Shown here piece after piece: positions 1-60,768 of a stretch of DNA of 60,768 nucleotides. The stretch covers positions 1 through 60,768 of the forward strand of contig JBAZUU010000006.1 in assembly GCA_041661275.1 (NCBI GenBank). The letters are read 5' to 3'. This DNA is from Parcubacteria group bacterium. Its GTDB lineage: Bacteria > Patescibacteriota > Minisyncoccia > Moranbacterales > UBA2206. Positions within the stretch are counted from its first letter, which is position 1, and each line of letters begins with the position of its first letter. The translations under genes and the position numbers were made by a program. The notes under the pieces were generated by a model. That model did no database searches. It was not told the origin of the DNA and saw only the letters and a list, made by a program, of their open reading frames with translations.

Positions 1-603
1 AGCTCACCAAGGCTATGACGGGTAGGGGATGTGAGAGCATGATCCCCAACATTGGGACTGAGACACTGCCCAAACACCTACGGGTGGCTGCAGTCGAGAA
101 TAATCCACAATGGACGAAAGTCTGATGGTGCGACGCCGCGTGCGGGATGACAGCCTTCGGGTTGTAAACCGCTTTTATAAGGGAAGAATGTAATGACGGT
201 ACCTTATGAATAAGAGGTTACTAACTCTGTGCCAGCAGTAGCGGTAATACAGAGACCTCAAGCGTTATCCGGATTTATTGGGCGTAAAGAGCGTGTAGGT
301 GGATATATTAGTCAGACGTCAAATCTCCGAGCTCAACTCGGAAACTGCGTTTGAAACGGTATATCTAGAGGAAGTGAGGGACCAGTGGAACATATGGTGT
401 AGCAGTGAAATGCGTTGATATCATATGGAACACCAAAGGCGAAGGCATCTGGTTGGCACTTTCCTGACACTGAGGCGCGAAAGCGTGGGTAGCGAATGGG
501 ATTAGATACCCCAGTAGTCCACGCCCTAAACGATGCATACTAGGTATTAGGAGAATCGACCCTCCTAGTGTCGTAGCTAACGCGTTAAGTATGCCGCCTG
601 GGA

Positions 604-635
<32 letters not shown>

Positions 636-865
636 AGACGGGGATCCGCACAAGTGGTGGAGCATGTGGTTTAATTCGACAATAAGCGAGGAACCTTACC
701 AGGGCTTGAAGCCTAGCTGCATTGTATGGAAACATACAAGCCTTCGAGGGTGCTAGACAGGTGCTGCACGGTTGTCGTCAGCTCGTGCCGTAAGGTGTTC
801 TGTTAAGTCAGGAAACGAGCGCAACCCCCATCGTGTGTTATATATGTCACACGAGACTGCCCAGA

Positions 866-1055
866 ACTTTGCGCACAGGCGCAAAGTAATAACCAATAAT
901 CAAGTAACAATAACCAAACAAATCACAATGACCAAAATTCAAATTTCAAACATATTTTTTTAAAAAGTTTGTGATTTGGATAATTGGAATTTGAAATTTT
1001 TTTGGAATTTGTATCTTGTATCTTGGAATTTACTTTGTTCGTCTGCGAACAAAGT
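866..1055 (+). other. Non-coding intervening sequence inside the 16S gene
   Basis: A ~190 nt AT-rich block splits the conserved GAGACTGCCCAGA / TCTGGGAGGAAGG helix. It is bounded by two similar hairpins, ACTTTGCGCACAGGCGCAAAGT and ACTTTGTTCGTCTGCGAACAAAGT. No credible ORF. Confidence 0.7.
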
Positions 1056-1107
1056 TCTGGGAGGAAGGCGGGGATGACGTCAAATCAGCGTGGCCCTCTG
1101 ACGCCCT

Positions 1108-1144
<37 letters not shown>

Positions 1145-1289
1145 TGCCAAGTCGTAAGACGGAGCTAATCCCAAAAAACCGGTCTCAGTTCGGATTGAGG
1201 TCTGCAACTCGACCTCATGAAGCCGGAATCACTAGTAATCGTGAATCAGCTATGTCACGGTGAATACGTTCTCGGATCTTGTACTCACA

Positions 1290-2170
1290 ATAAAAGCGCC
1301 GGGCAGTTTACATTTCTAAGAAGTTAAAATCTTCTCCTCTGATACCCAATCAGAGCGTAGCCGAAAGATAGTCGTTATCCGCGAGGATAATGGCGAAGGA
1401 TCTGGAGGCAAATAGCAGTCTGACATAAAAAATGGTAGCATTGACCTTCGACCAGGTGGTGAGCGAAGGGAAAATGCGGACTAAAACCAGTCAGAATGTT
1501 AGGAATAGAAATATGAATAACCCCGGGAGATCTTACGTTGTTGCAATTTTATGTTATAATAAGATTGTATAATGAAACTTACGCAGCGTAAGAAGTCAGC
1601 TGAATCGTAGTATCTATCAAGGTTTTGCTTGGCAAAATTTAGATGGAGAAGGATTCACTCAATGCATATGAAAAAATTAAGTCCAGATTATATTGTTGGC
1701 TTAGTCGACGGAGAGGGAAGTTTTACGGCTTACGTAAAAGATCCATATTCGGCGAAGATAGTTCAAAGACGGACAAAAGTAGAACCAAGATTTTTTCTTA
1801 AACTTATAGAGAAAGACAAAAAAATACTCTATGATTTAAAAAAATTCTTTGGTTGCGGCAATGTTTATTTTCAAAAAGATAAGCGAGCCAATCATCAAAA
1901 TTGCTATCGCTTTGAAGTCTCCAACAGAAATGACCTGGAAAAAATTATTATTCCGTTTTTCAAAAGTAATTCTTTGAGATTACGCTCAAAGAATAGTGAC
2001 TTTGAAATTTTTTGTCAGATTCTTCAAATGGTCATGAATAAGGATCATCTGAAAGAATCAGGATTAAGAAAAATCTATAATCTTAAACAAAAAATGCATT
2101 AGAGCTCGTCGCGTGCGGGAAATCCGCAGGCGCGATGGGAACATCAATTCGTAGTTTCACGAAGATAATC
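1290..2170 (+). mobile_element. Intron-like insertion in 16S (probable group I intron) carrying a homing endonuclease
   Basis: It separates TTGTACTCACA from GCCCGTCACACC, which are contiguous in uninterrupted 16S genes. It contains a LAGLIDADG ORF. Exact splice boundaries were not determined. Confidence 0.75.
1629..2102 (+). CDS. LAGLIDADG homing endonuclease
   Basis: It has the IVGLVDGEGSF motif and the size of a single-motif LAGLIDADG enzyme. The more likely start is the ATG at 1662, preceded by GGAGAAGG. Confidence 0.85.
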   Translation: MAKFRWRRIHSMHMKKLSPDYIVGLVDGEGSFTAYVKDPYSAKIVQRRTKVEPRFFLKLIEKDKKILYDLKKFFGCGNVYFQKDKRANHQNCYRFEVSNRNDLEKIIIPFFKSNSLRLRSKNSDFEIFCQILQMVMNKDHLKESGLRKIYNLKQKMH

Positions 2171-2292
2171 GCCCGTCACACCAAGAGAGTCGGTAACACC
2201 GGAAGGCCCTGTTTCAAAGCAGGGACCAGGGTGGGATCGATGATAAGGGTGAAGTCGTAACAAGGCATCCGTAGGGGAACCTGTGGATGGAT

Positions 2293-2556
2293 CACCTCCT
2301 TTCTAGGGAGATTTTGATGGTAATCGAGAGTATTGCTCGTGAAGTCCGAATCCTGTCATGGGAATTGGATGAGCAGTATGATTACTATCTCGCTGGTCGA
2401 TCCTTTTGTCCTCGGATAAAAGGAAACAGCTAGGCTTAACAGAGCTAAAAACTTCTGTAGCCGTAGGTTTTGTACAACCTGCGCTAGGCTCTTGGACTAA
2501 TCGCAAAAGACTGTGATAACTATAACAAGGACAGCAATAAAATGCTGTTTTTGTGT
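2293..2556 (+). ncRNA. 16S 3' tail plus structured trailer RNA, copy A (contiguous with the real 16S)
   Basis: It starts at CACCTCCTTTCTAGGGAG and has four helices conserved with copies B-D through compensatory changes. It contains the conserved GGTCGA and GGACTAATCGCAAAAGACTGTGAT blocks. It ends in the terminator ACAGCAATAAAATGCTGTTTTT. Confidence 0.6.
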
Positions 2557-2614
2557 TTCTAAAATCAGTATCTGCCTAGAAACGTCTGATTGGAGGGAGA
2601 TTTTAATTGGGTTT

Positions 2615-2652
2615 ACTCCGTTCCCCGCTGGAGTGGATAACTTTTATTGACT
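2615..2652 (+). promoter_or_regulatory. Conserved ACTCCGTTCCCC motif plus TTGACT -35 box upstream of the integrase
   Basis: ACTCCGTTCCCCGCTGGAGTGGATAACTTTTATTGACT is followed 16-17 nt later by TAATGT. Related copies lie at 15239, 25247 and 27562. Confidence 0.5.
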
Positions 2653-2703
2653 TTGTGTGTGTCGAAGCTAATGTGTCACTGACATTAGCAATAAGATACA
2701 TAT

Positions 2704-3591
2704 ATGAAACCAAAAACAATAATAAATACCACTGAAGAATTTCTAACCTGGCTACAAGTCGAAAGACGATTTGCTAAAAGTTCCATCATCAGCTACTGCT
2801 CCCGGCTGAAAGGAATTGTACGCGATATAGGTGACTTGGAGATAAAAAATATTACCTCAGAGCACATTTTCAAACTCAAATCCATTCTGTATGAGAGGCA
2901 GAATTCAGAGGTTTTTACTGGAGTGGTGATGGCGGCCATCAAGGGGCTGCTGCTCTACGCCAGAGATCAGCTGAAAATTCCTATTCAGATTGACCCAGGC
3001 ACAATAACTATTCCAAAACGCAAACGGAAAGACATAATATATCTAACAGTGGACGAAATCAACCGGTTCAGGAACAGTATCAATATTAATACCAGCTGCG
3101 GATTGCGCTTTAGAGCTTTAGTAGAAACGCTCTTAGGTTCCGCCTGTCGCATCTCAGAAGCACTAAGCCTCAATCGCGACTCTATTTCTCCCATTGAAAA
3201 AGAAGCGAGGATAATCGGTAAAGGTGGGAAAGAAAGAGTCCTATATTTCAACGAAGATTCGCTATACTGGATCAATAAATATTCAGAAACAAGGACGGAC
3301 AATAATCCATCTCTTTTTATAACCACCGGAAAATCACCGCGTCAGCTCCGCAATCAGGATTTGAGCCGGTATTTCAAGCACCAGCGGTCGGTTGCAGGTA
3401 TTTCCAAAAAGGTCACGCCGCATATTTTAAGGCATACGGCAGCTACTACGATGGCGATGAATAACTGCTCTGCCATATTTATAAAGGAGATTTTAGGTCA
3501 CAGCCGACTCCAGACCTCAATTGATTATTATATATCCCTCGCTGACAAGCAAAAGGTGAAACAAGCACATCAAACTTTTCTAAAATATTAG
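2704..3591 (+). CDS. Tyrosine recombinase / phage-type integrase
   Basis: It has an N-terminal SAM-like core-binding region and a C-terminal catalytic domain with the motifs ARISEAL, HILRHTAAT and LGHSRLQTSIDYY. Confidence 0.9.
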   Translation: MKPKTIINTTEEFLTWLQVERRFAKSSIISYCSRLKGIVRDIGDLEIKNITSEHIFKLKSILYERQNSEVFTGVVMAAIKGLLLYARDQLKIPIQIDPGTITIPKRKRKDIIYLTVDEINRFRNSININTSCGLRFRALVETLLGSACRISEALSLNRDSISPIEKEARIIGKGGKERVLYFNEDSLYWINKYSETRTDNNPSLFITTGKSPRQLRNQDLSRYFKHQRSVAGISKKVTPHILRHTAATTMAMNNCSAIFIKEILGHSRLQTSIDYYISLADKQKVKQAHQTFLKY

Positions 3592-3634
3592 CTTCTATGA
3601 TTCTGGGGAGATTTTTGTTAAAATAGAAGAAAAT

Positions 3635-4363
3635 ATGGAAAATCCCAATAGCATAGAAGAAGTTATAGAACGAATACAGGAAAAATATAATAGCAGAAAG
3701 GGTTATGAGGAATTTAAGATTCTACTGCTGGATTCTGGCATTCTCAAGGATAGCCTTGATGATTTTTTTATGTTTCCTGAAGGCGAAAACTTTCCAACTG
3801 GCATTAGCTCTTATGCGTTAAAAGAAAAATTCCTGCTGAATAAGGATTTTTTGTTGGATCTGGCCTTAAATCTATACCAGTCCTTGGATGTCAAAAGAAA
3901 AGGGATGCTCCAGTATGCATTTAAGCTGGATGGCCTGACCATAGATAAGGATGAATTGTATAATAAAAATAAAATAGTATTTGAGGTGCAGTATAATAAT
4001 ATCGATAGGGTGCTCCGTGTTAATGGGAAGGGTATTACACGGCCGCGGTTTAACCGGGAGAATGATAATGTCTTCTCATATATTTATGAACATCCCAATC
4101 GACTTTTAATGGTCGATGCAAATGATAAATTAGAGGGTGCAGTTGAGGTTTTGAAAAGTTTGGATGATGTCGTAAAAAATCTTCGGTTTTCCAGAAATGC
4201 AAGGCAGCTATTTTTTCCAAAAGTTAGCGATAAGGAGATTGAGTTTAGAAATCCCATTACCCTGGGTGAGCTTAAGCAGAGGGGTTTTGATGAAAATATT
4301 ACCATAGACGATTTATTTCCAGATAAAAAGCTAGGCACAAAAAGGAATAAAAAGGTCAAATAG
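3635..4363 (+). CDS. Hypothetical protein
   Basis: Intact ORF lying between the two recombinase genes. No recognisable motif. Confidence 0.5.
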   Translation: MENPNSIEEVIERIQEKYNSRKGYEEFKILLLDSGILKDSLDDFFMFPEGENFPTGISSYALKEKFLLNKDFLLDLALNLYQSLDVKRKGMLQYAFKLDGLTIDKDELYNKNKIVFEVQYNNIDRVLRVNGKGITRPRFNRENDNVFSYIYEHPNRLLMVDANDKLEGAVEVLKSLDDVVKNLRFSRNARQLFFPKVSDKEIEFRNPITLGELKQRGFDENITIDDLFPDKKLGTKRNKKVK

Positions 4364-4441
4364 GAATAATTAGGCATACAGCAAGGATTAAAACATAATA
4401 TTGGTTCACAATGCTCTTAGATAACACTAGGAGTATTTTTT

Positions 4442-5407
4442 ATGTTTCCAATTTTCTCTGACAATTTAATCTTATCCCAGTGTTTTGACCGGCTTTTTGA
4501 GAATATCGAAGCGGATTGTTCGCTGTCTCAAAATTCCGTAGAAACATACAAAAGGATTTGCCCAAGGATTATCCAATTCTTCGGAGATATAAACATAAAG
4601 AAGCTGGATGCGCGGATGATTACCGGCTATAAGCAATTTCTCAATCGGCCAAGCCAGAAAAAGGAAAGATTGAGCGCGACATATAAGAATCAGCACCTGA
4701 CGTTGCTCAGGATACTCCTGAAATTTATTAAAGAAAAAGAGAACATAAAAGCGATGGATTATACGCTGGTTACTAAATATAAGGTTTCTGTCAAAGAGGT
4801 TGAGTTTCTGAATGAATCAGAGTTATCTAGACTGATGAATTACCCCAGCGACAAAACTATTACTGGTTGTCGAATGAGAGCATATCTTGAAACTTCAATT
4901 TCTACCGGCTGTCGGTTGACAGAAATAAGAAATTTGAAAATAGCCGATATCGATTTTGAAAATGGATCCGCCAATATCAGAACAAAAGGCGATAAGCCTC
5001 ATACGATTTTATTCAACAAATCATCATTGGAAGCGATTAAGAAATATCTGGATATGAGGAAAGACAATCACCAGAATCTATTCGTAACCGCCATGCCTCA
5101 TCCTAAACCTTGGCAGGGCAATGACATCGAGAGAAGTCTCCGGATGATTGGGAGAAAATTGAAACTCAGGAAGAATCTCAGGCCTCATTTATTACGGAAA
5201 TCAGCCGCGACGATTTTATACAAGAATAATGTTCCCTTGGGCGTGGTGCAGAATTTTTTAAACCATGCCTCGGCCAGAACCACCCTCTTACATTATCTTG
5301 GAAACTCAAATTTTCAGGAGCTGGAAAGAAATCACCGAAGAGTTATGGATAATCTGAATTTTAAAGATAAGACAGATTTATCTGGAGAGGAGGTGGAATT
5401 ACAATGA
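4442..5407 (+). CDS. Tyrosine recombinase / integrase (second copy, divergent)
   Basis: Motifs: GCRLTEIRNL, HLLRKSAAT and LNHASARTTLLHYL. Confidence 0.85.
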   Translation: MFPIFSDNLILSQCFDRLFENIEADCSLSQNSVETYKRICPRIIQFFGDINIKKLDARMITGYKQFLNRPSQKKERLSATYKNQHLTLLRILLKFIKEKENIKAMDYTLVTKYKVSVKEVEFLNESELSRLMNYPSDKTITGCRMRAYLETSISTGCRLTEIRNLKIADIDFENGSANIRTKGDKPHTILFNKSSLEAIKKYLDMRKDNHQNLFVTAMPHPKPWQGNDIERSLRMIGRKLKLRKNLRPHLLRKSAATILYKNNVPLGVVQNFLNHASARTTLLHYLGNSNFQELERNHRRVMDNLNFKDKTDLSGEEVELQ

Positions 5408-5823
5408 AGTTGCAGAAAAAGGAAACCATGGGAATGCCTTTCGCCAAGAAAGGAACAGATGTCAAAGAAGGAGACATAATTACCATAGGTAGTGAGGGGA
5501 AGATTGTGGAAACTCAATTCGGTTCACAGAACATTTTTGAAATCAAAACTGCCAATGGCGTGGAATTGGTTTTGGGTATCAACCAGACCAGCATCAATGC
5601 CTTGGTGGATGCTTTCGGAGAAGAAACTGCGAACTGGATAGGCAAGAGGGTAAAAGTTCATTCATTTAAGCAAAATGTGGCCGGTAAATTTATTCAAGTT
5701 TACTATATAGCACCGGAAGGCTATGAAATGGGTGAAAATGGATTTGGGAAAGCCGAATCGGCAGGAGTGGTTAATGCTCAGATAAACGAAGAAAGCGCGG
5801 CCGTGGAAGACAACACTTTCTAA
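5404..5823 (+). CDS. Hypothetical protein
   Basis: Its start overlaps the recombinase stop by 4 nt (ATGA), which suggests translational coupling. No recognisable motif. Confidence 0.5.
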   Translation: MKLQKKETMGMPFAKKGTDVKEGDIITIGSEGKIVETQFGSQNIFEIKTANGVELVLGINQTSINALVDAFGEETANWIGKRVKVHSFKQNVAGKFIQVYYIAPEGYEMGENGFGKAESAGVVNAQINEESAAVEDNTF

Positions 5824-5942
5824 CGTTAGCTTATGTGCTTAGCGGAATTATTTTCCGCTTGGCCATAAGCTAATTTTGCTAGGTGAAAATAAATTTTAAT
5901 GAAAGGCATTGACAATCCTATGAGGAATGATAAAATACAATT

Positions 5943-6086
5943 AGAAAACAAAATATTAGGACTTACTTCTTCTGGAGTTTCGCTGTATTTAGATGGTCGA
6001 AGTAGGAAGTCTTTCTCAATTTTAGGTCTGAGAAAAAGTCCGCAAACAATTATCACTTTTAGTGGTAGGCGTTTGCGGGCTTTTTG
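5943..6086 (+). ncRNA. Candidate small RNA (unclassified)
   Basis: A TTGACA (5909), 16 nt spacer, TAAAAT (5931) promoter precedes it, and the terminator CCGCAAAC...GTTTGCGGGCTTTTT (6040-6086) follows. The only ORF inside is unconvincing. Confidence 0.3.
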
Positions 6087-6235
6087 TTTATTAAATTTTT
6101 AACTAACTTGTTCGGTGGCTCCTGCTGGCCTTGGATGCGAACTATTCCGTCCATCCGAGGTCAACGGGAGGCACGACGGAAATATATGAACTACGGTAAT
6201 ATCTCGCCGCGAGAGTATCTGCGGGTAAAAAATAT

Positions 6236-6628
6236 ATGTCAGATATAATAAAAGTTTTATTTGTAGAAGATGATCCGGATCAGCTTTTCCTTTTTCAACA
6301 AGTCTTTAATATTAAAGGCCTTCTCACTATCCCGGCCACTACTATTGATGAGGCTATGAGGATGGTTGCTTTGGATAGACCCGACATTGTACTTTTGGAT
6401 ATAATGCTTCGACATGAAAACGGACTGGATATAATGGAAAAGCTAAAAAAAGACAGCAGCACGAAAGATATTCCGGTTGTTGTCTTTACCAATACGAATA
6501 AAAAGGAGTATCGAGACAGAGCTGAGAAACTTGGTGCGGCTGATTTCATTATCAAATCGCAAACCATTCCTCAGGAAATGGCAGAAAGAGTGAAAGCGCT
6601 TGTGGAGAAAGGGAAAAATGGGGTTTAA
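6236..6628 (+). CDS. Single-domain response regulator (CheY-like receiver)
   Basis: It has the acidic pocket VEDD, the phospho-acceptor context DIVLLDIML, and a conserved T/K region. Confidence 0.85.
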   Translation: MSDIIKVLFVEDDPDQLFLFQQVFNIKGLLTIPATTIDEAMRMVALDRPDIVLLDIMLRHENGLDIMEKLKKDSSTKDIPVVVFTNTNKKEYRDRAEKLGAADFIIKSQTIPQEMAERVKALVEKGKNGV

Positions 6629-6638
6629 TTTCTTTTGC

Positions 6639-6666
6639 TTGACAATTGTTTATAATTAGTTATACT
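6639..6666 (+). promoter_or_regulatory. Sigma-70-type promoter
   Basis: TTGACA, 16 nt spacer, TATACT. Confidence 0.55.
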
Positions 6667-6674
6667 AAGACTAG

Positions 6675-7000
6675 TTGTTAGAAATGAAATTAAAACCTAT
6701 AGCTAGATCCTGGCATTATAATGTCCAGGGTTGGGTCTAGCTGATTTTAAGGAATAATATCCTTGAAAAGGTGGCTTTTGCATCAGTGAGAGCCCGGCAA
6801 TCCTCCGTAATCAAGGGAAAGCTGATGTCGTCCTGCTTAAGCGGGAGACTGAGTCAGTAAAGTGGTCTTAATCCGTTTTGCTGACGGATTTTTTTAATCC
6901 GTCAAAAATAGACAGATCGAGACAAAAAAGGTGGTACCACGGGATAACCTCTCGTCCTTTTGTCTAAGCTCTAGCTTGGGCAAAGAGACGGGAGGTTTTT
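6675..7000 (+). promoter_or_regulatory. T-box riboswitch leader with terminator/antiterminator
   Basis: The T-box sequence AAAAAGGTGGTACCACGGGATAACCTCTCGTCC starts near 6925. An alternative terminator pairs ACCTCTCGTCCTTTTG with CAAAGAGACGGGAGGT and is followed by TTTTT. Upstream hairpins could serve as stems I-III. Confidence 0.65.
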
Positions 7001-7102
7001 ATTTGACCTCCTAGCTAGATTATTGTATGCTAGCAAGTTCAGTTCTTTGAAAAACGATACGCAATAAACAATCTACCTGCAGGAGAAAAGGGAGAGCAAA
7101 TC

Positions 7103-7846
7103 ATGAAAACAGGAAAAATTATTATAATTGATGTATTAGACGATCCCCCATTCAATATAACTGAAATCTTTAAGGCAAGCTTAAAATCGGTGAATATTGA
7201 CGATCACTTGATCGTGGGGATTAATGGATTGGGCAATGATCTGTCTATGCTCCCAAAAATGAATATGTTGGGTGCTATAATTTCAGGGTCTATCCACCAT
7301 GTCATAGAGGATGGTGAAAAAGAATGGGGGAAATCTTTATTCCACTTTATTCGACAATATTATAATTGTATTCCTATTTTGGGTGTTTGCTATGGACATC
7401 AGGCATTGGCCCATGCTCTCGGTGGCGATGTCAGAGCTAACGAACGGGGGCGGGAAATTGGATCAGTGCAAATATTCCTAACAGAAGATGCACGAACTGA
7501 TAAATTGTTTTGTGACTCTGTTGACGGTGGATTTGTTCAAGAGAGTCATTTAGATCATGTCGTTTCCTTACCTAAGGGCGCAATTATTCTTGCTCATAAC
7601 CAACATTCACCAATACAGGCATTTAGAGTAGGAAAAAGTTGGGGGATTCAATTTCATCCAGAATTAAGTCCGCCCATGTTTAGACAGTTGCTAAAAGGAA
7701 GAATAAAAAGATTGATTGCTGATAACGAACATAATGAGGCAAAAAAACTTGAAAGAGTAATGGCGGGAATAAGGGATTGTCCAATGGCAGTTGAAATATT
7801 AAGGAAATTCATACTTCATTGCAAAGAGGAGAAAAAATATGTTTGA
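7103..7846 (+). CDS. Class I glutamine amidotransferase
   Basis: It has the nucleophile elbow GVCYGHQ and the IQFHPE motif. Confidence 0.8.
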   Translation: MKTGKIIIIDVLDDPPFNITEIFKASLKSVNIDDHLIVGINGLGNDLSMLPKMNMLGAIISGSIHHVIEDGEKEWGKSLFHFIRQYYNCIPILGVCYGHQALAHALGGDVRANERGREIGSVQIFLTEDARTDKLFCDSVDGGFVQESHLDHVVSLPKGAIILAHNQHSPIQAFRVGKSWGIQFHPELSPPMFRQLLKGRIKRLIADNEHNEAKKLERVMAGIRDCPMAVEILRKFILHCKEEKKYV

Positions 7847-9005
7847 TATCAAGCACATTCTCAAGAATCATGCGTATCAAAATGTACCCCTATCATACGA
7901 GGAGGCGTATTGCCTGGGTCGGATGACATTGGAAAGCTGTGCTGATTCTGCTGATAAGACGATCCAAATCCAAAGCATAGCCGCTCTGTGTGCTTTGCAT
8001 AATGGAGCGACCTATCGTTGGAGATGGAATGAGCGAGATGCAAGAATTCATGAACATGATCTTCCGACAAGTGCGGCAGAGCAAGTGGCGGGAATATGTG
8101 CGGCAGTATTTGAACACGATATTGCCAAATCTCGCTACGGATTTTTGCGACCGAAAGTCCCTTACGCCATTGACAACTGTGGAATGGGTGGCGACCTGAT
8201 CGTTACCGCCAATGTCAGCACAATCGCAGCATTTATTGCTTCGGCGACCGGTATCATCATGTGCAAGCATGGTTCGCCGGCTAATGCGGACAAGGGCAGG
8301 CATGGCAGTTCCGATTTCATCGCGCAAATCTGCGGAATCAACAACTTCGCTTCTAGGGATGCTGTTGAAAAGTGCGTGGAAAAGCTGGGGTTTGGATACA
8401 CTGAAGCCTGTGACACAGGATATAAGAGTATCCATATGCAGACTCACAAGATTGCGCTCCTTCCGCACATGAACGATATCATCGGTCCGATCACCAATCC
8501 TGTTGATCCCAAAATCATGACCAAAAAAATTCTGGGCATGAACCATCTGGTTCCTCCCAGAGTGGCCGCGGAAGTCTATCAAATCCTCAACCGGAAGGGC
8601 ATTACCCATCTGGAGCACGGTTTCTTTATCCGGGGATTTATCAGCAGCGACCAGTATGACGGCATCGATGAAGTGTCGGTCTGTGACGGCGGGACTCAGG
8701 TGGCTGAACTCAGGGAAGGTGAAATCCATGAATACTGTCTTCATGCCAATGATTTCGGGCTGGATGTTGTATCGCTGGAGAACATTGTACCGCTGGGAAG
8801 TAAGGGCGACTATTCGATGAAAATCCTTCGCGGAGAGATCAATGGGTCTCGCATTAAAATAGTCCTGGCTAATGCGGCATTACTTTTCAAACTGGCGGGT
8901 TTTTCCAGAGATCTCAAAGAATGTTACAAGATAGCGGAAGAGACTCTCAAAAGTGGTAAGGCATACGAAAAGATGATGTCCGTTAGACAGGAAGTGCCGC
9001 TGTAA
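7839..9005 (+). CDS. Anthranilate phosphoribosyltransferase family (glycosyl transferase family 3, TrpD-like) protein
   Basis: DNCGMGGD, KHGSPANA..GSSD and IIGPITNP resemble the TrpD GTGGD, KHGN and GPLxNP motifs. It overlaps the upstream gene by 8 nt. Confidence 0.65.
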   Translation: MFDIKHILKNHAYQNVPLSYEEAYCLGRMTLESCADSADKTIQIQSIAALCALHNGATYRWRWNERDARIHEHDLPTSAAEQVAGICAAVFEHDIAKSRYGFLRPKVPYAIDNCGMGGDLIVTANVSTIAAFIASATGIIMCKHGSPANADKGRHGSSDFIAQICGINNFASRDAVEKCVEKLGFGYTEACDTGYKSIHMQTHKIALLPHMNDIIGPITNPVDPKIMTKKILGMNHLVPPRVAAEVYQILNRKGITHLEHGFFIRGFISSDQYDGIDEVSVCDGGTQVAELREGEIHEYCLHANDFGLDVVSLENIVPLGSKGDYSMKILRGEINGSRIKIVLANAALLFKLAGFSRDLKECYKIAEETLKSGKAYEKMMSVRQEVPL

Positions 9006-9024
9006 AATCCAAAAGGATGAGGGG

Positions 9025-9702
9025 GTGCGAACCGCACTCCCTCTCCACAAAACAATAGGGAGAAAATCGGTGAGGTGTAATAATTTATCGGCAATCGATG
9101 CGGACTTATGGGTTTTTGATAACGACGGTACGCTTTATCGGGATACACGGCCAATCGAGAATGTCGTCGAATCTTTCATGATTGATTTTATAGCCAGATA
9201 TTATGGGCTTAATCGCGAACAGGCGACGACAAAAAGGAGGGAGATTTTACGAAAGTATCGGACTTCCTATACTCTTATCGCAATGCGTAATGAAGGTGTA
9301 GACGAAGACGAATTCATCCGGGCTACCTATCTCAAGGTAAATCCGTCGGATTACGGAATATCCGATAGCCCTGACTTGAGGAATATTCTCTTGAGTTGCA
9401 AGGGGGAGCGGATCGTTCTTACCAATAACGTTTCAGAATTTGCAAATGCAATTCTTTGCTCTCTCGGTATCCGTGATCTTTTTTCCTCCATCGTGGGAAT
9501 GAGAGAACGAAATTTTGCGCAAAAACCAGATACAAGTGCCTTCGGTTTTGTGCAATCTGCGCTTAGAGTCGGCAGATCAGTGGCGTTTCTGGATGATGGA
9601 ATCGAAAACATTAAAACCACAAAACAGCTCGGCTGTGTTACAATACTAGTGAAAAATAGGGAGCTCACCGAGTATGCAGATTTCAGAGTTCAATTGTCAT
9701 AG
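9025..9702 (+). CDS. HAD-superfamily hydrolase
   Basis: It has the FDNDGTLY motif I and a C-terminal FLDD motif. The start codon is uncertain. Confidence 0.7.
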   Translation: MRTALPLHKTIGRKSVRCNNLSAIDADLWVFDNDGTLYRDTRPIENVVESFMIDFIARYYGLNREQATTKRREILRKYRTSYTLIAMRNEGVDEDEFIRATYLKVNPSDYGISDSPDLRNILLSCKGERIVLTNNVSEFANAILCSLGIRDLFSSIVGMRERNFAQKPDTSAFGFVQSALRVGRSVAFLDDGIENIKTTKQLGCVTILVKNRELTEYADFRVQLS

Positions 9703-9724
9703 ATATGGCGAAAGGACTCAACTT

Positions 9725-9758
9725 GAGGTGGACTGCATTTTAGTCCACCTCGTTTTTA
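9725..9758 (+). terminator. Intrinsic terminator
   Basis: GAGGTGGACT hairpin paired with AGTCCACCTC, followed by a T-run. Confidence 0.7.
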
Positions 9759-9774
9759 TTAAATAAGTACAGAT

Positions 9775-10470
9775 ATGATTGATATATATTCAACATTTGC
9801 CAAAGATTTTATTTATTCTAATAATAATTTGATTTCCCAACGAAAAGGTGGCCCGGCTTTTTTTATTGAAAATGTTTTTAAAAAAAATGATATTAAATAT
9901 AGATTGTTTACCGGAGAGCCTATTCAAATAAAGATACAGGTAATAGAGAAAGGAGAAAGCGGAACGATAGAAAGTAAAATAATAAAAAAGGCTATTATTG
10001 AAAATAATCGAAATGATTTTATTTTGATTTCCACTATAAGTGATGAATGGATATTGAAAAGCGACTTATCAAAAGAGGGTGAAATATTTTTGGATGTTCA
10101 GGGTTATGTCAGGGCGGCGAAAGAAGACGGGTCTATTTATAAATCGATTCTTTGGAATAATATTTTTTGCATGAAAGGAACTCAGCAAGAAATTGATTTG
10201 ATACCGGAAGATATCATTGAACGTCAAAAAGATAAACTGCTAATAATAACCAATGGTAATAAGGGATGTAAAATTTTATTTAAGAAAAAGGAGCGTAGCT
10301 TTAGTCCCCAAAGAATAATAGTTGCGAAAGATACGATTGGAGCAGGGGATACCTTTTTTGCTAGCTTTATGGTTAAATTTATGCATACTAATGATATAAC
10401 AAAAAGTGGAAACTTCGCTGTCGAAGAAACAGAAAAGTTTTTAGCATCAAAAAATAATGAGCAAAATTAA
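9775..10470 (+). CDS. PfkB-family carbohydrate/nucleoside kinase
   Basis: C-terminal DTIGAGDTF signature. Confidence 0.7.
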   Translation: MIDIYSTFAKDFIYSNNNLISQRKGGPAFFIENVFKKNDIKYRLFTGEPIQIKIQVIEKGESGTIESKIIKKAIIENNRNDFILISTISDEWILKSDLSKEGEIFLDVQGYVRAAKEDGSIYKSILWNNIFCMKGTQQEIDLIPEDIIERQKDKLLIITNGNKGCKILFKKKERSFSPQRIIVAKDTIGAGDTFFASFMVKFMHTNDITKSGNFAVEETEKFLASKNNEQN

Positions 10471-11284
10471 GCAGCTATTCAAAAAAGATAGGAATATAAT
10501 TATCGGAGCAGTACATTTTCCTCCGCTTCTAGGGTATCCTGGTTTTCCAGGCTTCAAAATAGCTCTTAAGAACGCACTTTGCGATCTCAAGGCTTTTGAG
10601 AACGGTGGAGCAGACGGAATTATTTTTGAGAATAATTATGATATTCCCCATAAAACATTTGTTGATCCGGAAGTGGTTGCTTCCATGGCATATCTGGGAG
10701 AAAAAATAAGAGCCAATACGAAGTTGCCTGTTGGAATAAGCGTTTTATGGAACGATTATAAAACGGCACTATCAATTGCTAAAATTTTAGATTTGCAGTT
10801 TATAAGGATTCCGGTCTTTGTTGATAAAGTAGAAACGGATTACGGGATAATTGAGGGGGAAGCTAAAAAGGTTATTGAGTTTAGAAAATCAATAGATGCA
10901 GAAAATGTTGCCATATTTACGGATATTCACGTAAAGCATGCGAAGTTATTATCAAAATACGACATCAAGACATCGGCGAAGTTAGCTATGGAAAATAGAT
11001 CTGATGCAATTATTATTACTGGAAAGTGGACAGGGCAAAGTCCGGATATTAATGAGTTAAAAGAAATCAGAAAAACTGTCGGTGATTTTCCGATTTTGGT
11101 AGGAAGTGGCTTAGACGAAAATAATGTAATAAATCTTTTCCAATATGCTAATGGAGCTATTGCAAGTACCTCTCTAAAGGAAGGAAATAAAACAGAAGAG
11201 GTTAATGTAAAATCTTACATGCAAAGAATCGACAATAAAAAGGTCAATCTATTGGTAGCGAGCTTGATAGGAACCAGCGATTGA
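10457..11284 (+). CDS. BtpA/SgcQ-family TIM-barrel protein
   Basis: The N-terminal GAVHFPPLLGYPG region and the protein length are typical of the BtpA family. Confidence 0.65.
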   Translation: MSKIKQLFKKDRNIIIGAVHFPPLLGYPGFPGFKIALKNALCDLKAFENGGADGIIFENNYDIPHKTFVDPEVVASMAYLGEKIRANTKLPVGISVLWNDYKTALSIAKILDLQFIRIPVFVDKVETDYGIIEGEAKKVIEFRKSIDAENVAIFTDIHVKHAKLLSKYDIKTSAKLAMENRSDAIIITGKWTGQSPDINELKEIRKTVGDFPILVGSGLDENNVINLFQYANGAIASTSLKEGNKTEEVNVKSYMQRIDNKKVNLLVASLIGTSD

Positions 11285-11364
11285 CAATTATTGCATTAAA
11301 CGCTACCATAAGTAATACAAAAAGTATCAATGAACTAAACAATAACATACAGGAGGGTGTGCTT

Positions 11365-11559
11365 ATGACTCTTGAACAGGCTGAAGATTGCCAAGAAATA
11401 GTCCATTGGTGCAATGGTAACGTCAGAAAGATGCAAGAGGATGGAAAGACCCATGAGGAAATATCTCAGGCGTGTCTAAATTCTATCTGTCCCCATATCG
11501 AGGAATCATGCATTGATCCGAATGTTATCCATCGCTATGTCGGTGTATGTTTGTCCTAA
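11365..11559 (+). CDS. Small Cys-rich hypothetical protein
   Basis: ATG preceded by AGGAGGG. The longer TTG-initiated ORF from 11281 is less likely. Confidence 0.4.
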   Translation: MTLEQAEDCQEIVHWCNGNVRKMQEDGKTHEEISQACLNSICPHIEESCIDPNVIHRYVGVCLS

Positions 11560-11589
11560 GTTCTTTCTTTTTAACGAAACCCTTATTGC

Positions 11590-11666
11590 GGGCGTGTAGC
11601 TCTAATGGCTAGAGCATCGGACTCCAAATCCGAGTGTTGGGGGTTCGAATCCCTCCACGCCTGCCA
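11590..11666 (+). tRNA. trnW: tRNA-Trp (anticodon CCA)
   Basis: A manual cloverleaf fold works: acceptor GGGCGTG/CACGCCT, anticodon stem TCGGA/TCCGA with loop CTCCAAA, T-arm GGGGG-TTCGAAT-CCCTC, discriminator G, and an encoded CCA. Confidence 0.9.
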
Positions 11667-11667
11667 C

Positions 11668-11694
11668 CCTATCTTATCATAGATAGGTTTTTTT
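11668..11694 (+). terminator. Intrinsic terminator after tRNA-Trp
   Basis: CCTATCT hairpin paired with AGATAGG, followed by a T-run. Confidence 0.7.
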
Positions 11695-11785
11695 ATTTCC
11701 AGACAAATTAAAAAGCAGGTTTTGCATAATTTCTGCAAAACCTGCTCTGTCTATTTTCTGTTAATTCCAACTGCTTCTCTCCCGC

Positions 11786-13330
11786 CTAACCTTTCAGTTT
11801 GGCGACCAGTTCGTCAATTAATTCCATGGTCGTGTGGTTCATAACGACGATGTTCCAGACTGTGGATTTTTCCGAGTTGAGCGGATTCGAAAGGTCAGCA
11901 GGAAAGCCTTCGTGGACATGCGTGATATAGATATTGCGCAATGCTTCCGGTATCTCGCCTTTCACTGCGACGATGTTGATATCGTTATGAAAAGTCTGAA
12001 ACCCGGCGCTTTCCAGTCTCAGCCGAATGCCGTGAGCCATGGAAGTCAAGCGGTCGGCGAAGTGTTCGTAACCTTCCTTGCCGATTTTCTTCATGGCAGC
12101 CCAGCAACTGAGAGCTATGGTGCCCGAACGTGATCCGCAGAGAGTGCAATCGTTGCCGGGAATGTAGGGGGCGATAGACTTTACTCTCTGGAAGAGGCCG
12201 CGACGTGCCAGAATGATACCGCTACCATAAGGCGCCAGCCCCATTTTATGAACATCGATCGTGATAGAGTCGACGCGTTTATTTGAAAATCCGATTTCCG
12301 GCAACCAATCGATAAAGGGGATTACGAAGCCACCGAATGCCGCATCCACATGAAAGTGAATATTGGTTTCCGGGTACTGAGCTTTAGTTTCCTCAACGAT
12401 GTCATTCATGGCGGGGATGTTGTCTACCGAGCCGAGCATAGTCGTTCCGGCATTTCCTACCACGATTATGTTGGAAATACCTTTGTCTGCCAATTCGCGC
12501 AACTTCTGTTCAAACTGATCAAGCAGAAGATGGCCAGTGTCATCGGTACCGAGAAGGTGCAAACCATTTCCATCGGCGCCAGCTTCGATTCCTATGCCCA
12601 GTACGTTGGAGGCCTTGATCACGGAATAGTGTGTAAGGTAAGAGCAGATGATGGCGCAAGGCTTTTGCCGATGGGCGTCTCTACCCATCCAGCAACCGAC
12701 CAGATTGGCCTCGGTTCCACCGGAAGCTATGTATCCATCAACTTCTTGAGGGTCGGCATTCATGAGATCTGCGGCCATAGCGATCACTTCGCGTTCGGCA
12801 GCTTGAGTTCCGCCGAAGCCGATTTCGCAGTCGCACATGTCCTTGTTGGTATGCATGCCGATATTGTTGGGATGACGATCGAGATATTGATTGTAAACCT
12901 CGACTGCAATGGGTTCAGGGATGGTGCCGGGGAAGCCGACAATCTTGTCTTTGCCGTAGCAGATGTTCTGATCTGCAAAAGCCTGGATCTGCGCTCTGAT
13001 TTTGGTATCATCAGTCGAGCTTTGCCAGCTAGGTCTAGACTTGCTTCCGAGGCAGACCTCTGCATGTCTGTTTTCCTCGAGATTTCCGCAGGCAGGACAC
13101 TTAGCAGGAGTGGCTTCCGTGGAAATAGCACCGAACTGAGTCCCACAACTTGCGCATCTGCACTTTTCCTTGCTGATGCGTACGATGTTGCAATTTTCGC
13201 CCTTGATGACATCGTTACATTGAGGGCAACAAACGTTTCCCTTTTCATCGGGTTGTTCATCGCCGAAAGTCAAATCACAACGGGTGCAGTAAAGCCGACC
13301 AAAATTTGTTGCTTGCGCGAGCATAGTCAT
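11786..13330 (-). CDS. PLP-dependent group II decarboxylase (MfnA-like) with an N-terminal double zinc-ribbon extension
   Basis: The C-terminal ~400 aa carry HVDAAFGGFVIPF and the lysine motif DVHKMG. The N-terminal ~100 aa carry four CxxC pairs: CTRC, CPQC, CASC and CPAC. Confidence 0.8.
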   Translation of the reverse strand: MTMLAQATNFGRLYCTRCDLTFGDEQPDEKGNVCCPQCNDVIKGENCNIVRISKEKCRCASCGTQFGAISTEATPAKCPACGNLEENRHAEVCLGSKSRPSWQSSTDDTKIRAQIQAFADQNICYGKDKIVGFPGTIPEPIAVEVYNQYLDRHPNNIGMHTNKDMCDCEIGFGGTQAAEREVIAMAADLMNADPQEVDGYIASGGTEANLVGCWMGRDAHRQKPCAIICSYLTHYSVIKASNVLGIGIEAGADGNGLHLLGTDDTGHLLLDQFEQKLRELADKGISNIIVVGNAGTTMLGSVDNIPAMNDIVEETKAQYPETNIHFHVDAAFGGFVIPFIDWLPEIGFSNKRVDSITIDVHKMGLAPYGSGIILARRGLFQRVKSIAPYIPGNDCTLCGSRSGTIALSCWAAMKKIGKEGYEHFADRLTSMAHGIRLRLESAGFQTFHNDINIVAVKGEIPEALRNIYITHVHEGFPADLSNPLNSEKSTVWNIVVMNHTTMELIDELVAKLKG

Positions 13331-13645
13331 TCTCCTTTTGACAGATTTGTCGGGTTGTTTTTACGTATTTTCGCTCTATTTCGGCCTATTGGCATGAAAT
13401 GCAAAGCCTCCTTTAGATGGATTAAAAAATTAAAGAACGTAAATACTCCTTGATTTGGAGATTATAGTAATCTATGAGGGTTGTCAACTAACAAGGGTGT
13501 TTCCAAATTTGAATTGACAAAATGGATTAAATCCGCTTGAATAAGTAGAACACTGTAAATGGGCGAGTGTTGGCATATTATTGTCTCATGCCGACCTAAT
13601 AATGGATGTCAATATTACTATCATACGGAACATAGGAGGTTGACA

Positions 13646-14656
13646 GTGGAGAGACAAATCGTTCTTTCAGGTATCAGAGCAACAGGGAAATTGCACCTGG
13701 GTAATTACGTAGGTGCGCTCAAAAATTTTGTCGAGCTTTCCAGGGATGAGGCGAAGAAATGTTTCTATTTCATCGCCAATCTGCACACACTCACGACGCA
13801 TACCAATCCGTCCGAGTTGAGGGCAAGTGTCAAGGATATCGTGCGCGATTTTCTGGCATGCGGGCTTGACCCGAAAGTGGCAACGATTTATGCCCAATCC
13901 AGCGTTCCGGAAATCACTGAGTTGTCCTGGATTCTGTCGTGCATCGCGCCACTGAATCTCTTGACCATCATGCCTCACTTCAAGGAGAAGCGAGACAAGC
14001 TCAACGAATCAGGCATCACGGAGAACGCCGGACTGCTGACCTATCCGATTCTCATGGCTGCCGATATTCTTTGCGTCAAATCCGAACTGGTTCCGGTTGG
14101 CGATGATCAAGCGCCTCATGTGGAGTTCGCTCGCGAATTGGCCAAAAAGTTCAACGATATGTTCGGAGAACTGTTTCCCATGCCGAAGTTTTTCGGAGGA
14201 GCAGGACTCAGACTGCCCGGCCTTGATAATCGTGGCAAGATGAGTAAGAGCGAAGTTTCGAGCGTCATCTATTTGGATGACAGCCCTGATGCTGTATGGA
14301 AAAAGCTCAAAGTGGCGGTTACCGATCCTCAGCGGGTCAAAAGGCACGATCCGGGCAACCCAGACGTATGCAACATCTTTACGTTTCATCATGCGTTGGA
14401 AACACCGGTAGGCGACATCACGCGGATAACCAGGGAATGCAAAAGCGGGGAAATCGGATGCATCGAATGCAAGGAGATTCTGGCTAAAGTCGTCAACGAC
14501 ATTCTCCGACCGATCAATGAACGAAGAGAGCAAATCATCGGCCTCGGCGCAAGCTATATAGATGAAGTCATGCACGATGGTGGCTTGCGAGCGCGCAAGG
14601 TAATTCAGCAAACGGTGGCCGAAGCCAAGGAATTGGTGGGAGTTCCATTGTACTAA
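13646..14656 (+). CDS. trpS: Tryptophan--tRNA ligase
   Basis: It has the class I HIGH-like GKLHLGNY motif, KMSKS, and TrpRS length. The GTG start at 13646 lies 6 nt after AGGAGG. The ORF-track start at 13559 is probably too far upstream. Confidence 0.9.
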   Translation: MERQIVLSGIRATGKLHLGNYVGALKNFVELSRDEAKKCFYFIANLHTLTTHTNPSELRASVKDIVRDFLACGLDPKVATIYAQSSVPEITELSWILSCIAPLNLLTIMPHFKEKRDKLNESGITENAGLLTYPILMAADILCVKSELVPVGDDQAPHVEFARELAKKFNDMFGELFPMPKFFGGAGLRLPGLDNRGKMSKSEVSSVIYLDDSPDAVWKKLKVAVTDPQRVKRHDPGNPDVCNIFTFHHALETPVGDITRITRECKSGEIGCIECKEILAKVVNDILRPINERREQIIGLGASYIDEVMHDGGLRARKVIQQTVAEAKELVGVPLY

Positions 14657-14697
14657 TCTGGCATTGATTCAAACAATTTTGAAAACAATCCAACCCC

Positions 14698-14727
14698 AGC
14701 CGGTTCATCGAGACCGGCTGTTTTTTT
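14698..14727 (+). terminator. Intrinsic terminator after trpS
   Basis: AGCCGGT hairpin paired with ACCGGCT, followed by TTTTTTT. Confidence 0.75.
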
Positions 14728-14832
14728 ATCAATAAATAAAGAACTACAATAGAAAGAAACTTCCATTTTAGTAGTATTTCTAGGGAGTAATTTATATCTC
14801 AAATAAGCAATAAACCAAAATTTACCGACAAT

Positions 14833-15183
14833 CACCTCCTTTCTAGGGAGAATTTGATAGCTACCGAGAAATGCACTCTAGTAAAAGTTATAGTTGTCAT
14901 CAACTATGATGGAGAGCATTGGTAGTTATCCGCTGGTCGACTGTTAGCAATAACAGAACAGCTAAGTCGAACGGAGCTAAATAATTCCGTAGCCGTGTTT
15001 TTATACAAGGAACACGCATTGATTCAGCAATGAATCACTCAGAATAGACTCTAAAAGGACTCTGGCAACGGTAGGTTGTCAGCCCTAATCTCGCAAGGGA
15101 TTGGGGAATCGCAATAGGTTGTGATACTTATTTACTTTGCTGAACGCATTTCTGCGAAAACACCTTAAATGGTGTTTTTTGCG
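14833..15183 (+). ncRNA. 16S 3' tail plus structured trailer RNA, copy B (no 16S body upstream)
   Basis: It shares the CACCTCCTTTCTAGGGAG core and helix pattern and has an extra insertion inside the GGACT...AATCGCAATAGGTTGTGAT block. Terminator: AACACCTTAAATGGTGTTTTTT. Confidence 0.6.
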
Positions 15184-15238
15184 TGGCTTTGACAGGAAAT
15201 GAGTCAATTCCAGGGAGGGTTTTTCAGCAATTTTATAT

Positions 15239-15268
15239 ACTCCGTTCCCCACTCCGCCATCATTGACT
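15239..15268 (+). promoter_or_regulatory. Second copy of the ACTCCGTTCCCC...TTGACT motif
   Basis: ACTCCGTTCCCCACTCCGCCATCATTGACT lies downstream of trailer copy B and is followed by TATATC. Confidence 0.45.
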
Positions 15269-15342
15269 TTCTGTCGCTTTGCCTATATCATTGAAAATCA
15301 ACAGGATGGTAACTTAACAGTAAAATATATAGGAGGCTCACA

Positions 15343-15747
15343 ATGAAACCAGTGTATAGAATAATGGGGTGGTCTCGCAGAAGTGACATAAGCCTTGGCA
15401 GTTGCGTTTTCTCGGTTGAACTTGACGCACGATTTGCCGAGAAAGCCAGAAATTTTCATTTTGAAAACCAGCACAGATTTGAAGAGCATATCCGAGAAAT
15501 CATCGGATATAAATATGCTCGTGCTACGTTTCTCGATGACACGGCTTTTCTGAGGTCAATGGCTGTTGAGGGAAACTGTGCCTGTCTCGGAGTAAGTGGC
15601 AACATCTTGGATTCAGATTGGAGTGGCACAGATGTTATCACATACAATGGTCACAATGTGGACAGCAAGGCCCAGGCATTTGACCTACTGACAATTTTCA
15701 CCTACTGGGTTGATATTGTTGAGGCATTGACTCACGATGCAAAGTAA
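15343..15747 (+). CDS. Hypothetical protein
   Basis: Intact ORF preceded by AGGAGG, in a stretch that looks more GC-rich than its surroundings. Confidence 0.5.
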   Translation: MKPVYRIMGWSRRSDISLGSCVFSVELDARFAEKARNFHFENQHRFEEHIREIIGYKYARATFLDDTAFLRSMAVEGNCACLGVSGNILDSDWSGTDVITYNGHNVDSKAQAFDLLTIFTYWVDIVEALTHDAK

Positions 15748-15771
15748 ACCGAAAAACCTGAAAGGAGGCAA

Positions 15772-16197
15772 GTGATGGACAAGGTAGTCAAGATGGTTCT
15801 TAAGAGTTTTGAGGCAAACAGGGAAATGGCTGAAGGAGCCATCCGTGACCGAAAAGCAGAAATGCAGGGTCACAAACACGGACTTTTCTGTTTCGGCTGG
15901 CGTTACTGCCGAAAGATGGAAAAGGCAGTAGCGGAAACCGAAGAAAGAATCAAGGAATACAAAGAGGTCGAAAAAGGTCTTGCGGAGGGGAAATACGACA
16001 AGGCGATTGAACTTCTTGGTCGCATTTCAGGGCAGATTGAGGAGACGCCCTGGCAGATTGCGATGCGTGTTGCGAATACCCCTCCTACGCTGGAGAGTAT
16101 CCTCAACAGTCCCACTTCAACTGCCCATAGAATGAAACAGGCGAGGGATTATCTCGCCAGTCTTCAGACTAAAGGTGGTGTTCCGCAAACCAGTTAA
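15772..16197 (+). CDS. Hypothetical protein
   Basis: Intact ORF preceded by AGGAGG, followed by a hairpin terminator near 16225-16260. Confidence 0.5.
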   Translation: MMDKVVKMVLKSFEANREMAEGAIRDRKAEMQGHKHGLFCFGWRYCRKMEKAVAETEERIKEYKEVEKGLAEGKYDKAIELLGRISGQIEETPWQIAMRVANTPPTLESILNSPTSTAHRMKQARDYLASLQTKGGVPQTS

Positions 16198-16317
16198 GGC
16201 TTTTCAGCGAAACGCTAAAGCTACACAAGGGGCAGGCTCAAAAAGTCTGTCCCTGTTTTATTTTATAAATCGTAATTTTCGGCTATAATTAAGGCATAAC
16301 AAACTAACATTAAAAAT

Positions 16318-17628
16318 ATGCCAAATTTTGAGAATCCGTCCATTAACAAGATTTTTGAAAACAGGAAGGATTTTATTCCTGAAGTCGGAAAGAAACTTGA
16401 GGAAGAAACAAATGTCGCAGTAGAAATTAACGGAGAAAAATTGAATGTTGATTACAGAGTTATTTCAGTCGAATCTCAGGAAAACAAGGATGGGGATGCA
16501 GTTGTGGTATTGCCTGGGTTTGGTTCAGGATGGGAGGGAATTTCAGAACTGGGATTTTCACTAGCTTGCGAGGGTAGAAAAGTAATTATGCCTTCACTCC
16601 CTGGATACAGTAATTCGGATAATCCGTCTGAAAATTATTACAAGACCAATAACTTTGATAATGAAGCCGAAGTTATCAATCAGCTTGTTAGTCAAATATG
16701 ATTAAAAGAAGGGACAAAAGTTCATCTTGTCGGACATTCTATGGGTAGTGAAATTATGGCGACTTTTGCACAAAAATATCCAGATAAAGTTTCCAGTTTG
16801 GTTTTACTGAATCCAGCAGGAGTTAATGATAAAGAAAATAAATTTTCACTTGGTGGAAGATTTGTCGGTTCTGGAATAAAAACTTCAGCCGAATATAGTA
16901 TCCGTTCCGCTTTTTCAGGTGAAAAGGATTATGAAAAGGAAATATGGAAGAGTATTCCTAAAACTGAAAGTCCCTTTGCGAAAAGCAGAGGCTCTCAAAG
17001 ATTATCGGAGGTAAGCAGGCTATCAGAAGGACATTTATTGGAAAAGATAAAAGATACAAAATGTCCCATTACTTACATTTCTGGACAGATGGATACGGTT
17101 TATCCTCCAGGCGAGGAAGGCGATGAAAATTCGCAGTTAGCTAGAGTAATCGAAAGCGTGAAAGATAAAACTAGGATTGAGAAGAGTGTAATGGCAGGAC
17201 TTCGTCACAATACCACTATTGCTCCTGATGAAATTACTGCAGCCAACATTGAACATTATTTGGAAAAAGCAGAAATTAAAAATGAAAGGGAGAATATAAA
17301 GAAAATGATTATAGCTTTAGCGAAAGAACTTAGTGAAATAAAGGAGAGTCTTCCTTTTTCTGGGATTGACCCTGAAAGCTATCCAAAATTAAAAGCCAAT
17401 GATGTGGAACTGGAAGGTCTCTGCACGCCAATAGATGATTTGATTCAAAGATTTGAAAAAGAAGGTATAAAAGTAGTTTTTGGAAATGACCCTGAAAGTG
17501 GCAACGTCTTTATTTTACCTTTTGGTAGCAATGATGTTGAAAGCGACAGCGTCTTTCCTAAGCATTTGCAAATTGATGAATCTATGGACAGCAGGCTCAA
17601 AGAACTAATCTTAGTAAGCAAGAGCTGA
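16318..17628 (+). pseudogene. Alpha/beta hydrolase with a C-terminal extension, interrupted by a single in-frame TGA (16699-16701)
   Basis: ORFs 16318-16701 and 16741-17628 are in the same frame. Read through the TGA, the sequence is VSQI*LKEGTKVHLVGHSMGS, which restores the GHSMG nucleophile elbow. Confidence 0.7.
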
Positions 17629-17656
17629 TTCCTCCGCTTTTTACTATGGCGGACAA

Positions 17657-18658
17657 TTGTGTGAAAATAAAAATATGGAGAAGAAAAAGAAATTAAGTAT
17701 TATTATCGGACTGGCTTTGGCTATAATCGCAAGCCTGTTTTTTGCGAACCGCTTGCTTTTCAGTGCACCGCAATCACAGGAAGAAAAGAAAGTCTTTATT
17801 GTTAACCGCAATCAAACTGATACGCAGACTTTGGATAAAATAAAAACCCAAGGACTTATCAGAAATAAAACAGCTTTCAGAATAGTCTTATTTCTCAAGC
17901 ATAAAGAAATTGAATCTGGCGGTTACAATATTTCCAAAAATATGAGTGCGTGGCAAATTGCTGATAAACTCACTTCCGCTCCTGATATGAAGTGGGTGGT
18001 GATTCCAGAAGGACTAAGAAAAGAACAGATTGGGGAAAAACTGGCGGAGACATTCGGCTGGAACGATGAAGAACTGGATAAATGGAATACGGAATATACC
18101 AAAATGAGGATAGATTATATTGAGGGCACATATTTTCCGGATACTTACCTCATACCGGTTTCGGACAGCGAATTGGATATGGCCAACCGAATGACCAGAA
18201 ATTTCGATGAAAAATTCGCGCCTTATGTCACCCAGTTTGCCCAGCAAAATATCAAATGGACGACCGGGCTCAAACTAGCTTCCATTATTCAGCGGGAAGC
18301 CGGAGGGAAAGACGATATGCCTCTGATTGCTGGAATACTATGGAACAGGCTGAATAGTGATATGAATCTGGAAATCGATGCCACTGTCCAGTATGCCCGG
18401 GGAAATACTGGAGCGGGTTGGTGGGCGCCAGTTACGGCTGATGATATCAGAACTATCGACTCGCCATATAATACTTACAAAAACAAGGGATTGCCGCCTT
18501 ATCCGATCGACAACCCGGGCCTGGACGCGATTGAAGCTGTTCTGCATCCGGCTGAAACCGATTGCCTGTATTATCTCCATGACCGCGACAGGCAAATCCA
18601 TTGCGCTAAAACGTTGGAAGAGCATCAGGCAAATATTGAGCAATATCTCAAAAATTGA
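17657..18658 (+). CDS. mltG: Endolytic murein transglycosylase MltG (YceG family)
   Basis: It has an N-terminal TM helix and a YceG core with ASIIQREAGG and ILWNRL. An alternative ATG start lies at 17675. Confidence 0.85.
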   Translation: MCENKNMEKKKKLSIIIGLALAIIASLFFANRLLFSAPQSQEEKKVFIVNRNQTDTQTLDKIKTQGLIRNKTAFRIVLFLKHKEIESGGYNISKNMSAWQIADKLTSAPDMKWVVIPEGLRKEQIGEKLAETFGWNDEELDKWNTEYTKMRIDYIEGTYFPDTYLIPVSDSELDMANRMTRNFDEKFAPYVTQFAQQNIKWTTGLKLASIIQREAGGKDDMPLIAGILWNRLNSDMNLEIDATVQYARGNTGAGWWAPVTADDIRTIDSPYNTYKNKGLPPYPIDNPGLDAIEAVLHPAETDCLYYLHDRDRQIHCAKTLEEHQANIEQYLKN

Positions 18659-18759
18659 ATCGTATCGACCGTCCAACAATCTTATCGACAGACCCGTGTA
18701 TACTCTGGCAATACGCGGGATTTTTTTATCGACTTGACAGCTTTTTCAATAGGTATATT

Positions 18760-18779
18760 ATTCTAATATAAATTAGAAT
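18760..18779. promoter_or_regulatory. Palindromic operator (ArsR/SmtB type) overlapping the promoter
   Basis: ATTCTAAT-ATAA-ATTAGAAT lies downstream of TTGACA (18734). An identical copy lies at 32283. Confidence 0.6.
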
Positions 18780-18788
18780 AGTAATTTT

Positions 18789-19097
18789 ATGGAATTCAAA
18801 TGCTGCGCTAAAAAATCCAAAGAAGTGGAAGATGTCGGCAAGACATACCTTTTTCTTCGCGCTATCGCTGATCCGAACAGACTGAAAATTCTCTGCGTTC
18901 TTGGGAGTGGTTCGAAATGTGTTTGCGAAATAGTCCCTGCGGTGGGAATATCCGACAAGCTAGCTTCCCATCATCTCAAACAATTGAAAAATATCGGTCT
19001 TCTGACCGAAAAGAGAGAGGGAAATTTCATCCGTTACAATTTGAATAAAAAAACCATCAGGGAATATAAAAAAATTTTCAATCAAGTAATCAAATAA
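18789..19097 (+). CDS. ArsR/SmtB-family metal-sensing transcriptional repressor
   Basis: It has the LRAIADPNRLKIL wHTH region and a CVCE metal-site motif. Confidence 0.85.
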   Translation: MEFKCCAKKSKEVEDVGKTYLFLRAIADPNRLKILCVLGSGSKCVCEIVPAVGISDKLASHHLKQLKNIGLLTEKREGNFIRYNLNKKTIREYKKIFNQVIK

Positions 19098-19117
19098 TTA
19101 TTAACACGCTAAAAAAT

Positions 19118-19351
19118 ATGGTCATCAAAATTTTAGGTTCCGGTTGTCCCAATTGTCAACGACTGGAAGCCAACACCAAACAAGCTTTGGCTGAATTGAA
19201 AATTGAAGCCCAAGTGGAAAAAGTCACCGAAATCCAAGACATCATGAGCTATGGCGTCATGGGAACGCCGGCCTTAGTGATCGATGAAAAAGTGGAAACA
19301 ACTGGAAGAATACCAGATGTTTCTGAAATAAAAACCATTCTTACCAAATAA
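19118..19351 (+). CDS. Thioredoxin-fold protein (redox-active disulfide protein 2 family)
   Basis: It has the KILGSGCPNCQ motif and is ~77 aa long. Confidence 0.8.
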   Translation: MVIKILGSGCPNCQRLEANTKQALAELKIEAQVEKVTEIQDIMSYGVMGTPALVIDEKVETTGRIPDVSEIKTILTK

Positions 19352-19373
19352 TCATTAAAACAAAAACAATTAT

Positions 19374-19889
19374 ATGAAAAAATTAGGTACATATTTGCTT
19401 TATGGAGGAGCTTTAGCGCTGGCTGTCGCTCTTATCTACATAAGCTACGGCCCGGATAAAAAAAGTGAATCAACTGTAAACACCAACGCTCAAGGAAGCA
19501 ATTCCGCAGCAACTCAAAACCAAGCAACCGTACCGGCGGAAAAAATCCAAGTCTTTCTTTTTCACGCCACCCAACGTTGCTCTTCGTGTATTGCTATTGG
19601 AAAGTTCGCCAAGGAAACAGTGGAACAAAAATTTCCCGAAGAATTGAAATCGGGGAAAATTGAATTTAAGGAAATAAATATCGATTTGCCAGAAAACAAG
19701 GAACTGGCGACTAAATTCAAAGCAACTGGATCAGCTCTTTTCATTAATCCGATTATCAATGAAAAAGACAATATCCAGGAAGATACGCAAGTCTGGCGAT
19801 TGGTATCCAACGAGCCAGGCTTCATCAGTTATCTTGAGAATAAATTAAAAGGAATGATCGGCAGCGAAGCGTCCGCGCAGGAGAAATAA
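19374..19889 (+). CDS. Membrane-anchored or secreted CxxC protein, hypothetical
   Basis: It has an N-terminal hydrophobic anchor and a CSSC motif. Confidence 0.5.
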   Translation: MKKLGTYLLYGGALALAVALIYISYGPDKKSESTVNTNAQGSNSAATQNQATVPAEKIQVFLFHATQRCSSCIAIGKFAKETVEQKFPEELKSGKIEFKEINIDLPENKELATKFKATGSALFINPIINEKDNIQEDTQVWRLVSNEPGFISYLENKLKGMIGSEASAQEK

Positions 19890-19922
19890 AATAAAAAAAT
19901 AGGATTTTTAATTGAAAATTAA

Positions 19923-20435
19923 ATGAAAACCAATAGTAAAATTTGGGCGATAGGGATTGCCGCTACATCCATGTTGATTGCCGGTTCAGCCAAGGCGGTC
20001 TGCCCGATTTGCACCGTGGCGGTAGGAGCAGGCGTAGGATTCTCCCGCTGGCTGGGAATTGATGACACGGTAACAGGACTTTGGGTAGGTGGACTGACGG
20101 TTTCCATGATCATGTGGACGATCAGCTGGATGGATAAGAAAAACTTTCATTTCATGGGGAGAAAAATTCTCACCGTAGTCGGATACTACGCTTTGATTGT
20201 CGCGCCTCTGTATTGGATGGGCATCATGGGACATCCGTTTAACACTTTGTGGGGAATGGATAAGTTGCTTTTGGGAACTATCATCGGGAGTGTCGGCTTT
20301 TTCCTGGGCGGCATCTGGTATTATCGGATCAAAGCCAAGAATGGCGGTCATTCCTTTTTCCCTTTTCAAAAGGTTGTTATGCCGATAAGTCCGTTGATTA
20401 TCTTGAGCATTTTTTTCTATTTTTTAACCAAATAG
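19923..20435 (+). CDS. Integral membrane protein with a CPIC motif, hypothetical
   Basis: It has a signal-like N-terminus, a CPIC motif and several TM helices. Confidence 0.5.
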   Translation: MKTNSKIWAIGIAATSMLIAGSAKAVCPICTVAVGAGVGFSRWLGIDDTVTGLWVGGLTVSMIMWTISWMDKKNFHFMGRKILTVVGYYALIVAPLYWMGIMGHPFNTLWGMDKLLLGTIIGSVGFFLGGIWYYRIKAKNGGHSFFPFQKVVMPISPLIILSIFFYFLTK

Positions 20436-20439
20436 CAGC

Positions 20440-21156
20440 ATGGAATTTCTCAATAGTTTAATCGATCAATATAATTTTCCGTTGCTTTCTGCTTTTATTT
20501 TGGGCGTGATGACTTCCATCAGTCCTTGTCCTTTGGCAACAAACATTACCGCCATTGCCTACATTTCCAAAGATATAAAAACTCCCAAGTATACCCTCAT
20601 TAGTGGACTGATGTATACCCTGGGCCGAGCGATAAGTTATACGCTTCTGGCAACGCTTATTTATTTCGGACTCTCCTCTTTTGAAATCGCCAAGATTTTT
20701 CAAGGCTGGGGCGACAAGGTTTTGGGAATAGTTTTGATCTTGATCAGCCTGACAATGTTTGGGATAATCAAAATCAATTTCGGATCAAAAAGTGAAAAAA
20801 TCGAAAAGATGAAAGAGTGGCTGGCTAGCAAAGGTTATCTGGGTGCGATGCTTCTGGGGATGCTGTTCGCCCTGGCCTTTTGCCCCTACTCCGGAGTGTT
20901 GTTTTTTGGGATACTTATTCCCTTAGTTCTCAAATCAGCCGAGAGTCTGCTATTGCCGCCCTTGTTCGCTCTCGGTACCGGACTACCCGTCATTATTTTC
21001 GCTTTCATTCTGGCTTTCGGCGTGGGAAAGGTGGGCAAGATGTATAACGCCATGGGCAAGATTGAAAAAGTGATGCGGTATAGCGTGGCGACAATTTTTC
21101 TTATAACAGGAATTTATTATCTCCAATATCTCGTTAAATATTTAATCAATTTATAA
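20440..21156 (+). CDS. CcdA/DsbD-family transmembrane thiol-disulfide transfer protein
   Basis: It is a multi-TM protein with an SPCPLATN motif and a second FCPY motif. Confidence 0.6.
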   Translation: MEFLNSLIDQYNFPLLSAFILGVMTSISPCPLATNITAIAYISKDIKTPKYTLISGLMYTLGRAISYTLLATLIYFGLSSFEIAKIFQGWGDKVLGIVLILISLTMFGIIKINFGSKSEKIEKMKEWLASKGYLGAMLLGMLFALAFCPYSGVLFFGILIPLVLKSAESLLLPPLFALGTGLPVIIFAFILAFGVGKVGKMYNAMGKIEKVMRYSVATIFLITGIYYLQYLVKYLINL

Positions 21157-21166
21157 AATTAAAACT

Positions 21167-21532
21167 ATGAATGAACAACAAAAACAAGACCCTAAGTTTT
21201 CCAAATTTCACGGCGTTGACCGGGAAGAAATCCAATGGAATCCGGAAATAAATGAAGATAAGTGCGTCGGTTGCGGCATGTGCGCCACTTCTTGCGGACG
21301 GGGCGTGTACAAATTCGACTATGAAAACAAAAAGTCAAAAGTCGCTAGTCCAAATAATTGCATGGTAGCCTGCCAGACTTGCGCCAATCTTTGCCCGGCC
21401 GAAGCTATCAGCTTTGCGGAAGAGGGAAAAACTAGAGAAAAAGCCCAGAAGATAGTCAGAGATTTTCAACTAATTCCAAAAGTGAAAGAGGAACTGGAGG
21501 CGAGAAAAGAAGAATTGGACCCAAAGGGTTGA
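21167..21532 (+). CDS. 4Fe-4S dicluster ferredoxin-domain protein
   Basis: CVGCGMCATSC and CQTCANLCP motifs. Confidence 0.75.
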   Translation: MNEQQKQDPKFSKFHGVDREEIQWNPEINEDKCVGCGMCATSCGRGVYKFDYENKKSKVASPNNCMVACQTCANLCPAEAISFAEEGKTREKAQKIVRDFQLIPKVKEELEARKEELDPKG

Positions 21533-21557
21533 ATTTAGTATCATTTTAATTTTTTTC

Positions 21558-22766
21558 GTGATTATGAAAAAACCCACACTTCCCGAATTGTTAAAAACCA
21601 CTTTTTATATCGGCGCCATCGGTTATGGCGGTCCGGCGATTTTGGCGTTGATGAAAAAAACTTTTGTCCAAAAAAAAGAATGGATTTCGGAAAAGGAATT
21701 TATGAACGCTTTGAGTCTGGCGCAAATTCTTCCTGGCGCGACCGGCGTGAGTCTCATGGGCTATACCGGTTTCAAATTACGAAAATTATGGGGCGGGATT
21801 TTGGCGCCGCTCGCGTTTATTTTGCCGGCATCCATTGCCATCACTGTGCTGGCCTGGGCTTATTTCACTTTTGGCAATCTCTCCTTCGTCAAAGCGCTTT
21901 TCGCCGGTCTGGGAGCGCTGGTGGTCGCCCTTCTCGTCAATGCCACACTAATTCTGGGCAAATCGGTTTTTAAGCATCTTGACCGAAAAGATATTAAGGG
22001 ACTAATTATAAGTTGTGCAACCTTTGTTGGAGTATTTTTTCTGGGCATAAATGTCATCTGGCTGATTCTTATTGCCGGCTTTCTGGGTTTTGTTTTCTTT
22101 TATTTCACCCGCGAATTTGAAGACGAAAAAGCAAGGAAGGGAGAAGCATTGCTAGCCGAACCGAATATTTTGAAACGGGAATCTTTATCGGCCAAAGATT
22201 TTACACCTGTTATTTTAGCGGTACTGATTTTTATAGCCGGTTTGTTTATACCGTACACGCGCAGTCTTATCACCGCATTTTTAGGTATCGGCAGCTTGGC
22301 TTTTGGCGGCGGGTTTACTACTATTCCTCTTATTCAACATCAAGTGGTGGATGCGCATGGCTGGCTCACGGTCAAACAGTTTGTAGATGGTATTGCTCTC
22401 GGGCAGATAACACCCGGACCGGTTTTCATTACCGCCACTTTTATCGGTTACCGCGTGGCGGGGATATTGGGAGCACTTTTCGCTACTCTGGCTATTTTTG
22501 CTCCGTCGCTTGCCGCCATGATCGCTCTCGCCGACATTCACGGCCGGGTGCAAAACCTCAAAATCGTAAAAGTTATCGTCAAAGGATTTTTGTCGGGATT
22601 TATTGGGCTATTGATAGCGGTCACTCTGCAGTTCGCTTTCAAATCGCTCATCAGCTGGCAGGCTTGGCTGATATTTGCCTTGTCAATAGTCTGGTTGCTC
22701 ATTCTCAAAAAAGAATCAGTTTGGGCGATTCTAGGGACAGCAATTTTGTCATTTTTTATTTTCTAA
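21558..22766 (+). CDS. chrA: Chromate transporter ChrA (two CHR domains)
   Basis: GGPAILALM and LAQILPG motifs are present and repeated in the second half (GGGFTTIPL, LGQITPGP). Confidence 0.8.
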   Translation: MIMKKPTLPELLKTTFYIGAIGYGGPAILALMKKTFVQKKEWISEKEFMNALSLAQILPGATGVSLMGYTGFKLRKLWGGILAPLAFILPASIAITVLAWAYFTFGNLSFVKALFAGLGALVVALLVNATLILGKSVFKHLDRKDIKGLIISCATFVGVFFLGINVIWLILIAGFLGFVFFYFTREFEDEKARKGEALLAEPNILKRESLSAKDFTPVILAVLIFIAGLFIPYTRSLITAFLGIGSLAFGGGFTTIPLIQHQVVDAHGWLTVKQFVDGIALGQITPGPVFITATFIGYRVAGILGALFATLAIFAPSLAAMIALADIHGRVQNLKIVKVIVKGFLSGFIGLLIAVTLQFAFKSLISWQAWLIFALSIVWLLILKKESVWAILGTAILSFFIF

Positions 22767-22787
22767 TCATTAAACATATTTAAACAT

Positions 22788-23708
22788 ATGGCGGATCAAA
22801 ATCATTCACATTCCGAAATAGAAAAAGGCGAGGCGACTAAGAACCTGGCATTTGCCATCGGACTCAATATCATAATCGTGGCGTTTGAAATCATCTTCGG
22901 GTTGCTTTCGCGCAGTATGGCGCTCATATCCGAAGCCATCCATAATTTTACGGATGTTGGATCAATGGGCTTGAGTTTCTGGGGTGAGAAACTGGCCGAT
23001 CGTCCACAAACCAACAGTAAAACTTTCGGCTACAAAAGAGCGGAAGTGATCATCGCTTTCACGAACGGCGGCATACTTCTTGCGGTCACGATATTCATCA
23101 TCATCGAAGCGGTGGGGAGACTGCTCCATCCTGAAACGGTCGCGGGTTTTCAGATGCTTATCGCCGCCGTTGTCGCATTAGTCGGAAACGGAATCGCGAC
23201 CTATATACTGGAGAAAGATTCACATAAAAACCTCAATCTTAAAAGTGCCTGGCTCCACTCTTTTCAGGACGCTATATTCTCTCTAGGTGTGTTGGCCGCC
23301 GCCTTAATTATCTATTTTACCGGTTGGAACTGGGTTGATCCGGCACTCTCACTCATTATTTCCGTTTTTCTGCTGAAAGAAATTTATTCTCTGGTGATGG
23401 AGTCGGTGGAAATGCTTCTCGATTCGGTACCGTCAGATGTCGATTTTTTGGAAGTGCAAAAATCACTCCTGGCGGAAGAAGGCATTCAGGAAGTGCATGA
23501 TCTCCATATCTGGCAAACCAATACCGACAACCGTTTTTTGAGCGCCCACCTTATGACCGGACAGTCTGACGACTCCCAAAGAATCAATATGATCGTTTCT
23601 ATTCAAAAGATGCTCCGAGAAAAATATCGCATCAACCATGCCACGCTTCAGGCAGTTTCCCAACAGGAAGCCCAAAGGCTGGATTTGAAATGCGAACATT
23701 GTAATTAA
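22788..23708 (+). CDS. Cation diffusion facilitator family metal efflux transporter (CzcD/ZitB-like)
   Basis: It has the six-TM CDF core with HNFTDV and HSFQDA motifs and a C-terminal cytoplasmic domain. Confidence 0.85.
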   Translation: MADQNHSHSEIEKGEATKNLAFAIGLNIIIVAFEIIFGLLSRSMALISEAIHNFTDVGSMGLSFWGEKLADRPQTNSKTFGYKRAEVIIAFTNGGILLAVTIFIIIEAVGRLLHPETVAGFQMLIAAVVALVGNGIATYILEKDSHKNLNLKSAWLHSFQDAIFSLGVLAAALIIYFTGWNWVDPALSLIISVFLLKEIYSLVMESVEMLLDSVPSDVDFLEVQKSLLAEEGIQEVHDLHIWQTNTDNRFLSAHLMTGQSDDSQRINMIVSIQKMLREKYRINHATLQAVSQQEAQRLDLKCEHCN

Positions 23709-23722
23709 TAGCTTCTAATCTT

Positions 23723-24691
23723 ATGAACATATTTTATCCCATTCAACTATTCGCCGATTGGCTGACTTATTCAATCTTTAACATCATTCCTAAAACGTTG
23801 CTGGCCAGCGCAGTTAATTTTTTCATCTTTGATACTATTAAGATAATTTTGCTTTTGATTGTGATAATCTTTATTGTGTCGATTGTTCGTTCATATCTTC
23901 CACCCGAGAAAATCAGAAACATTCTCTCGCACGAAAAAAAATATGTGGGAAACATCTTAGCATCGCTCCTTGGGATCATCACACCATTTTGCTCATGTTC
24001 AGCAGTACCACTATTTTTAGGTTTTGTGCAGGCAGGAGTCCCTTTAGGCACTACTTTTTCTTTTCTAGTTGCTTCCCCAATGATCAATGAAGTGGCGTTG
24101 GTGCTTCTCCTTGGGATGTTCGGCTGGAAAATTGCTCTCATTTATATCATAAGCGGGCTTTTGATTGCGATATTCTCTGGCATGGTTATTGAGAAGATGG
24201 ATGTGAGATCATTAGTGGAAGAGTTCGCGCTTAACGGAAACGGAAGAGACATCGATCTTCCAGAATTAAAATGGAAACAAAGAGTCAAATACGCCAAAAG
24301 TTATACTTTGGACATCGTGAAAAAAGTCTGGCTGTATATCGTTATTGGAGTCGGACTGGGCGCTTGGATTCATGGTTATGTGCCAGCTGATTTTTTGGCG
24401 CAATACGCCGGCAGCGACAAATGGTATGCTGTGCCATTGGCCACTCTCATTGGCATTCCACTTTATTCCAACGCAGCTGGAGTCATTCCGCTGGTCGGAG
24501 CGCTCACTGAGAAAGGCGTGGCCATGGGAACAAGCCTGGCTTTCATGATGGCAGTGACGGCGCTTTCGCTTCCAGAGTTTATGATTTTGAAAAAAGTGAT
24601 GAAAGTGAAGCTGATTGTCATTTTCGCGAGCGTTGTGGGAATTGGCATAATTTTCACAGGCTACTTGTTTAATTTCATTTTAGGGAACTAG
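23723..24691 (+). CDS. DUF318/ArsP-type permease
   Basis: It is a multi-TM protein with a TPFCSCSAVPLF motif. Confidence 0.7.
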   Translation: MNIFYPIQLFADWLTYSIFNIIPKTLLASAVNFFIFDTIKIILLLIVIIFIVSIVRSYLPPEKIRNILSHEKKYVGNILASLLGIITPFCSCSAVPLFLGFVQAGVPLGTTFSFLVASPMINEVALVLLLGMFGWKIALIYIISGLLIAIFSGMVIEKMDVRSLVEEFALNGNGRDIDLPELKWKQRVKYAKSYTLDIVKKVWLYIVIGVGLGAWIHGYVPADFLAQYAGSDKWYAVPLATLIGIPLYSNAAGVIPLVGALTEKGVAMGTSLAFMMAVTALSLPEFMILKKVMKVKLIVIFASVVGIGIIFTGYLFNFILGN

Positions 24692-24911
24692 TTTATTTGC
24701 GATAAGGTCCTGACTCTTTTCATGATCCGGAAAAAGATAAATAGTGTGCGCCACCGTGGGGTAAGATTGCATAGGGGATAACTGACTTGCTAATTACTGC
24801 AAGTAAGCTACAATGGCGACACCTTGAAAAGCTAATTATTTTTTTAGCCAAATAGAGATAGTTTCTTCTCAATTTATTGCGGTAAAGTTCGCGAGTCTAT
24901 TCGTTCTCAAA

Positions 24912-25176
24912 CACCTCCTTTCTAGGGAGATTTTGACAATAGTCTAGAAATGTTTCTTAGTAGCAGTTATGTCCCTCATAGGATGTAATGGGAAGCATTG
25001 AGTATTGTCCGGCGGTCGAACTCCGATTCTATCGGAGAACTGCCAAGGGCTTAACTGAGCCAAATAATCAGTAGCCATACCTCTTGTACAAGGGTATGCA
25101 TAGACTCGGGACTAATCGCAAAAGAATGTGATTTACTTTGCTTAAAGCAAGAACACCTTAAATGGTGTTTTTTGCG
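24912..25176 (+). ncRNA. 16S 3' tail plus structured trailer RNA, copy C
   Basis: It shares the core and helix pattern and contains GGACTAATCGCAAAAGAATGTGAT. Its terminator is the same as in copy B. Confidence 0.6.
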
Positions 25177-25246
25177 TTGGCTAATTCATATAACTCCCTA
25201 GAATCGTCCCAAAATAGAGGGAGTTTTTGGCTTTTTAATATTTATT

Positions 25247-25306
25247 ACTCCGCTCCGCTTTGAAATATATTTAACACTTGACCGTATTATATAATGGGTA
25301 TATATT
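25247..25306 (+). promoter_or_regulatory. Diverged copy of the motif plus promoter
   Basis: ACTCCGCTCCGC ... TTGACC (25278), then a 17 nt spacer and TATATT (25301). It lies downstream of trailer copy C. Confidence 0.4.
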
Positions 25307-25356
25307 CATAATATAGACTCAGCTAAAAAGCTAAAATAGAAAGGCAGGTGATAATT

Positions 25357-25614
25357 ATGCCAAATAGAGATAAAACAGGTCCAATGGGAATGGGTTCTGG
25401 TACAGGCAGAGGAATGGGTCCTTGCGGAAGAGGAGCTGGTTCAGGTTTAGGAATGGGCAGAGGCTATGGCAGAGCGATGTGCGGTTGGTTCTATCGGAAA
25501 TACCAAGCAATGCCGAAAGATGAAAGAAAAGAGTTGCTAAAATCAGAAATTGAAGACTTGAAACAAGAAATGCAAATGGTGGAGGAAGAACTGAAAGGAC
25601 TGGAAAAGAAATAA
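25357..25614 (+). CDS. DUF5320-like Gly-rich protein with a C-terminal coiled coil
   Basis: MPNRDKTGPMGMGSGTGRGMGPCGRG N-terminus. Confidence 0.6.
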   Translation: MPNRDKTGPMGMGSGTGRGMGPCGRGAGSGLGMGRGYGRAMCGWFYRKYQAMPKDERKELLKSEIEDLKQEMQMVEEELKGLEKK

Positions 25615-25706
25615 TTTCCATCGGAAGCAGTCTTTCTCCTTCTTTAGCTAGCAAGGAAGGAGAAGATTGTTTTTGATGATATAATAAAGTAAACTAAGAA
25701 AATTTT

Positions 25707-25982
25707 ATGACAAGACCAAAATTATGTAAGCGACTACGCTTTAAGCCCAAGGCTCATTATTTCAAGCCCCAAGGCATTCCAATGTATGAATTGGAAGAAG
25801 TGATTTTGACCAAGGAAGAAATGGAAGCAATTAAACTTAAAGACTATGATAATTTAGAACAAGTTGAGGCTTCAGAAAAAATGAATACTTCCCAGAGCAC
25901 TTTTCAGCGGATTCTGTCTTCCGCCAGAATTAAAATTGCCGAGGCGATTGTTAAAGGCAAAGCGTTAAGAATTGAAGAATAA
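25707..25982 (+). CDS. DUF134 (UPF0251) putative DNA-binding protein
   Basis: It has the KPxxxYFKPxGIP N-terminus and a sigma-like HTH (STFQRIL). Confidence 0.65.
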   Translation: MTRPKLCKRLRFKPKAHYFKPQGIPMYELEEVILTKEEMEAIKLKDYDNLEQVEASEKMNTSQSTFQRILSSARIKIAEAIVKGKALRIEE

Positions 25983-25994
25983 AAATAAAAAATT

Positions 25995-26243
25995 ATGATA
26001 ACCTTTTTCGGTATTTTTAGCGGGATTCTCAACACCATCAGATTGTTTCCCCAGGTATATAAAAGCTGGAAAACAAAAAAGACAACAGACTTATCAGGTT
26101 ATTTCGTGGCTATTTTATTTCTTCAATCTGTTTTTATTATACTTTACGGCATATACAAGCCAGACCCGATTATCCTTTGGACAAATGTCAGTCCGCTGGT
26201 CTGCTCTATTGTTCTGGCAAGATTGAAAATGAAATACGAATAA
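25995..26243 (+). CDS. SemiSWEET / PQ-loop family transporter
   Basis: It is an 82 aa three-TM protein with a PQ motif (FPQVYKSWKTKKT). Confidence 0.7.
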   Translation: MITFFGIFSGILNTIRLFPQVYKSWKTKKTTDLSGYFVAILFLQSVFIILYGIYKPDPIILWTNVSPLVCSIVLARLKMKYE

Positions 26244-26295
26244 ATTAAAAATAATGCTATAATTTACTCGCATTTAATCATTAACAAAAAACAAT

Positions 26296-26694
26296 ATGAA
26301 AGGATTTAACGCCAACATTGAAAAGGAGACTTTGAAAAACGGGAATTTTCGCAAGGTGCTCTATACTGGCAAACACAGCCAGTTGGTTCTTATGAGTCTT
26401 AAGCCAAAAGAAGAAATCGGAATGGAAGTTCACGAAGAAAACGACCAGTTTTTCAGATTTGAAAAAGGCGAGGGAAAATGCATTATTGACGGCAATGAAT
26501 ATGAATTGAAAGATGGTGTGGCGATTGTTGTCCCCGCTGGTGCCCAGCACAATATCATCAATACTTCCGAAACCGAGGATTTGAAAATGTATACGATTTA
26601 TTCTCCAGCTCATCACAAAGACGGCATAGTGAGAGCTACCAAGGAAGAAGCGGAGGCTAATGACGCTGAATTTGACGGAGTGACAACGGAATAA
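26296..26694 (+). CDS. Cupin-domain protein
   Basis: It is of cupin size and has cupin-like motifs (EVHEENDQFF ... PAGAQHNI). Confidence 0.7.
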   Translation: MKGFNANIEKETLKNGNFRKVLYTGKHSQLVLMSLKPKEEIGMEVHEENDQFFRFEKGEGKCIIDGNEYELKDGVAIVVPAGAQHNIINTSETEDLKMYTIYSPAHHKDGIVRATKEEAEANDAEFDGVTTE

Positions 26695-26705
26695 TTTCCA
26701 ATCGT

Positions 26706-27080
26706 ATGAAGAAAATAATTTTAGCTTTAGTAATCATTGCCGTGCTGGTAGTTGCCAGCGGATTTTTCAGTCTCTTTTATACTGTCCGCAAGACCTGCAA
26801 TTCTGCCAAAGAAAAACACGGAGGCAAATGTCAGACAGCTCTCGTAGCAGTATTGGAAGATAAAAAAGCTACTCCTAAAGAAAAGAATGATGCTATCTGG
26901 GCATTGGGACAAATGGCAGATTCGGAATCTCTGCCTGCTTTAGAAAAAATATATGCAGGCAAAGTTCCTGAAGGCAGAGAACCTCTAAATGAAGTCGTCA
27001 GTCAATATGAAATAGAAAAAGCCATCCGCTGGGTGAAAAATGGAAATATTACAAGTTGGATGTATGGGTGCCTAAAGTAA
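26706..27080 (+). CDS. Membrane-anchored HEAT-repeat-like protein
   Basis: It has an N-terminal TM helix and an AIWALGQMADSESLPALEKI HEAT-like repeat. Confidence 0.5.
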   Translation: MKKIILALVIIAVLVVASGFFSLFYTVRKTCNSAKEKHGGKCQTALVAVLEDKKATPKEKNDAIWALGQMADSESLPALEKIYAGKVPEGREPLNEVVSQYEIEKAIRWVKNGNITSWMYGCLK

Positions 27081-27100
27081 TCGTTAAAAACTATAAAATT

Positions 27101-27505
27101 ATGCCAAGTTTTGAAATACCTGACAATACAATAAAAAAATCGGAAGCGGAGATTAAGAATGAAAAAGAGGATAGAAAGAAAAGAATTATCGCTTTAGCAA
27201 AAGAACTTAGCGAAAGCAGGGAGAGCATCTCCTTCCCAGGCATTGATGCTGAAAGCTATCAAAAATTAAAAGCCAATGACGAGGAATTTCCAGGTTTTGT
27301 TACTCCCATAGACGAATTAGTCCAAAGGTTTGAAAACGAGGGAATAAAAGTAGTCTTTGGAAGAGACCCTGAAAGTGGCAATGTTTTCATTTTACCGTTT
27401 GGGAGCAATGATGTTGAAAATGACAGTATTTTTCCTAAACATTTACAAATTGATGAATCTATGGACAGCAGGCTCAAGGAGTTGATTTTGGCAAGCAGAA
27501 GTTGA
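27101..27505 (+). CDS. Hypothetical protein, paralog of the N-terminal tip plus C-terminal extension of the 16318-17628 hydrolase
   Basis: MPSFEIPD matches MPNFENPS. The C-terminal ~110 aa are highly similar to the hydrolase C-terminus (KVVFG.DPESGNVFILPFGSNDVE...SRLKELIL). The hydrolase core is absent. Confidence 0.6.
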   Translation: MPSFEIPDNTIKKSEAEIKNEKEDRKKRIIALAKELSESRESISFPGIDAESYQKLKANDEEFPGFVTPIDELVQRFENEGIKVVFGRDPESGNVFILPFGSNDVENDSIFPKHLQIDESMDSRLKELILASRS

Positions 27506-27561
27506 AACCGCATCTTTGAATAGTCGCAGGAACCGCCAAAACTGGCGGTTTTTTGCTATTT

Positions 27562-27599
27562 CCTCCGTTCCCCACTGGAGTGGATAACTTTCGTTGACT
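27562..27599 (+). promoter_or_regulatory. Orphan copy of the motif upstream of the decayed integrase
   Basis: CCTCCGTTCCCCACTGGAGTGGATAACTTTCGTTGACT is nearly identical to the 2615 copy, but no trailer RNA precedes it. Confidence 0.5.
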
Positions 27600-27630
27600 T
27601 CGTTGCCCCAAGAGCTAACATCGCCTTGCG

Positions 27631-28307
27631 ATGTTACAAAACACTAAAACTAAAAAAAGAATAAGCGACATGGCCGAGGAATACCTGACGTGGTTGCAAG
27701 TGGAGCGCAGATTCGCGAAAAGTTCTATCGTTAGTTACCGGTCTCGGCTAAAGTGCTTCGTTAGGGATGTGGGCGATATAAGACTGGATGAATTTACGAT
27801 GGAACACATCTATAAGCTAAAGCAGATATTGCACGAAAGAGAAAATACGGAGGTGTTTATGGGGGTATGTCTTGCGGTTATCAAAGGACTACTGAAATAT
27901 TATCGTGACCACTACTCCACTCCGCTCCAAATCAATCCGGATCAAATAACTATTCCCAAGCGTCCTCGCAGAGAGGTCGTTTTTTTACCTCAGAAGAGAT
28001 TAAGAGATTTAGGGAATCCATTGATATAAAACCCTTATATGGATTAAGATTTAGGACTCTGGTGGAAGTTTTACTTGGGACTGGGATGAGAATCTCGGAA
28101 GCTCTTTCGCTCAGTAAAGATTCTATTGATTTTGCAACTCACGAAGCGAGAATCATTGGCAGGGGTAATAAGCAACGGGTGGTTTTTTTCACTGAGGAAT
28201 CGTTAGGATGGGTTCAGCAGTATTTTAATCTTATATTCTGGCCGCTTATAAATCTTATCCTTATTATCGCTTTCTATAAAAAATATTATTTCATACAGAA
28301 AAGATAA
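27631..28307 (+). pseudogene. Decayed tyrosine integrase, paralog of 2704-3591
   Basis: The N-terminus EEYLTWLQVERRFAKSSIVSYRSRLK matches the intact integrase. There is a frameshift in a T-run near 27985. The catalytic HxxR / Y region is missing after ...WVQQYFN. Confidence 0.8.
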
Positions 28308-28414
28308 AAATAAATAATGATCATAATATTATGGTTTTTAGCGGCTACGGGACATTTTCTTCTCGCTATTTTTAGTTTTTTTTCACTTCTTTTAAAAAAG
28401 CAGGGGATTAAATA

Positions 28415-28454
28415 TTATCGTATATAATCGTATGCAGTTGATTATATACGATAA
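28415..28454. promoter_or_regulatory. Perfect 15 bp inverted repeat upstream of fic (putative operator)
   Basis: TTATCGTATATAATC, 10 nt spacer, GATTATATACGATAA. A third half-site, ATCGTATATAAT, overlaps the -10 of the TTGACA (28462) promoter. Confidence 0.5.
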
Positions 28455-28519
28455 CCGACACTTGACAATTAGATACAATCGTATATAATTAGATATAGTT
28501 AAGTTATATCTAAACCTAT

Positions 28520-29578
28520 ATGGAAAACAGATTTAAAAAAAGAGTCAATTTGACTGATGAAATACTCAATAAAATTACCCAAATTGACGAATTTAGGGGC
28601 TTGTGGAGGGGTAGCTTAAGACTTAGTCCTCAAACGCTGGGCAGGCTTAAAAGAAGCGTCCTTATTACCAGTACGGGGGCTTCTACTCGTATTGAAGGCT
28701 CACAAATGTCTGATGAAGAAGTGGCGAGACTTTTGCGTGGTCTAAAATCAGTACCCCCTAAGGGGCGAGATGCGGAGGAAGTGGCAGGATATGCGGATCT
28801 GCTCGGTCGAATATTTGATAATTGGAAAACCTTCAAAATTACCGAGGGGCAGATTTTGCATTTTCATAAAATACTTCTTAATTTTTCCGAAAAAGACAAA
28901 GGACATAAAGGAAAATACAAGACATCTGATAATAAGGTAGTAATGAGAAAAGAAGATGGCACAGAAGTGGTTATTTTTGACCCAACACCTCCATATATTA
29001 CAAAAAAGGAAATGGACGATGTTTTGTTTTGGCTTAACGAGCAAATAGAAAAGAGGGAAATTCATTTACTTATTCTTATTGCAAACTTTATTTTTGAATT
29101 TCTGGCAATCCATCCTTTCCGTGATGGAAATGGAAGACTTTCAAGAGCATTAACAACCTTACTTCTTCTTAAGGCTGGCTATGCTTATGTTCCCTATATA
29201 TCACTTGATGAAATAATTGAAGAAAAGAAGATTGATTATTATCTGGCTCTCCGAAAAACGCAGTCCAAACATAAGACAGAAAGTGAGGATATAACACCTT
29301 GGCTCAATTTTTTCCTGGATGCTCTCTTGGAACAAGTAAAAAGAGCAAAAGCGATAATGGAAGAAGACCAGCCAGAAAAATTGCTTTCAGAAAAACAACT
29401 GACAATTTATCAGTTATTTCAACAAAGTGATACGCTAAGTGTTTCGGAGGTTAGTGAACTTCTTAATGGCTCAATTCCAATGGCAACCATCAAACAGGCA
29501 TTATCACGCCTGGTTGATTTGAAATTGATTGAAAGAATGGGAGTAACCAGGGGGGCAAGATACAAAAATTGTAGTTAA
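28520..29578 (+). CDS. Fic family protein (AMPylase-type) with a C-terminal wHTH
   Basis: Canonical HPFRDGNGRLSR motif. Confidence 0.9.
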   Translation: MENRFKKRVNLTDEILNKITQIDEFRGLWRGSLRLSPQTLGRLKRSVLITSTGASTRIEGSQMSDEEVARLLRGLKSVPPKGRDAEEVAGYADLLGRIFDNWKTFKITEGQILHFHKILLNFSEKDKGHKGKYKTSDNKVVMRKEDGTEVVIFDPTPPYITKKEMDDVLFWLNEQIEKREIHLLILIANFIFEFLAIHPFRDGNGRLSRALTTLLLLKAGYAYVPYISLDEIIEEKKIDYYLALRKTQSKHKTESEDITPWLNFFLDALLEQVKRAKAIMEEDQPEKLLSEKQLTIYQLFQQSDTLSVSEVSELLNGSIPMATIKQALSRLVDLKLIERMGVTRGARYKNCS

Positions 29579-29730
29579 CTTTATCCATAGATAGGTTTGC
29601 AATTTTCCAAATTATGCAGTAGAACCAAACTATAAAAATACAAGGTAATTTTACAATAATTTTTTATTTTACAACTGATAATTTGCAGCTTAAATTCAAA
29701 GATTTTTTGCGAAGTCTGACTGAACTCGAA

Positions 29731-30006
29731 CACCTCCTTTCTGGGGAGAATCGATAATAACCCAGAATATTGCTCGCGAAGTCCGAATCCGTCATTGGAG
29801 GAGGATGAGCAGTATGGTTATTATCACGGCGGTCGACCAGCCAAAATTTTTTCTACGAAAAAACTTAGGCTGGAACGCCAATGCCTAACAGAGCTGTAAA
29901 ATCTGTAGGTGTGTTTGTACACACACTGGTAGACTTTAGGACTAATCGCAATAGACTGTGATAGCTATAACAAGGACAGCGATGAAACGCTGTTTTTGTG
30001 TTTTTG
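29731..30006 (+). ncRNA. 16S 3' tail plus structured trailer RNA, copy D
   Basis: Core is CACCTCCTTTCTGGGGAG. It is the closest relative of copy A, with long near-identical stretches, and ends in the terminator ACAGCGATGAAACGCTGTTTTT. Confidence 0.6.
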
Positions 30007-30050
30007 GGATTTGGTTTTTTGCCTGTCCGGTGGTAAAGTAAAAGAAGAAT

Positions 30051-31385
30051 ATGAATTATCCAATTTGGCAAAAAATAAAAAGAAAATGGTATTATCCGAC
30101 GATGGTGATAATTTTGCTTGCCCTGGGTTTTTTGTCCACGCTTTATGTTTATTCGAAAATAAATAGTTTTGAAAAAGAATCTCTTTTGAAACGCTCGGAT
30201 TCTCTTTCTAAGGCGTTTGATCTTCATGAAATTTCTACCCTGGAAGGAAATGAAAATGATTTGCATAATTCGCAGTATATATCGGTTAAGGAAAAACTAA
30301 TTAACATAAAAAAAGTCAATCCTGATGTGCGGTTTGTCTACCTGACCGGAATGAAAGGCGATCAGGTGTATTTCATAGCCGATTCGGAAGACCCTGATTC
30401 CGGGGGGTATTCACCGCCGGGAGAGGCGTATCCCGAAGCCAGTCCGGAATTCAAGGCAATTTTCGGTTCCGGAAAATCTCTTTTGGAGGGTCCGCTCGCT
30501 GACCGATGGGGAAGATGGATTTCCGCTTTGAGTCCAATTCTTGATAGTGATGGGCAAGAAGTGGCGGCGGTAGTCGGGATGGACATCGAAGCGGGAAATT
30601 ATTTGCAAAACGTCTGGCTATATTCATCCGTTCCTATTTTCGCCACAGTAATCTTAATCGCCTTTATCATCACCGGCTGGCTTATTGGACGAAAAGAAGA
30701 AAAGATAATGGAAATCAAATCAGAAATGGTTTCCATGGCCTCTCATGATATCAGGTCTCCTTTAGCTGGCATCCTCTGGTCATTTGAAAAGCTTCACGGG
30801 GAATCCGACAACTTTACTGAAAAACAAATATTAATAATTAATTCTATTGAAAGTACTTGCCGCAATCTTCTTAATACACTCAATGATTTTTTGCTGGCAT
30901 CTCCCGCGGCAGAGATGGGGAAATTAATTTCGCGCAAAGATGATGTTGCCGTGCTTATAAGAGAAATAGCTGATGATTTGGCACTATCCGCTCAAAAATC
31001 ATCCATAAAAATAATTTTCGAAGAAAGTTTTCCGAATAAATTAATCTTAGAATTTGATAGCAGCAAGATGGAAAGAGCTTTGTCTAATATTATTGATAAT
31101 GCTATAAAATATTCGCGTCAGGGGTCGGAAGTGAGGATGGGGTACAAAAAAGAAGATGAATTTCATGTATTTTCCATAAAAGACAAGGGCATCGGAATTG
31201 CCGAGGAAGACGAAGATAAAATCTTCCGAGGGTTTTTTCGGGCGGAAAACGCCAAGAAAAATGCTTCCATCGGAACTGGACTGGGTCTCTATTACGCTAA
31301 AAAAATTATAGAGTTGCATGGCGGGAAAGTATGGTTTGAATCAGTGGAAAATTCAGGCACTACCTTTTTCGTGGCACTTAAATAA
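30051..31385 (+). CDS. Sensor histidine kinase
   Basis: It has two TM helices flanking an extracytoplasmic domain, the H-box SHDIRSPL, an N-box, and G-boxes DKGIGI / GTGLGL. Confidence 0.9.
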   Translation: MNYPIWQKIKRKWYYPTMVIILLALGFLSTLYVYSKINSFEKESLLKRSDSLSKAFDLHEISTLEGNENDLHNSQYISVKEKLINIKKVNPDVRFVYLTGMKGDQVYFIADSEDPDSGGYSPPGEAYPEASPEFKAIFGSGKSLLEGPLADRWGRWISALSPILDSDGQEVAAVVGMDIEAGNYLQNVWLYSSVPIFATVILIAFIITGWLIGRKEEKIMEIKSEMVSMASHDIRSPLAGILWSFEKLHGESDNFTEKQILIINSIESTCRNLLNTLNDFLLASPAAEMGKLISRKDDVAVLIREIADDLALSAQKSSIKIIFEESFPNKLILEFDSSKMERALSNIIDNAIKYSRQGSEVRMGYKKEDEFHVFSIKDKGIGIAEEDEDKIFRGFFRAENAKKNASIGTGLGLYYAKKIIELHGGKVWFESVENSGTTFFVALK

Positions 31386-31483
31386 ATACTTTGATGGCAA
31401 TATTAAAAAACTGTTGTTTAAATAGTGCAAATTAAGATTTTTTGCTATAATGATATAGCCGGTAATTATTAAAAAACAGAACA

Positions 31484-32173
31484 ATGAAAAAAACATTACT
31501 CGTCGCAATTCTTTTGATGTTTGGCTTGGTCGCCCAGACTCAAGCGGTAAGCACTAACTCTAATCAGGGAACTAAAGCTGGACAAGCTGATGCAGCTACG
31601 GTTCAGGGCAATCAGGCTGGAAATGCCGTAAAAACTAAAGAACAAAACGCAGTAAAAAATCAAGGGGAAAGTACTCAAATTCAGACTCAAGAACAAAATG
31701 CGGTAGAGACCAAAGATAGCGCAAAAGACAAAACTAAAAATAGCAAAGGACAATTCAATGCTGAATCTCATCGAAGCGCGGTGGCTACTTTTGTTCAGAG
31801 TCTTTTGACTGTCGCTGATAGAGAGGGCGGAATCGGGCAGGAAGTAAAAGTCATCGCCCAGCAGCAGAATGATATCAAAAATAGAACATCTGACCTAATA
31901 AATGCTGTTGAAAATAGAAATAAGGTAAAAACATTTTTCATAGGTACAAGTTATAAAAATCTTGGAGAACTGCGAAGCCAGATGGTCCAAACACGAAATC
32001 AAATTGAGCAGTTGAAGCAATTGGCGGAAAAAGCGGAAAATGAAGGAGACAGGACCGAACTGCAAAACCAGATTCAAGTATTGGAGCTAGAGCAAACAAA
32101 CATTAATAACTTTATTACCCAGAATGAAAGCAAGTTTAGTTTGTTTGGTTGGGCAGTGAAATTATTTCGGTAA
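31484..32173 (+). CDS. Secreted coiled-coil protein, hypothetical
   Basis: It has a signal peptide and low-complexity Q/N/K-rich repeats. The C-terminal KFSLFGWAVKLF is shared with 53835-55304. Confidence 0.5.
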   Translation: MKKTLLVAILLMFGLVAQTQAVSTNSNQGTKAGQADAATVQGNQAGNAVKTKEQNAVKNQGESTQIQTQEQNAVETKDSAKDKTKNSKGQFNAESHRSAVATFVQSLLTVADREGGIGQEVKVIAQQQNDIKNRTSDLINAVENRNKVKTFFIGTSYKNLGELRSQMVQTRNQIEQLKQLAEKAENEGDRTELQNQIQVLELEQTNINNFITQNESKFSLFGWAVKLFR

Positions 32174-32282
32174 TAGCATATTCCTTTGGATAGACTTAAA
32201 ACCGTCAGGAATGACGGTTTTTTGTTGCTCCACTATGCTTCGTTTTTCAATAACCTTGACCAAGATTTCAATAAGGTATATT

Positions 32283-32302
32283 ATTCTAATATAAATTAGA
32301 AT
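32283..32302. promoter_or_regulatory. Second copy of the ArsR-type palindromic operator
   Basis: ATTCTAATATAAATTAGAAT is identical to 18760-18779. TTGACC lies at 32256. Confidence 0.6.
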
Positions 32303-32311
32303 ACTTTTTTT

Positions 32312-32620
32312 ATGGAATTCAAATGTTGTGCTAAAAATTCAGGAGAAGAGAAAAATGTCGGCAAGACTTATGAATTTTTGCGTGCCATTGCCGACCCGAA
32401 CAGACTAAAAATACTTTGTCTTCTTCGGAATGGTCCAAGATGCGTATGCAAGATAGTTCCTGCCATAGGGATATCCGACAAGCTGGCTTCCCATCATCTC
32501 AAACAGCTCAAAAAAATAGGGTTGCTGAAAGATATGAGGGAGGGGAATTTTATCCGCTACGATTTGAATAAAAAAGTCATTAAAGAATATAAGAAAATTT
32601 TTAATCAAGTAATTAAATAA
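32312..32620 (+). CDS. ArsR/SmtB-family repressor (paralog of 18789)
   Basis: High identity to 18789-19097, including the CVCK metal-site motif. Confidence 0.85.
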   Translation: MEFKCCAKNSGEEKNVGKTYEFLRAIADPNRLKILCLLRNGPRCVCKIVPAIGISDKLASHHLKQLKKIGLLKDMREGNFIRYDLNKKVIKEYKKIFNQVIK

Positions 32621-32640
32621 TTATTAACACGCGAAAAATT

Positions 32641-32928
32641 ATGGTCATCAAAATTTTGGGTTCCGGCTGCCCTAATTGCCAAAAACTGGAAGCTAACACG
32701 AAACAAGCGCTGGAAGAATTGAAAATGGAAGCGGAAGTGGAAAAAGTAACCGATATGGAAAAGATAATGGGCTATGGAATTATGAGCCTGCCGGCGATTG
32801 TAGCGGATGAAAAAGTATTGGGTTATGGGGTTGTTCCTTCAGTTGAAGAGATTAAGAAATTGCTTTCAGGGGATAAAACTTCCCATGATAATCATACGGA
32901 ATGTTGCTCTTGCGGCGGTAAGCGCTAA
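32641..32928 (+). CDS. Thioredoxin-fold protein (paralog of 19118) with a Cys/His-rich tail
   Basis: It has KILGSGCPNCQ plus a C-terminal HDNHTECCSCGG tail. Confidence 0.8.
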   Translation: MVIKILGSGCPNCQKLEANTKQALEELKMEAEVEKVTDMEKIMGYGIMSLPAIVADEKVLGYGVVPSVEEIKKLLSGDKTSHDNHTECCSCGGKR

Positions 32929-32934
32929 AAACCA

Positions 32935-33816
32935 ATGATGAAAAATACTAATATTTTTATAGCTATAATTCTCAATATTATTATCACTGTTTTTGAGATA
33001 ATCGCTGGACTTCTCATCGGCAGTTTGGCTTTGGTTTCTGAAGCTTTGCATAACTTTTCTGATGTCGGAGCATTATCTTTAAGCTGGTGGGGAGAGAAGG
33101 TAAAGGAAAAAGGTAATACCAAGCATAAGACTTACGGATATAAACGGGCGGAAATATTGATTGCCTTTTTTAATTCTCTCGTGCTTCTGGCTGTAGTGGT
33201 CTTTATTTTGTTTGAGGCCATTCAAAGATTATTCCATCCTTCGGAAATTACTGGCGGTTGGATGATCGTGGCTTCTTTGGTTGCCCTAGTTGGCAATAGT
33301 AAAGCGACATATCTCTTAGAAAAAGACGCTCATAAAAATCTAAATCTAAAAAGTGCCTGGCTTCATTCGCTTCAGGATGCCTTATTTTCTTTGGGGGTAG
33401 TGTTGGGTGCGATTTTAATCTACTTTTTTCACTGGTATATTATTGACCCGATTATCTCAATCGTCCTTTCTGTCTATATTCTCAAAGAAGTTTATGAACT
33501 CCTGAAACAGACATTGGATATTCTGATGGAAAGCGTGCCAACAGATATTGATTTTGAAAAGGTAAAAATACTCTTAGAAGAATTTTCCAAAGTTAAAAAA
33601 GCCAACGATATCCATATCTGGCAGACCGACAGCAATAGCCGATTTTTGAGTGCCCATTTGGAAATTGAAAACGTGGAAAATGGAGAACGAAACGGATTAC
33701 TTTCGGAAATTCAAAAAACATTGCTCAAAGATTTTAAGATAAATCACACAACTATTCAGATGGTATCGGCAACCGAAGCGGAAAAATTAAAACTAAATTG
33801 TAATCATTGTAACTAA
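32935..33816 (+). CDS. Cation diffusion facilitator transporter (paralog of 22788)
   Basis: HNFSDV and HSLQDA motifs, and a C-terminal CNHCN shared with its paralog. Confidence 0.85.
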   Translation: MMKNTNIFIAIILNIIITVFEIIAGLLIGSLALVSEALHNFSDVGALSLSWWGEKVKEKGNTKHKTYGYKRAEILIAFFNSLVLLAVVVFILFEAIQRLFHPSEITGGWMIVASLVALVGNSKATYLLEKDAHKNLNLKSAWLHSLQDALFSLGVVLGAILIYFFHWYIIDPIISIVLSVYILKEVYELLKQTLDILMESVPTDIDFEKVKILLEEFSKVKKANDIHIWQTDSNSRFLSAHLEIENVENGERNGLLSEIQKTLLKDFKINHTTIQMVSATEAEKLKLNCNHCN

Positions 33817-33825
33817 AAATAATTT

Positions 33826-34794
33826 ATGAATATCTTCTATCCCGTGCAATTATTCGCTGATTGGCTAACTTATTCGGCCTTTGGCATTGCTAAGGAAACA
33901 TTATTGGCTTCTGCTGTTAATTTTTTTATCTTTGATACGATAAAAATAGTTATATTATTAGTCGTTATTATATTCATCGTTTCCATCATTCGTTCCTTTC
34001 TACCGCCAGAAAAAATCAGGAAAGTTTTAGCAGGAAACAAAAAATATTCCGGCAATGTTTTGGCTTCACTTCTGGGAATAGTTACGCCATTTTGCACATG
34101 CTCGGCAATTCCGCTATTTATCGGATTTTTGGAAGCTGGTGTTCCCCTTGGCACAACATTTTCTTTTTTAGTGGCTTCGCCAATGATAAACGAAGTAGCT
34201 CTGGTTTTGCTATTCGGACTTTTTGGCTGGAAAATCGCAGCGCTTTATATCATCAGCGGCCTTATTATCGCTATCCTTTCAGGGATAATCATCGGGCATT
34301 TAAACGTAGAAAATCTGGTAGCGGATTTTATTTACAAAAACAAACTAAATGGACAAGTTCAATTGCCAGAGATGACCTGGAAAAAAAGAATCGATTATGC
34401 CAAAAATTACACTTTGGGAATAATTAAAAAAGTCTGGATATATATCATTATCGGAATCGGCATCGGCGCTTGGATTCACGGCTATGTGCCGACTGATTTT
34501 CTGGCCCAGTACGCATCTTCCGACAAGTGGTACGCGGTACCGTTGGCAGTTCTCATCGGCATTCCGCTATATTCCAACGCCGCCGGTGTCATTCCTCTGG
34601 TCGGAGTTCTATCCGAAAAAGGAGTATCGATGGGAACAAGTCTGGCTTTTATGATGGCTGTCACTGGACTATCGCTTCCGGAATTTATGATCTTGAAAAA
34701 AGTGATGAAAGTGAAGTTGATTGTGATTTTCGCCAGTATTGTGGGATTGGGAATCATTTTTACAGGGTATTTATTCAACCTGATCTTGAAATAG
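33826..34794 (+). CDS. DUF318/ArsP-type permease (paralog of 23723)
   Basis: TPFCTCSAIPLF motif, and very high identity to 23723-24691. Confidence 0.7.
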   Translation: MNIFYPVQLFADWLTYSAFGIAKETLLASAVNFFIFDTIKIVILLVVIIFIVSIIRSFLPPEKIRKVLAGNKKYSGNVLASLLGIVTPFCTCSAIPLFIGFLEAGVPLGTTFSFLVASPMINEVALVLLFGLFGWKIAALYIISGLIIAILSGIIIGHLNVENLVADFIYKNKLNGQVQLPEMTWKKRIDYAKNYTLGIIKKVWIYIIIGIGIGAWIHGYVPTDFLAQYASSDKWYAVPLAVLIGIPLYSNAAGVIPLVGVLSEKGVSMGTSLAFMMAVTGLSLPEFMILKKVMKVKLIVIFASIVGLGIIFTGYLFNLILK

Positions 34795-34945
34795 TATTTT
34801 TTCGTATAAACTTAATACGAAAACAGCGATCAAACGCCTGCCTGCCGGTAGGCAGGCTGTTTTTGTGTTTCGAAAGAATGAAATATAAAACCTTCAAAAA
34901 TGTAATAAAACACAAGCAGCAGTGAATTAAATTAAAATTAAATTT

Positions 34946-35242
34946 ATGTTTGAAATAGTTAGAACACTAGTAAATATCGTTTTTGGAGTTATTGAATTTT
35001 TACTTGCCCTTAGATTCATATTCAAATTCTTTGTGGTAAACATTAGCGCTCCTTTTGTGGCTTGGGTATACAGTGCAACAGCGGGGCTGGTCAGTCCGTT
35101 TGCCAGAATTGTTCCCAATTTGAATCTGGCGGGATTTGTCATCGACTTCACCACACTGGCCGCGCTTGTCGTATATTCCCTGATCGGCTATCTGATATTG
35201 GAAATATTTTCCTACACAGGCTCTAGATACAATCGGGCTTGA
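34946..35242 (+). CDS. YggT-family membrane protein
   Basis: Its size and two-TM pattern are typical of YggT. Confidence 0.55.
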   Translation: MFEIVRTLVNIVFGVIEFLLALRFIFKFFVVNISAPFVAWVYSATAGLVSPFARIVPNLNLAGFVIDFTTLAALVVYSLIGYLILEIFSYTGSRYNRA

Positions 35243-35280
35243 TAAGTTTTTGGTATAAATAATTTTTAAAAAACAAAAAT

Positions 35281-35430
35281 ATGTTGTGGACAATAGCGGT
35301 GATCTTATTGATCCTATGGCTTCTGGGGTTCATTACTGCCAGTACTTTTGGCGGGTGGATCCATCTTCTTTTGGTCATAGCGCTGGTGGTGGTTGTCATT
35401 CAGCTCTTGCAGGGTCGGCGGGTTATGTAG
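35281..35430 (+). CDS. Small membrane protein (lmo0937-like), absent from the ORF track because it is under 60 aa
   Basis: MLWTIAVILLILWLLGFITASTFGGWIHLLLVIALVVVVIQLLQGRRVM. This sequence pattern recurs in small two-TM proteins. Confidence 0.55.
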   Translation: MLWTIAVILLILWLLGFITASTFGGWIHLLLVIALVVVVIQLLQGRRVM

Positions 35431-35534
35431 AAACTCAAAAGATACGATAAAAACAGGGTAAAACCTGTTTTTTTGCGTTTTTGGGAATAATATGCTTAGA
35501 TGGAAAAAATAATAAATAATCCATTTTCTACATT

Positions 35535-36560
35535 ATGCTGAAAAAAACTTCCCGATATGTCTATTGGTGCTGGAAATCAGTTTGTGTCACGCTGTTCAGG
35601 AAAAAGCACGCCAGGCGGGATGTGATAGTTATATTTTCTTTCATTATCATTGTCGGACTGATTTTGGGAGTTGATTGGCATTTGGGGAAAAAAATAGAAA
35701 AAAAGGGTGTTTCACGAACAAATATCAAGGAGCCGCAGGTGACAGAACAGGATGAAGTGCAGAAAGAAGAAAATGATGTGGCGATCATCCAGTCGCATTT
35801 TGATACGTCTTCCTGGACGCCCTATCAAAATCTTTGGTACGGATTTTCACTCAAGTATCCGCGTGAATGGACTGACCCGGTGATAAAAAAACCAACAATA
35901 GGGGATATGTGGGAACAGAAAATAGAATTTCGTATGAATGAAACAAAAGTAGAAGATCCATTTGAAGGTTTTGATGTTGAAGTGTATAGCATTTCCCGAG
36001 TCAAAGAGGTTTCTAATACGGATGAATTTCCTAAACTGAAAAATTCAGAAATGTCGGGGGACGGACAATGCGCCAACATCGATGGCCATCTTTTGGAAAC
36101 AGGCCAGTATCCTGCGGAAGAAATATATGTTCCAATTTCGGATGCCTGTTACAATGCGGCGTTATTTTTTACCAATACCCGCGGAAACTATATATATACC
36201 ATCGCGCCAAAACTGAAAGAAGGAGCAGGATTGGCGGGCGACCCGGCTAAGGAAATTGCTTCACATATGCCGGAATTTTTCTCGGTCGCTCAAATGTGGA
36301 ACCTTATTGATATTCAGCGGCCAAAACCGGCCATGCCTAAATCTGCTGCGCCTATGGCTAAACCAGCAGTCAACGCTCCTATGCCAGTATCCTATGACAC
36401 GGCTGGCGGCCGTCTGGTCTGCGCTAAAAGTAATGATCACCCGGCAAAAAGCGATCAGCATAAAGGCAAGCATATGGATATGGAATGTTGTTTGGATCCG
36501 GACGAATATCCCAACCCGCACTGTTATTATCCGCCGAGCAAGTACGGGAAATATCTATAA
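35535..36560 (+). CDS. Membrane-anchored hypothetical protein with a Cys/His-rich C-terminus
   Basis: Intact ORF with a TM helix near the N-terminus. The start is uncertain. Confidence 0.45.
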   Translation: MLKKTSRYVYWCWKSVCVTLFRKKHARRDVIVIFSFIIIVGLILGVDWHLGKKIEKKGVSRTNIKEPQVTEQDEVQKEENDVAIIQSHFDTSSWTPYQNLWYGFSLKYPREWTDPVIKKPTIGDMWEQKIEFRMNETKVEDPFEGFDVEVYSISRVKEVSNTDEFPKLKNSEMSGDGQCANIDGHLLETGQYPAEEIYVPISDACYNAALFFTNTRGNYIYTIAPKLKEGAGLAGDPAKEIASHMPEFFSVAQMWNLIDIQRPKPAMPKSAAPMAKPAVNAPMPVSYDTAGGRLVCAKSNDHPAKSDQHKGKHMDMECCLDPDEYPNPHCYYPPSKYGKYL

Positions 36561-36697
36561 CTTTCCTAAAACCAGGTTTTAGGATTCATCAAAAAAAACC
36601 TCTGGAAACGGCGGTTTTTGCTTTCGCAGTTGACTTTCTGATGAAAATCTGCTATAAATAATAGTTAACAAATAAGCATTAATAAATCAGAAAAGAC

Positions 36698-37762
36698 ATG
36701 AATAAAAAAATATTTGATCTCATTATTATCGGCATTATTATCATCGGAGCGATCACGAGTTTTTTTATCTGGAAAAGTTTGACTAGTCGGCCAAGTTTTT
36801 CTCAAGATTCAGTAAAAAAGGGCAATATCACAGAAGTAATTAATCTGACAGGAAACGTCACGCCGCAAGACAAGGCGAATTTGAGTTTTGAAATCACCGG
36901 AAAAATTGAAAAAATATATAAACATACAGGTGATACGGTAAATCAGAATGATATCCTGGTGACGATGGCGAGCGATGATCTTCGCGCCGAGTATAATCAA
37001 TCAGTGAGCTTGGCCAAAAGCGCCGAAGGAATTTTGAATAATTATAACGACCTTAAGGATAGAGAAAAATACAAACTCAAGGCATTAAAAGCTGATGATG
37101 CGGCTAAATATGATAAGAAAGCGCAGGAGGAACAGGTCGATGCCCAAAAATCCTTGATAGGATCGCAAGAAGATCAAGTGAGGGCTGCTTGGGATAATGT
37201 GGCAGCCAAAAAGGCACTTTTTGATCAAGCCACCTTGCGCGCCAATTTTTCCGGAACTGTTGCTCAAACAAACTTTGATGAGGGAGAAGTGGCTTCTGCT
37301 GGAACTCCGGTTTTGACACTGATAAATAACAATGCTTTTGAAATCGAAGCCATGGCCACAGAATTGGATATTAAAAATATCAAAATCGGCCAAAGCGGAA
37401 AAACTAAAACTCTGGAAAATCCGGATAAGCCCTATGACGTTCAAGTGACTCAAATTGATCAAGTGGAAACTGATACTAATGGCGTCCCGGCTTATAAAAT
37501 TAAAATGGAAATACTAAATAATGACGGCTTACGTTCCGGCATGGCCGCCAGTGTCAATTTAGAAACGGCTCAAAAGAATAATGTTCTTCTGGCGCCGAAA
37601 GATTCTATTTTTCAGGACGGAAACGAAAAATATGTTTGGGTCGGTTTCGATGAAAAACGGGAAAAGCGCCAAGTGAAAACGGGAATATATGGTTCGGACG
37701 GCATGGTGGAAATTGTTTCTGGCCTCACCGAAGGCGAAAATATCTTAGTATTAAACAAATAA
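36698..37762 (+). CDS. Efflux periplasmic adaptor (HlyD/MFP family)
   Basis: It has an N-terminal anchor, a lipoyl-like hairpin, a coiled coil and a beta-barrel. Confidence 0.75.
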   Translation: MNKKIFDLIIIGIIIIGAITSFFIWKSLTSRPSFSQDSVKKGNITEVINLTGNVTPQDKANLSFEITGKIEKIYKHTGDTVNQNDILVTMASDDLRAEYNQSVSLAKSAEGILNNYNDLKDREKYKLKALKADDAAKYDKKAQEEQVDAQKSLIGSQEDQVRAAWDNVAAKKALFDQATLRANFSGTVAQTNFDEGEVASAGTPVLTLINNNAFEIEAMATELDIKNIKIGQSGKTKTLENPDKPYDVQVTQIDQVETDTNGVPAYKIKMEILNNDGLRSGMAASVNLETAQKNNVLLAPKDSIFQDGNEKYVWVGFDEKREKRQVKTGIYGSDGMVEIVSGLTEGENILVLNK

Positions 37763-37764
37763 CC

Positions 37765-38424
37765 ATGGATAATAATATCAATCAAAATATGATAGAAAAT
37801 AATAATGACGCGCATTCAGGTAAAAGAAGCCTCTTATATCTGGCCGTAGCTGGATTTTTGGTGGCAGGAATTGTCGTTGCTCTATATCTGGTCTTTTCGC
37901 AAAACGAGATCTATGTCGAAAAATCATTGATCGAAGCTACGCCAATCAATCTTTCCTCCCAAAATGGGGGAGTTTTGGAAAGGACAATGGTGAAGGCTGG
38001 TGACAATATTGGGGAAAATACGCCGGTAGCGCTGGTTGGAACGGAAATCGTGAAATCAAAAGAGGCGGGCATTGTGACGGTCGTCAACGAAAATATAGGA
38101 AAAAATTTCGCGCCGTCGGAGGCGGTAGTGACTATGGTTCGTCCGGAAGATTTGCGGGTAGTGGCGAGCATTGAAGAGGACAAAGGACTTTCTGATGTCA
38201 AAGTCGGACAAAAAGCAACTTTTACAGTTGACGCGTTCGGATCAAAAAAATTCCAGGGAATTGTTGATGAGATCAGCCCGACTTCGCGCCAGGGTGATGT
38301 CGTGTTCAATATTTCCACCCAAAGACAACTCAATGAATTTGACGTGAAAATTCGATTCGACCAAAAAGCTTATCCAGAGTTAAAGAATGGAATGTCAGCT
38401 AAATCTTGGATCTATAAAGATTAA
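37765..38424 (+). CDS. HlyD-family secretion protein (short form)
   Basis: It has a TM anchor plus a barrel-sandwich-type sequence, and lies between the adaptor and the MFS pump. Confidence 0.55.
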   Translation: MDNNINQNMIENNNDAHSGKRSLLYLAVAGFLVAGIVVALYLVFSQNEIYVEKSLIEATPINLSSQNGGVLERTMVKAGDNIGENTPVALVGTEIVKSKEAGIVTVVNENIGKNFAPSEAVVTMVRPEDLRVVASIEEDKGLSDVKVGQKATFTVDAFGSKKFQGIVDEISPTSRQGDVVFNISTQRQLNEFDVKIRFDQKAYPELKNGMSAKSWIYKD

Positions 38425-39905
38425 TGAATGAAAAGACTAAGAGTAATCTTCGTTGGTGGATTCTTCTGACCGTCATCATCGGAACTTTTTTAGGCCGTCT
38501 TGATCAAACGATTGTCGGTCTCGCTCTTCCAAAGATAATTGATGAATTTGGCATCACTGTCACGTCCGCCGGGTGGATATCCACTGCCTATATTTTGGCC
38601 AACGCGGTTTTTGTTCCGATCTGGGGAAAATTAGGCGATACCATCGGCCAAAAAAGAGTGTATATTCTCGGTTTCAGCCTTTTTATTGGTGGCTCCATTT
38701 TGGCTGGCGCGGCTTGGAATTTGGGGTCAATGATAGTTTTTCGTGTCATCCAGGCGATTGCCGGATCGGCCGACTACCCGACAGCGATGGCCATTCTCGC
38801 CATCACTTTTCCTGGTGGAAAAGAAAGGGCGCAAGCCATGGGTATCTGGTCTTCCGCTTTTGCCGCGTCTGCTGTTTTTGGCCCGCTCATCGGCGGGCCG
38901 ATCATTGATAATTTCGGCTGGCGCTGGGTTTTTTATATTAACTTGCCGATCGGTGTCATCGGACTTTTGATGGCTCTCATTTTTATCGGCGAAAGTAAAA
39001 AAGAAGAATCTTTTGCCGGTTTTGACTGGTACGGTGCGCTGGCGCTTGGCGCTTCGCTTACTTCCCTGGTTTTAGTGCTCGACAAAGGTTTGGATTGGGG
39101 ATGGCTGTCCGGCTATAGTCTTCTGTGCTATTTAGGGACTATTCTTTTTATGGCTATTTTTATCATGATCGAAAAAAGGCAACTCAACCCGATAGTTGAT
39201 CTCAATTTTTTTAAAAACTCGGTCTTTGTCAGTGTCATAGCCAATAATTTTATAGTCTTCCTTTCTATGATGGGAGCGATTTTCCTTATTCCAATTTTCG
39301 CCCAAATTTATCTGGGACTCGACGCCACGCAAACCGGATATCTTTTTATGCCGATGGCAGGAGCTTTGCTTCTGGCTGCCCCACTTGGTGCCGCTCTCAC
39401 TGGTCGCGTAAAATCAAACTATGTCATTATGGCCAGCACTTTTGTGGCCGCTTTTGGACTTTTTCTTTTCACTTTCCTTGATCCACGTTCCGGGTCTCTT
39501 AATATCATGATTCCGATGGGCATTATGGCTTTTGGAATGGGATTCGGGATGTCGCAAAGAACTAGCATTATTGCTTCCGCCGTACCTATTCAGGAAATAG
39601 GAAGTGCTTCATCTGTTTTAGCTCTGGCCAGAAATATTTCCGGCGCCTTTGGCATCGCTATTTTTGGCACTATTTTGCAGAATGCCACTTATTCATACAT
39701 GTCTCAAACTGTTCAAAACAGTATTTTAAATATTCACACGCCGCAAAATGTCCAAACTTTTGTCGCCCTTATGATTTTGAAATCACAAGTTCTGGCTTAT
39801 GACAGGGTATTCCTCATCGCCTCCATCACTCTTTTCATCGGCGCCATCGGCGCGTATTGGATAAAGGTTAAAGAAGAAGTAAAAGCGGAAGTGTATGTAG
39901 AATAG
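38424..39905 (+). CDS. MFS transporter, DHA2 (EmrB/QacA-like, 14-TM) family
   Basis: It has a GKLGDTIGQKR motif-A-like loop, ~14 hydrophobic segments, and a 1 nt overlap with the upstream gene. Confidence 0.85.
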   Translation: MNEKTKSNLRWWILLTVIIGTFLGRLDQTIVGLALPKIIDEFGITVTSAGWISTAYILANAVFVPIWGKLGDTIGQKRVYILGFSLFIGGSILAGAAWNLGSMIVFRVIQAIAGSADYPTAMAILAITFPGGKERAQAMGIWSSAFAASAVFGPLIGGPIIDNFGWRWVFYINLPIGVIGLLMALIFIGESKKEESFAGFDWYGALALGASLTSLVLVLDKGLDWGWLSGYSLLCYLGTILFMAIFIMIEKRQLNPIVDLNFFKNSVFVSVIANNFIVFLSMMGAIFLIPIFAQIYLGLDATQTGYLFMPMAGALLLAAPLGAALTGRVKSNYVIMASTFVAAFGLFLFTFLDPRSGSLNIMIPMGIMAFGMGFGMSQRTSIIASAVPIQEIGSASSVLALARNISGAFGIAIFGTILQNATYSYMSQTVQNSILNIHTPQNVQTFVALMILKSQVLAYDRVFLIASITLFIGAIGAYWIKVKEEVKAEVYVE

Positions 39906-40063
39906 AAAAAAAGAGTTGTTGAAAAAACAGAAATAGGGCTCATGTCTGCCGGCAGGCAGGCTATTTTTGTTATATTAACTCTATTCTACCGAACAGCATT
40001 TTGTGCTATAATAAAAGTAATAAAAACGGGAATAAAAAACAAAAATAGAAAGGCAGGTGGATT

Positions 40064-40699
40064 ATGAAAAAATTAGTAATTGCGCTAGCTGTCATAATTG
40101 TCATTGGTCTTTTGGGCTTTGCTGCCTACAAAGTGTTTTTGGCGCCGAAAGTGCCACAGGCTTTTATCGACTCGCATAATAAAATTGCCGGATTAGACAA
40201 AGAAGTAGAAGCGCTTTCTGACCCGAAGAATGTGCCTGATTTTGAAAAAATGATAAACGATAAGAATTATAACGGAGCAATCAAGGCAACGGATGACACA
40301 TTGGCGACTGAAAACCAGGCGCTTGAAAAGTTGAAAGCCATCAACAGCGAACTGGCAACACTTAAAAGTTTGTCTGGCGAAGTTACCGATGCAAAGACTA
40401 AGGAAGCGGTCACGAAACGCATCACTCTTGGCGAAAAAGAAAATGCTACCAAAACCAAATATTTTATGATCAGAATTCAGATGCTTGAAAAAATGAAAGA
40501 GATGATAGCGCGTATCAATAAGGATGAGAAATTATTTACTGCTGCTGATGAAAAAGCGGTCAATGACATGTCAAAACAGATAGACGAGATAAAAAGCCAG
40601 GGAGATAAGGCGAAAAGCGATTTGGATGCCGCTCAAGTCCAGTATAAAACAGCGGAAAAAGAGTTTATGGAAGCAACCGGTCTGTCAGTAGCTAATTAG
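40064..40699 (+). CDS. Membrane-anchored coiled-coil protein, hypothetical
   Basis: N-terminal TM helix and K/E-rich helical sequence. Confidence 0.45.
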   Translation: MKKLVIALAVIIVIGLLGFAAYKVFLAPKVPQAFIDSHNKIAGLDKEVEALSDPKNVPDFEKMINDKNYNGAIKATDDTLATENQALEKLKAINSELATLKSLSGEVTDAKTKEAVTKRITLGEKENATKTKYFMIRIQMLEKMKEMIARINKDEKLFTAADEKAVNDMSKQIDEIKSQGDKAKSDLDAAQVQYKTAEKEFMEATGLSVAN

Positions 40700-40744
40700 C
40701 AGCTTAGTTTGTCCGTATTCTTAATAAAAATTAATTACAATAAA

Positions 40745-40960
40745 ATGAAAACAAAAAAAGTTTTAGTTTCCGTGATCTGTCTGGCTTCTTTTCTTTTCAC
40801 TGCCCCTGCTTTTGCGGCAACAGCGAAATATTATACCCCGGCCAGCACTAAAGTGAAAAAGCATATGAGTGCCAAGACGCGGAATAAGATGAAGGAAAAA
40901 TATTGTCTGTATTTAAGCAAGAGCTTCAATATTACAAAGTGTTCTCATATATATAAGTAG
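40745..40960 (+). CDS. Small secreted protein, hypothetical
   Basis: Signal peptide MKTKKVLVSVICLASFLFTAPAFA. Confidence 0.35.
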   Translation: MKTKKVLVSVICLASFLFTAPAFAATAKYYTPASTKVKKHMSAKTRNKMKEKYCLYLSKSFNITKCSHIYK

Positions 40961-41051
40961 AAGGCATAAAATATAACATAAAACGCCTCCAGGGGCGTTT
41001 TTATGTTACATTTGCATTTTTGTAACGGGCGTGTATAATGGGGGTGAAAAA

Positions 41052-42290
41052 ATGACACGCCAAAACAATAAATTTACACGAATTTTTTTAAAGGTCGTTC
41101 GTCAGTATGTGAAATATTATAACGACTGCTCTTTTAAGTTTTATTTTGACGATGTGGAATTGCGGCCGATCGGAAATAGTCCCAAAATAGTCGAAGTAAA
41201 AATAAAAAATGCCGAATCGGTATTCAAGCGGATTTTTATGGAAGGTTCTGTCGGGCTTGGCGAAAGCTATTGCGAAGGCCTTATCCAGGTTGATGACAAA
41301 GATTATAAAGAATTTTTCTTTATTTTCGTCCGTTCGCTTTATAATAAAAAACTTCTTTTCAGACTATCTCCAATCGATCTTTTTCATGTTTTCAATGCTT
41401 ACTTTTTTTATCCTTCCTATGGCCGTGACAACCAAAGCGAAGCGATGAATGGCCATTATAGTTTGAGTGACTGGTTCGCAAATGAAGAAGATTCCAATGA
41501 ATTCTATTTGCAATGGCTTGATTCTCCCTATATCCAATACAGTTGCGGAAAATGGGATGAGGATACAAAAACATTGGAAGAAGCGCAGATAAATAAATTT
41601 GAATTTTATGCCCGCAGGCTGGGCATCGATGAAAATTCCAAAGGAAAAACACTTCTCGATCTGGGTTGCGGCTGGGGCGGACTGATGTTCTATATGGCAG
41701 AAAAATACGGGATAAAATGTAAGGGACTGACACTATCTAAGGCGCAAGCTAAATATGTCCAAGCGCAAATTGAAAAAAGAAACCTCTCGGAACTGGTCAG
41801 TGTGGAGATAAAAAATATCCATGATCTGGAAGGAAAATATGACTACATTGCCAGTGTGGGCGTCATGGAACACGTGGATGATTTTGATGATCTATATAAA
41901 AAAATATCACAAGCGCTCAATAAGAACGGAGCAACTCTCATCCATGCCATGTTTCGCCGCGAGTATTTCCATCGTACCGATGCGTTTTTGTTAAAATATA
42001 TATTTTTTAAGGGTCAATTCCCGTATCTGAAGAATAATTTGAAAATTTTTCGGAAGTATTTTAAATACGTCGACAGAAACGACCTGTCCGAGGTGTCCTA
42101 TCCTAAAACGTTGCAATGCTGGTATGACAAATTTTGCGCTCATGAAACTGAAATCAGAAAATTGTTGAAGGAAAAAGGCCGATGTCAGGATATCGATTTT
42201 GCTATAAGAGTATTTAAACACTATTTAGTGCTTTCTTATTGCGGTTTATATGAAAAAGGATTGGTTTGCAATGTTCTGGCTAGAAATTAA
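41052..42290 (+). CDS. Cyclopropane-fatty-acyl-phospholipid synthase-like SAM-dependent methyltransferase
   Basis: It has the SAM motif LLDLGCGWGG and CFA-synthase-type flanks. The ATG at 41052 follows GGGGTGA. The upstream GTG at 41031 overlaps a TATAAT box. Confidence 0.75.
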   Translation: MTRQNNKFTRIFLKVVRQYVKYYNDCSFKFYFDDVELRPIGNSPKIVEVKIKNAESVFKRIFMEGSVGLGESYCEGLIQVDDKDYKEFFFIFVRSLYNKKLLFRLSPIDLFHVFNAYFFYPSYGRDNQSEAMNGHYSLSDWFANEEDSNEFYLQWLDSPYIQYSCGKWDEDTKTLEEAQINKFEFYARRLGIDENSKGKTLLDLGCGWGGLMFYMAEKYGIKCKGLTLSKAQAKYVQAQIEKRNLSELVSVEIKNIHDLEGKYDYIASVGVMEHVDDFDDLYKKISQALNKNGATLIHAMFRREYFHRTDAFLLKYIFFKGQFPYLKNNLKIFRKYFKYVDRNDLSEVSYPKTLQCWYDKFCAHETEIRKLLKEKGRCQDIDFAIRVFKHYLVLSYCGLYEKGLVCNVLARN

Positions 42291-42378
42291 GGTCTTTTTG
42301 TTAAGATTAATTTTGCTTTTATGTGAATAAAATTTAACCGCTAATTGTAATAAAAAGCAAGGATTAAATAAATCGACT

Positions 42379-42939
42379 ATGGACAAAAAAATCAAAGTTT
42401 TGGGCATTGCTGGCAGTTTGCGATCAGGTTCTTATAATCTGGATACGCTAAGAGTTGCCCAAAAAATGGCTCCTGAGGAAATAGAAATTGAAATTTTTTC
42501 AAGGCTCGGAGAAATCCCGCCTTTCAATCAGGACGAAGAGAATGATCCGGTTGAAGCCGTGCACGAACTAAAAGAAAAAATCAAAGCGGCTGACGCCATT
42601 CTTTTTGTCACTCCGGAATATAATTATTCGGTTCCGGGAGTATTGAAAAATGCCATCGATTGGGCTTCGCGACCATATGGGCAAAATGTTTGGGAAGGAA
42701 AACCGGTAGCGGTTATAGGAGCGTCCATTGGGGCGATAGGAACAGCTCGCGCGCAATATCATCTGCGACAGATTTTCGTGTTTTTGGATATGCACCCGCT
42801 CAACCGTCCGGAAGTGATGATTGGTAACGCCCAAGAAAAATTTGATGAGAAGGGGAATATTATCGATACTCACACGAAAGAAAAGATAGAGGAACTTCTG
42901 GCAGCTCTAGTTTTATGGACAAAAAAGTTTAATAAATAA
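42379..42939 (+). CDS. NADPH-dependent FMN reductase family protein
   Basis: GSLRSGSYN and TPEYNYSVPGVLKNAIDW motifs. Confidence 0.85.
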   Translation: MDKKIKVLGIAGSLRSGSYNLDTLRVAQKMAPEEIEIEIFSRLGEIPPFNQDEENDPVEAVHELKEKIKAADAILFVTPEYNYSVPGVLKNAIDWASRPYGQNVWEGKPVAVIGASIGAIGTARAQYHLRQIFVFLDMHPLNRPEVMIGNAQEKFDEKGNIIDTHTKEKIEELLAALVLWTKKFNK

Positions 42940-42987
42940 CTAGTGGGTGTAAATAATTTTTTCTATTTGGCAGGCTAACTTCTGTTT

Positions 42988-43431
42988 TTAAAAGTAAAAA
43001 AAGGCAGCGGGGGAGCTGCCTCGGAGGAGCAGGAATATTAATAATAGGTTTGATAATACCCTGCTAATGAATACTTCGCACGCGCTTCTTTTTTTGGAGC
43101 TGTGAAAAAAGTCAAGTTGAATGAAATAATCTAAATTTACGCCGTAATAATCACAGAAAAGGTTCCCAAACCCGAAAAAATCAGGAGTGCAATCTAACTT
43201 GCGACAAAGAGAAGTTCCCATTGCCACCAGAGCTAACTCCATTTTTTTCCGGATCTTTGGTTTTCTGGCAACTGTCGGTAGTTCGAGCAAGCCCCTATCT
43301 CTGGTGATTGGCAGCTGCCAGCCAGAATGATATTTTTTGAGGGCATCCAGAAATCCGGAGTTGTCTTCCAGCTTTGGATAATAAATCATTAATATCTCGA
43401 AGCCGTTGCTTTGGTGTGGTCTTCTTCTCAT
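42988..43431 (-). CDS. Hypothetical protein
   Basis: The ATG at 43431 is preceded by AGGAAGGAGGAAAA. No motif recognised. Confidence 0.4.
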   Translation of the reverse strand: MRRRPHQSNGFEILMIYYPKLEDNSGFLDALKKYHSGWQLPITRDRGLLELPTVARKPKIRKKMELALVAMGTSLCRKLDCTPDFFGFGNLFCDYYGVNLDYFIQLDFFHSSKKRSACEVFISRVLSNLLLIFLLLRGSSPAAFFYF

Positions 43432-43592
43432 TTTTCCTCCTTCCTGTATGAAAACAAAGAACATAATACCTCTGGTCATTGCCAAGGAAATTATATGGTA
43501 GCACATTTATCTAGAATTGTCTACCGGAAAATATTTTTCTCCTGACTTGTATAAATTATTGTGCTAGACTATATAGGAATGAGAAATAATTT

Positions 43593-44384
43593 ATGAACAT
43601 CATTGAAGTCAAAAATCTAACCAAGAAATTTGACGATATTACTGCCGTAAATGGCATTTCTTTTGACGTAAAAAAAGGAGAGATCTTTGCTTTTCTTGGG
43701 CCAAATGGAGCAGGGAAGTCCACGACCATAAAAATGCTCATTACGCTTCTTGATCCGACTGCCGGGAGCATCATGGTTAATGGTTATAATCCGGAAAAAG
43801 ATTCCAATGATGTCCGCCGGTCTATTGGTATTATTTTCCAGGATCCAAGCCTGGATGACGAGCTGACCGCTTGGGAAAATTTGGAATTTCACGGTGTCCT
43901 CTACGGTGTCCCCAAAAAGATTAGACGTGAGAGAATTGAGCAGTTACTGAGTTTTGTGGAGTTGACTGATCGCCGAGATGATCTTGTCAAAGAGTTCTCC
44001 GGCGGAATGAAAAGAAGATTGGAAATAGCAAGAGGTCTTCTTCATCACCCAAAAATATTATTCTTGGACGAACCGACGCTCGGTCTTGATCCGCAAACAA
44101 GAAATCATATGTGGAGTTATTTGCAAGATCTCAACAGCAAAGAAGGTACAACTATCTTTTTTACTACGCACTATATGGAAGAGGCGGAAAAGATTGCGAG
44201 GCGCATTGCTATCATTGATCATGGAAAAATAATTTCATCTGGCTCATCCGAAGAACTAAAAAAAGAAACTAATTCCGCCAGTCTGGAGGAAGCGTTTTTG
44301 GCTCTTACCGGAAAAACTATCCGGGATGAAGCGGCTGGTCCGCAAGATCAAATGCGGATGAGAAGGCAAGCGTGGCGAAGGTAA
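43593..44384 (+). CDS. ABC transporter ATP-binding protein (ABC-2 / DrrA-like)
   Basis: Walker A GPNGAGKST, signature FSGGMKRRL, Walker B LFLDEP. Confidence 0.9.
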   Translation: MNIIEVKNLTKKFDDITAVNGISFDVKKGEIFAFLGPNGAGKSTTIKMLITLLDPTAGSIMVNGYNPEKDSNDVRRSIGIIFQDPSLDDELTAWENLEFHGVLYGVPKKIRRERIEQLLSFVELTDRRDDLVKEFSGGMKRRLEIARGLLHHPKILFLDEPTLGLDPQTRNHMWSYLQDLNSKEGTTIFFTTHYMEEAEKIARRIAIIDHGKIISSGSSEELKKETNSASLEEAFLALTGKTIRDEAAGPQDQMRMRRQAWRR

Positions 44385-44397
44385 CTTTTTTGGATTT

Positions 44398-45150
44398 ATG
44401 CATATGAATACAATATATATACTCTGGCTCCGACAACTCAAAAGATATTTCCGTTCCCGTTCCCGGATGATCGGTTCTTTGGGCCAACCCATTTTGTTTT
44501 TGCTGGCTCTGGGATATGGCTTCGGTCCGGTTTTTCAAAAGGCCGGGCAGGGGAACTATCTGGAATTTCTGGCGCCGGGAGTGATCGGTATGAGCATAAT
44601 TTTCACGGCTATTTTTTCCGGCATAGAAATTATTTGGGACCGGCAATTCGGATTTTTGAAAGAAACCCTGGTGGCGCCGGTGTCCCGGCTCAATATTATG
44701 ATCGGCCGGACTATTGGCGGAGCGACGGTGGCGACCGGGCAGGGAGTGATCGTTTTTTTCATCGCTATGATTGCCGGATTCAGGCCGGTTAATTATTATA
44801 TGATACCCATGGCCTTTCTTGTCATGGCTCTCATTGCCCTCCTTTTTACCGCTCTTGGAACAGCTATCGCTTCACGCCTGGAAGATTTCCAGGGATTTCA
44901 ACTCATTATGAACTTTTTGGTGATGCCGCTTTTTTTCCTTTCCGGCGCCCTTTTTCCGCTGACCGGACTTCCTAAGGCGATCGCCATTATTACCAGGATT
45001 GATCCGCTGACTTATGGCATTGACGCACTTCGCGGTTTTCTCATCAGCGTTTCCTATTATAGTATGACTTTTGATATCATCATTCTTTCAGCACTTACCG
45101 CGCTTTTTCTTCTTGTCGGCAGCTATCTTTTTTCTAAAATCCAGATCTAG
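44398..45150 (+). CDS. ABC-2 type transporter permease
   Basis: It is a six-TM protein directly downstream of the ATPase. Confidence 0.8.
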   Translation: MHMNTIYILWLRQLKRYFRSRSRMIGSLGQPILFLLALGYGFGPVFQKAGQGNYLEFLAPGVIGMSIIFTAIFSGIEIIWDRQFGFLKETLVAPVSRLNIMIGRTIGGATVATGQGVIVFFIAMIAGFRPVNYYMIPMAFLVMALIALLFTALGTAIASRLEDFQGFQLIMNFLVMPLFFLSGALFPLTGLPKAIAIITRIDPLTYGIDALRGFLISVSYYSMTFDIIILSALTALFLLVGSYLFSKIQI

Positions 45151-45164
45151 CTTAGTATTGAAAA

Positions 45165-45734
45165 ATGCCCATTGAAATTTCAGATAAAAAATTGATTGAA
45201 GAATTTTTAGCCGGGGATGACGCGAGTTTTTCGGTATTGCTCCAAAGATATCTAAAACCGGTATATAATTTTGTCTATCAGTTGACAGGGGACAGATCAG
45301 CCGTTGATGATATAACCCAGGAGACTTTTATCAAGGCTTGGAAAAATATCAAAAAATTTGATTGCGATAGAAATTTTAAAACCTGGATTTTTACCATCGC
45401 CAAGAATACCGCCTACGACCATAATAAAAAGAAAAAGACGATCCCCTTTTCCCGATTTATGAATGAGGAGGGGAATAGCATACTTTCCGAAATAGAAGAA
45501 GACAAAATTTTACCCGACGAAATTCTCCACCGGGCGGATCTGGCGCAAGAGCTTGAAGAAAAGCTGGAACAAATCCCCGTCCCCTATAAAATAATTTTAA
45601 CTTTACATTACAAAGAAGACTTGAGCTTTCAGGAAATTTCTCAAATTTTGGGGAAGCCATATAACACCATCAAAAGCCAGCACACCCGGGCGCTCAAAGC
45701 CTTGAGAAATGTTTTGGTTGACAAGCGCGTCTAA
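45165..45734 (+). CDS. ECF-type RNA polymerase sigma-70 factor
   Basis: It has region 2 (DDITQETFIKAW) and region 4 (LSFQEISQILGKPYNTIKSQHTRAL). Confidence 0.85.
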   Translation: MPIEISDKKLIEEFLAGDDASFSVLLQRYLKPVYNFVYQLTGDRSAVDDITQETFIKAWKNIKKFDCDRNFKTWIFTIAKNTAYDHNKKKKTIPFSRFMNEEGNSILSEIEEDKILPDEILHRADLAQELEEKLEQIPVPYKIILTLHYKEDLSFQEISQILGKPYNTIKSQHTRALKALRNVLVDKRV

Positions 45735-46180
45735 TGCGGGTTTTATCTCGTATAAATAGCATGAACAGGTTAAATCAAGCATTTAAATCCATAAAATCCA
45801 TAGAACCGCCAGTCATACTCCAAGCGGCGATTTTGTGCAATATAAAAAAGGCTAAAGCCAGGCAGATAAGGCAAGAATTAGTGTTTTCCGAAGTGGGTCT
45901 AATCAGCTCAATTCTGGCTATTTTTTATACCTTTTTTGCCTTCGGCCAGACTCTTTTGAAATCGGAATTTTGGAATATGATGTCCCTGTCTTTTACCGAT
46001 GCCGGGGTAGTTCTGGCTAATTGGCATGATTATCTTTATTCTATGATGGAAACTTTTCCGGTTCTAACGCTGGCTATTATTTTGTTGCCGATTTTTGTTT
46101 TGCTTGTGTCTGTTAGCTCCTATCTTAATTTAAGTAATAAAAATAATTTTAAGCATACCCATCCCGGAGTGTGCGCCTAA
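45734..46180 (+). CDS. Putative membrane anti-sigma factor
   Basis: It overlaps the sigma gene stop and has TM helices. The call rests on position only. Confidence 0.4.
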   Translation: MRVLSRINSMNRLNQAFKSIKSIEPPVILQAAILCNIKKAKARQIRQELVFSEVGLISSILAIFYTFFAFGQTLLKSEFWNMMSLSFTDAGVVLANWHDYLYSMMETFPVLTLAIILLPIFVLLVSVSSYLNLSNKNNFKHTHPGVCA

Positions 46181-46190
46181 TCTTAAATAT

Positions 46191-46676
46191 ATGAACGAAC
46201 TAATCAGATCCAAAAAATTCAAGATTGCCTCAATGATTATCGGGGGAGTAATCATTGTCCTTCTGATTTTCGCCGCCGGAGTGTCAGTCGGAATCCATAA
46301 GGCCAGATTTTCCTATAAATTCGGAGAAAATTATGAGCGGAATTTTATGGGGCCGGAGCGAGGGATGATGAGGGGTCCTTCCGATTTTATCCGCGGTATG
46401 GAAGGACGCGATTTTCGCAATGCCTATGGAATTGCCGGTAGTATCGTTTCTATCGCGGATAATAATATTGTCGTGAAAGACCGGGATAATAAAGAAAATA
46501 CCATAACGGTCAGCGACAAAACCATCATCAAACGCGGAAGAGATGATATAAAAATAACCGATCTTAAAAATGATGATCGTGTCGTTGTTATGGGAAAACC
46601 TGGCGATAATGGCACCATAAATGCTGATCTTATCAGAGTCTTTGATAATAATAATTCACCAGACGGACAAAACTAA
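46191..46676 (+). CDS. Membrane-anchored hypothetical protein
   Basis: It has an N-terminal TM helix. Its C-terminal beta-rich segment resembles that of 50511-50975. Confidence 0.45.
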   Translation: MNELIRSKKFKIASMIIGGVIIVLLIFAAGVSVGIHKARFSYKFGENYERNFMGPERGMMRGPSDFIRGMEGRDFRNAYGIAGSIVSIADNNIVVKDRDNKENTITVSDKTIIKRGRDDIKITDLKNDDRVVVMGKPGDNGTINADLIRVFDNNNSPDGQN

Positions 46677-46677
46677 T

Positions 46678-47883
46678 ATGAAAAAAATACCGGAAATAGC
46701 TAAAAATAAAAAGTATATAGCTGTTCTAATTTTAATACTAATAATCGGGGGATATTATTGGTATTCAAAAAGCAAATCAAAAACCGGCCAGACGCAATAT
46801 GTGACAACAGTGGCAGAAAAGGGAACTCTTACCACTTTTGTTAGCGCGTCAGGGAGTGTTATCGTAGATCAAAGCTCAAACATTGATCCGACAATCACCG
46901 GGACAGTGGCCAATCTCGCGGTTAGTATTGGCGATAAGGTGACGAAAGGGCAGTTGCTTTTTAATATCGTCAATAATGACTTGAGCGTCAGCGTGGCCAA
47001 AGCCAAGTCTTCCCTGGAGTCATCTGCCAACTCAATTGAGTCAGCCAGGGTGCAGGTAAAATCCGCCAAGGCTGATCATGCTGATGCTGAAAAATCAGGC
47101 TCGGGAGTATCTACTGCCGGAAAAGCGGTACTCAAAAGAAAAGTTGACTTAGCCGAGGATGGTGTGACGGCGGCTGAAAAAAGTTATCAGGCGACTTTGG
47201 CGGATTATAATAATACTTTGTCCGATGCTGCCAAGAGGAATGTGACTTCTCCGATTGACGGGACAGTCAACTCTATAAACGTAAAAAACGGCGATGACTT
47301 GAGCAAACTTTCTTCCGGCAGTTCCCGCACGGTGCCGATAATCATCGGGGACTTAAGCACCCAAAAAGCCCAGGTACAGGTCAATGAAGTGGATATTTCC
47401 AACGTCCAAATAGGCCAAAAAGCCACACTGACATTTGATGCCCTTCCTGATTTTACAGCCACTGGAAAAGTGGAAAAGATGGATTCTCTTGGGACAACCA
47501 CGCAGGGCGTAGTGACTTACAATGTGACGATTGCTTTTGATTCACTTGATCCCAGAATAAAACCGGATATGAGTGTGACAGCAGACATAATCACCACTGT
47601 CAAACAAAATGTTATTATTGTTCCCAACAGCGCGGTGAAAACGCAAGGCGGAAGCAGCTATGTCGAGGTATTAAACAGCGGAAATACGCCTACTCAAGTT
47701 AATGTTCAAACGGGAACTTCTAATAATACCGACACCGAGATAACGAGCGGACTGAATGTTGGAGATAAAGTCGTGACGCAGACTGTCAATCCAACTGCGA
47801 CTACCGGTGCTACCACATCATCTTCCAGAAATTCCGGCGGCGGCAACGTAAGGATTCCGGGAGTCGGAGGATTTGGACGTTAA
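46678..47883 (+). CDS. MacA-like periplasmic adaptor (HlyD family)
   Basis: It has an N-terminal anchor plus lipoyl, hairpin and barrel segments, and lies upstream of a MacB-type ATPase and permease. The ATG at 46678 is preferred over 46621. Confidence 0.75.
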   Translation: MKKIPEIAKNKKYIAVLILILIIGGYYWYSKSKSKTGQTQYVTTVAEKGTLTTFVSASGSVIVDQSSNIDPTITGTVANLAVSIGDKVTKGQLLFNIVNNDLSVSVAKAKSSLESSANSIESARVQVKSAKADHADAEKSGSGVSTAGKAVLKRKVDLAEDGVTAAEKSYQATLADYNNTLSDAAKRNVTSPIDGTVNSINVKNGDDLSKLSSGSSRTVPIIIGDLSTQKAQVQVNEVDISNVQIGQKATLTFDALPDFTATGKVEKMDSLGTTTQGVVTYNVTIAFDSLDPRIKPDMSVTADIITTVKQNVIIVPNSAVKTQGGSSYVEVLNSGNTPTQVNVQTGTSNNTDTEITSGLNVGDKVVTQTVNPTATTGATTSSSRNSGGGNVRIPGVGGFGR

Positions 47884-47904
47884 TCTAAATTATCAGATTG
47901 CCAA

Positions 47905-48606
47905 ATGATCAATTGCAAAAATCTTACTAAAATATATCATAATGGCGACGTGGAAACGGTGGCTCTTAATGATGTTTCCTTTCAGATTGAAAAAGGTGAA
48001 TTTGTTTCCATCATCGGCCCGAGTGGCTCGGGAAAATCAACACTGATGCATATCCTTGGCGCGTTGGACACCCCGACTTCCGGTCAATATCATCTTGACG
48101 GAAAAGAAGTTTCGCGCCTCAATGATGATGAACTTTCAGACCTGCGAAAAAATAAGATCGGTTTTGTTTTCCAGTCATTTAATTTGCTTCCCAGAACAAC
48201 AGTCCTTAGAAATGTCATGCTTCCTCTTCTTTATACAGATAGTACCGGCGAAGAGCGAGAAAAACGGGCCCGGGAAAGCTTGAAATATGCTGGAATGGAA
48301 GAAAATAAATTTATGAATCTTTCCAACCAACTCTCCGGCGGACAGATGCAGAGAGTGGCTATTGCCCGATCGCTCATAAATAATCCCTCCATAATCCTGG
48401 CTGACGAACCGACCGGAAATCTTGATACCAAAACCAGCCACTTGGTTATGAAAGCTTTTCAGGAACTTAATGACAAGGGACATACTATTATTCTCATAAC
48501 CCACGAAATGGATGTGGCTGATTATGCCAACCGGATAATCCATATTCGAGACGGAAATATTGAAAAAGATGCGCCTAACAAACCCAATGATCACATAATT
48601 GCTTAA
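47905..48606 (+). CDS. MacB/LolD-type ABC transporter ATP-binding protein
   Basis: [24 protein letters not shown] and [11 protein letters not shown] motifs. Confidence 0.9.
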
Positions 48607-49834
48607 AAATATGGTCTTTATAGATCTGCTAAAAGAAACCCTTTGGTCGCTCACCGGAAATAAAGTAAGATCCAGCCTTACTATTTTAGGTATCATCATT
48701 GGAATCGCTTCGGTCATCACTATGGTGGCCATTGGACAGGGCGCGCAAAAATCCATTGCAGCCAGTATTGAATCCATCGGATCTAATCTCATTCTGATTC
48801 AGCCGGGCTCTGAACGAATCGGCGGAGTAAGCCAGGGCGGGGGCAGTTCACAGACACTTACTATGGAAGACGCCGATGCCATAAAAAACGAAGTTCCTAA
48901 CGTGAAAGCTGTCGCTCCAGCAGTCACCACTAGAAAACAGGCAACTGCTAACGGTAATAATACCAATACGCAAATAATAGGATCTACTACCGACTACACT
49001 ACGGTCAGGAATGTTACCATAGACACCGGTTCATTTTTTACCGATCAGCAAATTGCCAGCTCTGCCAAAGTGGCGGTTTTGGGGCCGACAGTCAGGGATG
49101 ATCTTTTTGGAGCTAACGCCAACCCGATTGGGCAATATATAAAAATCAACAATGTCCAGTTTCAGGTAATAGGCATGACAGTGTCCAAGGGCGGAACAGG
49201 ATTTTCCAACCAGGACGATGTGATATACATTCCCATAACCAGCGCCGAACATTATATAGTGGGAGAAACGACCTATGTCAATAACATCAGTGTTTCGGCC
49301 GTCGATCAAACTTCCCTGGATTCAGTTCAGAGTCAAATTTCTGATTTGCTTCTTGCGCGGCACAAGATATCCGATCCGACCCAGGCTGACTTTAGTTTGA
49401 TCAACCAGAGCGATATAATCGCCACCGCTTCTAGCGTCACCGGGACATTTACCACGCTTCTGGCTTCCATTGCCGGAATATCTTTGCTTGTCGGTGGTAT
49501 AGGTATTATGAATATGATGCTTACCACCGTCACCGAAAGGACGCGCGAGATCGGTCTGCGAAAAGCTGTAGGCATAAAAAAAACATATATAAATATGCAG
49601 TTTTTGTCTGAAGCGGTCGTCCTGACTTTTTTGGGCGGAGTAGCCGGCGTCATTTTGGGGATGATTGCTTCTCGCGTGGTCACTTATTTTGTGAGCAGTC
49701 TGACCACCAGCATTTCTCTATCAGCCATCCTTCTGGCTTTTGGAGTGTCCGCCGGCGTGGGAATTATTTTCGGATTTTATCCGGCGCGTCGCGCAGCTAA
49801 TCTTAGCCCGATTGAAGCGTTGCGATATGAATAA
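48599..49834 (+). CDS. FtsX-like ABC permease with a MacB periplasmic domain
   Basis: It has an N-terminal TM helix, a large periplasmic domain and a C-terminal FtsX three-TM domain. An alternative ATG start lies at 48611. Confidence 0.85.
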   Translation: MLKNMVFIDLLKETLWSLTGNKVRSSLTILGIIIGIASVITMVAIGQGAQKSIAASIESIGSNLILIQPGSERIGGVSQGGGSSQTLTMEDADAIKNEVPNVKAVAPAVTTRKQATANGNNTNTQIIGSTTDYTTVRNVTIDTGSFFTDQQIASSAKVAVLGPTVRDDLFGANANPIGQYIKINNVQFQVIGMTVSKGGTGFSNQDDVIYIPITSAEHYIVGETTYVNNISVSAVDQTSLDSVQSQISDLLLARHKISDPTQADFSLINQSDIIATASSVTGTFTTLLASIAGISLLVGGIGIMNMMLTTVTERTREIGLRKAVGIKKTYINMQFLSEAVVLTFLGGVAGVILGMIASRVVTYFVSSLTTSISLSAILLAFGVSAGVGIIFGFYPARRAANLSPIEALRYE

Positions 49835-49843
49835 ACAAAAAAG

Positions 49844-50482
49844 ATGAGACGCATAATTGAGAAACACAAATTACATTGGTCTAAAAAATCGTTTACCTGG
49901 AGCACAGCTTTAGGGTTTACGTTATTGGCGCTTAGCCTGTTTGTTAATTATTTTGCCAATATTTATACCACTAGCCGTGCCAGCAATGCCGTGACCGATA
50001 TAATTTTGGACAATATTCCGGTATATAACGTGAATTTTATTTTTCTTGACGGTTTTGCCATATTTTGGGCATTTGTAATATTTTTAATGGTTCTTTATCC
50101 CCAAAAGATGCCGTTTACCGTCAAGAGTATCGCGGCGTTTATTCTGATAAGATCGATTTTTATTTCTCTCACTCATTTAGGCATTCCTCCCAACCATTCT
50201 TTTCTGGAACAAAGCGACGCGCTCCATTACACCACTTCCGGCAATGATATGTTTTTTTCTTCCCACACCGGACTACCTTTTCTTATGAGTCTGGTTTTTT
50301 GGAACAATAAAAAATTAAGATACATATTCATCGGCGTCTCTTTGTTTTTTGGTGTCAGCGTTCTTCTCGGCCATCTTCACTATTCTATTGACGTTTTTGC
50401 CGCCTTTTTCATCACTTATGGAATTTTCCATATCTCCCGGGAATTGTTCAGGAAAGATTATGAATTGGCGGAGGAAGTTTAG
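49844..50482 (+). CDS. PAP2_C / sphingomyelin-synthase-like membrane protein
   Basis: It is multi-TM with SSHTG and HYSIDVF motifs. Confidence 0.55.
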   Translation: MRRIIEKHKLHWSKKSFTWSTALGFTLLALSLFVNYFANIYTTSRASNAVTDIILDNIPVYNVNFIFLDGFAIFWAFVIFLMVLYPQKMPFTVKSIAAFILIRSIFISLTHLGIPPNHSFLEQSDALHYTTSGNDMFFSSHTGLPFLMSLVFWNNKKLRYIFIGVSLFFGVSVLLGHLHYSIDVFAAFFITYGIFHISRELFRKDYELAEEV

Positions 50483-50510
50483 ATTTTTTAATAACTATTA
50501 ACTAAAATAT

Positions 50511-50975
50511 ATGAACAACAAAATCATCACAGCGGTATTGGTCATAGTATTCGCGGCCGGCGGATTTTATGGCGGTACGGTTTATGAGAAAAAAAGCCTG
50601 ATTTCTCAAGGCTTGCTTAGAAATGCCAGTGGCGCTCGCGGGCAAGGCGGAAATTTTAGTGGCGGTCAAAATGGCCAGGGAACGCCTGGCGGACAGGGAC
50701 GAAATACGGGCGGACAAAACAGGAATGGCGGCGGGGGATTCGCAACCGGGCAGATAATTTCTAAAGATGACAAAAGCATCACAGTGAAAACCCAGGATGG
50801 CGGATCGAAAATTATTTATTTTTCCAGTTCTACGACAGTGGGAAAATCCGTCAGCGGATCCAGCTCTGACCTCGATACTGGACAATTCGTGATGGTTAAT
50901 GGCACGACTAGCTCTGATGGCAGTATCGCCGCCCAAAATATCCAAATCCGCCCAGACCAACCGAATCAGCAGTAA
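50511..50975 (+). CDS. Membrane-anchored Gly-rich hypothetical protein
   Basis: It has a TM helix, a low-complexity G/Q/N tract and a beta-rich C-terminus. Confidence 0.45.
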
Positions 50976-51086
50976 ACCCTACAAAAACACTTCAAGTATC
51001 CTGCAAACAGCCATAGAAATATCTATGGCTGTTTGGTGGTAGTAAGATAATGCGGGAACAGGGTATAAACATTAAATATCTCGATT

Positions 51087-51545
51087 ATGACAAAAACCAT
51101 CAAAAAATTTTTACTCTCGGCTTTTGTGATCATTTCTTCTGTTTTTTATGTGCTTTTCCAGCGAGTGGGAAATGGGCCAAATTTTTCCAATAACACAGGA
51201 GCAGGACTTGCCACTAGAAATTCCATCTCTCAAAATTCCAGTCCTATGGTTTCTGCTAATGCTAACTATAAAGACGGCCAATACACGGGAACATCGGCCG
51301 ATGCTTACTATGGCAATATTCAGGTCAAAGCGGTCATCCAAAACGGAAAAATAACGGATGTCCAGTTTTTGGATTACCCGCAAGATAGAAGGACATCCAT
51401 TTCTATAAATACTAATGCTATGCCAATCCTGAAGCAGGAAGCGATCCAAGCGCAAAGCGCCAATGTGGATATAGTCACCGGCGCCACTGATACCAGTCAG
51501 GCTTTTCAGGAATCTCTGACCTCCGCTTTGAATCGGGCAGTCTAA
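51087..51545 (+). CDS. FMN-binding domain protein (flavinylation substrate type)
   Basis: It has a TM anchor and a DIVTGATDTS flavinylation-type motif. Confidence 0.75.
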   Translation: MTKTIKKFLLSAFVIISSVFYVLFQRVGNGPNFSNNTGAGLATRNSISQNSSPMVSANANYKDGQYTGTSADAYYGNIQVKAVIQNGKITDVQFLDYPQDRRTSISINTNAMPILKQEAIQAQSANVDIVTGATDTSQAFQESLTSALNRAV

Positions 51546-51549
51546 TGTT

Positions 51550-52287
51550 ATGAAAGAAACAAAAATCATAATGGGTATGCCCATTACGGTGGAAATTAGA
51601 GATAAGAATGTCGATGCGGAAATTTTCAGGAAAGTTTTTTCCTATTTCCAACACGTTGATGAAAAATTCAGTCCCTTCAAAGACACTAGTGAAGTGACGC
51701 TTATAAACGAAGGGAAAATAGGGGAGAGCGAAAGGAGTGAAGAGATGAAGGAAATTTTCCACTTATCGGAAGAAACTAAAAAAATAACTGACGGATATTT
51801 TGATGTTATATCGCCTGAAGGAAAATATAATCCGTCAGGCCTGGTGAAAGGTTGGGCGATTTATAATGCCGCCAAGACAATAAAAGAAGCGGGATTGGAA
51901 AATTTTTTTGTCGATGCCGGAGGAGATATTGAAGCGCGTGGACAATATTGGAAAGTGGGCATCAGAAATCCTTTCAAAAGAGAGGAGAATGTCAAAATTT
52001 TATATATAAAAGATATGGGCGTGGCCACTTCCGGAACGTATATCAGAGGCCAACACATATATGATTCTAAAAATAATAAAAAAACGATCAGTGAAATTTT
52101 GAGCCTCACAGTCATTGGGCCGAACATCTATGAAGCCGATCGGTTTGCCACAGCCGCTTTTGCCATGGGAGAAAAGGGAATAATGTTTATCGAAAAACTC
52201 GATGGTTTTGAAGGATATATGATAGATAAAAATGGCCTGGGAACCGAAACGAGCGGATTTGAAAAATACGCTAAACCAATATTATGA
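51550..52287 (+). CDS. apbE: FAD:protein FMN transferase (ApbE family)
   Basis: It has GVATSGTYIRG, family-typical length, and lies next to an FMN-binding protein. Confidence 0.8.
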   Translation: MKETKIIMGMPITVEIRDKNVDAEIFRKVFSYFQHVDEKFSPFKDTSEVTLINEGKIGESERSEEMKEIFHLSEETKKITDGYFDVISPEGKYNPSGLVKGWAIYNAAKTIKEAGLENFFVDAGGDIEARGQYWKVGIRNPFKREENVKILYIKDMGVATSGTYIRGQHIYDSKNNKKTISEILSLTVIGPNIYEADRFATAAFAMGEKGIMFIEKLDGFEGYMIDKNGLGTETSGFEKYAKPIL

Positions 52288-53810
52288 TGGAATTTATCGA
52301 CAACTATCTCAATCGTACGACAATGTATCGCCTGGTGCTTCACTATCTGGCGTTCCTTTGGGTATGCGCCTTTGTTTTGAGTATTTTTGGTCTTTTGCCC
52401 TATGCTCCCGGCGCGCTAATTCTGTCTACCGCTTTTATTATCGCTGTGTCCTGGATGACTAACACGATTTTTTCCCTAATTTACAAAACTCCCACCAATC
52501 TGGAATCTGTATATATAACGGCGCTAATTTTAATTTTGATCATCACTCCTCCCGGTCCGACTAGCGGCCTTTCCTATCTGGCGTATCTCGCTTTTGTTTC
52601 CGTTTGGGCGATGGCCGGAAAATTCATCTTATCCATCGGGAAAAAACATATTTTCAATCCAGCAGCTCTCGCTGTCGCGCTCGCCGCCCTTCTTGTCGGC
52701 CAGAGCGCCAGTTGGTGGATCGGCAGCGCCTATCTTTTTCTTCCCGTTCTTTTGGGAGGATTGCTTATTGTTCGGAAACTAAGAAGAAAAGATTTGGTGA
52801 TAAGTTTTCTATTTGTCGCCTTTTTATCAATTTTTATATCAGGCTTATTAAAAGGAACAGCGGCGATAGATATTCTTCAAAAGGCTCTTTTTCATTCTCC
52901 ACTTCTTTTTTTCGCTTTTATTATGCTTACGGAACCGCTCACCACTCCGCCGACAAAAATGGGAAGGATTTTCTATGGCGCGCTGACCGGATTTATTTTT
53001 GCTCCCAATTTTCATATCGGTTCTTTCTTTTTCACACCGGAATTAGCCCTTCTCACCGGCAACATTTTCTCATATCTTATCAGTCCCAAAGAAAAATTGC
53101 TTCTTACACTCAAAAAAATAATTCCAGTCGGTTTTGACATGTATGATTTCGTTTTTGTGCCGGATCAAAATATCCGTTTTCGTCCCGGGCAATATTTGGA
53201 ATGGACATTGAGTCATGAAGATCCTGATAATAGGGGCAATAGAAGATATTTTACCATCGCTTCTTCTCCTACTGAAGAAGATTTGCGGATGGGAGTCAAA
53301 TTCTATCCGGAATCCAGCAGCTTCAAACGAGCGCTTGGGAATATGAAAACAGGCGATAGCATCATCGCTTCGCAACTTTCTGGTGAATTTGTTTTGCCAA
53401 GTGACAAAAATAAAAAACTGGTTTTTATCGCCGGTGGAATCGGCATTACTCCATTTCGCAGCATGATCAAATATCTTCTGGACCACGAGGAGTCGAGAGA
53501 TATTGTTCTTTTTTATTCTAATAAAAAATTAAACGAAGTAGCTTATAAAGATATTTTTGATGAGGGTCAAAAACGATTAGGCATTAAGACGGTTTATTGC
53601 CTGACCGACAAAAATCAAAAACCGGCTCTCTGGTGTCGACTCGGACGCATCGATGCTGATCTTATCAGGATGGAAGTACCCGATTACGAAGACCGGTTAT
53701 TTTATATTTCTGGTCCACATGCTATGGTGGATGCCTTTTCTGAAACACTCACACAAATGGGGGTCAGGAAAAGCAATATTATCGTTGATTTCTTCCCGGG
53801 TTTTGTGTAG
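52284..53810 (+). CDS. Membrane-bound FAD/NAD(P)-binding oxidoreductase (multi-TM N-terminus plus FNR-like C-terminus)
   Basis: It has RYFTIASSP (the RxYS FAD motif) and FIAGGIGITPF (the NAD(P) motif) after ~8 TM helices. Confidence 0.7.
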   Translation: MMEFIDNYLNRTTMYRLVLHYLAFLWVCAFVLSIFGLLPYAPGALILSTAFIIAVSWMTNTIFSLIYKTPTNLESVYITALILILIITPPGPTSGLSYLAYLAFVSVWAMAGKFILSIGKKHIFNPAALAVALAALLVGQSASWWIGSAYLFLPVLLGGLLIVRKLRRKDLVISFLFVAFLSIFISGLLKGTAAIDILQKALFHSPLLFFAFIMLTEPLTTPPTKMGRIFYGALTGFIFAPNFHIGSFFFTPELALLTGNIFSYLISPKEKLLLTLKKIIPVGFDMYDFVFVPDQNIRFRPGQYLEWTLSHEDPDNRGNRRYFTIASSPTEEDLRMGVKFYPESSSFKRALGNMKTGDSIIASQLSGEFVLPSDKNKKLVFIAGGIGITPFRSMIKYLLDHEESRDIVLFYSNKKLNEVAYKDIFDEGQKRLGIKTVYCLTDKNQKPALWCRLGRIDADLIRMEVPDYEDRLFYISGPHAMVDAFSETLTQMGVRKSNIIVDFFPGFV

Positions 53811-53834
53811 ACTTTACATATATCCGGAAAAAAG

Positions 53835-55304
53835 ATGAAAAAATATCTTTTTATTTTAGTTTTTTTAGGAATGCCTTTTCTAGCATTTCCTTCTTTTGTT
53901 TTTGCCCAAGACTATGATATTTATGTAGATTCTAGTTATTCTGGTGATGATTCCGATGGCAGTTCGGGAAAGCCGTTTGCAAAATTAGACAAGGCAGCAG
54001 AAAAAGCGATGGAAAATTCTTCCGGTTCGCGTGATATTTATGTTAGAAATGGCACTTACGGGGAAGCGAAAATTGGCAGTTCGGTCAAACTTTTTGGCCA
54101 GAGCAAAAAGGTGAAAATAAAAGGAACTCTTGCTATGTCTAACGGAACACAACTGGATAACTTGACGATTTTTGACGGGTCGCCGGCAATTTTGGCTGAG
54201 AAGAATGCTGATGTGACGATTAAGGATTGCGATGTCGAAGGTTTTGGCGGTATTGGTATTCAGGCGAGTCCTGGAAATGGAAAAATAATTGTCAAAAATT
54301 CCGTCATTCATGGAGGGTCTGGCAAGGGATTTTATATCCAGGAAGGGAGAAAAATGGAGATAACAAACAATAGTATTCACGACAATAAAGAAGAGGGTCT
54401 TGACGTGAGAGCTAGGACAAGTGGGATCATTTCCGGTAATGAAATTTATGGTAATAGCGAAAGCGGGATAGAGTTCATTATTGGCAGTTCTAAATTGCAA
54501 ATAACTGGGAATACGATCAAAAGTAACGGTGCCAGCGCCATTGCTAGTCAGTTTTATTCCGGAGCGAAAAAAGACGGAAAGATTATAATCAAAGGGAATG
54601 TTCTAAATAAAAACAGGAAATATGCTCTGGATTGCGCCATTCCCAGTGGAGGCGACCCGCCGCCGAATTATTGGACAGAGTCTATAGATTTTTTAGAAAA
54701 CACCATTGAAGGAAATAGGATTGATCCTGTCAGCGACTTCTGCCATATCATAGAAGCGGTCGACAAGGAAAAGGAAGAAGAGGATAATAAAATTTCGGAA
54801 ATCAAAGATGAAAATGTTAATGAAAATTTTATCGAAGAAAATCTTGATGTAGCTGTTGAGGAAGAAGTGAAAATGACGCTGGAAAGTATTTATGAAGCAC
54901 AAAGCAAAAGAGAGCCGGTGCTAAACGAGCACATCTCTATGCTTGAATCGAGGAGTTCAGTCCTTGTTTTTTTGATAGGCCCCGACTATTCTAATATAGA
55001 TATCGCCTGGAAAAAAATAGAAGAAATGCAAGTTGATAGGCAAAGACTTTTTGAGTTGCTTGTGAAGACTAAAACCGAAGATAATAAGGAATTGCTGAAA
55101 GAGAAAATAGGCGAGATGAGTGATATCATCAACGCGAAAAAAAGTATAACATTAGAACAAAGAAATAAGTTTAGTCTTTTTGGCTGGGTTTCAAAAATGC
55201 TCTTGACCCCGTCAGAAATCGGTCGAATTTTTCATTCAGTCAGATTTCTGCAAGATGGAGCAAGCAAAGCGCGCGACATTTCGCCACAACGTATCCGAAT
55301 ATGA
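53835..55304 (+). CDS. Secreted right-handed parallel beta-helix repeat protein with a C-terminal coiled coil
   Basis: It has a signal peptide and repeated GNxI/NxI beta-helix turns. The last ~20 codons run into the repeat array and may not be native. Confidence 0.65.
   Translation: MKKYLFILVFLGMPFLAFPSFVFAQDYDIYVDSSYSGDDSDGSSGKPFAKLDKAAEKAMENSSGSRDIYVRNGTYGEAKIGSSVKLFGQSKKVKIKGTLAMSNGTQLDNLTIFDGSPAILAEKNADVTIKDCDVEGFGGIGIQASPGNGKIIVKNSVIHGGSGKGFYIQEGRKMEITNNSIHDNKEEGLDVRARTSGIISGNEIYGNSESGIEFIIGSSKLQITGNTIKSNGASAIASQFYSGAKKDGKIIIKGNVLNKNRKYALDCAIPSGGDPPPNYWTESIDFLENTIEGNRIDPVSDFCHIIEAVDKEKEEEDNKISEIKDENVNENFIEENLDVAVEEEVKMTLESIYEAQSKREPVLNEHISMLESRSSVLVFLIGPDYSNIDIAWKKIEEMQVDRQRLFELLVKTKTEDNKELLKEKIGEMSDIINAKKSITLEQRNKFSLFGWVSKMLLTPSEIGRIFHSVRFLQDGASKARDISPQRIRI
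55247..55290. repeat. Partial F module (right arm only), the first unit of the inverted-repeat array
   Basis: TCTGCAAGATGGAGCAAGCAAAGCGCGCGACATTTCGCCACAAC matches the right half of the F modules at 55950-56005 and 60600-60644. Confidence 0.7.
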
Positions 55305-55313
55305 GAGGTTTGA

Positions 55314-55532
55314 CTATTTTTGCCTGAATTCATCTTCCGTCAAATTGGCTTGGCGCAAAATTGATTTAAAAGTCCCAAAAGGAATTTCTTTCCGTCCAGC
55401 CGGAACTATCACGGTCAATGTTGGGCTTCCGGTTTTCCTGAATTTGGCATGACTGCCTTTTTGTGAAATATAAACAAAGCCCCGTTTATGCAGGACTTTG
55501 ATGATGTCAGAAGATGAATATAATTTAGGCAT
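55314..55532 (-). CDS. hicA: Type II toxin HicA
   Basis: It has the KVLHKRGFVYISQKGSHAKF signature and is ~72 aa long. Confidence 0.85.
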   Translation of the reverse strand: MPKLYSSSDIIKVLHKRGFVYISQKGSHAKFRKTGSPTLTVIVPAGRKEIPFGTFKSILRQANLTEDEFRQK

Positions 55533-55743
55533 GACAGATAGATAGTTTTACAAGTTCCGGCTTTTCAATTTTGGTTACTTTTGGAACTTTAACATCATCA
55601 AAATACAATTCCAATGCTTCGTCTAAAGCGCATAACGCTTCCTTTTTTGTTTTACCAAAGCTGGAAACATCCACATTCAAACACTGGGCAACATAATAAT
55701 TTCCCTCTTTCCAGACTACACTTTTTAAATCAATTTTGCGCAT
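55525..55743 (-). CDS. hicB: Type II antitoxin HicB
   Basis: It has a HicB-like N-terminus (WKEGNYYVAQCLNVDVSSFGKTKKEAL) and overlaps hicA by 8 nt. The start was chosen at the internal ATG. Confidence 0.75.
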   Translation of the reverse strand: MRKIDLKSVVWKEGNYYVAQCLNVDVSSFGKTKKEALCALDEALELYFDDVKVPKVTKIEKPELVKLSICHA

Positions 55744-55884
55744 AAATTTATTGTTTCTATGACATAATACTGCCATAATGGCAAAAATATGTCAAATTTG
55801 CCTGCCTGCCTATGGCGGGGGTAAAAAATGAAATTCAAGTCTAGAAAATACAAAAGTGAATTTCATTTTTTCCTCATATTCGGT

Positions 55885-56005
55885 GTTGTGCGATGTGTCG
55901 CTGCACGTTTGTTAAGTTGGGCTTTGTTTGTTTCGCAGCCCAAATCGCATAGCTGCGCATTCTGCAAGATGGAGCGGAGCAAAGCGACGCGACATTTTGC
56001 AGAAC
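55885..56005. repeat. F module (imperfect palindrome)
   Basis: The arm GTTGTGCGATGTGTCGCTGC pairs with GCGACGCGACATTTTGCAGAAC around a ~79 nt loop. The loop 3' half is shared with the module at 60523-60644. Confidence 0.75.
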
Positions 56006-56117
56006 GTTAGGCATATCCGAAGTTTTTCTGAAGCGTAGCGTAAGAAAAATTTGGGAGAGAAAATTTTGCTTTCCTTAATCTATTATAAAGTGTAAAATTT
56101 TTGAACCGGATATGCCT
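56006..56117. repeat. Variant E module (E'), cargo-free
   Basis: GTTAGGCATATCCG ... CCGGATATGCCT inverted ends occupy the same position relative to the F arms as the E ends do. Confidence 0.6.
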
Positions 56118-56118
56118 T

Positions 56119-56163
56119 GTTATGTGATGTAAAATTCTTTCTTTTTTCTTTTTTTAACTTTGC
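56119..56163. repeat. Left arm of a 45 bp inverted repeat (F' module) enclosing 3.6 kb of cargo
   Basis: The reverse complement of GTTATGTGATGTAAAATTCTTTCTTTTTTCTTTTTTTAACTTTGC matches 59804-59848 with about 4 mismatches. Confidence 0.8.
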
Positions 56164-56186
56164 TTTTATTCTAAATGATAAATAAG

Positions 56187-56248
56187 TTTTTTTGTTTTTG
56201 ATTTTGGGCAGAGGGGTAAGGGGTGAATGCCCAAAATCAAAAACTCCT
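56187..56248 (+). repeat. ~60 bp direct repeat, left copy
   Basis: TTTTTGTTTTTGATTTTGGGCAGAGGGGTAAGGGGTGAATGCCCAAAATCAAAAACTCCT. Its partner is at 57784-57842. Confidence 0.8.
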
Positions 56249-56253
56249 CATTG

Positions 56254-56973
56254 TCATTTTAATATTCGATAAATTTCAGCAAGCAAAACATCGAGATCAT
56301 TTGTAAAATCTACTTGATTAGAATTTGGTAAAACTTCTTTTTTCCTAATCTGTGTGTGTAAATGTGAATCAGAAATTTTTCGCGATGAATTTTCTAAATT
56401 TTTCATTGAATCCTTAAAGCTTTTGCTACCAAAGTTATTAGCCACCTCAGTAAATGTATTTTTGTCAAAAACAGGCGGAACATGGTCAATAATTGCACGA
56501 ACAAGCATTGCGGTTGATAAGTATAACTCGTAATGGAAGGTTGTGTTTAACTCTTCACAAAATCGTATTAGCTTTGAGATATCGAATAATGTGACCCTAA
56601 GTGATTTCAAATCTGCAATCCTTTTAGGATTAACATAATTATATGTACCAGCTTTAGACGTTGCTTTTTTGGTTGTAATTTTTTTGGCGGAATTTAAGGT
56701 TAATTGATTACGTCCATTTTCCATCAGCTTATATCCTTCTGAATTTTTATGCGTCGCCTTTTTATCGTTTTTTAGAGCATATTCAACACCTTGACGCGTA
56801 ACGGTAATGCCTAAATTATTAATCAAGTAATCCGTAATTTCTTTTGTGGAAAATCGTTGTTTATCTTCGCGCTCCAATTCGCTCATCACCCAAAACACCT
56901 TATGTTTTAGTGCCTTAGTATTGTGAGGGTTAATTTTGTCAATGGATTGATACATTTTATTTTCGTATAACAT
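56254..56973 (-). CDS. Hypothetical protein with an N-terminal wHTH-like region. The C-terminal helical domain has an RKISDSH (Rx5H) motif
   Basis: Intact ORF overlapping its upstream partner by 17 nt. Assigning the C-terminus to HEPN is speculative. Confidence 0.45.
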   Translation of the reverse strand: MLYENKMYQSIDKINPHNTKALKHKVFWVMSELEREDKQRFSTKEITDYLINNLGITVTRQGVEYALKNDKKATHKNSEGYKLMENGRNQLTLNSAKKITTKKATSKAGTYNYVNPKRIADLKSLRVTLFDISKLIRFCEELNTTFHYELYLSTAMLVRAIIDHVPPVFDKNTFTEVANNFGSKSFKDSMKNLENSSRKISDSHLHTQIRKKEVLPNSNQVDFTNDLDVLLAEIYRILK

Positions 56974-57631
56974 ATTCCCATCTAGCCTTACCTTTGCCGG
57001 TGGATGGTATTCTCTTTAATATTTTTTTATTAGAAACAAAACCAGTTCTCACCGTTGCATCAATGACACGATCGTCGTGAAATTTTACTTCTTGTTTTAA
57101 TTTTTTTGAAATTTCTTGTATCGTTTTAGGCGTGTCGAAAAACCCACCATTAACTAATTCCTGTATGTCTTTCCCTATGCCTTTTGTTGATTGGCGTTTG
57201 CTCTTGCCTGGTGCATTTTTCATCTTTGCGCCATTCTCTTCTCTGGTGGAAAGTTCGTCAAGAAAAATTTCAATTTTATGAGGCATAATCTGATAAACGC
57301 CCCGCTCTGTTTTTTTTGCAAAACCAGATTTTACAATCTTTGAAAGTCGGGAGCCTATCGCCTCCGTGCTTTCCTGAACTATTTTTTGTATCTCTGAAAG
57401 GGTGGCATTTGATTGTATGTTGCTGTCAAAATTATGAGCTATGAACCTAACAGCTAAGCAAAGTTTTATTTTTTCATCAGATGGAAGATTGTGATTTTCT
57501 ATTAAAATCTGTCCATTCTTAGCAATTTTTGCATATTTTAAAGCTTTTTCAGCATATTTTTGCACCTTTTCTTTTGTATACTCGTCCTCATCAACAATGA
57601 AGCTATTTTTTATATCTTTTTCATTTGTCAT
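56957..57631 (-). CDS. Hypothetical protein with two winged-helix-like segments
   Basis: GFAKKTERGVYQI and KGKARWEYVIRK resemble wing regions. No enzymatic motif seen. Confidence 0.45.
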   Translation of the reverse strand: MTNEKDIKNSFIVDEDEYTKEKVQKYAEKALKYAKIAKNGQILIENHNLPSDEKIKLCLAVRFIAHNFDSNIQSNATLSEIQKIVQESTEAIGSRLSKIVKSGFAKKTERGVYQIMPHKIEIFLDELSTREENGAKMKNAPGKSKRQSTKGIGKDIQELVNGGFFDTPKTIQEISKKLKQEVKFHDDRVIDATVRTGFVSNKKILKRIPSTGKGKARWEYVIRK

Positions 57632-57783
57632 AATCGTTTAATTAGTGTTAGATGGATAATACACTAATTCTAAGGCAATACATAATTATTGTCAAGTATT
57701 AAATTTTATATTATATGTAATATGAAAAAAACAGCTTGTTTTATGCTGTTTTTATCTTATAAATGTGTCTAAGAATATTTGAT

Positions 57784-57842
57784 TTTTGTTTTGGTTTTTG
57801 AGTAGAGGGGTCAGGGGCGAATGCCCAAAATCAAAAACTCCT
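57784..57842 (+). repeat. ~60 bp direct repeat, right copy
   Basis: TTTTTGTTTTGGTTTTTGAGTAGAGGGGTCAGGGGCGAATGCCCAAAATCAAAAACTCCT. Confidence 0.8.
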
Positions 57843-57923
57843 TAATTAGGTTATACATCATTTGTGTATTTCTAGAAAGTTGTGTATACTAGAGTTAGCA
57901 GAGAAATATTTATATATACAACT

Positions 57924-58820
57924 ATGAACATTATTTATAATGAAGATTGCATGAGTGGTCTAGACAAGATTGATGAAAATTCAATTGATGTTTGTATTAC
58001 TGACCCACCCTATAATTATGAATTCATCGGGCATAAATGGGATTTTGAAGAAATTCAAAGACGAATAGGCCGTGTCCAGAATTCTAGCACCCTCGTTAAG
58101 CATATTCCCTATGGAAGTGGCCTCGCTGGCGGAGTAAGAAACCCGAGGTGGTACGAAAAAAATGCAAAGAATGTAAATGATTATAGAGACTGGACTCAAA
58201 AATGGGGCGAGAAAGTTTACAGAGTACTTAAGCCAGGGGCTTATATTTTAGTATTCAATAGTTCACGAACTATCGCTCATGTGCAAGTAGCGCTTGAACA
58301 AGTGGGTTTTTATGCGCGAGATATTATTGTTTGGAAAAAAAATGCAGGGATTCCGAAAGGAATAAATCTAGCAAAGAAGTTAAAAAAAGATGGCTACAAA
58401 GACGCTGACAAATGGGAAGGTTGGCATAGTTGTTTTAGAAATGAATGGGAAGCGATTGCATTGCTTCAGAAACCTCTTGAAGAAAATTATCCAACTACAA
58501 TTAAAAAATGGGGTGTTGGCGTATTGCATACTGTAAATGGTTCAGGGGGCTTTAAATCAAATGTATTTGAAAATATTGCAAGAGGTGAAAAACAGGATTT
58601 TAACATGCATTGCACTGTAAAACCAACATCTCTCATAAAACAACTCATCGAGTTGACTGTACCACTAGAAAAAGACAGGATAATACTCGATCCTTTTATG
58701 GGTTCAGGCACCACCGCAGTTGCAGCACTAGAATTGGGAGTTAAATATTTAGGTTATGAGATAGTACCTGAATATAAGAAAATAGCAGAAGATAGAATCG
58801 CGAAGCTAAAAAGTACATAG
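57924..58820 (+). CDS. DNA methyltransferase (N6-adenine or N4-cytosine, beta class)
   Basis: It has an N-terminal DPPYN motif IV and a C-terminal FMGSGTT motif I. The ATG at 57924 is preferred over 57882. Confidence 0.85.
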   Translation: MNIIYNEDCMSGLDKIDENSIDVCITDPPYNYEFIGHKWDFEEIQRRIGRVQNSSTLVKHIPYGSGLAGGVRNPRWYEKNAKNVNDYRDWTQKWGEKVYRVLKPGAYILVFNSSRTIAHVQVALEQVGFYARDIIVWKKNAGIPKGINLAKKLKKDGYKDADKWEGWHSCFRNEWEAIALLQKPLEENYPTTIKKWGVGVLHTVNGSGGFKSNVFENIARGEKQDFNMHCTVKPTSLIKQLIELTVPLEKDRIILDPFMGSGTTAVAALELGVKYLGYEIVPEYKKIAEDRIAKLKST

Positions 58821-58825
58821 AATTA

Positions 58826-59383
58826 TTACAATCTTGAAATATGATGTTCTTCTTTTACTCGTAGTAGATATTTTTCTATATCAAAGCCAGTTTTTTCTTC
58901 AATGTAATTTAAACAATCCTTTCCTACAAAAAGCTGCCAACCACCAACCTTACATGCTGTTATTGCAGCAGAAAGATTGTCGTCTCTTAAAATTAACAAA
59001 ACAGGATTATATCCCTGGTCTCTTAAAAATTTTCCATACTTTTTAAATTTTTTCAGGGTGCCAGAATCACCAGACCCAATTCGATATTTTGTATCAATTG
59101 CATCTTTACCAATAAATAAATCAGTTGGCTCATCGCCCTCTATTCTTAGCCCTGGCTTAAAATCAGGACAATTTAGCTCAGCCACTTTAGTTACCAATAA
59201 CTGCCAACACATCCCTAGCTCTCTTCCCCAATATTGTCTATTTTCTCGCTTTAGCTCTGGCGTGATATTAAAAACATCCATCAAAATATCATGGTCATTG
59301 TTCTCATTAATATAGACTTTTCCAGTGAAAGAATCTTGATATTGTTTAAGTATTTTTTTTAAATTATTCTCTAGATCATTCAT
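58826..59383 (-). CDS. Putative type II restriction endonuclease
   Basis: It converges on the methyltransferase and lies directly downstream of a C-protein gene. GDEPTD ... IDTKYR could be a PD-(D/E)xK site. Confidence 0.55.
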   Translation of the reverse strand: MNDLENNLKKILKQYQDSFTGKVYINENNDHDILMDVFNITPELKRENRQYWGRELGMCWQLLVTKVAELNCPDFKPGLRIEGDEPTDLFIGKDAIDTKYRIGSGDSGTLKKFKKYGKFLRDQGYNPVLLILRDDNLSAAITACKVGGWQLFVGKDCLNYIEEKTGFDIEKYLLRVKEEHHISRL

Positions 59384-59384
59384 A

Positions 59385-59600
59385 TTAAAAATCTTTAAAA
59401 AAATCCGACAACTTTATCTTTAATGCGTTAGCAACTTTTTCAATATTTTCTAAAGTGATATTTTTTTCAGCTCTTTCTATCATTCCAATATAGGTACGAT
59501 GAACACCTGCCCTAGAAGCAAGTTCTTCTTGAGAAAGCGTTTGCTTATGTCGCTCTTCTCTCACTTTATTTCCAAATTTTTCTAATGTTGTTTTACTCAT
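59385..59600 (-). CDS. XRE-family HTH controller (C) protein
   Basis: It is a 71 aa HTH_3-type protein (LSQEELASRAGVHRTYIGMIERAEKN) located 1 nt upstream of the endonuclease gene. Confidence 0.8.
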   Translation of the reverse strand: MSKTTLEKFGNKVREERHKQTLSQEELASRAGVHRTYIGMIERAEKNITLENIEKVANALKIKLSDFFKDF

Positions 59601-59614
59601 AATATAATGATGTA

Positions 59615-59671
59615 ATGCTAACTATAGTATAGCTAATTGCTAATTTTAGTGCTACATACTATAGTTAGCAT
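59615..59671. promoter_or_regulatory. C-box-like operator
   Basis: A perfect 16 bp inverted repeat, ATGCTAACTATAGTAT ... ATACTATAGTTAGCAT, lies immediately upstream of the C gene. Confidence 0.6.
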
Positions 59672-59803
59672 AAATAAAAACTCGCTTTTTGCGAGTTGAT
59701 AAATTTAAAAATCGTTTTTTACTGCCCCTTTGTGGGCAGAAAAAACACCTTATTACCCCTATATAAATAGATAAAAAAACTTATTTTTCCTTATTATAAA
59801 AAA

Positions 59804-59848
59804 GCAAATTTAAAAAAAGAAAAAAGAAAGAATTTTATTTCACATAAC
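59804..59848. repeat. Right arm of the 45 bp inverted repeat (F' module)
   Basis: GCAAATTTAAAAAAAGAAAAAAGAAAGAATTTTATTTCACATAAC. Confidence 0.8.
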
Positions 59849-59981
59849 GTATCCGAATATGAGAAGTTTTTGCCCGCTTCCATATTAATATTAAATGAAG
59901 AAAAGGGCAAAAATTTGGGTAAAAAATGAAATTCAAGTCCAGAATATATAAATGAGAATTTCATTTTTTCCTCATATTCGG
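59849..59981. repeat. E module, cargo-free (133 bp, MITE-like)
   Basis: It has the inverted ends GTATCCGAATATGAGAAG ... CCTCATATTCGG. Two internal hairpins are present: TTTTTGCCC/GGGCAAAAA and AAAAAATGAAATTC/GAATTTCATTTTTT. Confidence 0.8.
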
Positions 59982-60013
59982 TGTTGTGCGATGTCAAAAA
60001 TATTTTTTCACAA

Positions 60014-60460
60014 TTACACCAATAATAAATCTGGGTATTTTGGATCGGCTTCCGTTGTTAGTTCTGTTAACTCAAGATTTACTTTATCTTCAAAACTTAC
60101 TGGCAGGACTATGAAATTAACATCTTCCGGCCCAACTCTCATGCCAAATTCCAGGTCAGTAGTAAATTCATGTTTTAGATACTGACTATTATTACCTTTA
60201 AGGAAGCCGATAAAAAATTTGGTCGGTTTCTCGCTTGTGGCCTTCATAACTGCAATATTATTCCAAGCCTGAATCACTTTCTCTCGCTCGGAACTTTCTT
60301 TAATTTCCGAAGCAGACTCCTGTCCAGGCACTCCCTTTACGGAAACAAAGGAAATGTTTGGCCAGTTCTCATCACCGACCAATTTTTTTTCCATTTTGTA
60401 GTTTCTCATGTTATTTAAATTTAAAAAGTTAATTGTGAAAAAATATTTTTGATTTCGCAC
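60014..60460 (-). CDS. Hypothetical protein
   Basis: Intact ORF lying between two copies of the GTT(G/C)TGCGATGT core. No motif recognised, and the start is ambiguous. Confidence 0.45.
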   Translation of the reverse strand: MRNQKYFFTINFLNLNNMRNYKMEKKLVGDENWPNISFVSVKGVPGQESASEIKESSEREKVIQAWNNIAVMKATSEKPTKFFIGFLKGNNSQYLKHEFTTDLEFGMRVGPEDVNFIVLPVSFEDKVNLELTELTTEADPKYPDLLLV

Positions 60461-60522
60461 AATGCGCAGCTATGCGAAGTCCCGACGCTTCGTTGGGGTT
60501 TGGGCACTGCCGCATAGCGGGA

Positions 60523-60644
60523 GTTCTGCGATGTGTCGCGTCGCTTCTGTTAAGATAAATTAAATTTATCTCACCGCCCAAATTCGCATAGCTGCGCATT
60601 CTGCAAGATGGAGCGGAGCAAAGCGACGCGACATTTTGCAGAAC
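60523..60644. repeat. F module (imperfect palindrome)
   Basis: GTTCTGCGATGTGTCGCGTCGC pairs with GCGACGCGACATTTTGCAGAAC as 7 + 11 paired positions around a 4 nt mismatch. Confidence 0.8.
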
Positions 60645-60768
60645 GTATCCGAATATGAGAAGTTTTTTCCCGCTACATTATAAAATATGAATTGTAGAAA
60701 AGGGCAAAAATTTGGGTAAAAAATGAAATTCAAGTCCATTATATATATAAAAGAGAATTTCATTTTTT
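60645..60768. repeat. E module, truncated by the window end
   Basis: It has the same left end and internal hairpins as 59849-59981. Confidence 0.75.

Follow-up and report, generated by a model that had tools for sequence, protein, structure and literature searches.

Islands in a Patescibacteria (Moranbacteria-type) genome appear to be stacked at the 3′ end of the 16S rRNA gene, each with its own 16S trailer. Within the window, the whole stretch of 60,768 nucleotides that was analyzed, the 27 kb from the 16S end to a histidine kinase gene most probably constitute a stack of site-specific integrative elements, or their remnants, with an 18 bp core, as judged from sequence comparison. An earlier note on this DNA had read the region as tandem islands that replace the 16S trailer, and this reading is supported by covariation in the trailer, a sharp core boundary, integrases linked to 16S, variable occupancy of the site among relatives, and reproducible junctions. 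No report of integrative elements targeting the 16S 3′ end was found in the literature. The positions of the features are listed in Table 1.

Table 1. Features of the 16S-adjoining array, in window coordinates.
Feature	Position	Strand	Details
16S rRNA gene	1–2304	+	model position 262 to 3′ end; Rfam SSU matches 1–1340 and 2150–2302
Core A	2293–2310	+	anti-Shine-Dalgarno tail CACCTCCTTTCT (12 nt of 16S) plus AGGGAG; exact pattern match
Trailer A	2311–2564	+	now 16S-attached; H1–H4, leader-complementary block 2494–2517, terminator hairpin 2525–2560
Post-terminator module	2592–2637	+	GGAGGGAGATTTT ... ACTCCGTTCCCCGCTGGAGTGG hairpin; columns about 440–500 of the four-copy alignment
Int1, Xer-like tyrosine recombinase	2704–3591	+	295 aa, intact; Phage_integrase E = 4e-28
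ORF between Int1 and Int2	3635–4363	+	242 aa; no Pfam or NCBIfam match
Int2, Xer-like tyrosine recombinase	4442–5407	+	321 aa, intact; Phage_integrase E = 2e-33
Segment 1 remainder (island 1 cargo)	5404–14832	+	Pfam, NCBIfam, tRNA search
Core B and trailer B	14833–15194	+	terminator 15154–15183; pattern match, alignment, nhmmer
Segment 2	15195–24911	+	post-terminator module 15213–15250; promoter-like site 15263–15291
Core C and trailer C	24912–25179	+	leader-complementary block 25109–25132, terminator 25150–25176
Segment 3	25180–29730	+	module and promoter-like site 25278–25306; Pfam, tblastn
Core D and trailer D	29731–30009	+	leader-complementary block 29939–29962, terminator 29970–29999
Histidine kinase	30051–31385	+	first gene past the array; HATPase_c and HisKA

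The 16S gene and the repeated elements

The Rfam match to 16S breaks off at 1340 because the gene holds an insert at about 860–1060 (read directly from the sequence) and an intron at about 1290–2165, which encodes a LAGLIDADG endonuclease (ORF 1629–2102; LAGLIDADG_1, E = 2e-17). The final 153 nt of 16S lie past the intron at 2150–2302, so that copy A represents the genuine 16S end. An Rfam search of the 60 kb window detected no 23S gene, and a terminator-like hairpin closes each trailer; the 16S gene is therefore considered to be transcribed alone, and an insertion behind it thus splits no operon.

The 18-base core CACCTCCTTTCTRGGGAG consists of the final 12 bases of the 16S gene and the next 6 bases downstream. 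It was found by pattern search of the window at 2293, 14833, 24912, and 29731, in all cases on the + strand and with zero mismatches, against a mean of 0.02 matches in shuffled sequences, none of which (0/100) reached four. Core D has G at position 13. Homology among the four copies begins exactly at the C of CACCTCC, and among these four 16S precedes the core in A only. The four elements align from the core through to a hairpin and T-run and are 250–360 nt long, with nhmmer extents of core plus trailer of 2293–2564 for A and as given in Table 1 for the others. Their pairwise identity is 55–66%, with the exception of A and D (78%). Four same-strand cores, 16S before the first of them alone, and a homologous terminator-ended element behind each had all been claimed in the earlier note, and the exact matches and the four-way alignment bear them out.

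Island 1 ends in ...AAAATTTACCGACAAT directly before core B, and the flank preceding core C, GCGAGTCTATTCGTTCTCAAA, is identical in a related locus (L020). The post-terminator module is common to A, B, and C and is also kept in two relatives (L016 and L168), but it is absent behind D, where the trailer leads directly to the histidine kinase gene. It is probably an island-side att arm or a regulatory sequence.

A chimeric assembly, a possibility raised together with the initial description, is not indicated for the four-copy array. The junctions from A through B were recovered in the independent Logan assembly SRR18595301, the junction at C in SRR6484324, and the Fic–D–kinase junction in both. 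The identical stretch common to the four copies is only about 25 bases, which is well below the assembly k-mer suggested by the contig name (k141_), and a repeat-mediated chimera is therefore unlikely. For the source population, the search turned up neither an empty site nor an attP junction or circular form, which weighs against the island reading; exact-protein look-ups returned the same arrangement only.

RNA structure and pairing with the 16S leader

Covariation was evaluated in an alignment of 22 trailers, the four window copies and 18 homologs from other genomes. Across 41 helix pairs, 93.3% of cells were paired, compared with 38–45% when the partners were slid by 1–3 columns, and both partners had changed in 31 of the 41. 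The covariation score was 0.600, against 0.08–0.12 in controls, and was reached by none of 500 shuffles. H2, H4, and the terminator hairpin form in 22/22 sequences from differing stem sequences, and the CTCCTT/AGGGAG hairpin of the core is invariant throughout. Covariation in the proposed compensatory helices H1–H4 thus stayed strong after homologs were added. Helix retention was 91% in displaced copies and 93% in 16S-attached ones; such equal retention would be unexpected if the displaced copies were pure relics.

One block between the helices, GGACTAATCGCAAWAGAMTGTGAT, had been described as invariant and single-stranded. This was incorrect, since the block complements the 16S leader; the leader-complementary block runs GGACTAATCGCAA...TGTGA. 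The window begins inside 16S, and pairing was computed against the leaders of relatives. The 16S leaders of five genomes (L002, L003, L012, L023, and L028) carry the reverse complement of the conserved trailer block, with predicted duplexes of 22–26 bp at −30 to −36 kcal/mol, against a mean of about −8 for shuffled sequences, and a compensatory A-U to G-C change is present in L023 and L028. All four window trailers pair with leaders of relatives, trailer A in a duplex of 23 bp. In trailer B, the block is interrupted by an insertion of ~45 nt, leaving GGACT at 15057–15061 and AATCGCAATAGGTTGTGAT at 15107–15125.

Judged by this pairing, the conserved block represents the 3′ strand of the leader–trailer processing helix of pre-16S, which identifies the repeated element as the 16S 3′ trailer and accounts for the retention of the block in every island copy. 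A role at the RNA level, in the maturation and termination of pre-16S, best accounts for the trailer structure, and the structured DNA att arm suggested in the earlier note is superfluous as an explanation. In E. coli and B. subtilis, sequences upstream and downstream of 16S likewise form a long duplex, the RNase III stem, which brackets the mature RNA. Here, in contrast, a covarying four-helix domain comes first, and the 3′ strand, which would be supplied by a mobile element, follows about 200 nt past the 16S end.

Recombinases and related loci

Int1 has 1087 homologs at E ≤ 1e-10 and scores under the XerC/XerD/XerA cut-offs. Its residues R149, H240, R243, H266, and Y276 are invariant in the homolog alignment, at positions expected for catalytic residues. 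Int2 is 26% identical to Int1, and Int1–Int2 pairs occur in about ten related loci (L015–L018, L022, L023, and L025–L028). In relatives, the 242 aa ORF is not conserved between the two genes, the gap being just 210–290 nt in L015, L017, and L022. No integrase was detected in segment 2 by tblastn with Int1 and Int2 queries. The sole integrase of segment 3, located away from the left end of the segment, is a frameshifted and truncated Int1 paralog (27631–28307; 61% identical to Int1) that keeps about 60 nt of upstream region without core or trailer. The integrase content of both segments weighs against the island reading. The intact integrase of the first segment and its decayed paralog had been recognized correctly from the outset; Int2, the second intact integrase, had gone unmentioned.

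Trailers and cores recur beside 16S ends and Int1-family genes in other genomes, where the earlier note had suggested that they be sought. All Int1 homologs of at least 55% identity with a full 6 kb upstream have a same-strand core upstream, and of these cores about two thirds represent genuine 16S ends. At least 24 further distinct genuine 16S ends, Doudnabacteria included, are followed by an Int1-family gene at a distance of no more than 6.5 kb. Int1 in most relatives lies 0.5–6 kb from the nearest core or trailer rather than directly behind the trailer, and the mobile unit is therefore not sharply defined. Several 16S ends (L001, L007, and L143) have no integrase within 5–6 kb; the gene is thus sporadic at this site.

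Different units adjoin 16S in different relatives: a B-like trailer, joined directly to it and 88% identical across window positions 14831–15252 (L026); the segment-3 gene set (L039); DUF5320–DUF134 (L007); and an A-like trailer with island-1-like Int1, Int2, and ORF (L168 and L171). In JBAQNU010000024.1, an island-1-like unit lies 30 kb from 16S, flanked by two cores, and ends in AAAATTTRCCGACAAT, as does island 1 in the window. One relative (L025) has a 16S 91–94% identical to that of the window, yet an Int1 only 58% identical; in another (L029), the 16S is about 80–86% identical, yet Int1 is 85% identical. On these similarities, integrase and host phylogenies disagree, and two Int1 lineages (61% identical) are present even within the window.

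Circle-like evidence comes only from another genome. Contig JBAQNP010000032.1 (19,764 nt) begins and ends with the same 50 bases, which lie inside a trailer; closed as a circle, it gives the order non-16S flank, core, trailer, integrase. This resembles an excised element; the 50 nt overlap could also reflect an island between two identical trailers.

Proposed mechanism and alternative explanations

In the mechanism that we infer, including the crossover point, the order of arrival, and the role of Int2, the recombinase would be Int1, probably with Int2 as partner, and core A is proposed as the crossover region and attL of island 1. Crossover at the core would sever 16S from its 3′ trailer, which would contain the terminator of an unlinked 16S gene and, for the processing helix of roughly 23 bp, the 3′ strand; this would be why each element carries a full trailer right behind its own core. 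The element-borne trailer would consist of the H1–H4 domain, the leader-complementary block, and the terminator, followed by the conserved module and a promoter for the element genes. After integration, the incoming trailer would serve 16S and the earlier one would be displaced to the far end of the element, resulting in the order 16S, A, island 1, B, segment 2, C, segment 3, D, chromosome. Island 1, with Int1 and Int2 intact, would be the newest; segment 2 would have lost its integrase; segment 3 would be a fusion of two units with a decayed integrase; and D is probably the resident trailer. The trailers would be retained since each must serve pre-16S processing and termination while its element adjoins 16S.

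It is unlikely that the array is instead an integron-like platform, in which a resident, vertically inherited Int1/Int2 pair beside 16S shuffles integrase-less cassettes with core plus trailer as their site. Integrons share same-strand unit arrays, an adjoining tyrosine recombinase, and repeats (attC sites) whose structure is better kept than their sequence. Int1 lies near 16S at most sampled Moranbacteria-type loci, segment 2 has no integrase, and many trailer-bounded units are small and integrase-less (DUF5320–DUF134 of L007, 730 nt; Fic alone in L005 and L043). However, integrase-less units could equally be decayed or trans-mobilized elements, and Int1 sits within the first unit, between A and B, with a second, decayed Int1 lineage in segment 3. 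The island-1-like unit 30 kb from 16S in another genome, with Int1, Int2, and a matching right end, also argues against a resident platform, as does the disagreement between integrase and 16S similarity. Int1 reaches 62 bits against an NCBIfam integron-integrase cut-off of 265 and is not an integron integrase by this measure. The repeats are of RNA type, 250–360 nt long and with terminators, whereas integron attC sites measure 57–141 nt, and the units are multi-gene, 5–12 kb in size, with their own promoter-like sites and terminators.

The extra copies might also be independent small-RNA genes that mimic the 16S 3′ end and the leader-binding strand, for example as decoys in maturation or translation, although this is quite improbable. 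The equal retention of helices in unattached and attached copies would agree with it, as would the weak promoter-like sites that precede C and D. One clade is made up of contigs binned as Acidobacteria; in it, core and trailer-like element precede integrases, were never found joined to a 16S and have none nearby, and the trailer-like elements carry a hairpin like 16S helix 45, an arrangement that also weighs against the island reading. On the other hand, a terminator (14697–14720) precedes core B by about 110 nt, and the promoter scan gave no + strand promoter-like site between the two. The copies always divide gene blocks that are found in other orders elsewhere, and they are very tightly linked to one integrase family; moreover, the exact shared start base of homology in the 16S tail is left unexplained. 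A small-RNA role could be added to the island model, with which it is compatible.

A third alternative does without mobile elements: the 16S 3′ region would have undergone segmental duplication and then diverged, or the array would be an assembly artefact. Duplication can yield same-strand direct repeats, and the mosaic similarity of two trailers of one genome (L027/L094), which points to sequence exchange between copies, is in line with this alternative, but it is hardly credible and already contradicted by comparative data: 16S upstream of CACCTCC is never part of the duplicated stretch, the copies are just 55–78% identical with unrelated flanks, matching units occupy different positions in other genomes, and junctions were recovered in three independent assemblies, the exact stretch of ~25 nt being shorter than typical assembly k-mers.

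Comparison with known systems

The island model resembles the genomic islands and prophages at tRNA and tmRNA 3′ ends, the class mapped by Islander/TIGER (PMC4383910), in its tyrosine recombinase and in a crossover placed inside a structural RNA gene at its 3′ end. There too, the element copies the displaced part and so preserves the function of the gene, the far end is marked by the displaced fragment, and repeated use of the site produces tandem arrays. In the present case, however, the target is the 16S rRNA gene, a mere 12 bases of mature RNA are duplicated, and the chief replaced part would be a non-mature 3′ trailer of 250–360 nt with processing-helix strand and terminator; the recombinases are short, Xer-like, and usually paired.

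In Streptococcus thermophilus, ICEs (ICESt1/ICESt3) and integrase-less cis-mobilizable elements (CIMEs) accrete at the 3′ end of fda, likewise as stacked units between att-type repeats, some with an integrase and others without one, moving only with help; fda, by contrast, is a protein-coding target, and no structured RNA is carried there. IMEX such as CTX-phi, RS1, and TLC exploit host XerC/XerD at dif in the replication terminus. They share Xer-type recombinases, a short site of two half-sites around a central region, and tandem arrays at one site, whereas in the present array the units themselves contain the recombinase genes, these score under the XerC/XerD cut-offs, and the site is the 16S end. 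R2 retrotransposons are also specialized on one precise rRNA-gene site, in eukaryotic 28S rDNA, where they inactivate the entered copy within a multi-copy array; the recombinase-borne island, in contrast, would leave intact a 16S gene that may be the only copy in the genome.

GInts comprise three recombinase genes and ginD, target the 5′ end of protein genes, and have 10–11 nt repeats (PMC5385486). In GInt islands and in strand-biased circularizing Vibrio elements, several tyrosine recombinase genes lead and a small ORF follows, as in island 1 (PMC5385486, PMC9345347). Compared with GInts, only two recombinases are present here, and the intervening ORF lacks a recombinase signature and is missing from relatives.

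Cargo of the segments

The cargo is typical of islands, with metal resistance and Fic in the window and a GmrSD restriction endonuclease in a relative. Segment 2 contains hypothetical ORFs, a split alpha/beta hydrolase, and YceG, followed by a metal-resistance set (ArsR, thioredoxin, DsbD-like, ferredoxin, chromate transporter, cation efflux, and ArsP; Pfam). The genes of segment 3 are DUF5320, DUF134, PQ-loop, cupin, HEAT-like, a hydrolase fragment, the decayed Int1 paralog, and Fic (28520–29578). In segment 1, the recombinases are followed by a small ORF (5404–5823), a response regulator, glutamine amidotransferase, TrpD-like, HAD, PfkB, and BtpA, and further on by tRNA-Trp (11590–11666), a PLP decarboxylase on the − strand, and TrpRS (13559–14656). 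Should island 1 hold the only tRNA-Trp and TrpRS of the genome, loss of this segment would be impossible.

The 16S Gene End and the Four Core-Trailer Copies

The window begins within the 16S rRNA gene, the end of which was called by Rfam at position 1340 because an insert and an intron interrupt the gene. According to the Rfam match, the gene resumes at 2150 for its final 153 nt and ends at about 2302–2304. Among the loci fetched from related genomes and contigs (L-numbers), the intron was present in L001, L002 and L007 and absent from L003, L012 and L168.

The last 12 bases of the gene together with the next six form the 18-base core CACCTCCTTTCTRGGGAG. Four occurrences were found in the window, all on the + strand and at the positions listed in the earlier note, with 0.02 expected by chance. 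Each core leads a trailer, and the homology of these copies, A to D, begins exactly at the C of CACCTCC; alignment placed 16S sequence upstream of copy A only, again as first described. Pairwise identity ranged from 55 to 66%, with 78% for A vs D, and the exact sequence common to the copies comprises only about 25 identical bases. Direct repeats consisting of the 18 bp core and the homologous trailer are thereby present at every segment boundary (segments 1, 2 and 3 lie between A and B, B and C, and C and D). No further decayed copies were detected in the window by nhmmer with all filters off, and no trailer copy was found in it to the right of D.

Coordinates of features in the window and of integrase-core-integrase arrays in other loci
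Feature	Position	Strand	Description
16S insert	about 860–1060		roughly 200 nt, AT-rich
16S intron	about 1290–2165		about 875 nt; encodes LAGLIDADG endonuclease (ORF 1629–2102)
Core + trailer A	2293–2564	+	homology up to hairpin with T-run
Segment 1	2311–14832		two recombinases first, then metabolic genes, tRNA-Trp, TrpRS
Int1	2704–3591		intact Xer-like tyrosine recombinase
Int2	4442–5407		intact Xer-like tyrosine recombinase; 26% identical to Int1
tRNA-Trp	11590–11666		only tRNA; internal cargo, no boundary
Core + trailer B	14833–15194	+	homology up to hairpin with T-run
Segment 2	14851–24911		metal-resistance set; without integrase
Core + trailer C	24912–25179	+	homology up to hairpin with T-run
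Segment 3	24930–29730		small regulators, cupin, decayed Int1 paralog, Fic
Decayed Int1 paralog	27631–28307		frameshifted, truncated; 61% identical to Int1
Core + trailer D	29731–30009	+	homology up to hairpin with T-run
Arrays in Acidobacteria-binned clade	L211 1988–6870; L033 4788–6891; L238 428–6897		also in about 25 metagenome loci

After the terminator, copies A, B and C share a module composed of GGGAG, a T-run and ACTCCGTTCC, with a promoter-like site also present after B and C, and copy D directly abuts a histidine kinase gene. This arrangement is in keeping with a resident trailer D and element-borne copies A–C. A chimeric assembly, named in the earlier note as a possible source of the four copies, is not what other samples indicate: the stretch from A to B as well as the junctions at C and D recurred in their Logan assemblies.

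Base composition along the window did not separate the segments. Cumulative GC skew rose across most of the window and levelled off from about 47 kb on, without a clear reversal, 60 kb being too short to place an origin or terminus.

Structure and Identity of the Trailer RNA

For the analysis of covariation, 22 trailer sequences, including homologs collected from public genomes, were aligned and evaluated on the RNAalifold consensus, with the hairpin within the conserved block excluded. Standard pairs occupied 93.3% of the cells in consensus pairs, compared with 38–45% when partners were slid by 1–3 columns. Both sides had changed in 31 of the 41 consensus pairs, and the covariation score was 0.600 vs 0.08–0.12, with none of 500 shuffles reaching the observed values. 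Helices H2 and H4, like the terminator hairpin, lie in gappy columns; folded sequence by sequence, all three formed in every one of the 22 sequences despite very different stems. The helices H1–H4 proposed from the four copies were thus correct, and their covariation persisted with the added homologs. Displaced trailer copies preserve the helices as well as active ones.

One part of the original description has to be revised. The block GGACTAATCGCAAWAGAYTGTGA, regarded there as an invariant single-stranded stretch, is complementary to the 16S leader of relatives. In L002, L003 and L012, which contain a complete 16S gene and its upstream leader, the leader carries TCACAATTTTTTGCGATTAGTCC, the reverse complement of this block, or a close variant. 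Leader–trailer duplexes of 22–26 bp, with energies of −30 to −36 kcal/mol (shuffled mean about −8), were obtained for five genomes, and a compensatory pair of changes was seen in L023 and L028, A to G on the leader side and T to C on the trailer side. An adjoining second short pairing, of leader GAGTCTA with trailer TAGACTC, was read directly. All four copies in the window can form duplexes of 21–26 bp with leaders of relatives; the genome's own leader lies outside the window and, judging from these sequences, should contain TCACAnnnTTGCGATTAGTCC.

This complementarity identifies the repeated element as the 3′ trailer of the pre-16S transcript. Its parts are a hairpin pairing the anti-Shine-Dalgarno tail with GGGAG, the four-helix domain that covaries, the strand forming the 3′ side of the leader–trailer processing helix (a classical feature of pre-16S) and a predicted intrinsic terminator. 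In 20 of 22 trailers the terminator hairpin, at −9 to −16 kcal/mol, is flanked by A and T tracts. A terminator scanner called copy D on the + strand, copies A, B and C falling outside its rules on that strand. No 23S gene was found within the 60 kb window, and the 16S gene is therefore considered to be transcribed alone. No Rfam family matched the trailer at its gathering score, the best being Bacilli-1 with 19.6 bits (cut-off 55.6).

A second, very different trailer type, beginning with ATACGGTGAAG or TTACGGTGA and likewise ending in a leader-complementary block, was observed after the same core in L015, L019, L020, L022, L023 (4171–4400), L029 and L042; related genomes therefore carry non-homologous trailers on 16S. 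Two trailers of one contig, L027 96–353 and L094 1166–1392, were near-identical over the first ~100 nt and again near H4, and diverged in H2 and in the 3′-terminal part. Such a mosaic points to copies having exchanged sequence by gene conversion or recombination.

The Int1/Int2 Family and Its Association with 16S Ends

The earlier note had placed an intact integrase in the first segment and a decayed paralog in a later one, and both were recovered. A total of 1087 Int1 homologs were obtained at E ≤ 1e-10, many of them at about 60% identity in Moranbacteria-type genomes. Two independent sets of homolog loci were drawn, one from species-representative genomes and one from metagenome contigs. Every homolog at least 55% identical and with the full 6 kb upstream had a same-strand core in that stretch, and about two thirds of these cores were genuine 16S ends. 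After removal of duplicates, an Int1-family gene lay at most 6.5 kb downstream of 24 further genuine 16S ends, and such a gene also followed 34 non-16S cores. A separate pattern search yielded three more cases after a 16S end, one of them in Doudnabacteria, where a 41–42% identical homolog starts 355–390 nt past the true 16S end. The genome-wide pattern CACCTCCTTTCTRGGGAG N{75,100} GGTCG was discarded as too unspecific; among the matches listed, Collinsella, Dehalococcoidia and others have this same 16S end. Int2 followed Int1 in about ten genome loci, and the distance from trailer to integrase varied among loci.

No close relatives of Int1 were found in viral contigs, where the homologs were only 27–32% identical, indicating that the elements are not recognised phages.

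Two database irregularities were noted. Chain 14 of PDB entry 9i5v (9i5v_14, 401 residues), labelled "ribosome-associated translation inhibitor RaiA", matched the Int1 profile over residues 79–294 (E = 5e-21), conserved tyrosine-recombinase motifs included; it is probably a fused, mis-started or mis-annotated sequence. Many contigs with Moranbacteria-type 16S ends, trailers and Int1 were binned as Bdellovibrionales, Syntrophobacteraceae, Deltaproteobacteria, Bathyarchaeia or Saccharibacteria (among them L004, L005, L006, L010, L017–L020 and L029), which probably reflects misbinning or mislabelling.

Variable Occupancy of the Site in Relatives

The DNA following the 16S end differed between relatives. 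In L026, the trailer that directly follows 16S is 88% identical to copy B over window 14831–15252, and in L039 the segment-3 genes, decayed integrase and Fic adjoin 16S. In L007, DUF5320-DUF134 alone separates the trailer at 16S from a second, partial one. An A-like trailer and genes like those of island 1 (segment 1) were found at 16S in L168 and L171, with 1.8–3.1 kb of extra DNA before Int1. Contig JBAQNU010000024.1 has cores at 96 (the 16S end), 29,829 and 65,166, with an island-1-like unit between the last two (Int1 84%, Int2 71% and the next ORF 91% identical); as in the window, this unit ends in AAAATTTGCCGACAAT before the core. Integrase similarity was out of step with 16S similarity among loci, and several 16S ends had no integrase within 5–6 kb.

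Flanks at the right ends fell into recurrent classes, e.g., TCTCCCACGAAT ahead of the core in nine loci. Many right ends also had an extra partial core, TTTCTAGGGAG, about 55–70 nt upstream of non-16S cores, which may be an additional recombinase binding site. It was seen at 14777–14792 in the window and in L005, L009, L011, L016 and L020.

Look-ups by exact protein (kinase, Int1, TrpRS, ArsP and ORF 15343) returned the same arrangement for the window strain, with neither an empty site nor a circle. The ends of contig JBAQNP010000032.1 (19,764 nt; examined as L008 1–8000 and L157 1–3764) overlap by 50 identical bases inside the trailer, and the contig thus closes into a circle, although an island between two identical trailers would look alike. 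It carries a non-16S flank, core, trailer, integrase, small-terminase-like gene, second integrase, GmrSD restriction endonuclease and exonuclease VII large subunit, and may represent an excised, satellite-like element.

Interpretation and Comparison with Known Systems

The data are best explained by integrative elements of one family that have the 16S 3′ end as attachment site. Trailer structure, the tie of the integrase to 16S ends and variable occupancy all agree with the original proposal of tandem islands that bring a replacement 16S trailer. Site-specific islands use landing sites in tRNA, tmRNA and some protein genes. In tRNA/tmRNA islands, a tyrosine integrase lies inside the element, as in segments 1 and 3 (decayed) but not in segment 2, and direct repeats mark the ends because the element brings its own version of the 3′ portion it displaces, as here; the target, however, is here the 16S rRNA gene at its 3′ end. 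Islands of that class are also sporadic among related genomes, with precise empty sites, and excise as attP-bearing circles. The elements would thus apply the logic of tRNA/tmRNA islands to an rRNA gene. The literature searched contained no description of natural elements integrating at this site, in line with the earlier note.

Crossover would cut 16S from its processing-helix strand and from its terminator, and the elements would carry a replacement trailer for that reason. The stack in the window would have arisen by successive insertions, with older integrases lost or decayed, and segment 3 would be two units fused by deletion. We infer where the crossover falls, in which order the elements arrived and what Int2 does, and would place the crossover region within CACCTCCTTTCTAGGGAG.

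Integrase-core-integrase arrays containing Int1 homologs (41–46% identical) were found in a soil clade whose contigs are binned as Acidobacteria. A hairpin resembling 16S helix 45 lies before each core, CACCTCCTTTCTAAGGA, which is followed by a trailer-like element of ~230 nt (TGGTCGA, hairpins, a large terminator) and, just after the terminator, the integrase start. None of these cores is attached to a 16S gene, and no 16S-joined form of this type was matched in the search.

Beyond serving 16S maturation, the trailer itself might be recognised in recombination, either as a folded single strand, in the manner of integron attC sites, or as an RNA guiding or licensing the Xer-like recombinase pair. 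Such recognition would explain displaced copies that keep their helices as active ones do, as well as the Acidobacteria-binned layout of 16S-tail core, GGTCGA block, hairpins, terminator and integrase without a nearby 16S; we nevertheless regard it as unlikely.

Integrons use an integron-type integrase, IntI, and the scores here were 62 bits for TIGR02249 (cut-off 265) and 38 for PRK15417 (cut-off 435), both Int1 and Int2 being well under the integron-integrase and XerA cut-offs. Furthermore, attC sites of about 57–141 bp separate mostly single promoterless ORFs, whereas the repeats here are 250–360 nt long with terminators, and the units measure 4.8–12.5 kb and have promoter-like sites. XerC/XerD, which resolve chromosome dimers at the replication terminus through a single dif site, reach equivalog-level scores; Int1 scored 134.7 (cut-off 329.6) and 122.9 (cut-off 335), and Int2 119.3 and 117.6, also below the cut-offs. 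GInt islands carry ginABCD, i.e., three tyrosine recombinases and a small protein, and only two ORFs matched Phage_integrase here; the ORF between them (3635–4363) gave no match, and in L015, L017 and L022 no such ORF separates Int1 from Int2. Membership in GInt or strand-biased elements was ruled out by gene content, the resemblance of the gene pair being superficial. A core acting as the Shine-Dalgarno sequence of a divergent gene was rejected, as the flanks contain no start codon at the right distance.

If integration at the 16S 3′ end is correct, even a ribosomal RNA gene can be an integration hot spot, apparently permitted by the unlinked 16S, and mobile elements can provide rRNA-processing and termination signals, so that pre-rRNA maturation here would in part depend on sequence gained by horizontal transfer. 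A phylogenetic marker would be physically linked to accessory genes (metal resistance, Fic, defence, even the tRNA-Trp/TrpRS pair), which matters for binning and for assigning functions to taxa. Patescibacteria are very hard to manipulate genetically, and Int1/Int2 with the 18 bp core could serve as a site-specific integration tool for them.

Cargo of the Segments

The cargo of island 1 (7103–14656) showed a tryptophan theme, comprising a glutamine amidotransferase, a TrpD-like phosphoribosyltransferase, tRNA-Trp, a TrpRS above the trpS cut-off and, on the − strand, a PLP-dependent aromatic-type decarboxylase.

A second cluster of ArsR, thioredoxin, cation-efflux and ArsP genes was located just past copy D (32266–34194). 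It was 65–80% identical at the DNA level to the cluster of segment 2 (18744–19293, 23196–24091), and the DNA to the right of D thus also looks accessory.

In segment 2 the alpha/beta hydrolase is broken into two ORFs (16318–17628), and a fragment in segment 3 (27056–27505) is homologous to its C-terminal part. The hydrolase pieces of both segments match one and the same stretch of L026.

Follow-up and report, generated by a model that had tools for sequence, protein, structure and literature searches.

The window analysed here, a stretch of 60,768 nt from a Parcubacteria group bacterium (GTDB lineage Bacteria; Patescibacteriota; Minisyncoccia; Moranbacterales; UBA2206), comprises positions 1 to 60,768 of the forward strand of contig JBAZUU010000006.1 (assembly GCA_041661275.1). 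We studied its positions 6,639 to 14,727 (Table 1). There, in an ultra-small (CPR) bacterium, an atypical T-box, predicted to sense tryptophan, appears to head a conserved operon whose core is formed by a TrpD-derived enzyme and a BtpA barrel. This TrpD-like/BtpA pair adjoins trpS across CPR bacteria and DPANN archaea.

Profile searches agreed at the family level with the gene calls of a preliminary description of this DNA, whose tRNA-Trp(CCA) gene was likewise found. That description had also denied that this is a standard trp operon. Indeed, tblastn with verified queries for TrpE, TrpC, TrpB and TrpA (trpF had no query of its own) found none of these four in the window. Nor were trpE, trpC or trpB found in 908 kb of related loci, and a TrpB-type enzyme was absent from every TrpD-like locus examined.

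Table 1. Features of the region studied (window coordinates)
Feature	Position	Strand	Remarks
Sigma-70-type promoter	6639..6666	+	TTGACA, 16 nt, TATACT; 11/12 consensus matches, best in region
Decoding domain	6692..6821	+	conserved AAAACC, ultrashort Stem I, accessory hairpin, Stem II, IIA/B pseudoknot
Stem I	6701..6742	+	lower helix 6701-6707/6736-6742; upper helix 6709-6713/6725-6729 (MFE fold)
Trp specifier UGG	6732..6734	+	5-nt bulge on 3' side of first hairpin; purine G6735 next
Stem II hairpin	6773-6778/6789-6794	+	conserved loop UGCAUCAGUG; compensatory changes in 5/6 pairs
Stem IIA/B pseudoknot	6795-6818	+	IIB helix: compensatory changes in 4/4 pairs
Stem III	6865..6923	+	extended by inserted hairpin with U-run; -22.3 kcal/mol, z = -4.8
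Antiterminator with T-box sequence	6920..6965	+	-12.9 kcal/mol fold; 7-nt bulge UGGUACC 6932-6938; Rfam alignment
Intrinsic terminator	6946..7005	+	hairpin 6946-6997, then U-run; shares 3' half of antiterminator
Class I glutamine amidotransferase (GATase)/gamma-glutamyl-peptidase-like	7103..7846	+	PF00117 68 bits; Peptidase_C26 27 bits
TrpD-derived phosphoribosyltransferase, CPR/DPANN-specific family	7839..9005	+	Glycos_transf_3/TrpD-like
HAD phosphatase (pyrimidine 5'-nucleotidase/Sdt1-like)	9025..9702	+	PF00702; TIGR01993 92.5 bits, below cutoff
Terminator-like hairpin with U-run	9724..9752	+	between HAD and PfkB; 12 bp, 6 GC, then TTTTT
PfkB-like kinase, short (231 aa)	9775..10470	+	PF00294, match to C-terminal part only
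BtpA/SgcQ-family phosphate-binding TIM barrel	10457..11284	+	TIGR00259 224 bits, above cutoff of 153
Small Cys-rich ORF	11366..11559	+	~64 aa from ATG 11366; listed as 92-aa TTG ORF from 11281
tRNA-Trp(CCA)	11590..11666	+	ARAGORN and Rfam; G73, CCA end encoded
Group II PLP decarboxylase (HDC/MfnA/serine-decarboxylase clade)	11786..13330	-	PF00282; MfnA model 197 bits, below cutoff
Tryptophanyl-tRNA synthetase, trpS	13559..14656	+	TIGR00233 306 bits, above cutoff of 177

A T-box leader with a UGG specifier

The leader spans positions 6692-7005, has a canonical antiterminator/terminator arrangement, and follows a promoter whose position and sequence are kept in L076, the closest relative. The T-box core noticed previously (GGTGGTACCACGG, at 6930-6942) lies where it had been placed, inside a textbook antiterminator. 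The hairpin of the competing terminator folds at -34.1 kcal/mol (z = -6.5; none of 200 shuffles did as well) and has counterparts in every aligned leader. The hairpin inserted in Stem III is kept in L014, L018, L029, L031 and L076.

On the decoding domain, a custom covariance model (R1) scored 98.2 bits (E = 1.8e-22). Across 28 sequences, 97.6% of cells were paired and 21 of the 25 pairs showed compensatory changes; none of 500 shuffles reached the score observed, and slide controls were clean. Covariation extended to all 7 pairs of the lower and all 5 of the upper helix of Stem I, which has a closing pair U6708-G6735 and a 3' bulge, GUUGG, at 6730-6734. Support for the IIB helix is independent, as fitting was done with a model that left this helix out. 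Rfam's T-box alignment matched the Stem II and pseudoknot region (6773..6818) as well.

The UGG triplet in the Stem I bulge had been put forward, with reservation, as a Trp specifier in a short Stem I. It proved invariant in 27 of 27 model matches, in L076 and in all of another 73 leaders (~93 distinct leaders), within a stem of strong helix covariation, and this comparative evidence identifies it as the specifier. The linked tRNA-Trp genes carry G73. Both UGGC and UGGU are present in the T-box bulges, as is known for Trp T-boxes; in TBDB, a U stands opposite G73 in 46% of these.

A Trp specifier also agrees with the genes that stand behind this type of leader in other genomes, namely trpS at 10 loci and trpB2 at 6. 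A UGG-specifier leader also lies upstream of tyrS-aspS in six Staskawiczbacteria; hence, the regulon is not purely Trp-annotated. Elsewhere, genes under the leader encode EamA and MFS transporters, M20 and AstE amidohydrolases, GGCT, and LMW phosphatases that are catalytically intact and fused to the TrpD-like protein or to EamA. The R1 model detected no leader in ~40% of CPR loci with a TrpD-like gene, and neither R1 nor Rfam matched upstream of trpS in the present genome.

Proteins of the operon and their likely role

The family of the TrpD-like protein is compact (26 clusters at E <= 1e-30) and confined to CPR bacteria and DPANN archaea. The protein scored 148.7 bits against TIGR01245, below the cutoff of 199. 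It has the AnPRT fold: the top 50 Foldseek matches of its AF2 model (pLDDT 88.6) were all AnPRT. The PRPP/Mg motifs G-x-GGD, N-x-ST and G-x-DE-x-S are kept, while each anthranilate-contacting residue is replaced: KHGNR has become KHGSP, HP has become YK, and RxxLGxRT has become HxIAxLPHM, all invariant within the family. We propose that the acceptor pocket has been remodelled, and we predict a PRPP-dependent activity. Placement against nucleoside phosphorylases had been suggested as a check, and the protein falls with the anthranilate phosphoribosyltransferases: neither by sequence nor by fold did it match thymidine, pyrimidine-nucleoside or AMP phosphorylases.

The GATase gene overlaps the TrpD-like gene by 8 nt. 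Its product is not TrpG, an identity that we rejected on profile and PDB matches; it is GuaA-N-terminal-like or gamma-glutamyl-peptidase-like (best NCBIfam match PRK09065 or the GuaA N terminus, TrpG only 34 bits; best PDB matches GuaA subunit A and GGP1). Because 13 loci carry the short PfkB-like form (226-231 aa), we rejected truncation. The best PDB match of the BtpA profile was TrpA (E = 2.7e-5), at the C-terminal phosphate site only. A fold search was non-discriminating: many phosphate-binding barrels matched equally well. We know of no biochemical function for the BtpA family. The small ORF had no family match in profile searches; a 63-aa gene called in L076 shares 63% identity with its C-terminal 67 aa. 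The strong hairpin that parts the HAD gene from the PfkB gene falls at a drop in GC and makes two transcription units possible, so that T-box-controlled transcripts may stop there, before PfkB/BtpA, in this genome.

The genes seen give no chemically complete route to tryptophan. Most likely, the operon serves tryptophan acquisition or salvage in auxotrophic symbionts by processing a precursor or conjugate that is ribosylated or phosphorylated. We assign a probability of about 0.6 to this role together with a transcription-attenuating tRNA-Trp T-box. The PRPP-dependent TrpD-derived enzyme and the BtpA phosphate-binding barrel would form the conserved core, genetically tied to trpS, with help from a variable set of kinases, phosphatases, amidohydrolases and transporters. 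The preliminary description had hinted at a salvage or modification pathway; like it, we infer such a pathway, as well as the direction and substrate of its enzymes, with tryptophan or a direct precursor as the presumed product.

Could the operon instead serve generic nucleoside or pentose-phosphate salvage? The accessory set (PfkB-like, Sdt1-like HAD, NUDIX and, in 6 loci, IU-nucleoside hydrolase [IUNH]) suits nucleoside/ribose salvage equally. The TrpD-like enzyme would then act on ordinary bases as a nucleotide or nucleoside phosphorylase or a phosphoribosyltransferase, in the manner of the glycosyltransferase-family-3 AMP phosphorylase of the archaeal/CPR pentose-bisphosphate route; BtpA, PfkB, HAD, NUDIX and IUNH would handle ribose phosphates; and the Trp T-box would be a starvation proxy through the scarcest amino acid. 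Consistent with this, the PfkB-like protein resembles a ribokinase, nucleoside kinase or ribose-1-phosphate kinase, the HAD protein is Sdt1-type 5'-nucleotidase-like, and the TrpD-like protein has lost its anthranilate contacts with PRPP binding retained. However, the sequence and structure neighbours of that protein are AnPRT without exception, trpS linkage persists in DPANN archaea, which have no T-box as a proxy, tRNA-Trp genes are enriched nearby, and trpS and trpB2 share the leader elsewhere. We regard this explanation as doubtful.

Linkage to trpS and history of the cluster

Among 71 loci, the TrpD-like gene was present in 68, BtpA followed it in 61, and 37 had TrpRS no more than 5 kb away (13 archaeal loci among these, with no T-box there). 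The module keeps its gene order in 70+ genomes, which represent many CPR and DPANN lineages. The gene order proposed for searching recurs in its TrpD-like/BtpA part, but GATase occupies the first position in only 3 of the 71 loci; L076 has an EamA transporter there. In 38 related CPR loci we found 21 tRNA genes, of which 12 are tRNA-Trp; tRNA-Trp occurs in 12 of the 38 loci. In 12 loci, trpS is paired with the PLP decarboxylase, which is not part of the T-box unit; the decarboxylase has an N-terminal extension of ~110 aa, and among PDB entries histidine decarboxylase 7eru matches it best (E = 7e-29). The cluster had been called tryptophan-themed, and CPR and DPANN lineages indeed share the theme of T-box, tRNA-Trp and trpS.

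If the function centred on TrpRS or tRNA-Trp and not on tryptophan supply, this would explain why tRNA-Trp, trpS and additional trpS copies accompany the module: the module would make or remove a TrpRS-modulating compound (an inhibitor or Trp analogue), or perform a tRNA-linked step with the PLP enzyme. The nearby trpS genes span both domains, L018, L026, L040 and L042 each have a second TrpRS copy, and several loci have trpS, PLP decarboxylase and tRNA-Trp in the same orientation. The TrpD paralogue TrpD2/YbiB is, moreover, a nucleic-acid-binding protein. We nevertheless consider this function unlikely. The invariant PRPP/Mg catalytic motifs are unexpected for a pure binding protein, the PLP enzyme is by sequence an ordinary group II decarboxylase outside the T-box unit, and the transporters and amidohydrolases under the same leader suggest metabolite acquisition.

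The leader, TrpD-like gene, PLP decarboxylase and trpS are collinear with L076 and 81-88% identical (leader 81%). In the HAD-PfkB-BtpA block (9.0-11.3 kb), identity is 37-45% versus 86-88% for flanking genes; HAD stands at 37% against 86% for the adjacent TrpD-like protein. The block is a like-for-like swap in situ for homologues of the same families. A mosaic history, as suggested in the preliminary description, is therefore real for this block, but the GC-rich stretches on which it was based (7.1-9.7 and 11.8-16.2 kb) were imprecise. TrpD-like (0.48), PLP decarboxylase (0.51) and trpS (0.50) are GC-rich (z ~ +2). GATase, at 0.38, is not, and no gene of the window is as AT-rich as PfkB (0.30, z = -2.4).

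The same description had the cluster carried on a mobile segment. Horizontally acquired accessory cargo keyed to uncharged tRNA-Trp would fit the tyrosine-recombinase genes upstream (2704-3591 and 4442-5407, 1.2-4 kb away), the LAGLIDADG gene (1629-2102), the heterogeneous composition, and the divergence of the block and first gene from the closest relative. This reading is unsupported because the module is syntenic across phyla, and we hold it to be very improbable: no integrase recurs among its neighbours in 70+ genomes, the leader, TrpD-like gene, PLP decarboxylase and trpS are collinear with L076, trpS and the sole tRNA-Trp gene seen are essential housekeeping genes, and the block was displaced in place, not inserted.

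Predicted switching of the leader

The leader is transcriptional yet atypical: its Stem I is ultrashort, and the MFE fold has no distal platform for binding the tRNA elbow. Failure of a covariance model to score the leader had been named earlier as a refutation. In the Rfam scan, RF00230 reached 41.5 bits (E = 1.3e-7; Stem I skipped), below its gathering score of 93, a partial failure that the purpose-built R1 model overturns. Since the missing platform is thought necessary in transcriptional T-boxes (PMC7583486), switching is a predicted function. A decayed remnant, with the operon constitutively terminated or read through, would account for the low score and missing platform but is highly improbable. 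The ~93 homologous leaders keep all elements with many compensatory substitutions and an invariant specifier, a sign that their structure is under purifying selection. In addition, both terminator and antiterminator are intact, and the similarity to the L076 leader persists although neighbouring genes were replaced.

Under tryptophan salvage with attenuation, the CCA anticodon of tRNA-Trp would pair with UGG on the 3' bulge of Stem I. When the tRNA is uncharged, its 3' GCCA would pair with UGGU 6932-6935 through a G-U wobble. This pairing would hold the weak antiterminator against the far stronger terminator, and RNA polymerase would enter the operon; the operon would hence be induced by tryptophan starvation. 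The controlled unit would comprise the GATase-like, TrpD-like and HAD genes and probably also PfkB-like, BtpA, the small ORF and tRNA-Trp. Stem II and the IIA/B pseudoknot would steady the codon-anticodon contact, a role for which we take the actinobacterial ileS T-boxes as the model.

The T-box leader and its specifier

The preliminary description had placed a T-box core and a UGG triplet ahead of the operon, and both lie exactly where it put them. Stem I is 42 nt long with a 6-nt apical loop and carries the UGG in a bulge on its 3' side; the distal platform (the AG bulge and distal loop that dock on the tRNA elbow) is absent from the window leader. The antiterminator bulge comprises 7 nt, UGGUACC, and its U stands opposite G73 of the linked tRNA-Trp as a predicted wobble pair. 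On folding the window leader, we obtained a weak antiterminator (-12.9 kcal/mol) and a terminator of -34.1 kcal/mol (z = -6.5) with a U-run after it. The antiterminator's 3' strands double as the 5' strand of the terminator, making the two helices mutually exclusive. The terminator and its U-run end 95 nt before the ATG at 7103. A translational switch acting by sequestration of the Shine-Dalgarno sequence was rejected, since a strong terminator is present and the GGAG Shine-Dalgarno sequence lies outside the switch.

Features of the window, with gene GC content and identity to the closest related locus, L076 (nt, nucleotide; aa, amino acid)
Feature	Position	Strand	GC	Identity to L076	Remark
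16S rRNA gene, partial	1-1340
LAGLIDADG homing-endonuclease ORF	1629-2102		0.31
Tyrosine recombinase (Phage_integrase)	2704-3591
Tyrosine recombinase (Phage_integrase)	4442-5407
T-box leader	6692-7005			81% nt
UGG specifier triplet	6732-6734
Stem III insert	6870-6912
T-box sequence	6928-6942				AAGGUGGUACCACGG
T-box core	6930-6942				GGTGGTACCACGG
Terminator	6946-6997
Class I GATase	7103-7846
TrpD-like protein	7839-9005	+	0.483	86% aa	Glycos_transf_3
HAD hydrolase	9025-9702			37% aa
Hairpin	9724-9752				12 bp, U-run
Short PfkB-like kinase	9775-10470		0.300	42% aa
BtpA/SgcQ protein	10457-11284		0.360	45% aa
Small ORF				63% aa	C-terminal 67 aa compared
tRNA-Trp(CCA)	11590-11666				Only tRNA in window; G73, encoded CCA (ARAGORN, Rfam)
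Group II PLP decarboxylase	11786-13330	-	0.505	86% aa
trpS	13559-14656		0.499	88% aa
Alpha/beta-hydrolase ORF, first	16318-16701				Abhydrolase_1 profile positions 2-62
Alpha/beta-hydrolase ORF, second	16741-17628				Abhydrolase_1 profile positions 78-224

The expectation that the Rfam T-box model would recognize the leader and name its specifier did not hold. A local scan with RF00230 gave 41.5 bits (E = 1.3e-7) against a gathering score of 93, with 86 Stem I model positions deleted in the alignment, and neither the window nor any of 10 related loci received a T-box call from Rfam at the gathering threshold. Because the Rfam model yields no specifier, we turned to comparative analysis of the leaders themselves. 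Homologous leaders lie directly 5' of genes for TrpD-like relatives. In a first covariation test of 17 aligned decoding domains on a hand-drawn structure, 89.9% of cells were paired and 15 pairs had compensatory changes; none of 500 shuffles matched the observed score, and slide controls were clean. The covariance model built from this alignment, R1, does score the window leader, at 98.2 bits. Scanned over 908 kb, it found 27 matches at E <= 4e-10, 10 of them outside the training set, one per locus, on the coding strand and always upstream of the TrpD-like gene; the archaeal loci in that scan gave zero matches. When the alignment was refitted to the model for a second test, 97.6% of cells were paired and 21 of 25 pairs had compensatory changes, including five of the six in Stem II and all four in the IIB pseudoknot helix (IIA is invariant). 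The IIA/B pseudoknot helix thus covaries although it is absent from the R1 model.

The specifier bulge, on the 3' side of the short Stem I hairpin, reads (G/A)(U/C)UGG, with a G next. All 27 R1 matches have UGG without exception, three of them carrying it in the terminal loop instead of a bulge. A genome scan for the pseudoknot motif added 73 leaders, all from CPR MAGs and all with UGG, so that the triplet is invariant across about 93 leaders overall. The same leader type directly precedes trpS in 10 of the further genomes and TrpB2 in 6 (TrpB2 identity, 729 bits versus a cutoff of 366). The preliminary reading of UGG as a Trp specifier is therefore borne out by its invariance, by the covariation of the flanking helices and by the placement of the leader before trpS and trpB2. 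A Leu specifier (UUG or CUG) fails on three counts: the base preceding UGG is not fixed (U, C, G or absent), at least 29 leaders carry a UGGC that fits G73 and not the tRNA-Leu A73, and trpS is among the genes behind this leader type. The variable position of the antiterminator bulge is C in 29 leaders and U in 34, and the linked tRNA-Trp genes carry G73 in either case; in TBDB, U faces G73 in 46% of Trp T-boxes. We conclude that the window leader looks functional and is predicted to be a transcriptional, Trp-specific T-box.

A Stem III insert in the window leader is conserved; it recurs in L014, L018, L029, L031 and L076 and is missing from other lineages. Two alternative hairpins are available to it, a terminator-like one (AAUCCGU...ACGGAUU with U7 behind it) and GACGGAUU...AAUCCGUC, and it could be a second decision point or a pause site in the leader.

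In other CPR genomes, the same leader type precedes transporters (EamA, MFS) and amide hydrolases (M20, AstE, GCS2/GGCT). Six Staskawiczbacteria loci (L118, L126, L127, L129, L141 and L149) have a UGG leader directly before a gene that scores as tyrS (TIGR00234, 357 bits) and is followed by aspS; a Trp specifier ahead of tyrS is surprising and would mean either cross-regulation or a TyrRS-like enzyme of different specificity. A gene for a YbdK/GCS2-like carboxylate-amine ligase lies behind the Trp leader in L085, L114 and L128, followed in the last two loci by a gamma-glutamyl-cyclotransferase-like protein (assigned by eye; it matches no curated family). Together with the window GATase, these proteins hint at a place for gamma-glutamyl conjugates in the Trp regulon.

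Gene content and history of the module

Pfam and NCBIfam searches returned the same gene families, at the same positions, as the preliminary description had called. The GATase was rejected as TrpG, scoring 34 bits on the TrpG model versus 155 on PRK09065; it resembles the GuaA N terminus or a gamma-glutamyl peptidase. The PfkB gene is not a truncated pseudogene, given that its short form recurs in 13 loci. A hairpin with a U-run separates the HAD and PfkB genes, and a small conserved ORF lies upstream of the tRNA-Trp gene. The reported lack of a standard Trp operon was upheld: tblastn with queries from the verified canonical trp operon of L005 found no trpE, trpC, trpB or trpA in the window, and TrpE, TrpC, TrpB and TrpB2 were likewise found neither in the window nor in the 70+ related loci (908 kb).

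The window starts within a bacterial 16S rRNA gene, of which it holds the 3' 1,340 nt. All close relatives of the window proteins come from Patescibacteria/CPR MAGs, and hence we take the window to be chromosome of an ultra-small, presumably symbiotic bacterium. The partial 16S gene has GTGCCAGCAGTAGCGGTAAT where most bacteria have GCCGCGGTAA. The LAGLIDADG ORF follows 3' of it in place of the 23S gene, and no LSU rRNA was detected in the 60-kb window. Farther downstream, two adjacent ORFs match consecutive parts of the Abhydrolase_1 profile and look like a single alpha/beta-hydrolase gene split by a stop or frameshift.

Was the cluster acquired as accessory cargo on a mobile segment, as first proposed? 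Upstream of the operon there are indeed genes for a LAGLIDADG endonuclease and for two tyrosine recombinases; the genes downstream of the module are ordinary. However, the module is syntenic in more than 70 genomes of many lineages, integrase clusters are not among its recurrent neighbors (integrases adjoin it only in the window), and it includes trpS and tRNA-Trp. On these grounds, we reject mobile cargo. The recombinase pair, which encloses an unannotated 242-aa ORF and sits just upstream of a response-regulator gene and the T-box, could be Xer-type or mark the edge of an integrated element.

The proposal of a mosaic history fared better. Gene GC in the window averages 0.408 +/- 0.045, and the composition of the cluster is genuinely heterogeneous (see the feature table). 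In L076 a leader of the same type (101.7 bits) stands before EamA, TrpD-like, HAD, PfkB, BtpA, M20, DUF169 and the small ORF, after which come an oppositely oriented PLP decarboxylase gene and trpS; the first operon gene is thus EamA there and GATase in the window. The pattern of identities between the two loci indicates that the three genes of the 9.0-11.3 kb block gave way to distantly homologous members of their own families. Hence, the mosaic idea is upheld, but as displacement in place within a conserved frame and not as mobile acquisition. L076 also carries, at 4177-4494, a 105-aa Trp_repressor-family (PF01371) gene 5 kb upstream of its T-box operon.

Clustering of the neighborhoods puts the TrpD-like and BtpA genes at the center of the module.

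Families recurring near the TrpD-like/BtpA genes (unbiased clustering of every ORF within 5 kb, 71 loci)
Family	Loci	Remark
TrpD-like	68
BtpA	61	20 archaeal; nearly always directly downstream of TrpD-like, same strand
TrpRS	37	13 archaeal
Short PfkB-like kinase	13
PLP decarboxylase	12	trpS usually adjoining
M20 peptidase	12
HAD phosphatases	10, 8 and 4	Three separate clusters
Chorismate-mutase-II/methyltransferase fusion	10-11	CPR only
LMW phosphatase	8
IU-nucleoside hydrolase	6	3 archaeal
EamA transporter	5
Radical SAM	4
NUDIX	4
AstE-type deacylase	3-4
GNAT	3
GATase	3

Among the tRNA genes of 38 CPR loci, 12 of 21 are tRNA-Trp. The LMW phosphatases keep an intact catalytic loop, CX5R(S), and are fused to the TrpD-like protein in L006 and to EamA in L007. 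A literature search returned nothing on the TrpD-like/BtpA module.

CPR are thought to lack the shikimate pathway, which makes the chorismate-mutase-II/SAM-methyltransferase fusion odd. It stands beside TrpD-like/BtpA in L012, L013, L015, L029, L030 and L036, with further examples in L040, L043, L049, L059 and L061; a weak CM_2 protein occurs near the pair in L046, L053, L071 and L075. Four loci (L018, L026, L040 and L042) have two TrpRS genes each, flanking TrpD-like/BtpA and 33-53% identical to the window TrpS.

The TrpD-like and BtpA proteins and a possible role for the operon

The best curated match of the TrpD-like protein, a member of the Glycos_transf_3 family, is TrpD (Pfam, NCBIfam). 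Its sequence neighbors in the PDB are all anthranilate phosphoribosyltransferases (AnPRT; best E = 8.5e-27). An AF2 model (pLDDT 88.6), built on an input alignment of database proteins only, has the two-domain AnPRT fold (TM 0.79-0.87 on target), and AnPRT structures fill the first 50 places among its Foldseek hits in the PDB. We saw no affinity to nucleoside or AMP phosphorylases in NCBIfam (E <= 0.01), in 25 PDB sequence matches or in the Foldseek top 50. The protein therefore groups with AnPRT, consistent with the TrpD family first assigned to it, and not with nucleoside phosphorylases.

It is nonetheless not a canonical TrpD. On TIGR01245 it scores 148.7 bits, under the equivalog cutoff of 199, and PF02885 (Glycos_trans_3N), present in the genuine TrpD of L005, was not detected in it. 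Like TrpD (1kgz, 1zyk, 4yi7, 9ucw), it has the PRPP glycine-rich loop, N-x-ST and the DE Mg motif, and the corresponding GMGGD, TANVST and G(I/M)DEVS are invariant in its family. In contrast, the anthranilate contacts of TrpD are all changed (KHGNR to KHGSP, H-P to Y-K and RxxLGxRT to HxIAxLPHM), and these replacements are invariant within the family as well. Identity to ordinary TrpD is 30-36% and limited to residues 105-385; the N-terminal 100 residues are conserved but family-specific and are not those of TrpD. An exhaustive search of 1.84 billion representatives showed the family to be compact, with 26 clusters at E <= 1e-30 aligned from residue 1. A genome scan guided by a profile yielded 70 loci, which, leaving aside a few MAGs whose labels are doubtful, belong to Patescibacteria or DPANN (Nano-, Woese-, Aenigm-, Micr- and Nanohalo-archaeota).

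The BtpA protein is a clear family member (TIGR00259, 224.2 bits versus a cutoff of 153.4; PF03437, 216.5 bits), and a search for a solved sequence homologue in the PDB found none. The C-terminal beta7-beta8 phosphate-binding segment of the family profile aligns best with TrpA (E = 2.7e-5). TrpA is also the top Foldseek hit of the AF2 model (pLDDT 88.5), with CutC, KDPG aldolase, HisF, TrpF, ThiE and RPE near-equal; the likeness to TrpA is confined to a generic phosphate site. We know of no enzymatic function for the BtpA family, and our literature search returned no report of one; to our knowledge, the sole description is of cyanobacterial BtpA as a photosystem I biogenesis factor. The model supports a phosphate-binding barrel, a structure that assigns no reaction. 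The regulated core is an uncharacterized, lineage-restricted pair of paralogue families.

Comparison of the leaders places the operon under the predicted control of a Trp-specific T-box, and the TrpD-like/BtpA pair is tied to trpS also in archaea without T-boxes. The operon would then serve tryptophan acquisition during Trp starvation. The TrpD-like protein may use PRPP with some acceptor that is not anthranilate, or it may work backward from a ribotide. A phosphorylated intermediate would be the substrate for BtpA, and phosphorylation state would be adjusted by the kinases and phosphatases. The genes seen give no complete route to Trp. A generic nucleoside-salvage role for the TrpD-like operon is a live alternative, given the ribose/nucleotide flavor of the accessory genes.

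How does the operon relate to indole salvage by stand-alone TrpB2? TrpB2 is a fold-type II PLP enzyme unrelated to the TrpD-like family and is 62-68% identical across phyla. Its placement under the same leader type elsewhere puts it in the same Trp-starvation regulon. We judged co-occurrence by MAG accessions, since the TrpB2 scan was saturated with non-CPR phyla. None of the MAGs with the leader on trpS (10), trpB2 (6) or tyrS (6) is in the TrpD-like MAG set, the scan for which recovers 8 of 13 known positives (~60%). Because the sets are disjoint, the TrpD-like operon and TrpB2 seem to be alternative solutions in different lineages and not one pathway, a suggestion limited by MAG incompleteness.

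A bolder reading is tentative, and we give it roughly three chances in ten: TrpD-like and BtpA would form the core of an unrecognized PRPP-dependent route that supplies CPR bacteria and DPANN archaea with Trp, indole or some other direct precursor derived from a scavenged compound, an alternative to TrpB2 indole salvage that in CPR is switched on by a new transcriptional T-box class without the elbow platform.

The riboswitch acts here as a natural label, placing a conserved TrpD paralogue and an orphan BtpA in a tryptophan-starvation regulon. That regulon (trpS, trpB2, transporters, amidohydrolases) is now defined for organisms regarded as amino-acid auxotrophs, and the supply of the scarcest amino acid to an episymbiont becomes experimentally approachable. 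The TrpD-like/BtpA/trpS linkage common to CPR and DPANN points to either inter-domain transfer or convergent retention of a function that matters to an ultra-small symbiotic lifestyle.

Comparison with known T-boxes

About 93 covarying leaders are invisible at the Rfam threshold, which none of 12 CPR T-boxes passed (ten Trp-type leaders and two others from the same loci). T-box regulation in Patescibacteria is therefore probably systematically under-annotated; a literature search found nothing on T-boxes in CPR. The two others are a T-box before a class II aaRS gene in L040 and one before argH-argG in L014 (~11830-12090; the same locus as L002). The latter has a UGGU bulge and the terminal-loop Stem I GUCGCGA, which contains the Arg codon CGC. 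The ultrashort Stem I seems to be general to CPR T-boxes and not Trp-specific.

With the canonical RF00230 T-boxes of Firmicute trpS, trp-operon and rtpA-ycbK leaders, the CPR leader shares the pairing of a UGGN bulge with the tRNA 3' NCCA, a mutually exclusive antiterminator and intrinsic terminator, a specifier on the 3' side of Stem I with a purine next to it, Stem II and the IIA/B pseudoknot, and a U opposite G73. It differs in a Stem I of ~42 nt without the AG bulge or distal loop, in a specifier that lies in the terminal loop in three CPR leaders, and in genes that form no known Trp biosynthesis, transport or aaRS set. For an EamA-family transporter under a Trp T-box, ycbK of Bacillus subtilis is a precedent.

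Truncated Stem I elements without the elbow platform, together with a retained Stem II and IIA/B pseudoknot, are otherwise a feature of Actinobacterial ileS T-boxes, and the decoding logic is presumably the same. Those T-boxes, however, are translational, Shine-Dalgarno sequestering and Ile-specific, whereas the window leader has an intrinsic terminator, appears Trp-specific and belongs to Patescibacteria. In the window, Stem II forms a short hairpin whose 10-nt loop is conserved; in the ileS type it is a long helix with an internal S-turn. According to a 2020 review (PMC7583486), transcriptional T-boxes generally depend on the Stem I platform to capture tRNA quickly, and an ultrashort Stem I characterizes translational T-boxes, mostly Actinobacterial ileS (Sherwood et al. 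2015). The CPR leaders depart from this view: in about 93 cases, the Stem I is ultrashort and yet an intrinsic terminator is present. We conclude that the CPR leader, within a known riboswitch class, represents a variant new in both structure and regulation.

Follow-up and report, generated by a model that had tools for sequence, protein, structure and literature searches.

Positions 55246-60768 of the window, the 60,768-nt stretch of DNA analysed here, probably hold an orphan, integron-like array of gene cassettes, carried on the chromosome of what is probably a CPR bacterium. Repeats far above chance occur in this interval only, where the original prediction had described two interlocking palindromic modules, E and F. 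The motifs AACGTATCCGAATATGAGA, GCGACGCGACATTTTGCAGAAC and TTCTGCAAGATGGAGC each have three copies in the window, all beyond 55246 (0.00-0.07 expected), and matches to an E profile searched with nhmmer against the 60.8-kb window were restricted to 55280-60765. Neither motif counts nor nhmmer placed an E copy in the remaining 55 kb ahead of the array.

Read along the plus strand, the array starts at its distal end with the truncated right half of an F-type (ORF-less) cassette (55246-55290). This fragment ends in CATTTCGCCACAAC, has about 88% identity with both 55960-56007 and 60599-60646, and overlaps the final codons of a beta-helix gene (53835-55304), whose ORF continues into the adjoining E1 (55288-55887). 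E1 is an E-family element (AAC...GTT) that carries the toxin-antitoxin genes hicA (55314-55532, minus strand; Pfam HicA, 2.2 × 10−16) and hicB (55525-55776, minus strand) in its P2 loop. Its P2 stem is preserved despite hicAB (55308-55324 pairs with 55780-55796); the P1 arms lie at 55295-55305 and 55873-55883, and P3 at 55823-55871. One related locus likewise has hicAB in P2, but with another P1 type (L128), and in another a homologous hicAB (84% identity) forms an ordinary cassette (L090). Next to E1 lies F1 (55885-56005), an ORF-less cassette body of 121 nt that runs from GTT-GTGC-GATGT to CATTTT-GCAG-AAC between inverted terminal arms. It is followed by E' (56003-56121), a diverged E-family element (nhmmer, 76.5 bits; a row in alignment A3) whose P1 arms, TAGGCATATCCG and CGGATATGCCT, are unlike those of E and complementary to each other. 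Together with the adjoining arm, E' is 93% identical to its counterpart in L016 and 85% to that in L004.

The large cassette body, F' (56119-59848), is a 3.6-kb segment enclosed by inverted arms, as first described, but these arms measure 75 nt at 80% complementarity (56119-56193 and 59774-59848) and not 45 bp. Its cargo comprises two ORFs without known function (56254-56973 and 56957-57631, both minus strand), a type II N4/N6 DNA methyltransferase (57924-58820, plus strand; Pfam N6_N4_Mtase, 2.5 × 10−38; PADLOC MTase_II, 3.1 × 10−48), a putative restriction endonuclease with a weak RE_ApaLI match (58826-59383, minus strand) and an HTH controller protein (59385-59600, minus strand; Pfam HTH_3, 1.4 × 10−15). 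After E2 (59846-59985), a canonical empty E (nhmmer, 122.9 bits), comes an arm-bounded module that had been overlooked. This cassette body (59983-60463) has inverted arms of 33 nt at 94% (59984-60016 and 60430-60462) around a 131-aa ORF (60014-60409, minus strand), which is a gene call in L001/L143 and had no match in Pfam, NCBIfam or PADLOC. Also overlooked was E'' (60461-60525), a short family member of 60 nt that the nhmmer E profile missed; counting it, there are ten junctions rather than eight. Its sequence, read directly, is AAT-GCGCAGC-TATGCGAAGT-small hairpin-TTTGGG-...-GCATAGC-GGGA-GTT, which retains the TATGCGAAGT and TTTGGG blocks and a P1 pairing of GCTATGC with GCATAGC. The array continues with F2 (60523-60644), an ORF-less cassette body of 122 nt whose arms, like those of F1, span 24 nt at 88% complementarity, and with E3 (60642-60768), a third E copy (76.4 bits) that has its own P2 loop and is cut by the window end. 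The empty E, the hicAB-loaded E and both F copies thereby stand as originally proposed.

E belongs to a large family of elements of 60-210 nt with three covarying helices and a set of fixed blocks (AACGT, ATAT, GAAGTTTT, AAAATTTGGG, GAACC and TGTT). We identified the family in more than 130 contigs (130 loci), chiefly CPR and DPANN metagenome-assembled genomes (MAGs), a collection that was gathered by the E pattern, with the ascertainment bias that this brings, and in which many loci come from MAGs with uncertain binning. The E-array system is widespread in ultra-small bacteria and archaea, and no description of it turned up in the literature searched. Copies in ~22 other MAG contigs have an exact 19-mer in common with E2 and are more than 85% identical to it. 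Of 129 elements, 13 carry cargo within E itself, in the loop of P2 or P3, and chimeric E copies have mismatched P1 arms (L006, L007a).

Across 32 diverse E copies, 94.7% of cells were paired (78.3% in shuffles) and 23 pairs showed double changes (14.4 in shuffles), values that were reached by none of 500 shuffles. The E strand has 82 G.T pairs versus 16 A.C pairs, and one invariant G.T adjoins AAC/GTT. As DNA, E2 is predicted to fold into a three-way junction (P1, P2 and P3) closed by AACG/TGTT at −30.0 kcal/mol (z −7.2), and the complement of the E strand folds slightly worse (−27.3 kcal/mol). E may fold as single-stranded DNA, of which covariation in an inverted repeat is by itself no proof. 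The P2 and P3 hairpins are A/T-flanked and have the look of bidirectional terminators.

The arrays obey consistent rules. All E copies point in one direction in each of the 68 multi-copy loci, and cassette ORFs mostly lie on the strand opposite E (70 opposite, 8 same, 14 ambiguous), with a median cargo of ~650 nt. Cargo ends are complementary over 4-75 nt. The 4-nt boxes matched at 3.12 of 4 positions across cargo (perfectly in 44 of 77 cases), compared with 1.83 across E and 1.73 at random, and for the next 15 nt the figures were 9.8 matching positions across cargo against 4.9 for E and 4.7 by chance. Both the variable 4-nt box and the long "F" arms therefore have their pairing partner across each cargo and not across E, which fits the integron pattern. 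Because the arms around one E are not complementary whereas those around one cargo are, insertion of E into a pre-existing palindrome is excluded. Homology between genomes ended within 10 nt of AA|C in 11 of 91 cases (~0.4 expected) and at the GTT edge in 2 (~1 expected), so that breakpoints cluster at one E edge only, again in line with an integron reading.

In 23 loci we found a homologous IntI/XerA-like tyrosine recombinase of 270-290 aa, encoded in all 23 on the E strand, 3' of the array and transcribed away from it. Its best solved relative is VchIntI4 (4.6 × 10−43). On NF040815, the NCBIfam XerA model (cut-off 220), the family reaches 224-253 bits, and on TIGR02249, the integron-integrase model, 196-243 bits; it is without the ~43 aa that match the IntI-specific I2 region, which earlier studies tie to single-strand recombination (PMC4792948, PMC7790495). 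Between the recombinase gene and the array, 60-133 nt ahead of the recombinase start codon, is a conserved attI-like palindrome that also has a second TTATGCGAA repeat. The array always ends at this site, with one or more E copies upstream of it and never any downstream, and ~11 of 25 such sites are without a recombinase. No array-type recombinase gene was found in the window or within ~6 kb past the array. The original prediction saw no recombinase in the window, which holds for the array; 50 kb from it, however, lie two Xer-like tyrosine recombinase genes (2704-3591 and 4442-5407) that score 50-62 bits on the integron-integrase model and fall outside the array-linked family.

A second assembly of the same genome (L001) is 99.9% identical to the window over 15.3 kb and then diverges in the last cassette. 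F2 is there the final cassette ahead of the attI-like site, and the left half of its loop differs from that in the window. Past the same AAC, the window continues with E3 and L001 with the attI-like site (TCTTTATTATGCGAAT...TATTATGCGAAGC). As L001 has the attI-like site at the position of E3 and no recombinase gene following it, the window array is best described as orphan; with the site kept and the neighbouring gene gone, it would be frozen or served in trans. Structural polymorphism, which the original prediction had named as a check, is thereby seen at the attI-proximal end, and the difference could come in part from the assembly of mixed strains. The proposed likeness to an integrase-free integron array or attC cluster is supported and extended, since related loci have a recombinase, an attI-like site and co-oriented cassettes.

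Read on the minus strand, each cassette consists of TT-NNRY-GAAAT, cargo and ACATC-RYNN-AAC, followed by a single E-family element whose last letter is G. In the mechanism that we propose, E, E' and E'' would take the role of attC, with the hairpin forming on the strand opposite the cassette ORFs (the window plus strand). This hairpin would have an AACG/TGTT base, a 5' bulge of 1-3 nt, an 11-bp P1 with an ATAT core and the terminal hairpins P2 and P3, and when folded it would mimic the double-stranded attI-like site, ATTTC-RYNN-AAC-(5-6 nt)-TATGCGAAGT. F is no element in its own right but a cassette body, whose complementary ends lengthen the stem below E. The recombinase encoded just past the attI-like site in related genomes would exchange one strand at AA|C and insert cassettes at the attI-like site, and cassettes would be excised by E x E recombination; we infer both the cleavage position and the acting enzyme.

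Part of this evidence would also suit hijacking of a Xer/dif system. The array enzyme would then be the cell's dimer-resolving XerA-type recombinase and the attI-like palindrome its dif, where cassettes pile up as small IMEX-like integrative elements, using a folded hairpin that mimics dif as does the single-stranded CTX phage genome in Vibrio. The enzyme scores above the XerA cut-off and is without the IntI insert, and the attI-like site is an 11-6-11-type imperfect palindrome directly adjoining the recombinase gene, as the sites of difSL/xerS and difH/xerH adjoin theirs; the many attI-like sites without an adjacent gene would suit a gene located elsewhere. We nevertheless regard this as unlikely, given that the window genome has two other Xer-like genes outside the array-linked family, which the integron-integrase model scores far below that family, and that the mostly single-ORF, ~650-nt, co-oriented cassettes without replication or transfer genes look like integron cassettes and not IMEX genomes. 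More doubtful still is an exchange of modules between double-stranded sites, as with pdif in Acinetobacter. The E halves would then be two inverted recombinase sites of 28-31 bp, and E interiors and F interchangeable modules that move between sites on different replicons by ordinary double-strand recombination. Read linearly, the left half of E does resemble the attI-like site (ATTTC-RYNN-AAC-(7-8 nt)-ATATGNGAAGT), both compartments carry cargo, chimeric E copies exist, and the recombinase is without the domain tied to single-strand substrates. Breakpoints, however, cluster at the AA|C edge and not at the GTT edge, and the E types have spacers unlike one another's and unlike that of the attI-like site, which would leave a complete two-strand exchange without homology. 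Nor does a purely double-stranded site model require complementary cargo ends or P2/P3 covariation with a G.T bias.

The strong structural covariation of E and its terminator-like hairpins could alternatively reflect structured RNA or terminator/insulator repeats, as REP, ERIC and BOX are thought to be, with transcribed E stabilising or terminating the mRNAs of an ordinary gene island and an incidental link to the recombinase. This seems very improbable: no Rfam family matched at E-values up to 5, the cassette ORFs run antisense to the strand that pairs better, and the uniform recombinase orientation, the attI-like site and the AA|C breakpoints would go unexplained. Least credible is a set of dispersed MITEs, REP/BIME repeats or a shufflon, that is, non-autonomous transposable palindromes or segment-flipping inversion sites, a reading that is largely refuted. 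It draws on the palindromic ends of E and F, on near-identical 133-nt copies across many genomes and on the alternating junction motifs, which had suggested shufflons or BIMEs to begin with. The apparent strict alternation of the 40-bp site arises because E and each cargo have palindromic ends; mutually inverted whole E units occurred in none of the 68 loci, and no sign of inversion was seen. Neither target-site duplications nor a RAYT, Rci or transposase gene consistently close by were found, the window's other 55 kb holds no copies, and arms pair across cargo and not across E.

Compared with known systems, E resembles ERIC, BIME and REP elements as a highly conserved, imperfect palindrome of similar size between genes. 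Unlike these it is not dispersed but linked to a recombinase and a primary site, uniform in orientation and accompanied by cargo-linked arms. Acinetobacter plasmid pdif modules, in which XerC/XerD sites of alternating orientation surround resistance and toxin-antitoxin modules, share the alternating junction motif, the small modules (toxin-antitoxin pairs included) and cargo on either side of a site. E arrays differ in their one-edge breakpoints, directly oriented whole units, conserved and structured E interiors, and chromosomal location with a dedicated-looking recombinase and primary site. CTX-phage-type IMEX integrate at dif through a folded single-stranded attP and strand exchange by XerC only. 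Similarly, the folded hairpin of E would imitate a Xer-type core site in its double-stranded form, the array recombinase is Xer-like and without the integron insert, and one-strand exchange would tolerate non-homologous spacers; E units are, however, single-gene cassettes without phage or replication genes, in long co-oriented arrays.

The window array also resembles a CALIN, the IntegronFinder category for a cluster of attC sites lacking an integron integrase, in that it has cassettes and five or more copies of the site but no integrase close to them. Its sites are attC-like, with ends that resemble the attC consensus but, as first noted, fall short of it, and the second assembly still has an attI-like site where the array ends. 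Integrons include a sedentary chromosomal type and archaeal integrons (Ghaly et al. 2022, PMC9668308); the literature searched yielded none reported from CPR. E arrays share with integrons a tyrosine recombinase gene transcribed away from the array, an adjoining double-stranded primary site, and short, mostly single-ORF, co-oriented cassettes that each end in an imperfect palindrome bounded by AAC...GTT. Further parallels are the complementarity within a cassette of the variable bases at AAC and GTT, one crossover point at the AAC/GTT edge, a better-folding strand opposite the ORFs, ORF-less cassettes, and cargo rich in toxin-antitoxin, restriction-modification and GNAT-type genes. The IntI-defining domain and canonical attC geometry, by contrast, are absent: the recombinase is without the ~43-aa insert of the I2 helix region, and E has neither canonical extrahelical bases nor a symmetric unpaired central spacer but a 5' bulge, an invariant G.T, an 11-bp P1 stem and a three-way junction with fixed blocks. 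E arrays also have conserved ATTTC and GATGT pentamers outside their R-box equivalent, and inverted arms of 24-75 nt on the cassette ends, which an integron-type site does not need. Finally, E can hold cargo inside the site, in the P2/P3 loop, as integrons do not, and the hosts of E arrays are mainly CPR and DPANN.

The repeats that the original prediction had read as an array are borne out in substance. Array repeats are confined to the final 5.5 kb and absent from the rest of the window, far above chance expectation: three diagnostic motifs occur three times each, all past position 55246, with 0.00-0.07 occurrences expected. An nhmmer profile of the E family, the structured repeats of this array, matched the window only at 55280-60765. 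The array opens with a truncated F-type end (55246-55290) within the last codons of a beta-helix gene, followed by E1 with hicAB inside it (55288-55887), the ORF-less F1 (55885-56005), the diverged E' (56003-56121) and a large segment of about 3.6-3.7 kb with 75-nt inverted arms (56119-59848), which carries two ORFs of unknown function and a methyltransferase/endonuclease/controller set. Further along are E2, a canonical empty E (59846-59985), a segment (59983-60463) whose 33-nt inverted arms enclose a 131-aa ORF, E'', a short 60-nt E-like hairpin (60461-60525), the ORF-less F2 (60523-60644) and E3, which is interrupted by the window end. The window thus contains five E-family sites in 5.5 kb. 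The predicted layout stands in substance, with two corrections: the arms of the large segment measure 75 nt rather than 45, and there are ten junctions rather than eight, two modules having been missed.

Several features of the cargo and its surroundings were observed alongside this layout. The beta-helix/NosD-like gene (53835-55304) runs about 20 codons into array sequence (region 55240-55304) and its stop codon lies inside E1, so its present C-terminus is repeat-derived. The large segment holds two directly oriented copies (56189-56248 and 57783-57842) of a 60-nt element that contains a perfect 17-bp hairpin (GTTTTTGATTTTGGGCA...TGCCCAAAATCAAAAAC) and divides the cargo into a two-gene part and a restriction-modification part. 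The same element also adjoins E'-type sites in L004, L011 and L016, three of the related loci in other contigs. The 224-aa ORF (56957-57631) has a weak PADLOC match to the AbiEi antitoxin (E 7e-4, residues 69-119) and its 239-aa partner has no PADLOC match; together they may form a two-gene defence or toxin-antitoxin module. When the 131-aa ORF was searched for in other contigs, only the ENA contig of a second assembly of the same organism matched. At its opposite end, the window begins inside a 16S rRNA gene (1-1340), which is followed by a LAGLIDADG-type ORF (1629-2102; motif GLVDGEGSF, judged by eye) and by two adjacent Xer-like tyrosine recombinase genes (2704-3591 and 4442-5407) with a 242-aa ORF between them.

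To describe the spread of the E family, we searched other genomes for its sequence. In the species-representative genome collection, the exact 19-mer AACGTATCCGAATATGAGA was matched in 25 stretches, 22 of which extend as near-identical 133-nt E copies; the other three (L015, L019 and L022) were discarded as chance matches whose similarity ends at the 19-mer. The 22 copies are in MAGs labelled Magasanik-, Moran-, Gracili-, Peri- and Saccharibacteria, Paceibacterota and others. A looser fixed-block pattern was found in at least 119 stretches, which among the matches listed were mostly CPR and also included Nano-, Woese- and Pacearchaeota, several methanogen bins, Omnitrophota, KSB1 and others. 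The nhmmer profile gave E-family matches in 130 loci. Only two matches were found in 2.9 million viral contigs and none in PLSDB plasmids or INPHARED phages; E elements are therefore not typical of viruses, plasmids or phages. An Rfam 15 scan of the region returned nothing at gathering score, and with E-values up to 5 allowed it gave only chance-level microRNA and snRNA matches.

Alignment of 32 diverse E copies revealed the invariant blocks AACGT, ATAT, GAAGTTTT, AAAATTTGGG, (GA)ACC and TGTT, flanked by ATTTC and GATGT. The three helices of the folded E (P1, P2 and P3) vary in sequence across these copies and keep their pairing. P1 occurs as CCGAATATGAG, TAGGCATATCCG, GCCGATATGCG, TGCGTGTATCTG and other variants, P2 is variable in length and P3 has at least three unrelated sequence types. 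RNAalifold predicted 35 pairs, 24 of them with compensatory changes. In the named structure, 94.7% of cells pair, compared with 78.3% when shuffled and 36-53% when partners were slid, and double changes are found at 23 pairs versus 14.4 in shuffles; none of 500 shuffles reached the observed values. On the E strand, which is the plus strand in the window, G.T pairs number 82 and A.C pairs 16, and the G.T adjoining AAC/GTT is invariant. Folded as DNA, the E strand reaches -30.0 kcal/mol (z -7.2) versus -27.3 (z -5.7) for its complement. Members of the family range from about 60 to 210 nt with AAC/GTT boundaries, and their geometry combines a 1-3 nt 5' bulge with the invariant G.T; canonical extrahelical bases and a symmetric spacer were not seen.

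Some E copies and their neighbours have further sequence peculiarities. Chimeric copies in L006 (567-723) and L007 (1656-1821) combine a 5' P1 arm and P2 of the canonical type with P3 and a 3' P1 arm of another type, joined at the conserved AAAATWTGGG block; their P1 cannot pair because its two arms belong to different types. The motif TTCCTTAWT, whose complement resembles a ribosome-binding site (AAGGA), recurs in P2 loops, P3 loops and the arm right of many E copies, and in the window it lies in the P2 loop of E2 (59874-59890) and the P3 loop of E' (56060-56075). Upstream of E in L003, L010, L011 and L014, ORF-less F-like cassettes take the form of small hairpins whose stems covary and whose loops are GAGCGAAGCG; as a DNA mini-hairpin, GCGAAGC is unusually stable. 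In L129, ACTTCGCATAACTCCCGCTATCCGAA is present in three identical copies (2272, 3185 and 5987) on the strand opposite the E-like match of that locus.

The orientation of E units proved uniform wherever several occur together. This was the case in all 68 loci with two to six E copies within 8 kb, and the median spacing between E units is about 650 nt. The strict alternation of a 40-bp site, as originally described, therefore reflects the two palindromic ends of each unit and nothing more. Among 92 single-gene-size cassettes, the longest ORF was opposite E in 70 and shared its strand in 8, with 14 ambiguous. As the ORF is opposite E in 70 of the 78 decidable cassettes, the reverse complement of E follows the ORF. 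Cassettes in the window obey this rule, with the methyltransferase gene as the exception.

The boundaries of the cassettes were also apparent from their ends. The 4-nt boxes by GTT and by the next AAC pair across the cargo, with a mean of 3.12 out of 4 and 44 of 77 perfect, compared with 1.83 across E and 1.73 at random. The adjoining 15 nt average 9.8 matches across the cargo, compared with 4.9 over E itself and 4.7 for random pairs. Since the ends are complementary across the cargo, with arms of 24-75 nt, F is a cassette body with complementary ends. Homology between genomes ends within 10 nt of AA|C, the proposed crossover edge of E, in 11 of 91 cases (about 0.4 expected), and at the GTT edge in 2 of 91 (about 1 expected). 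In L013, the AA|C edge is where two neighbouring cassettes meet, one related to L016 and the other to L071. Cargo can also reside inside the site: 13 of 129 elements have 440-2075 nt between the two complementary arms of P1. The P2 loop, its stem intact, is occupied by hicAB in the window and also in L128, whose P1 is of another type, and a homologous hicAB forms an ordinary cassette in L090. Other genes are found in the P3 loop within 55-60 bp stems, some with their own promoter.

A Pfam tally of 112 ORFs neighbouring the repeats included two tyrosine recombinases, and a phmmer search with one of these identified homologues in 23 loci. In all 23, the recombinase gene is on the E strand, directly 3' of the array. 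Seen from the cassette-coding strand, the recombinase is transcribed away from an array of ORFs each followed by a site, which is the layout of an integron. These array-linked recombinases are 261-293 aa long with complete catalytic residues, and their closest solved relative is the Vibrio integron integrase IntI4 (VchIntI4, 4.6e-43), followed by XerA and XerD. At 224-253 bits they pass the cut-off (220) of the NCBI XerA model, named "tyrosine recombinase/integron integrase". On the TIGR02249 integron-integrase model they score 196-243 bits, under the cut-off of 265, with the match split into an N-terminal and a C-terminal part. The alignment to IntI4 leaves out IntI residues 183-241, the integron-specific insert region.

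Within the window, no recombinase gene with the IntI-specific domain was found, and its two Xer-like genes score 50-62 bits on the integron-integrase model and are not of the array-linked family. Homology retrieval yielded distant relatives of the array-linked recombinase in many phyla, mostly at 36-45% identity. The E profile had no matches at these relatives, which speaks neither for nor against arrays there, since it also overlooked a diverged E-like array in L193 (3290-3580), a Firmicutes HGW-8 MAG, where the blocks GAACTTTT and AAAAGTTGGG are situated upstream of a homologous recombinase. The system thus probably extends beyond CPR and DPANN. CPR contigs often stop just upstream of the recombinase gene, so E repeats appear to break assemblies.

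In about 20 of the 23 recombinase loci, a palindromic attI-like primary site is located 60-133 nt before the recombinase start codon. It reads ATTTC-RYNN-AAC and then T(C/G)GTT(T/A)-(T/C)TATGCGAA(G/C)T, forming an imperfect palindrome, often with a second TTATGCGAA about 45 nt beyond. This site always terminates the array, with at least one E upstream and none downstream; the recombinase gene is next to it at about 14 sites and absent at about 11. As linear sequence, the 5' portion of E (ATTTC-RYNN-AAC, 7-8 nt, ATATGNGAAGT) resembles the attI-like site. According to our fold model, the folded E would present the ATTTC...AAC/GTT...GATGT duplex and the ATAT-core P1 duplex in attI-like order. Counted from the sequence, the second TTATGCGAA lies about 10 nt upstream of a TATAAT in L004 and L119; in L112 it is present and TATAAT is absent. 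Such an arrangement suggests that the recombinase could bind over its own promoter.

The second assembly of this organism (ENA ERZ27249449, contig k141_368673; L001 and L143) matches the window at 99.9% identity across 15.3 kb, and the differences are concentrated at the array end. E'' differs by one base, the left half of the F2 loop has about 15 substitutions, and divergence is total past the shared ...GCAGAAC at 60644. From this point the window continues with E3, whose P2 loop is unlike that of E1 or E2, and L001 continues with TCTTTATTATGCGAAT...TATTATGCGAAGC, a full attI-like match including the second repeat. Beyond that site L001 has, on the opposite strand, an ORF of 168 aa, followed by housekeeping genes, with no recombinase gene or remnant found in the roughly 6 kb past the array. 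The original prediction of an array without an integrase therefore holds for the window and for these 6 kb. The structural polymorphism it had asked about is likewise present: the two assemblies differ in cassette content where an integron-like platform would add cassettes, a mixed-strain assembly being a possible alternative. No inverted isoform was seen between the two assemblies. A search of genome_contigs with the F2 loop and one of JGI metagenomes with the E3 loop gave no matches and no third copy.

Other mobile or repetitive systems could be considered for a palindromic array of this kind. REP/BIME elements occur as dispersed copies with a RAYT, and MITEs as dispersed copies with target-site duplications and a cognate transposase. 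Here, no copies were found outside the array in 55 kb, and transposase families are not enriched among the 112 neighbouring ORFs. MITE insertion into existing palindromes was rejected as well, the arms flanking one E being unrelated and those flanking one cargo complementary. Shufflons consist of inverted sites around segments seen both ways round, together with an Rci-type recombinase. The proposed likeness to a shufflon or BIME did not hold, as E units are never mutually inverted and cassette ORFs have a strong strand bias.

Xer-dependent systems were compared as well. The pdif sites are 28-bp XerC-6-XerD sites in alternating orientation, each of them a module boundary, and a comparison of the junction with the dif/pdif consensus, made by eye only, gave a partial match in which ATTTCGTATAA equals a pdif XerC arm. 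Pdif modules nonetheless failed as an explanation, since only the AA|C edge of E acts as a boundary, and there was no PLSDB plasmid match; with one crossover point in each unit, a symmetric model of the pdif type is disfavoured. The main rival is a CTX-type system, whose hairpin integration at dif is a mechanistic cousin of the E arrays. Under it, the array-linked recombinase could be the housekeeping Xer, with the attI-like site as its dif.

The array, its orientation, the primary site and the crossover features support the original suggestion of an integron or attC cluster, and functionally the closest system is the integron. We are confident that the architecture is integron-like. The full mechanistic statement, an orphan integron-like array with a related recombinase acting at AA|C, is somewhat more likely than not. 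More tentatively, E arrays, an I2-less IntI/XerA-like recombinase and a palindromic primary site could together form an unrecognised class of gene-capture platform, common in CPR/DPANN and with diverged forms elsewhere (e.g. L193), whose cassettes, bearing near-identical 133-nt sites, would pass between phyla and possibly domains, and which may be a missing intermediate between Xer/dif and integrons, using hairpin-type cassette sites without the I2 helix.

CPR and DPANN genomes are tiny. A platform dedicated to cassette capture would account for the way these organisms gain and swap genes for defence, toxin-antitoxin systems and surface modification, and would indicate a route for gene flow across phyla and perhaps domains. 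Screens requiring the IntI-specific domain, such as those in the IntegronFinder-based studies consulted, would leave these recombinases outside the integron integrases. The literature searched contained no report of integrons in CPR, and full-text searches turned up no account of arrays of this type in CPR or DPANN, which is absence of evidence only. The E motifs are absent from the supplement of the archaeal-integron paper (PMC9668308).

How E arrays compare with integrons can be considered feature by feature. An integron consists of co-oriented cassettes, typically one ORF and then a site, with a divergent integrase and, between them, attI as the point of cassette entry. Co-oriented cassettes and the crossover features are found in E arrays, as are, in related loci, a divergent recombinase and a primary site between it and the cassettes. 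Integron crossover takes place at G|TT of R', and the R'' and outer R' boxes of one cassette are complementary; in E arrays too, a single cassette supplies both boxes of a site. The attC site, 57-141 nt long, is an imperfect inverted repeat (R''-L''...L'-R') in which AAC and GTT are conserved; its bottom strand is recognised in a folded form that has extrahelical bases and a central spacer left unpaired. The folded E would mimic the attI-like site as attC mimics the core site. Canonical attC geometry was not seen in E, and the cassette-end arms of 24-75 nt far exceed an R box. Unlike classical integrons, E arrays can hold cargo inside the site and include chimeric copies. CALINs comprise two or more attC sites in a stretch of a few kb, with no integron integrase nearby; the five E-family sites of the window would fit this definition if they count as attC. 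Existing attC screens may already have counted some E arrays as CALINs.

The enzyme also differs. Integron integrases are tyrosine recombinases with an IntI-specific additional domain, the I2 helix region around patch III, and the array-linked recombinase lacks this insert. In PMC9668308, the additional domain of Messier and Roy is cited as defining, and PMC4792948 and PMC7790495 tie the I2 region to single-strand recombination. In published work, the I2 helix is held to have turned a Xer-like enzyme into a single-strand recombinase. A survey of tyrosine recombinases (PMC8138268) lists a Xer-like group, "Cand", and describes the integron insert as not fully conserved. A natural I2-less enzyme paired with hairpin-type cassette sites would allow a direct test of the ancestral integron state.
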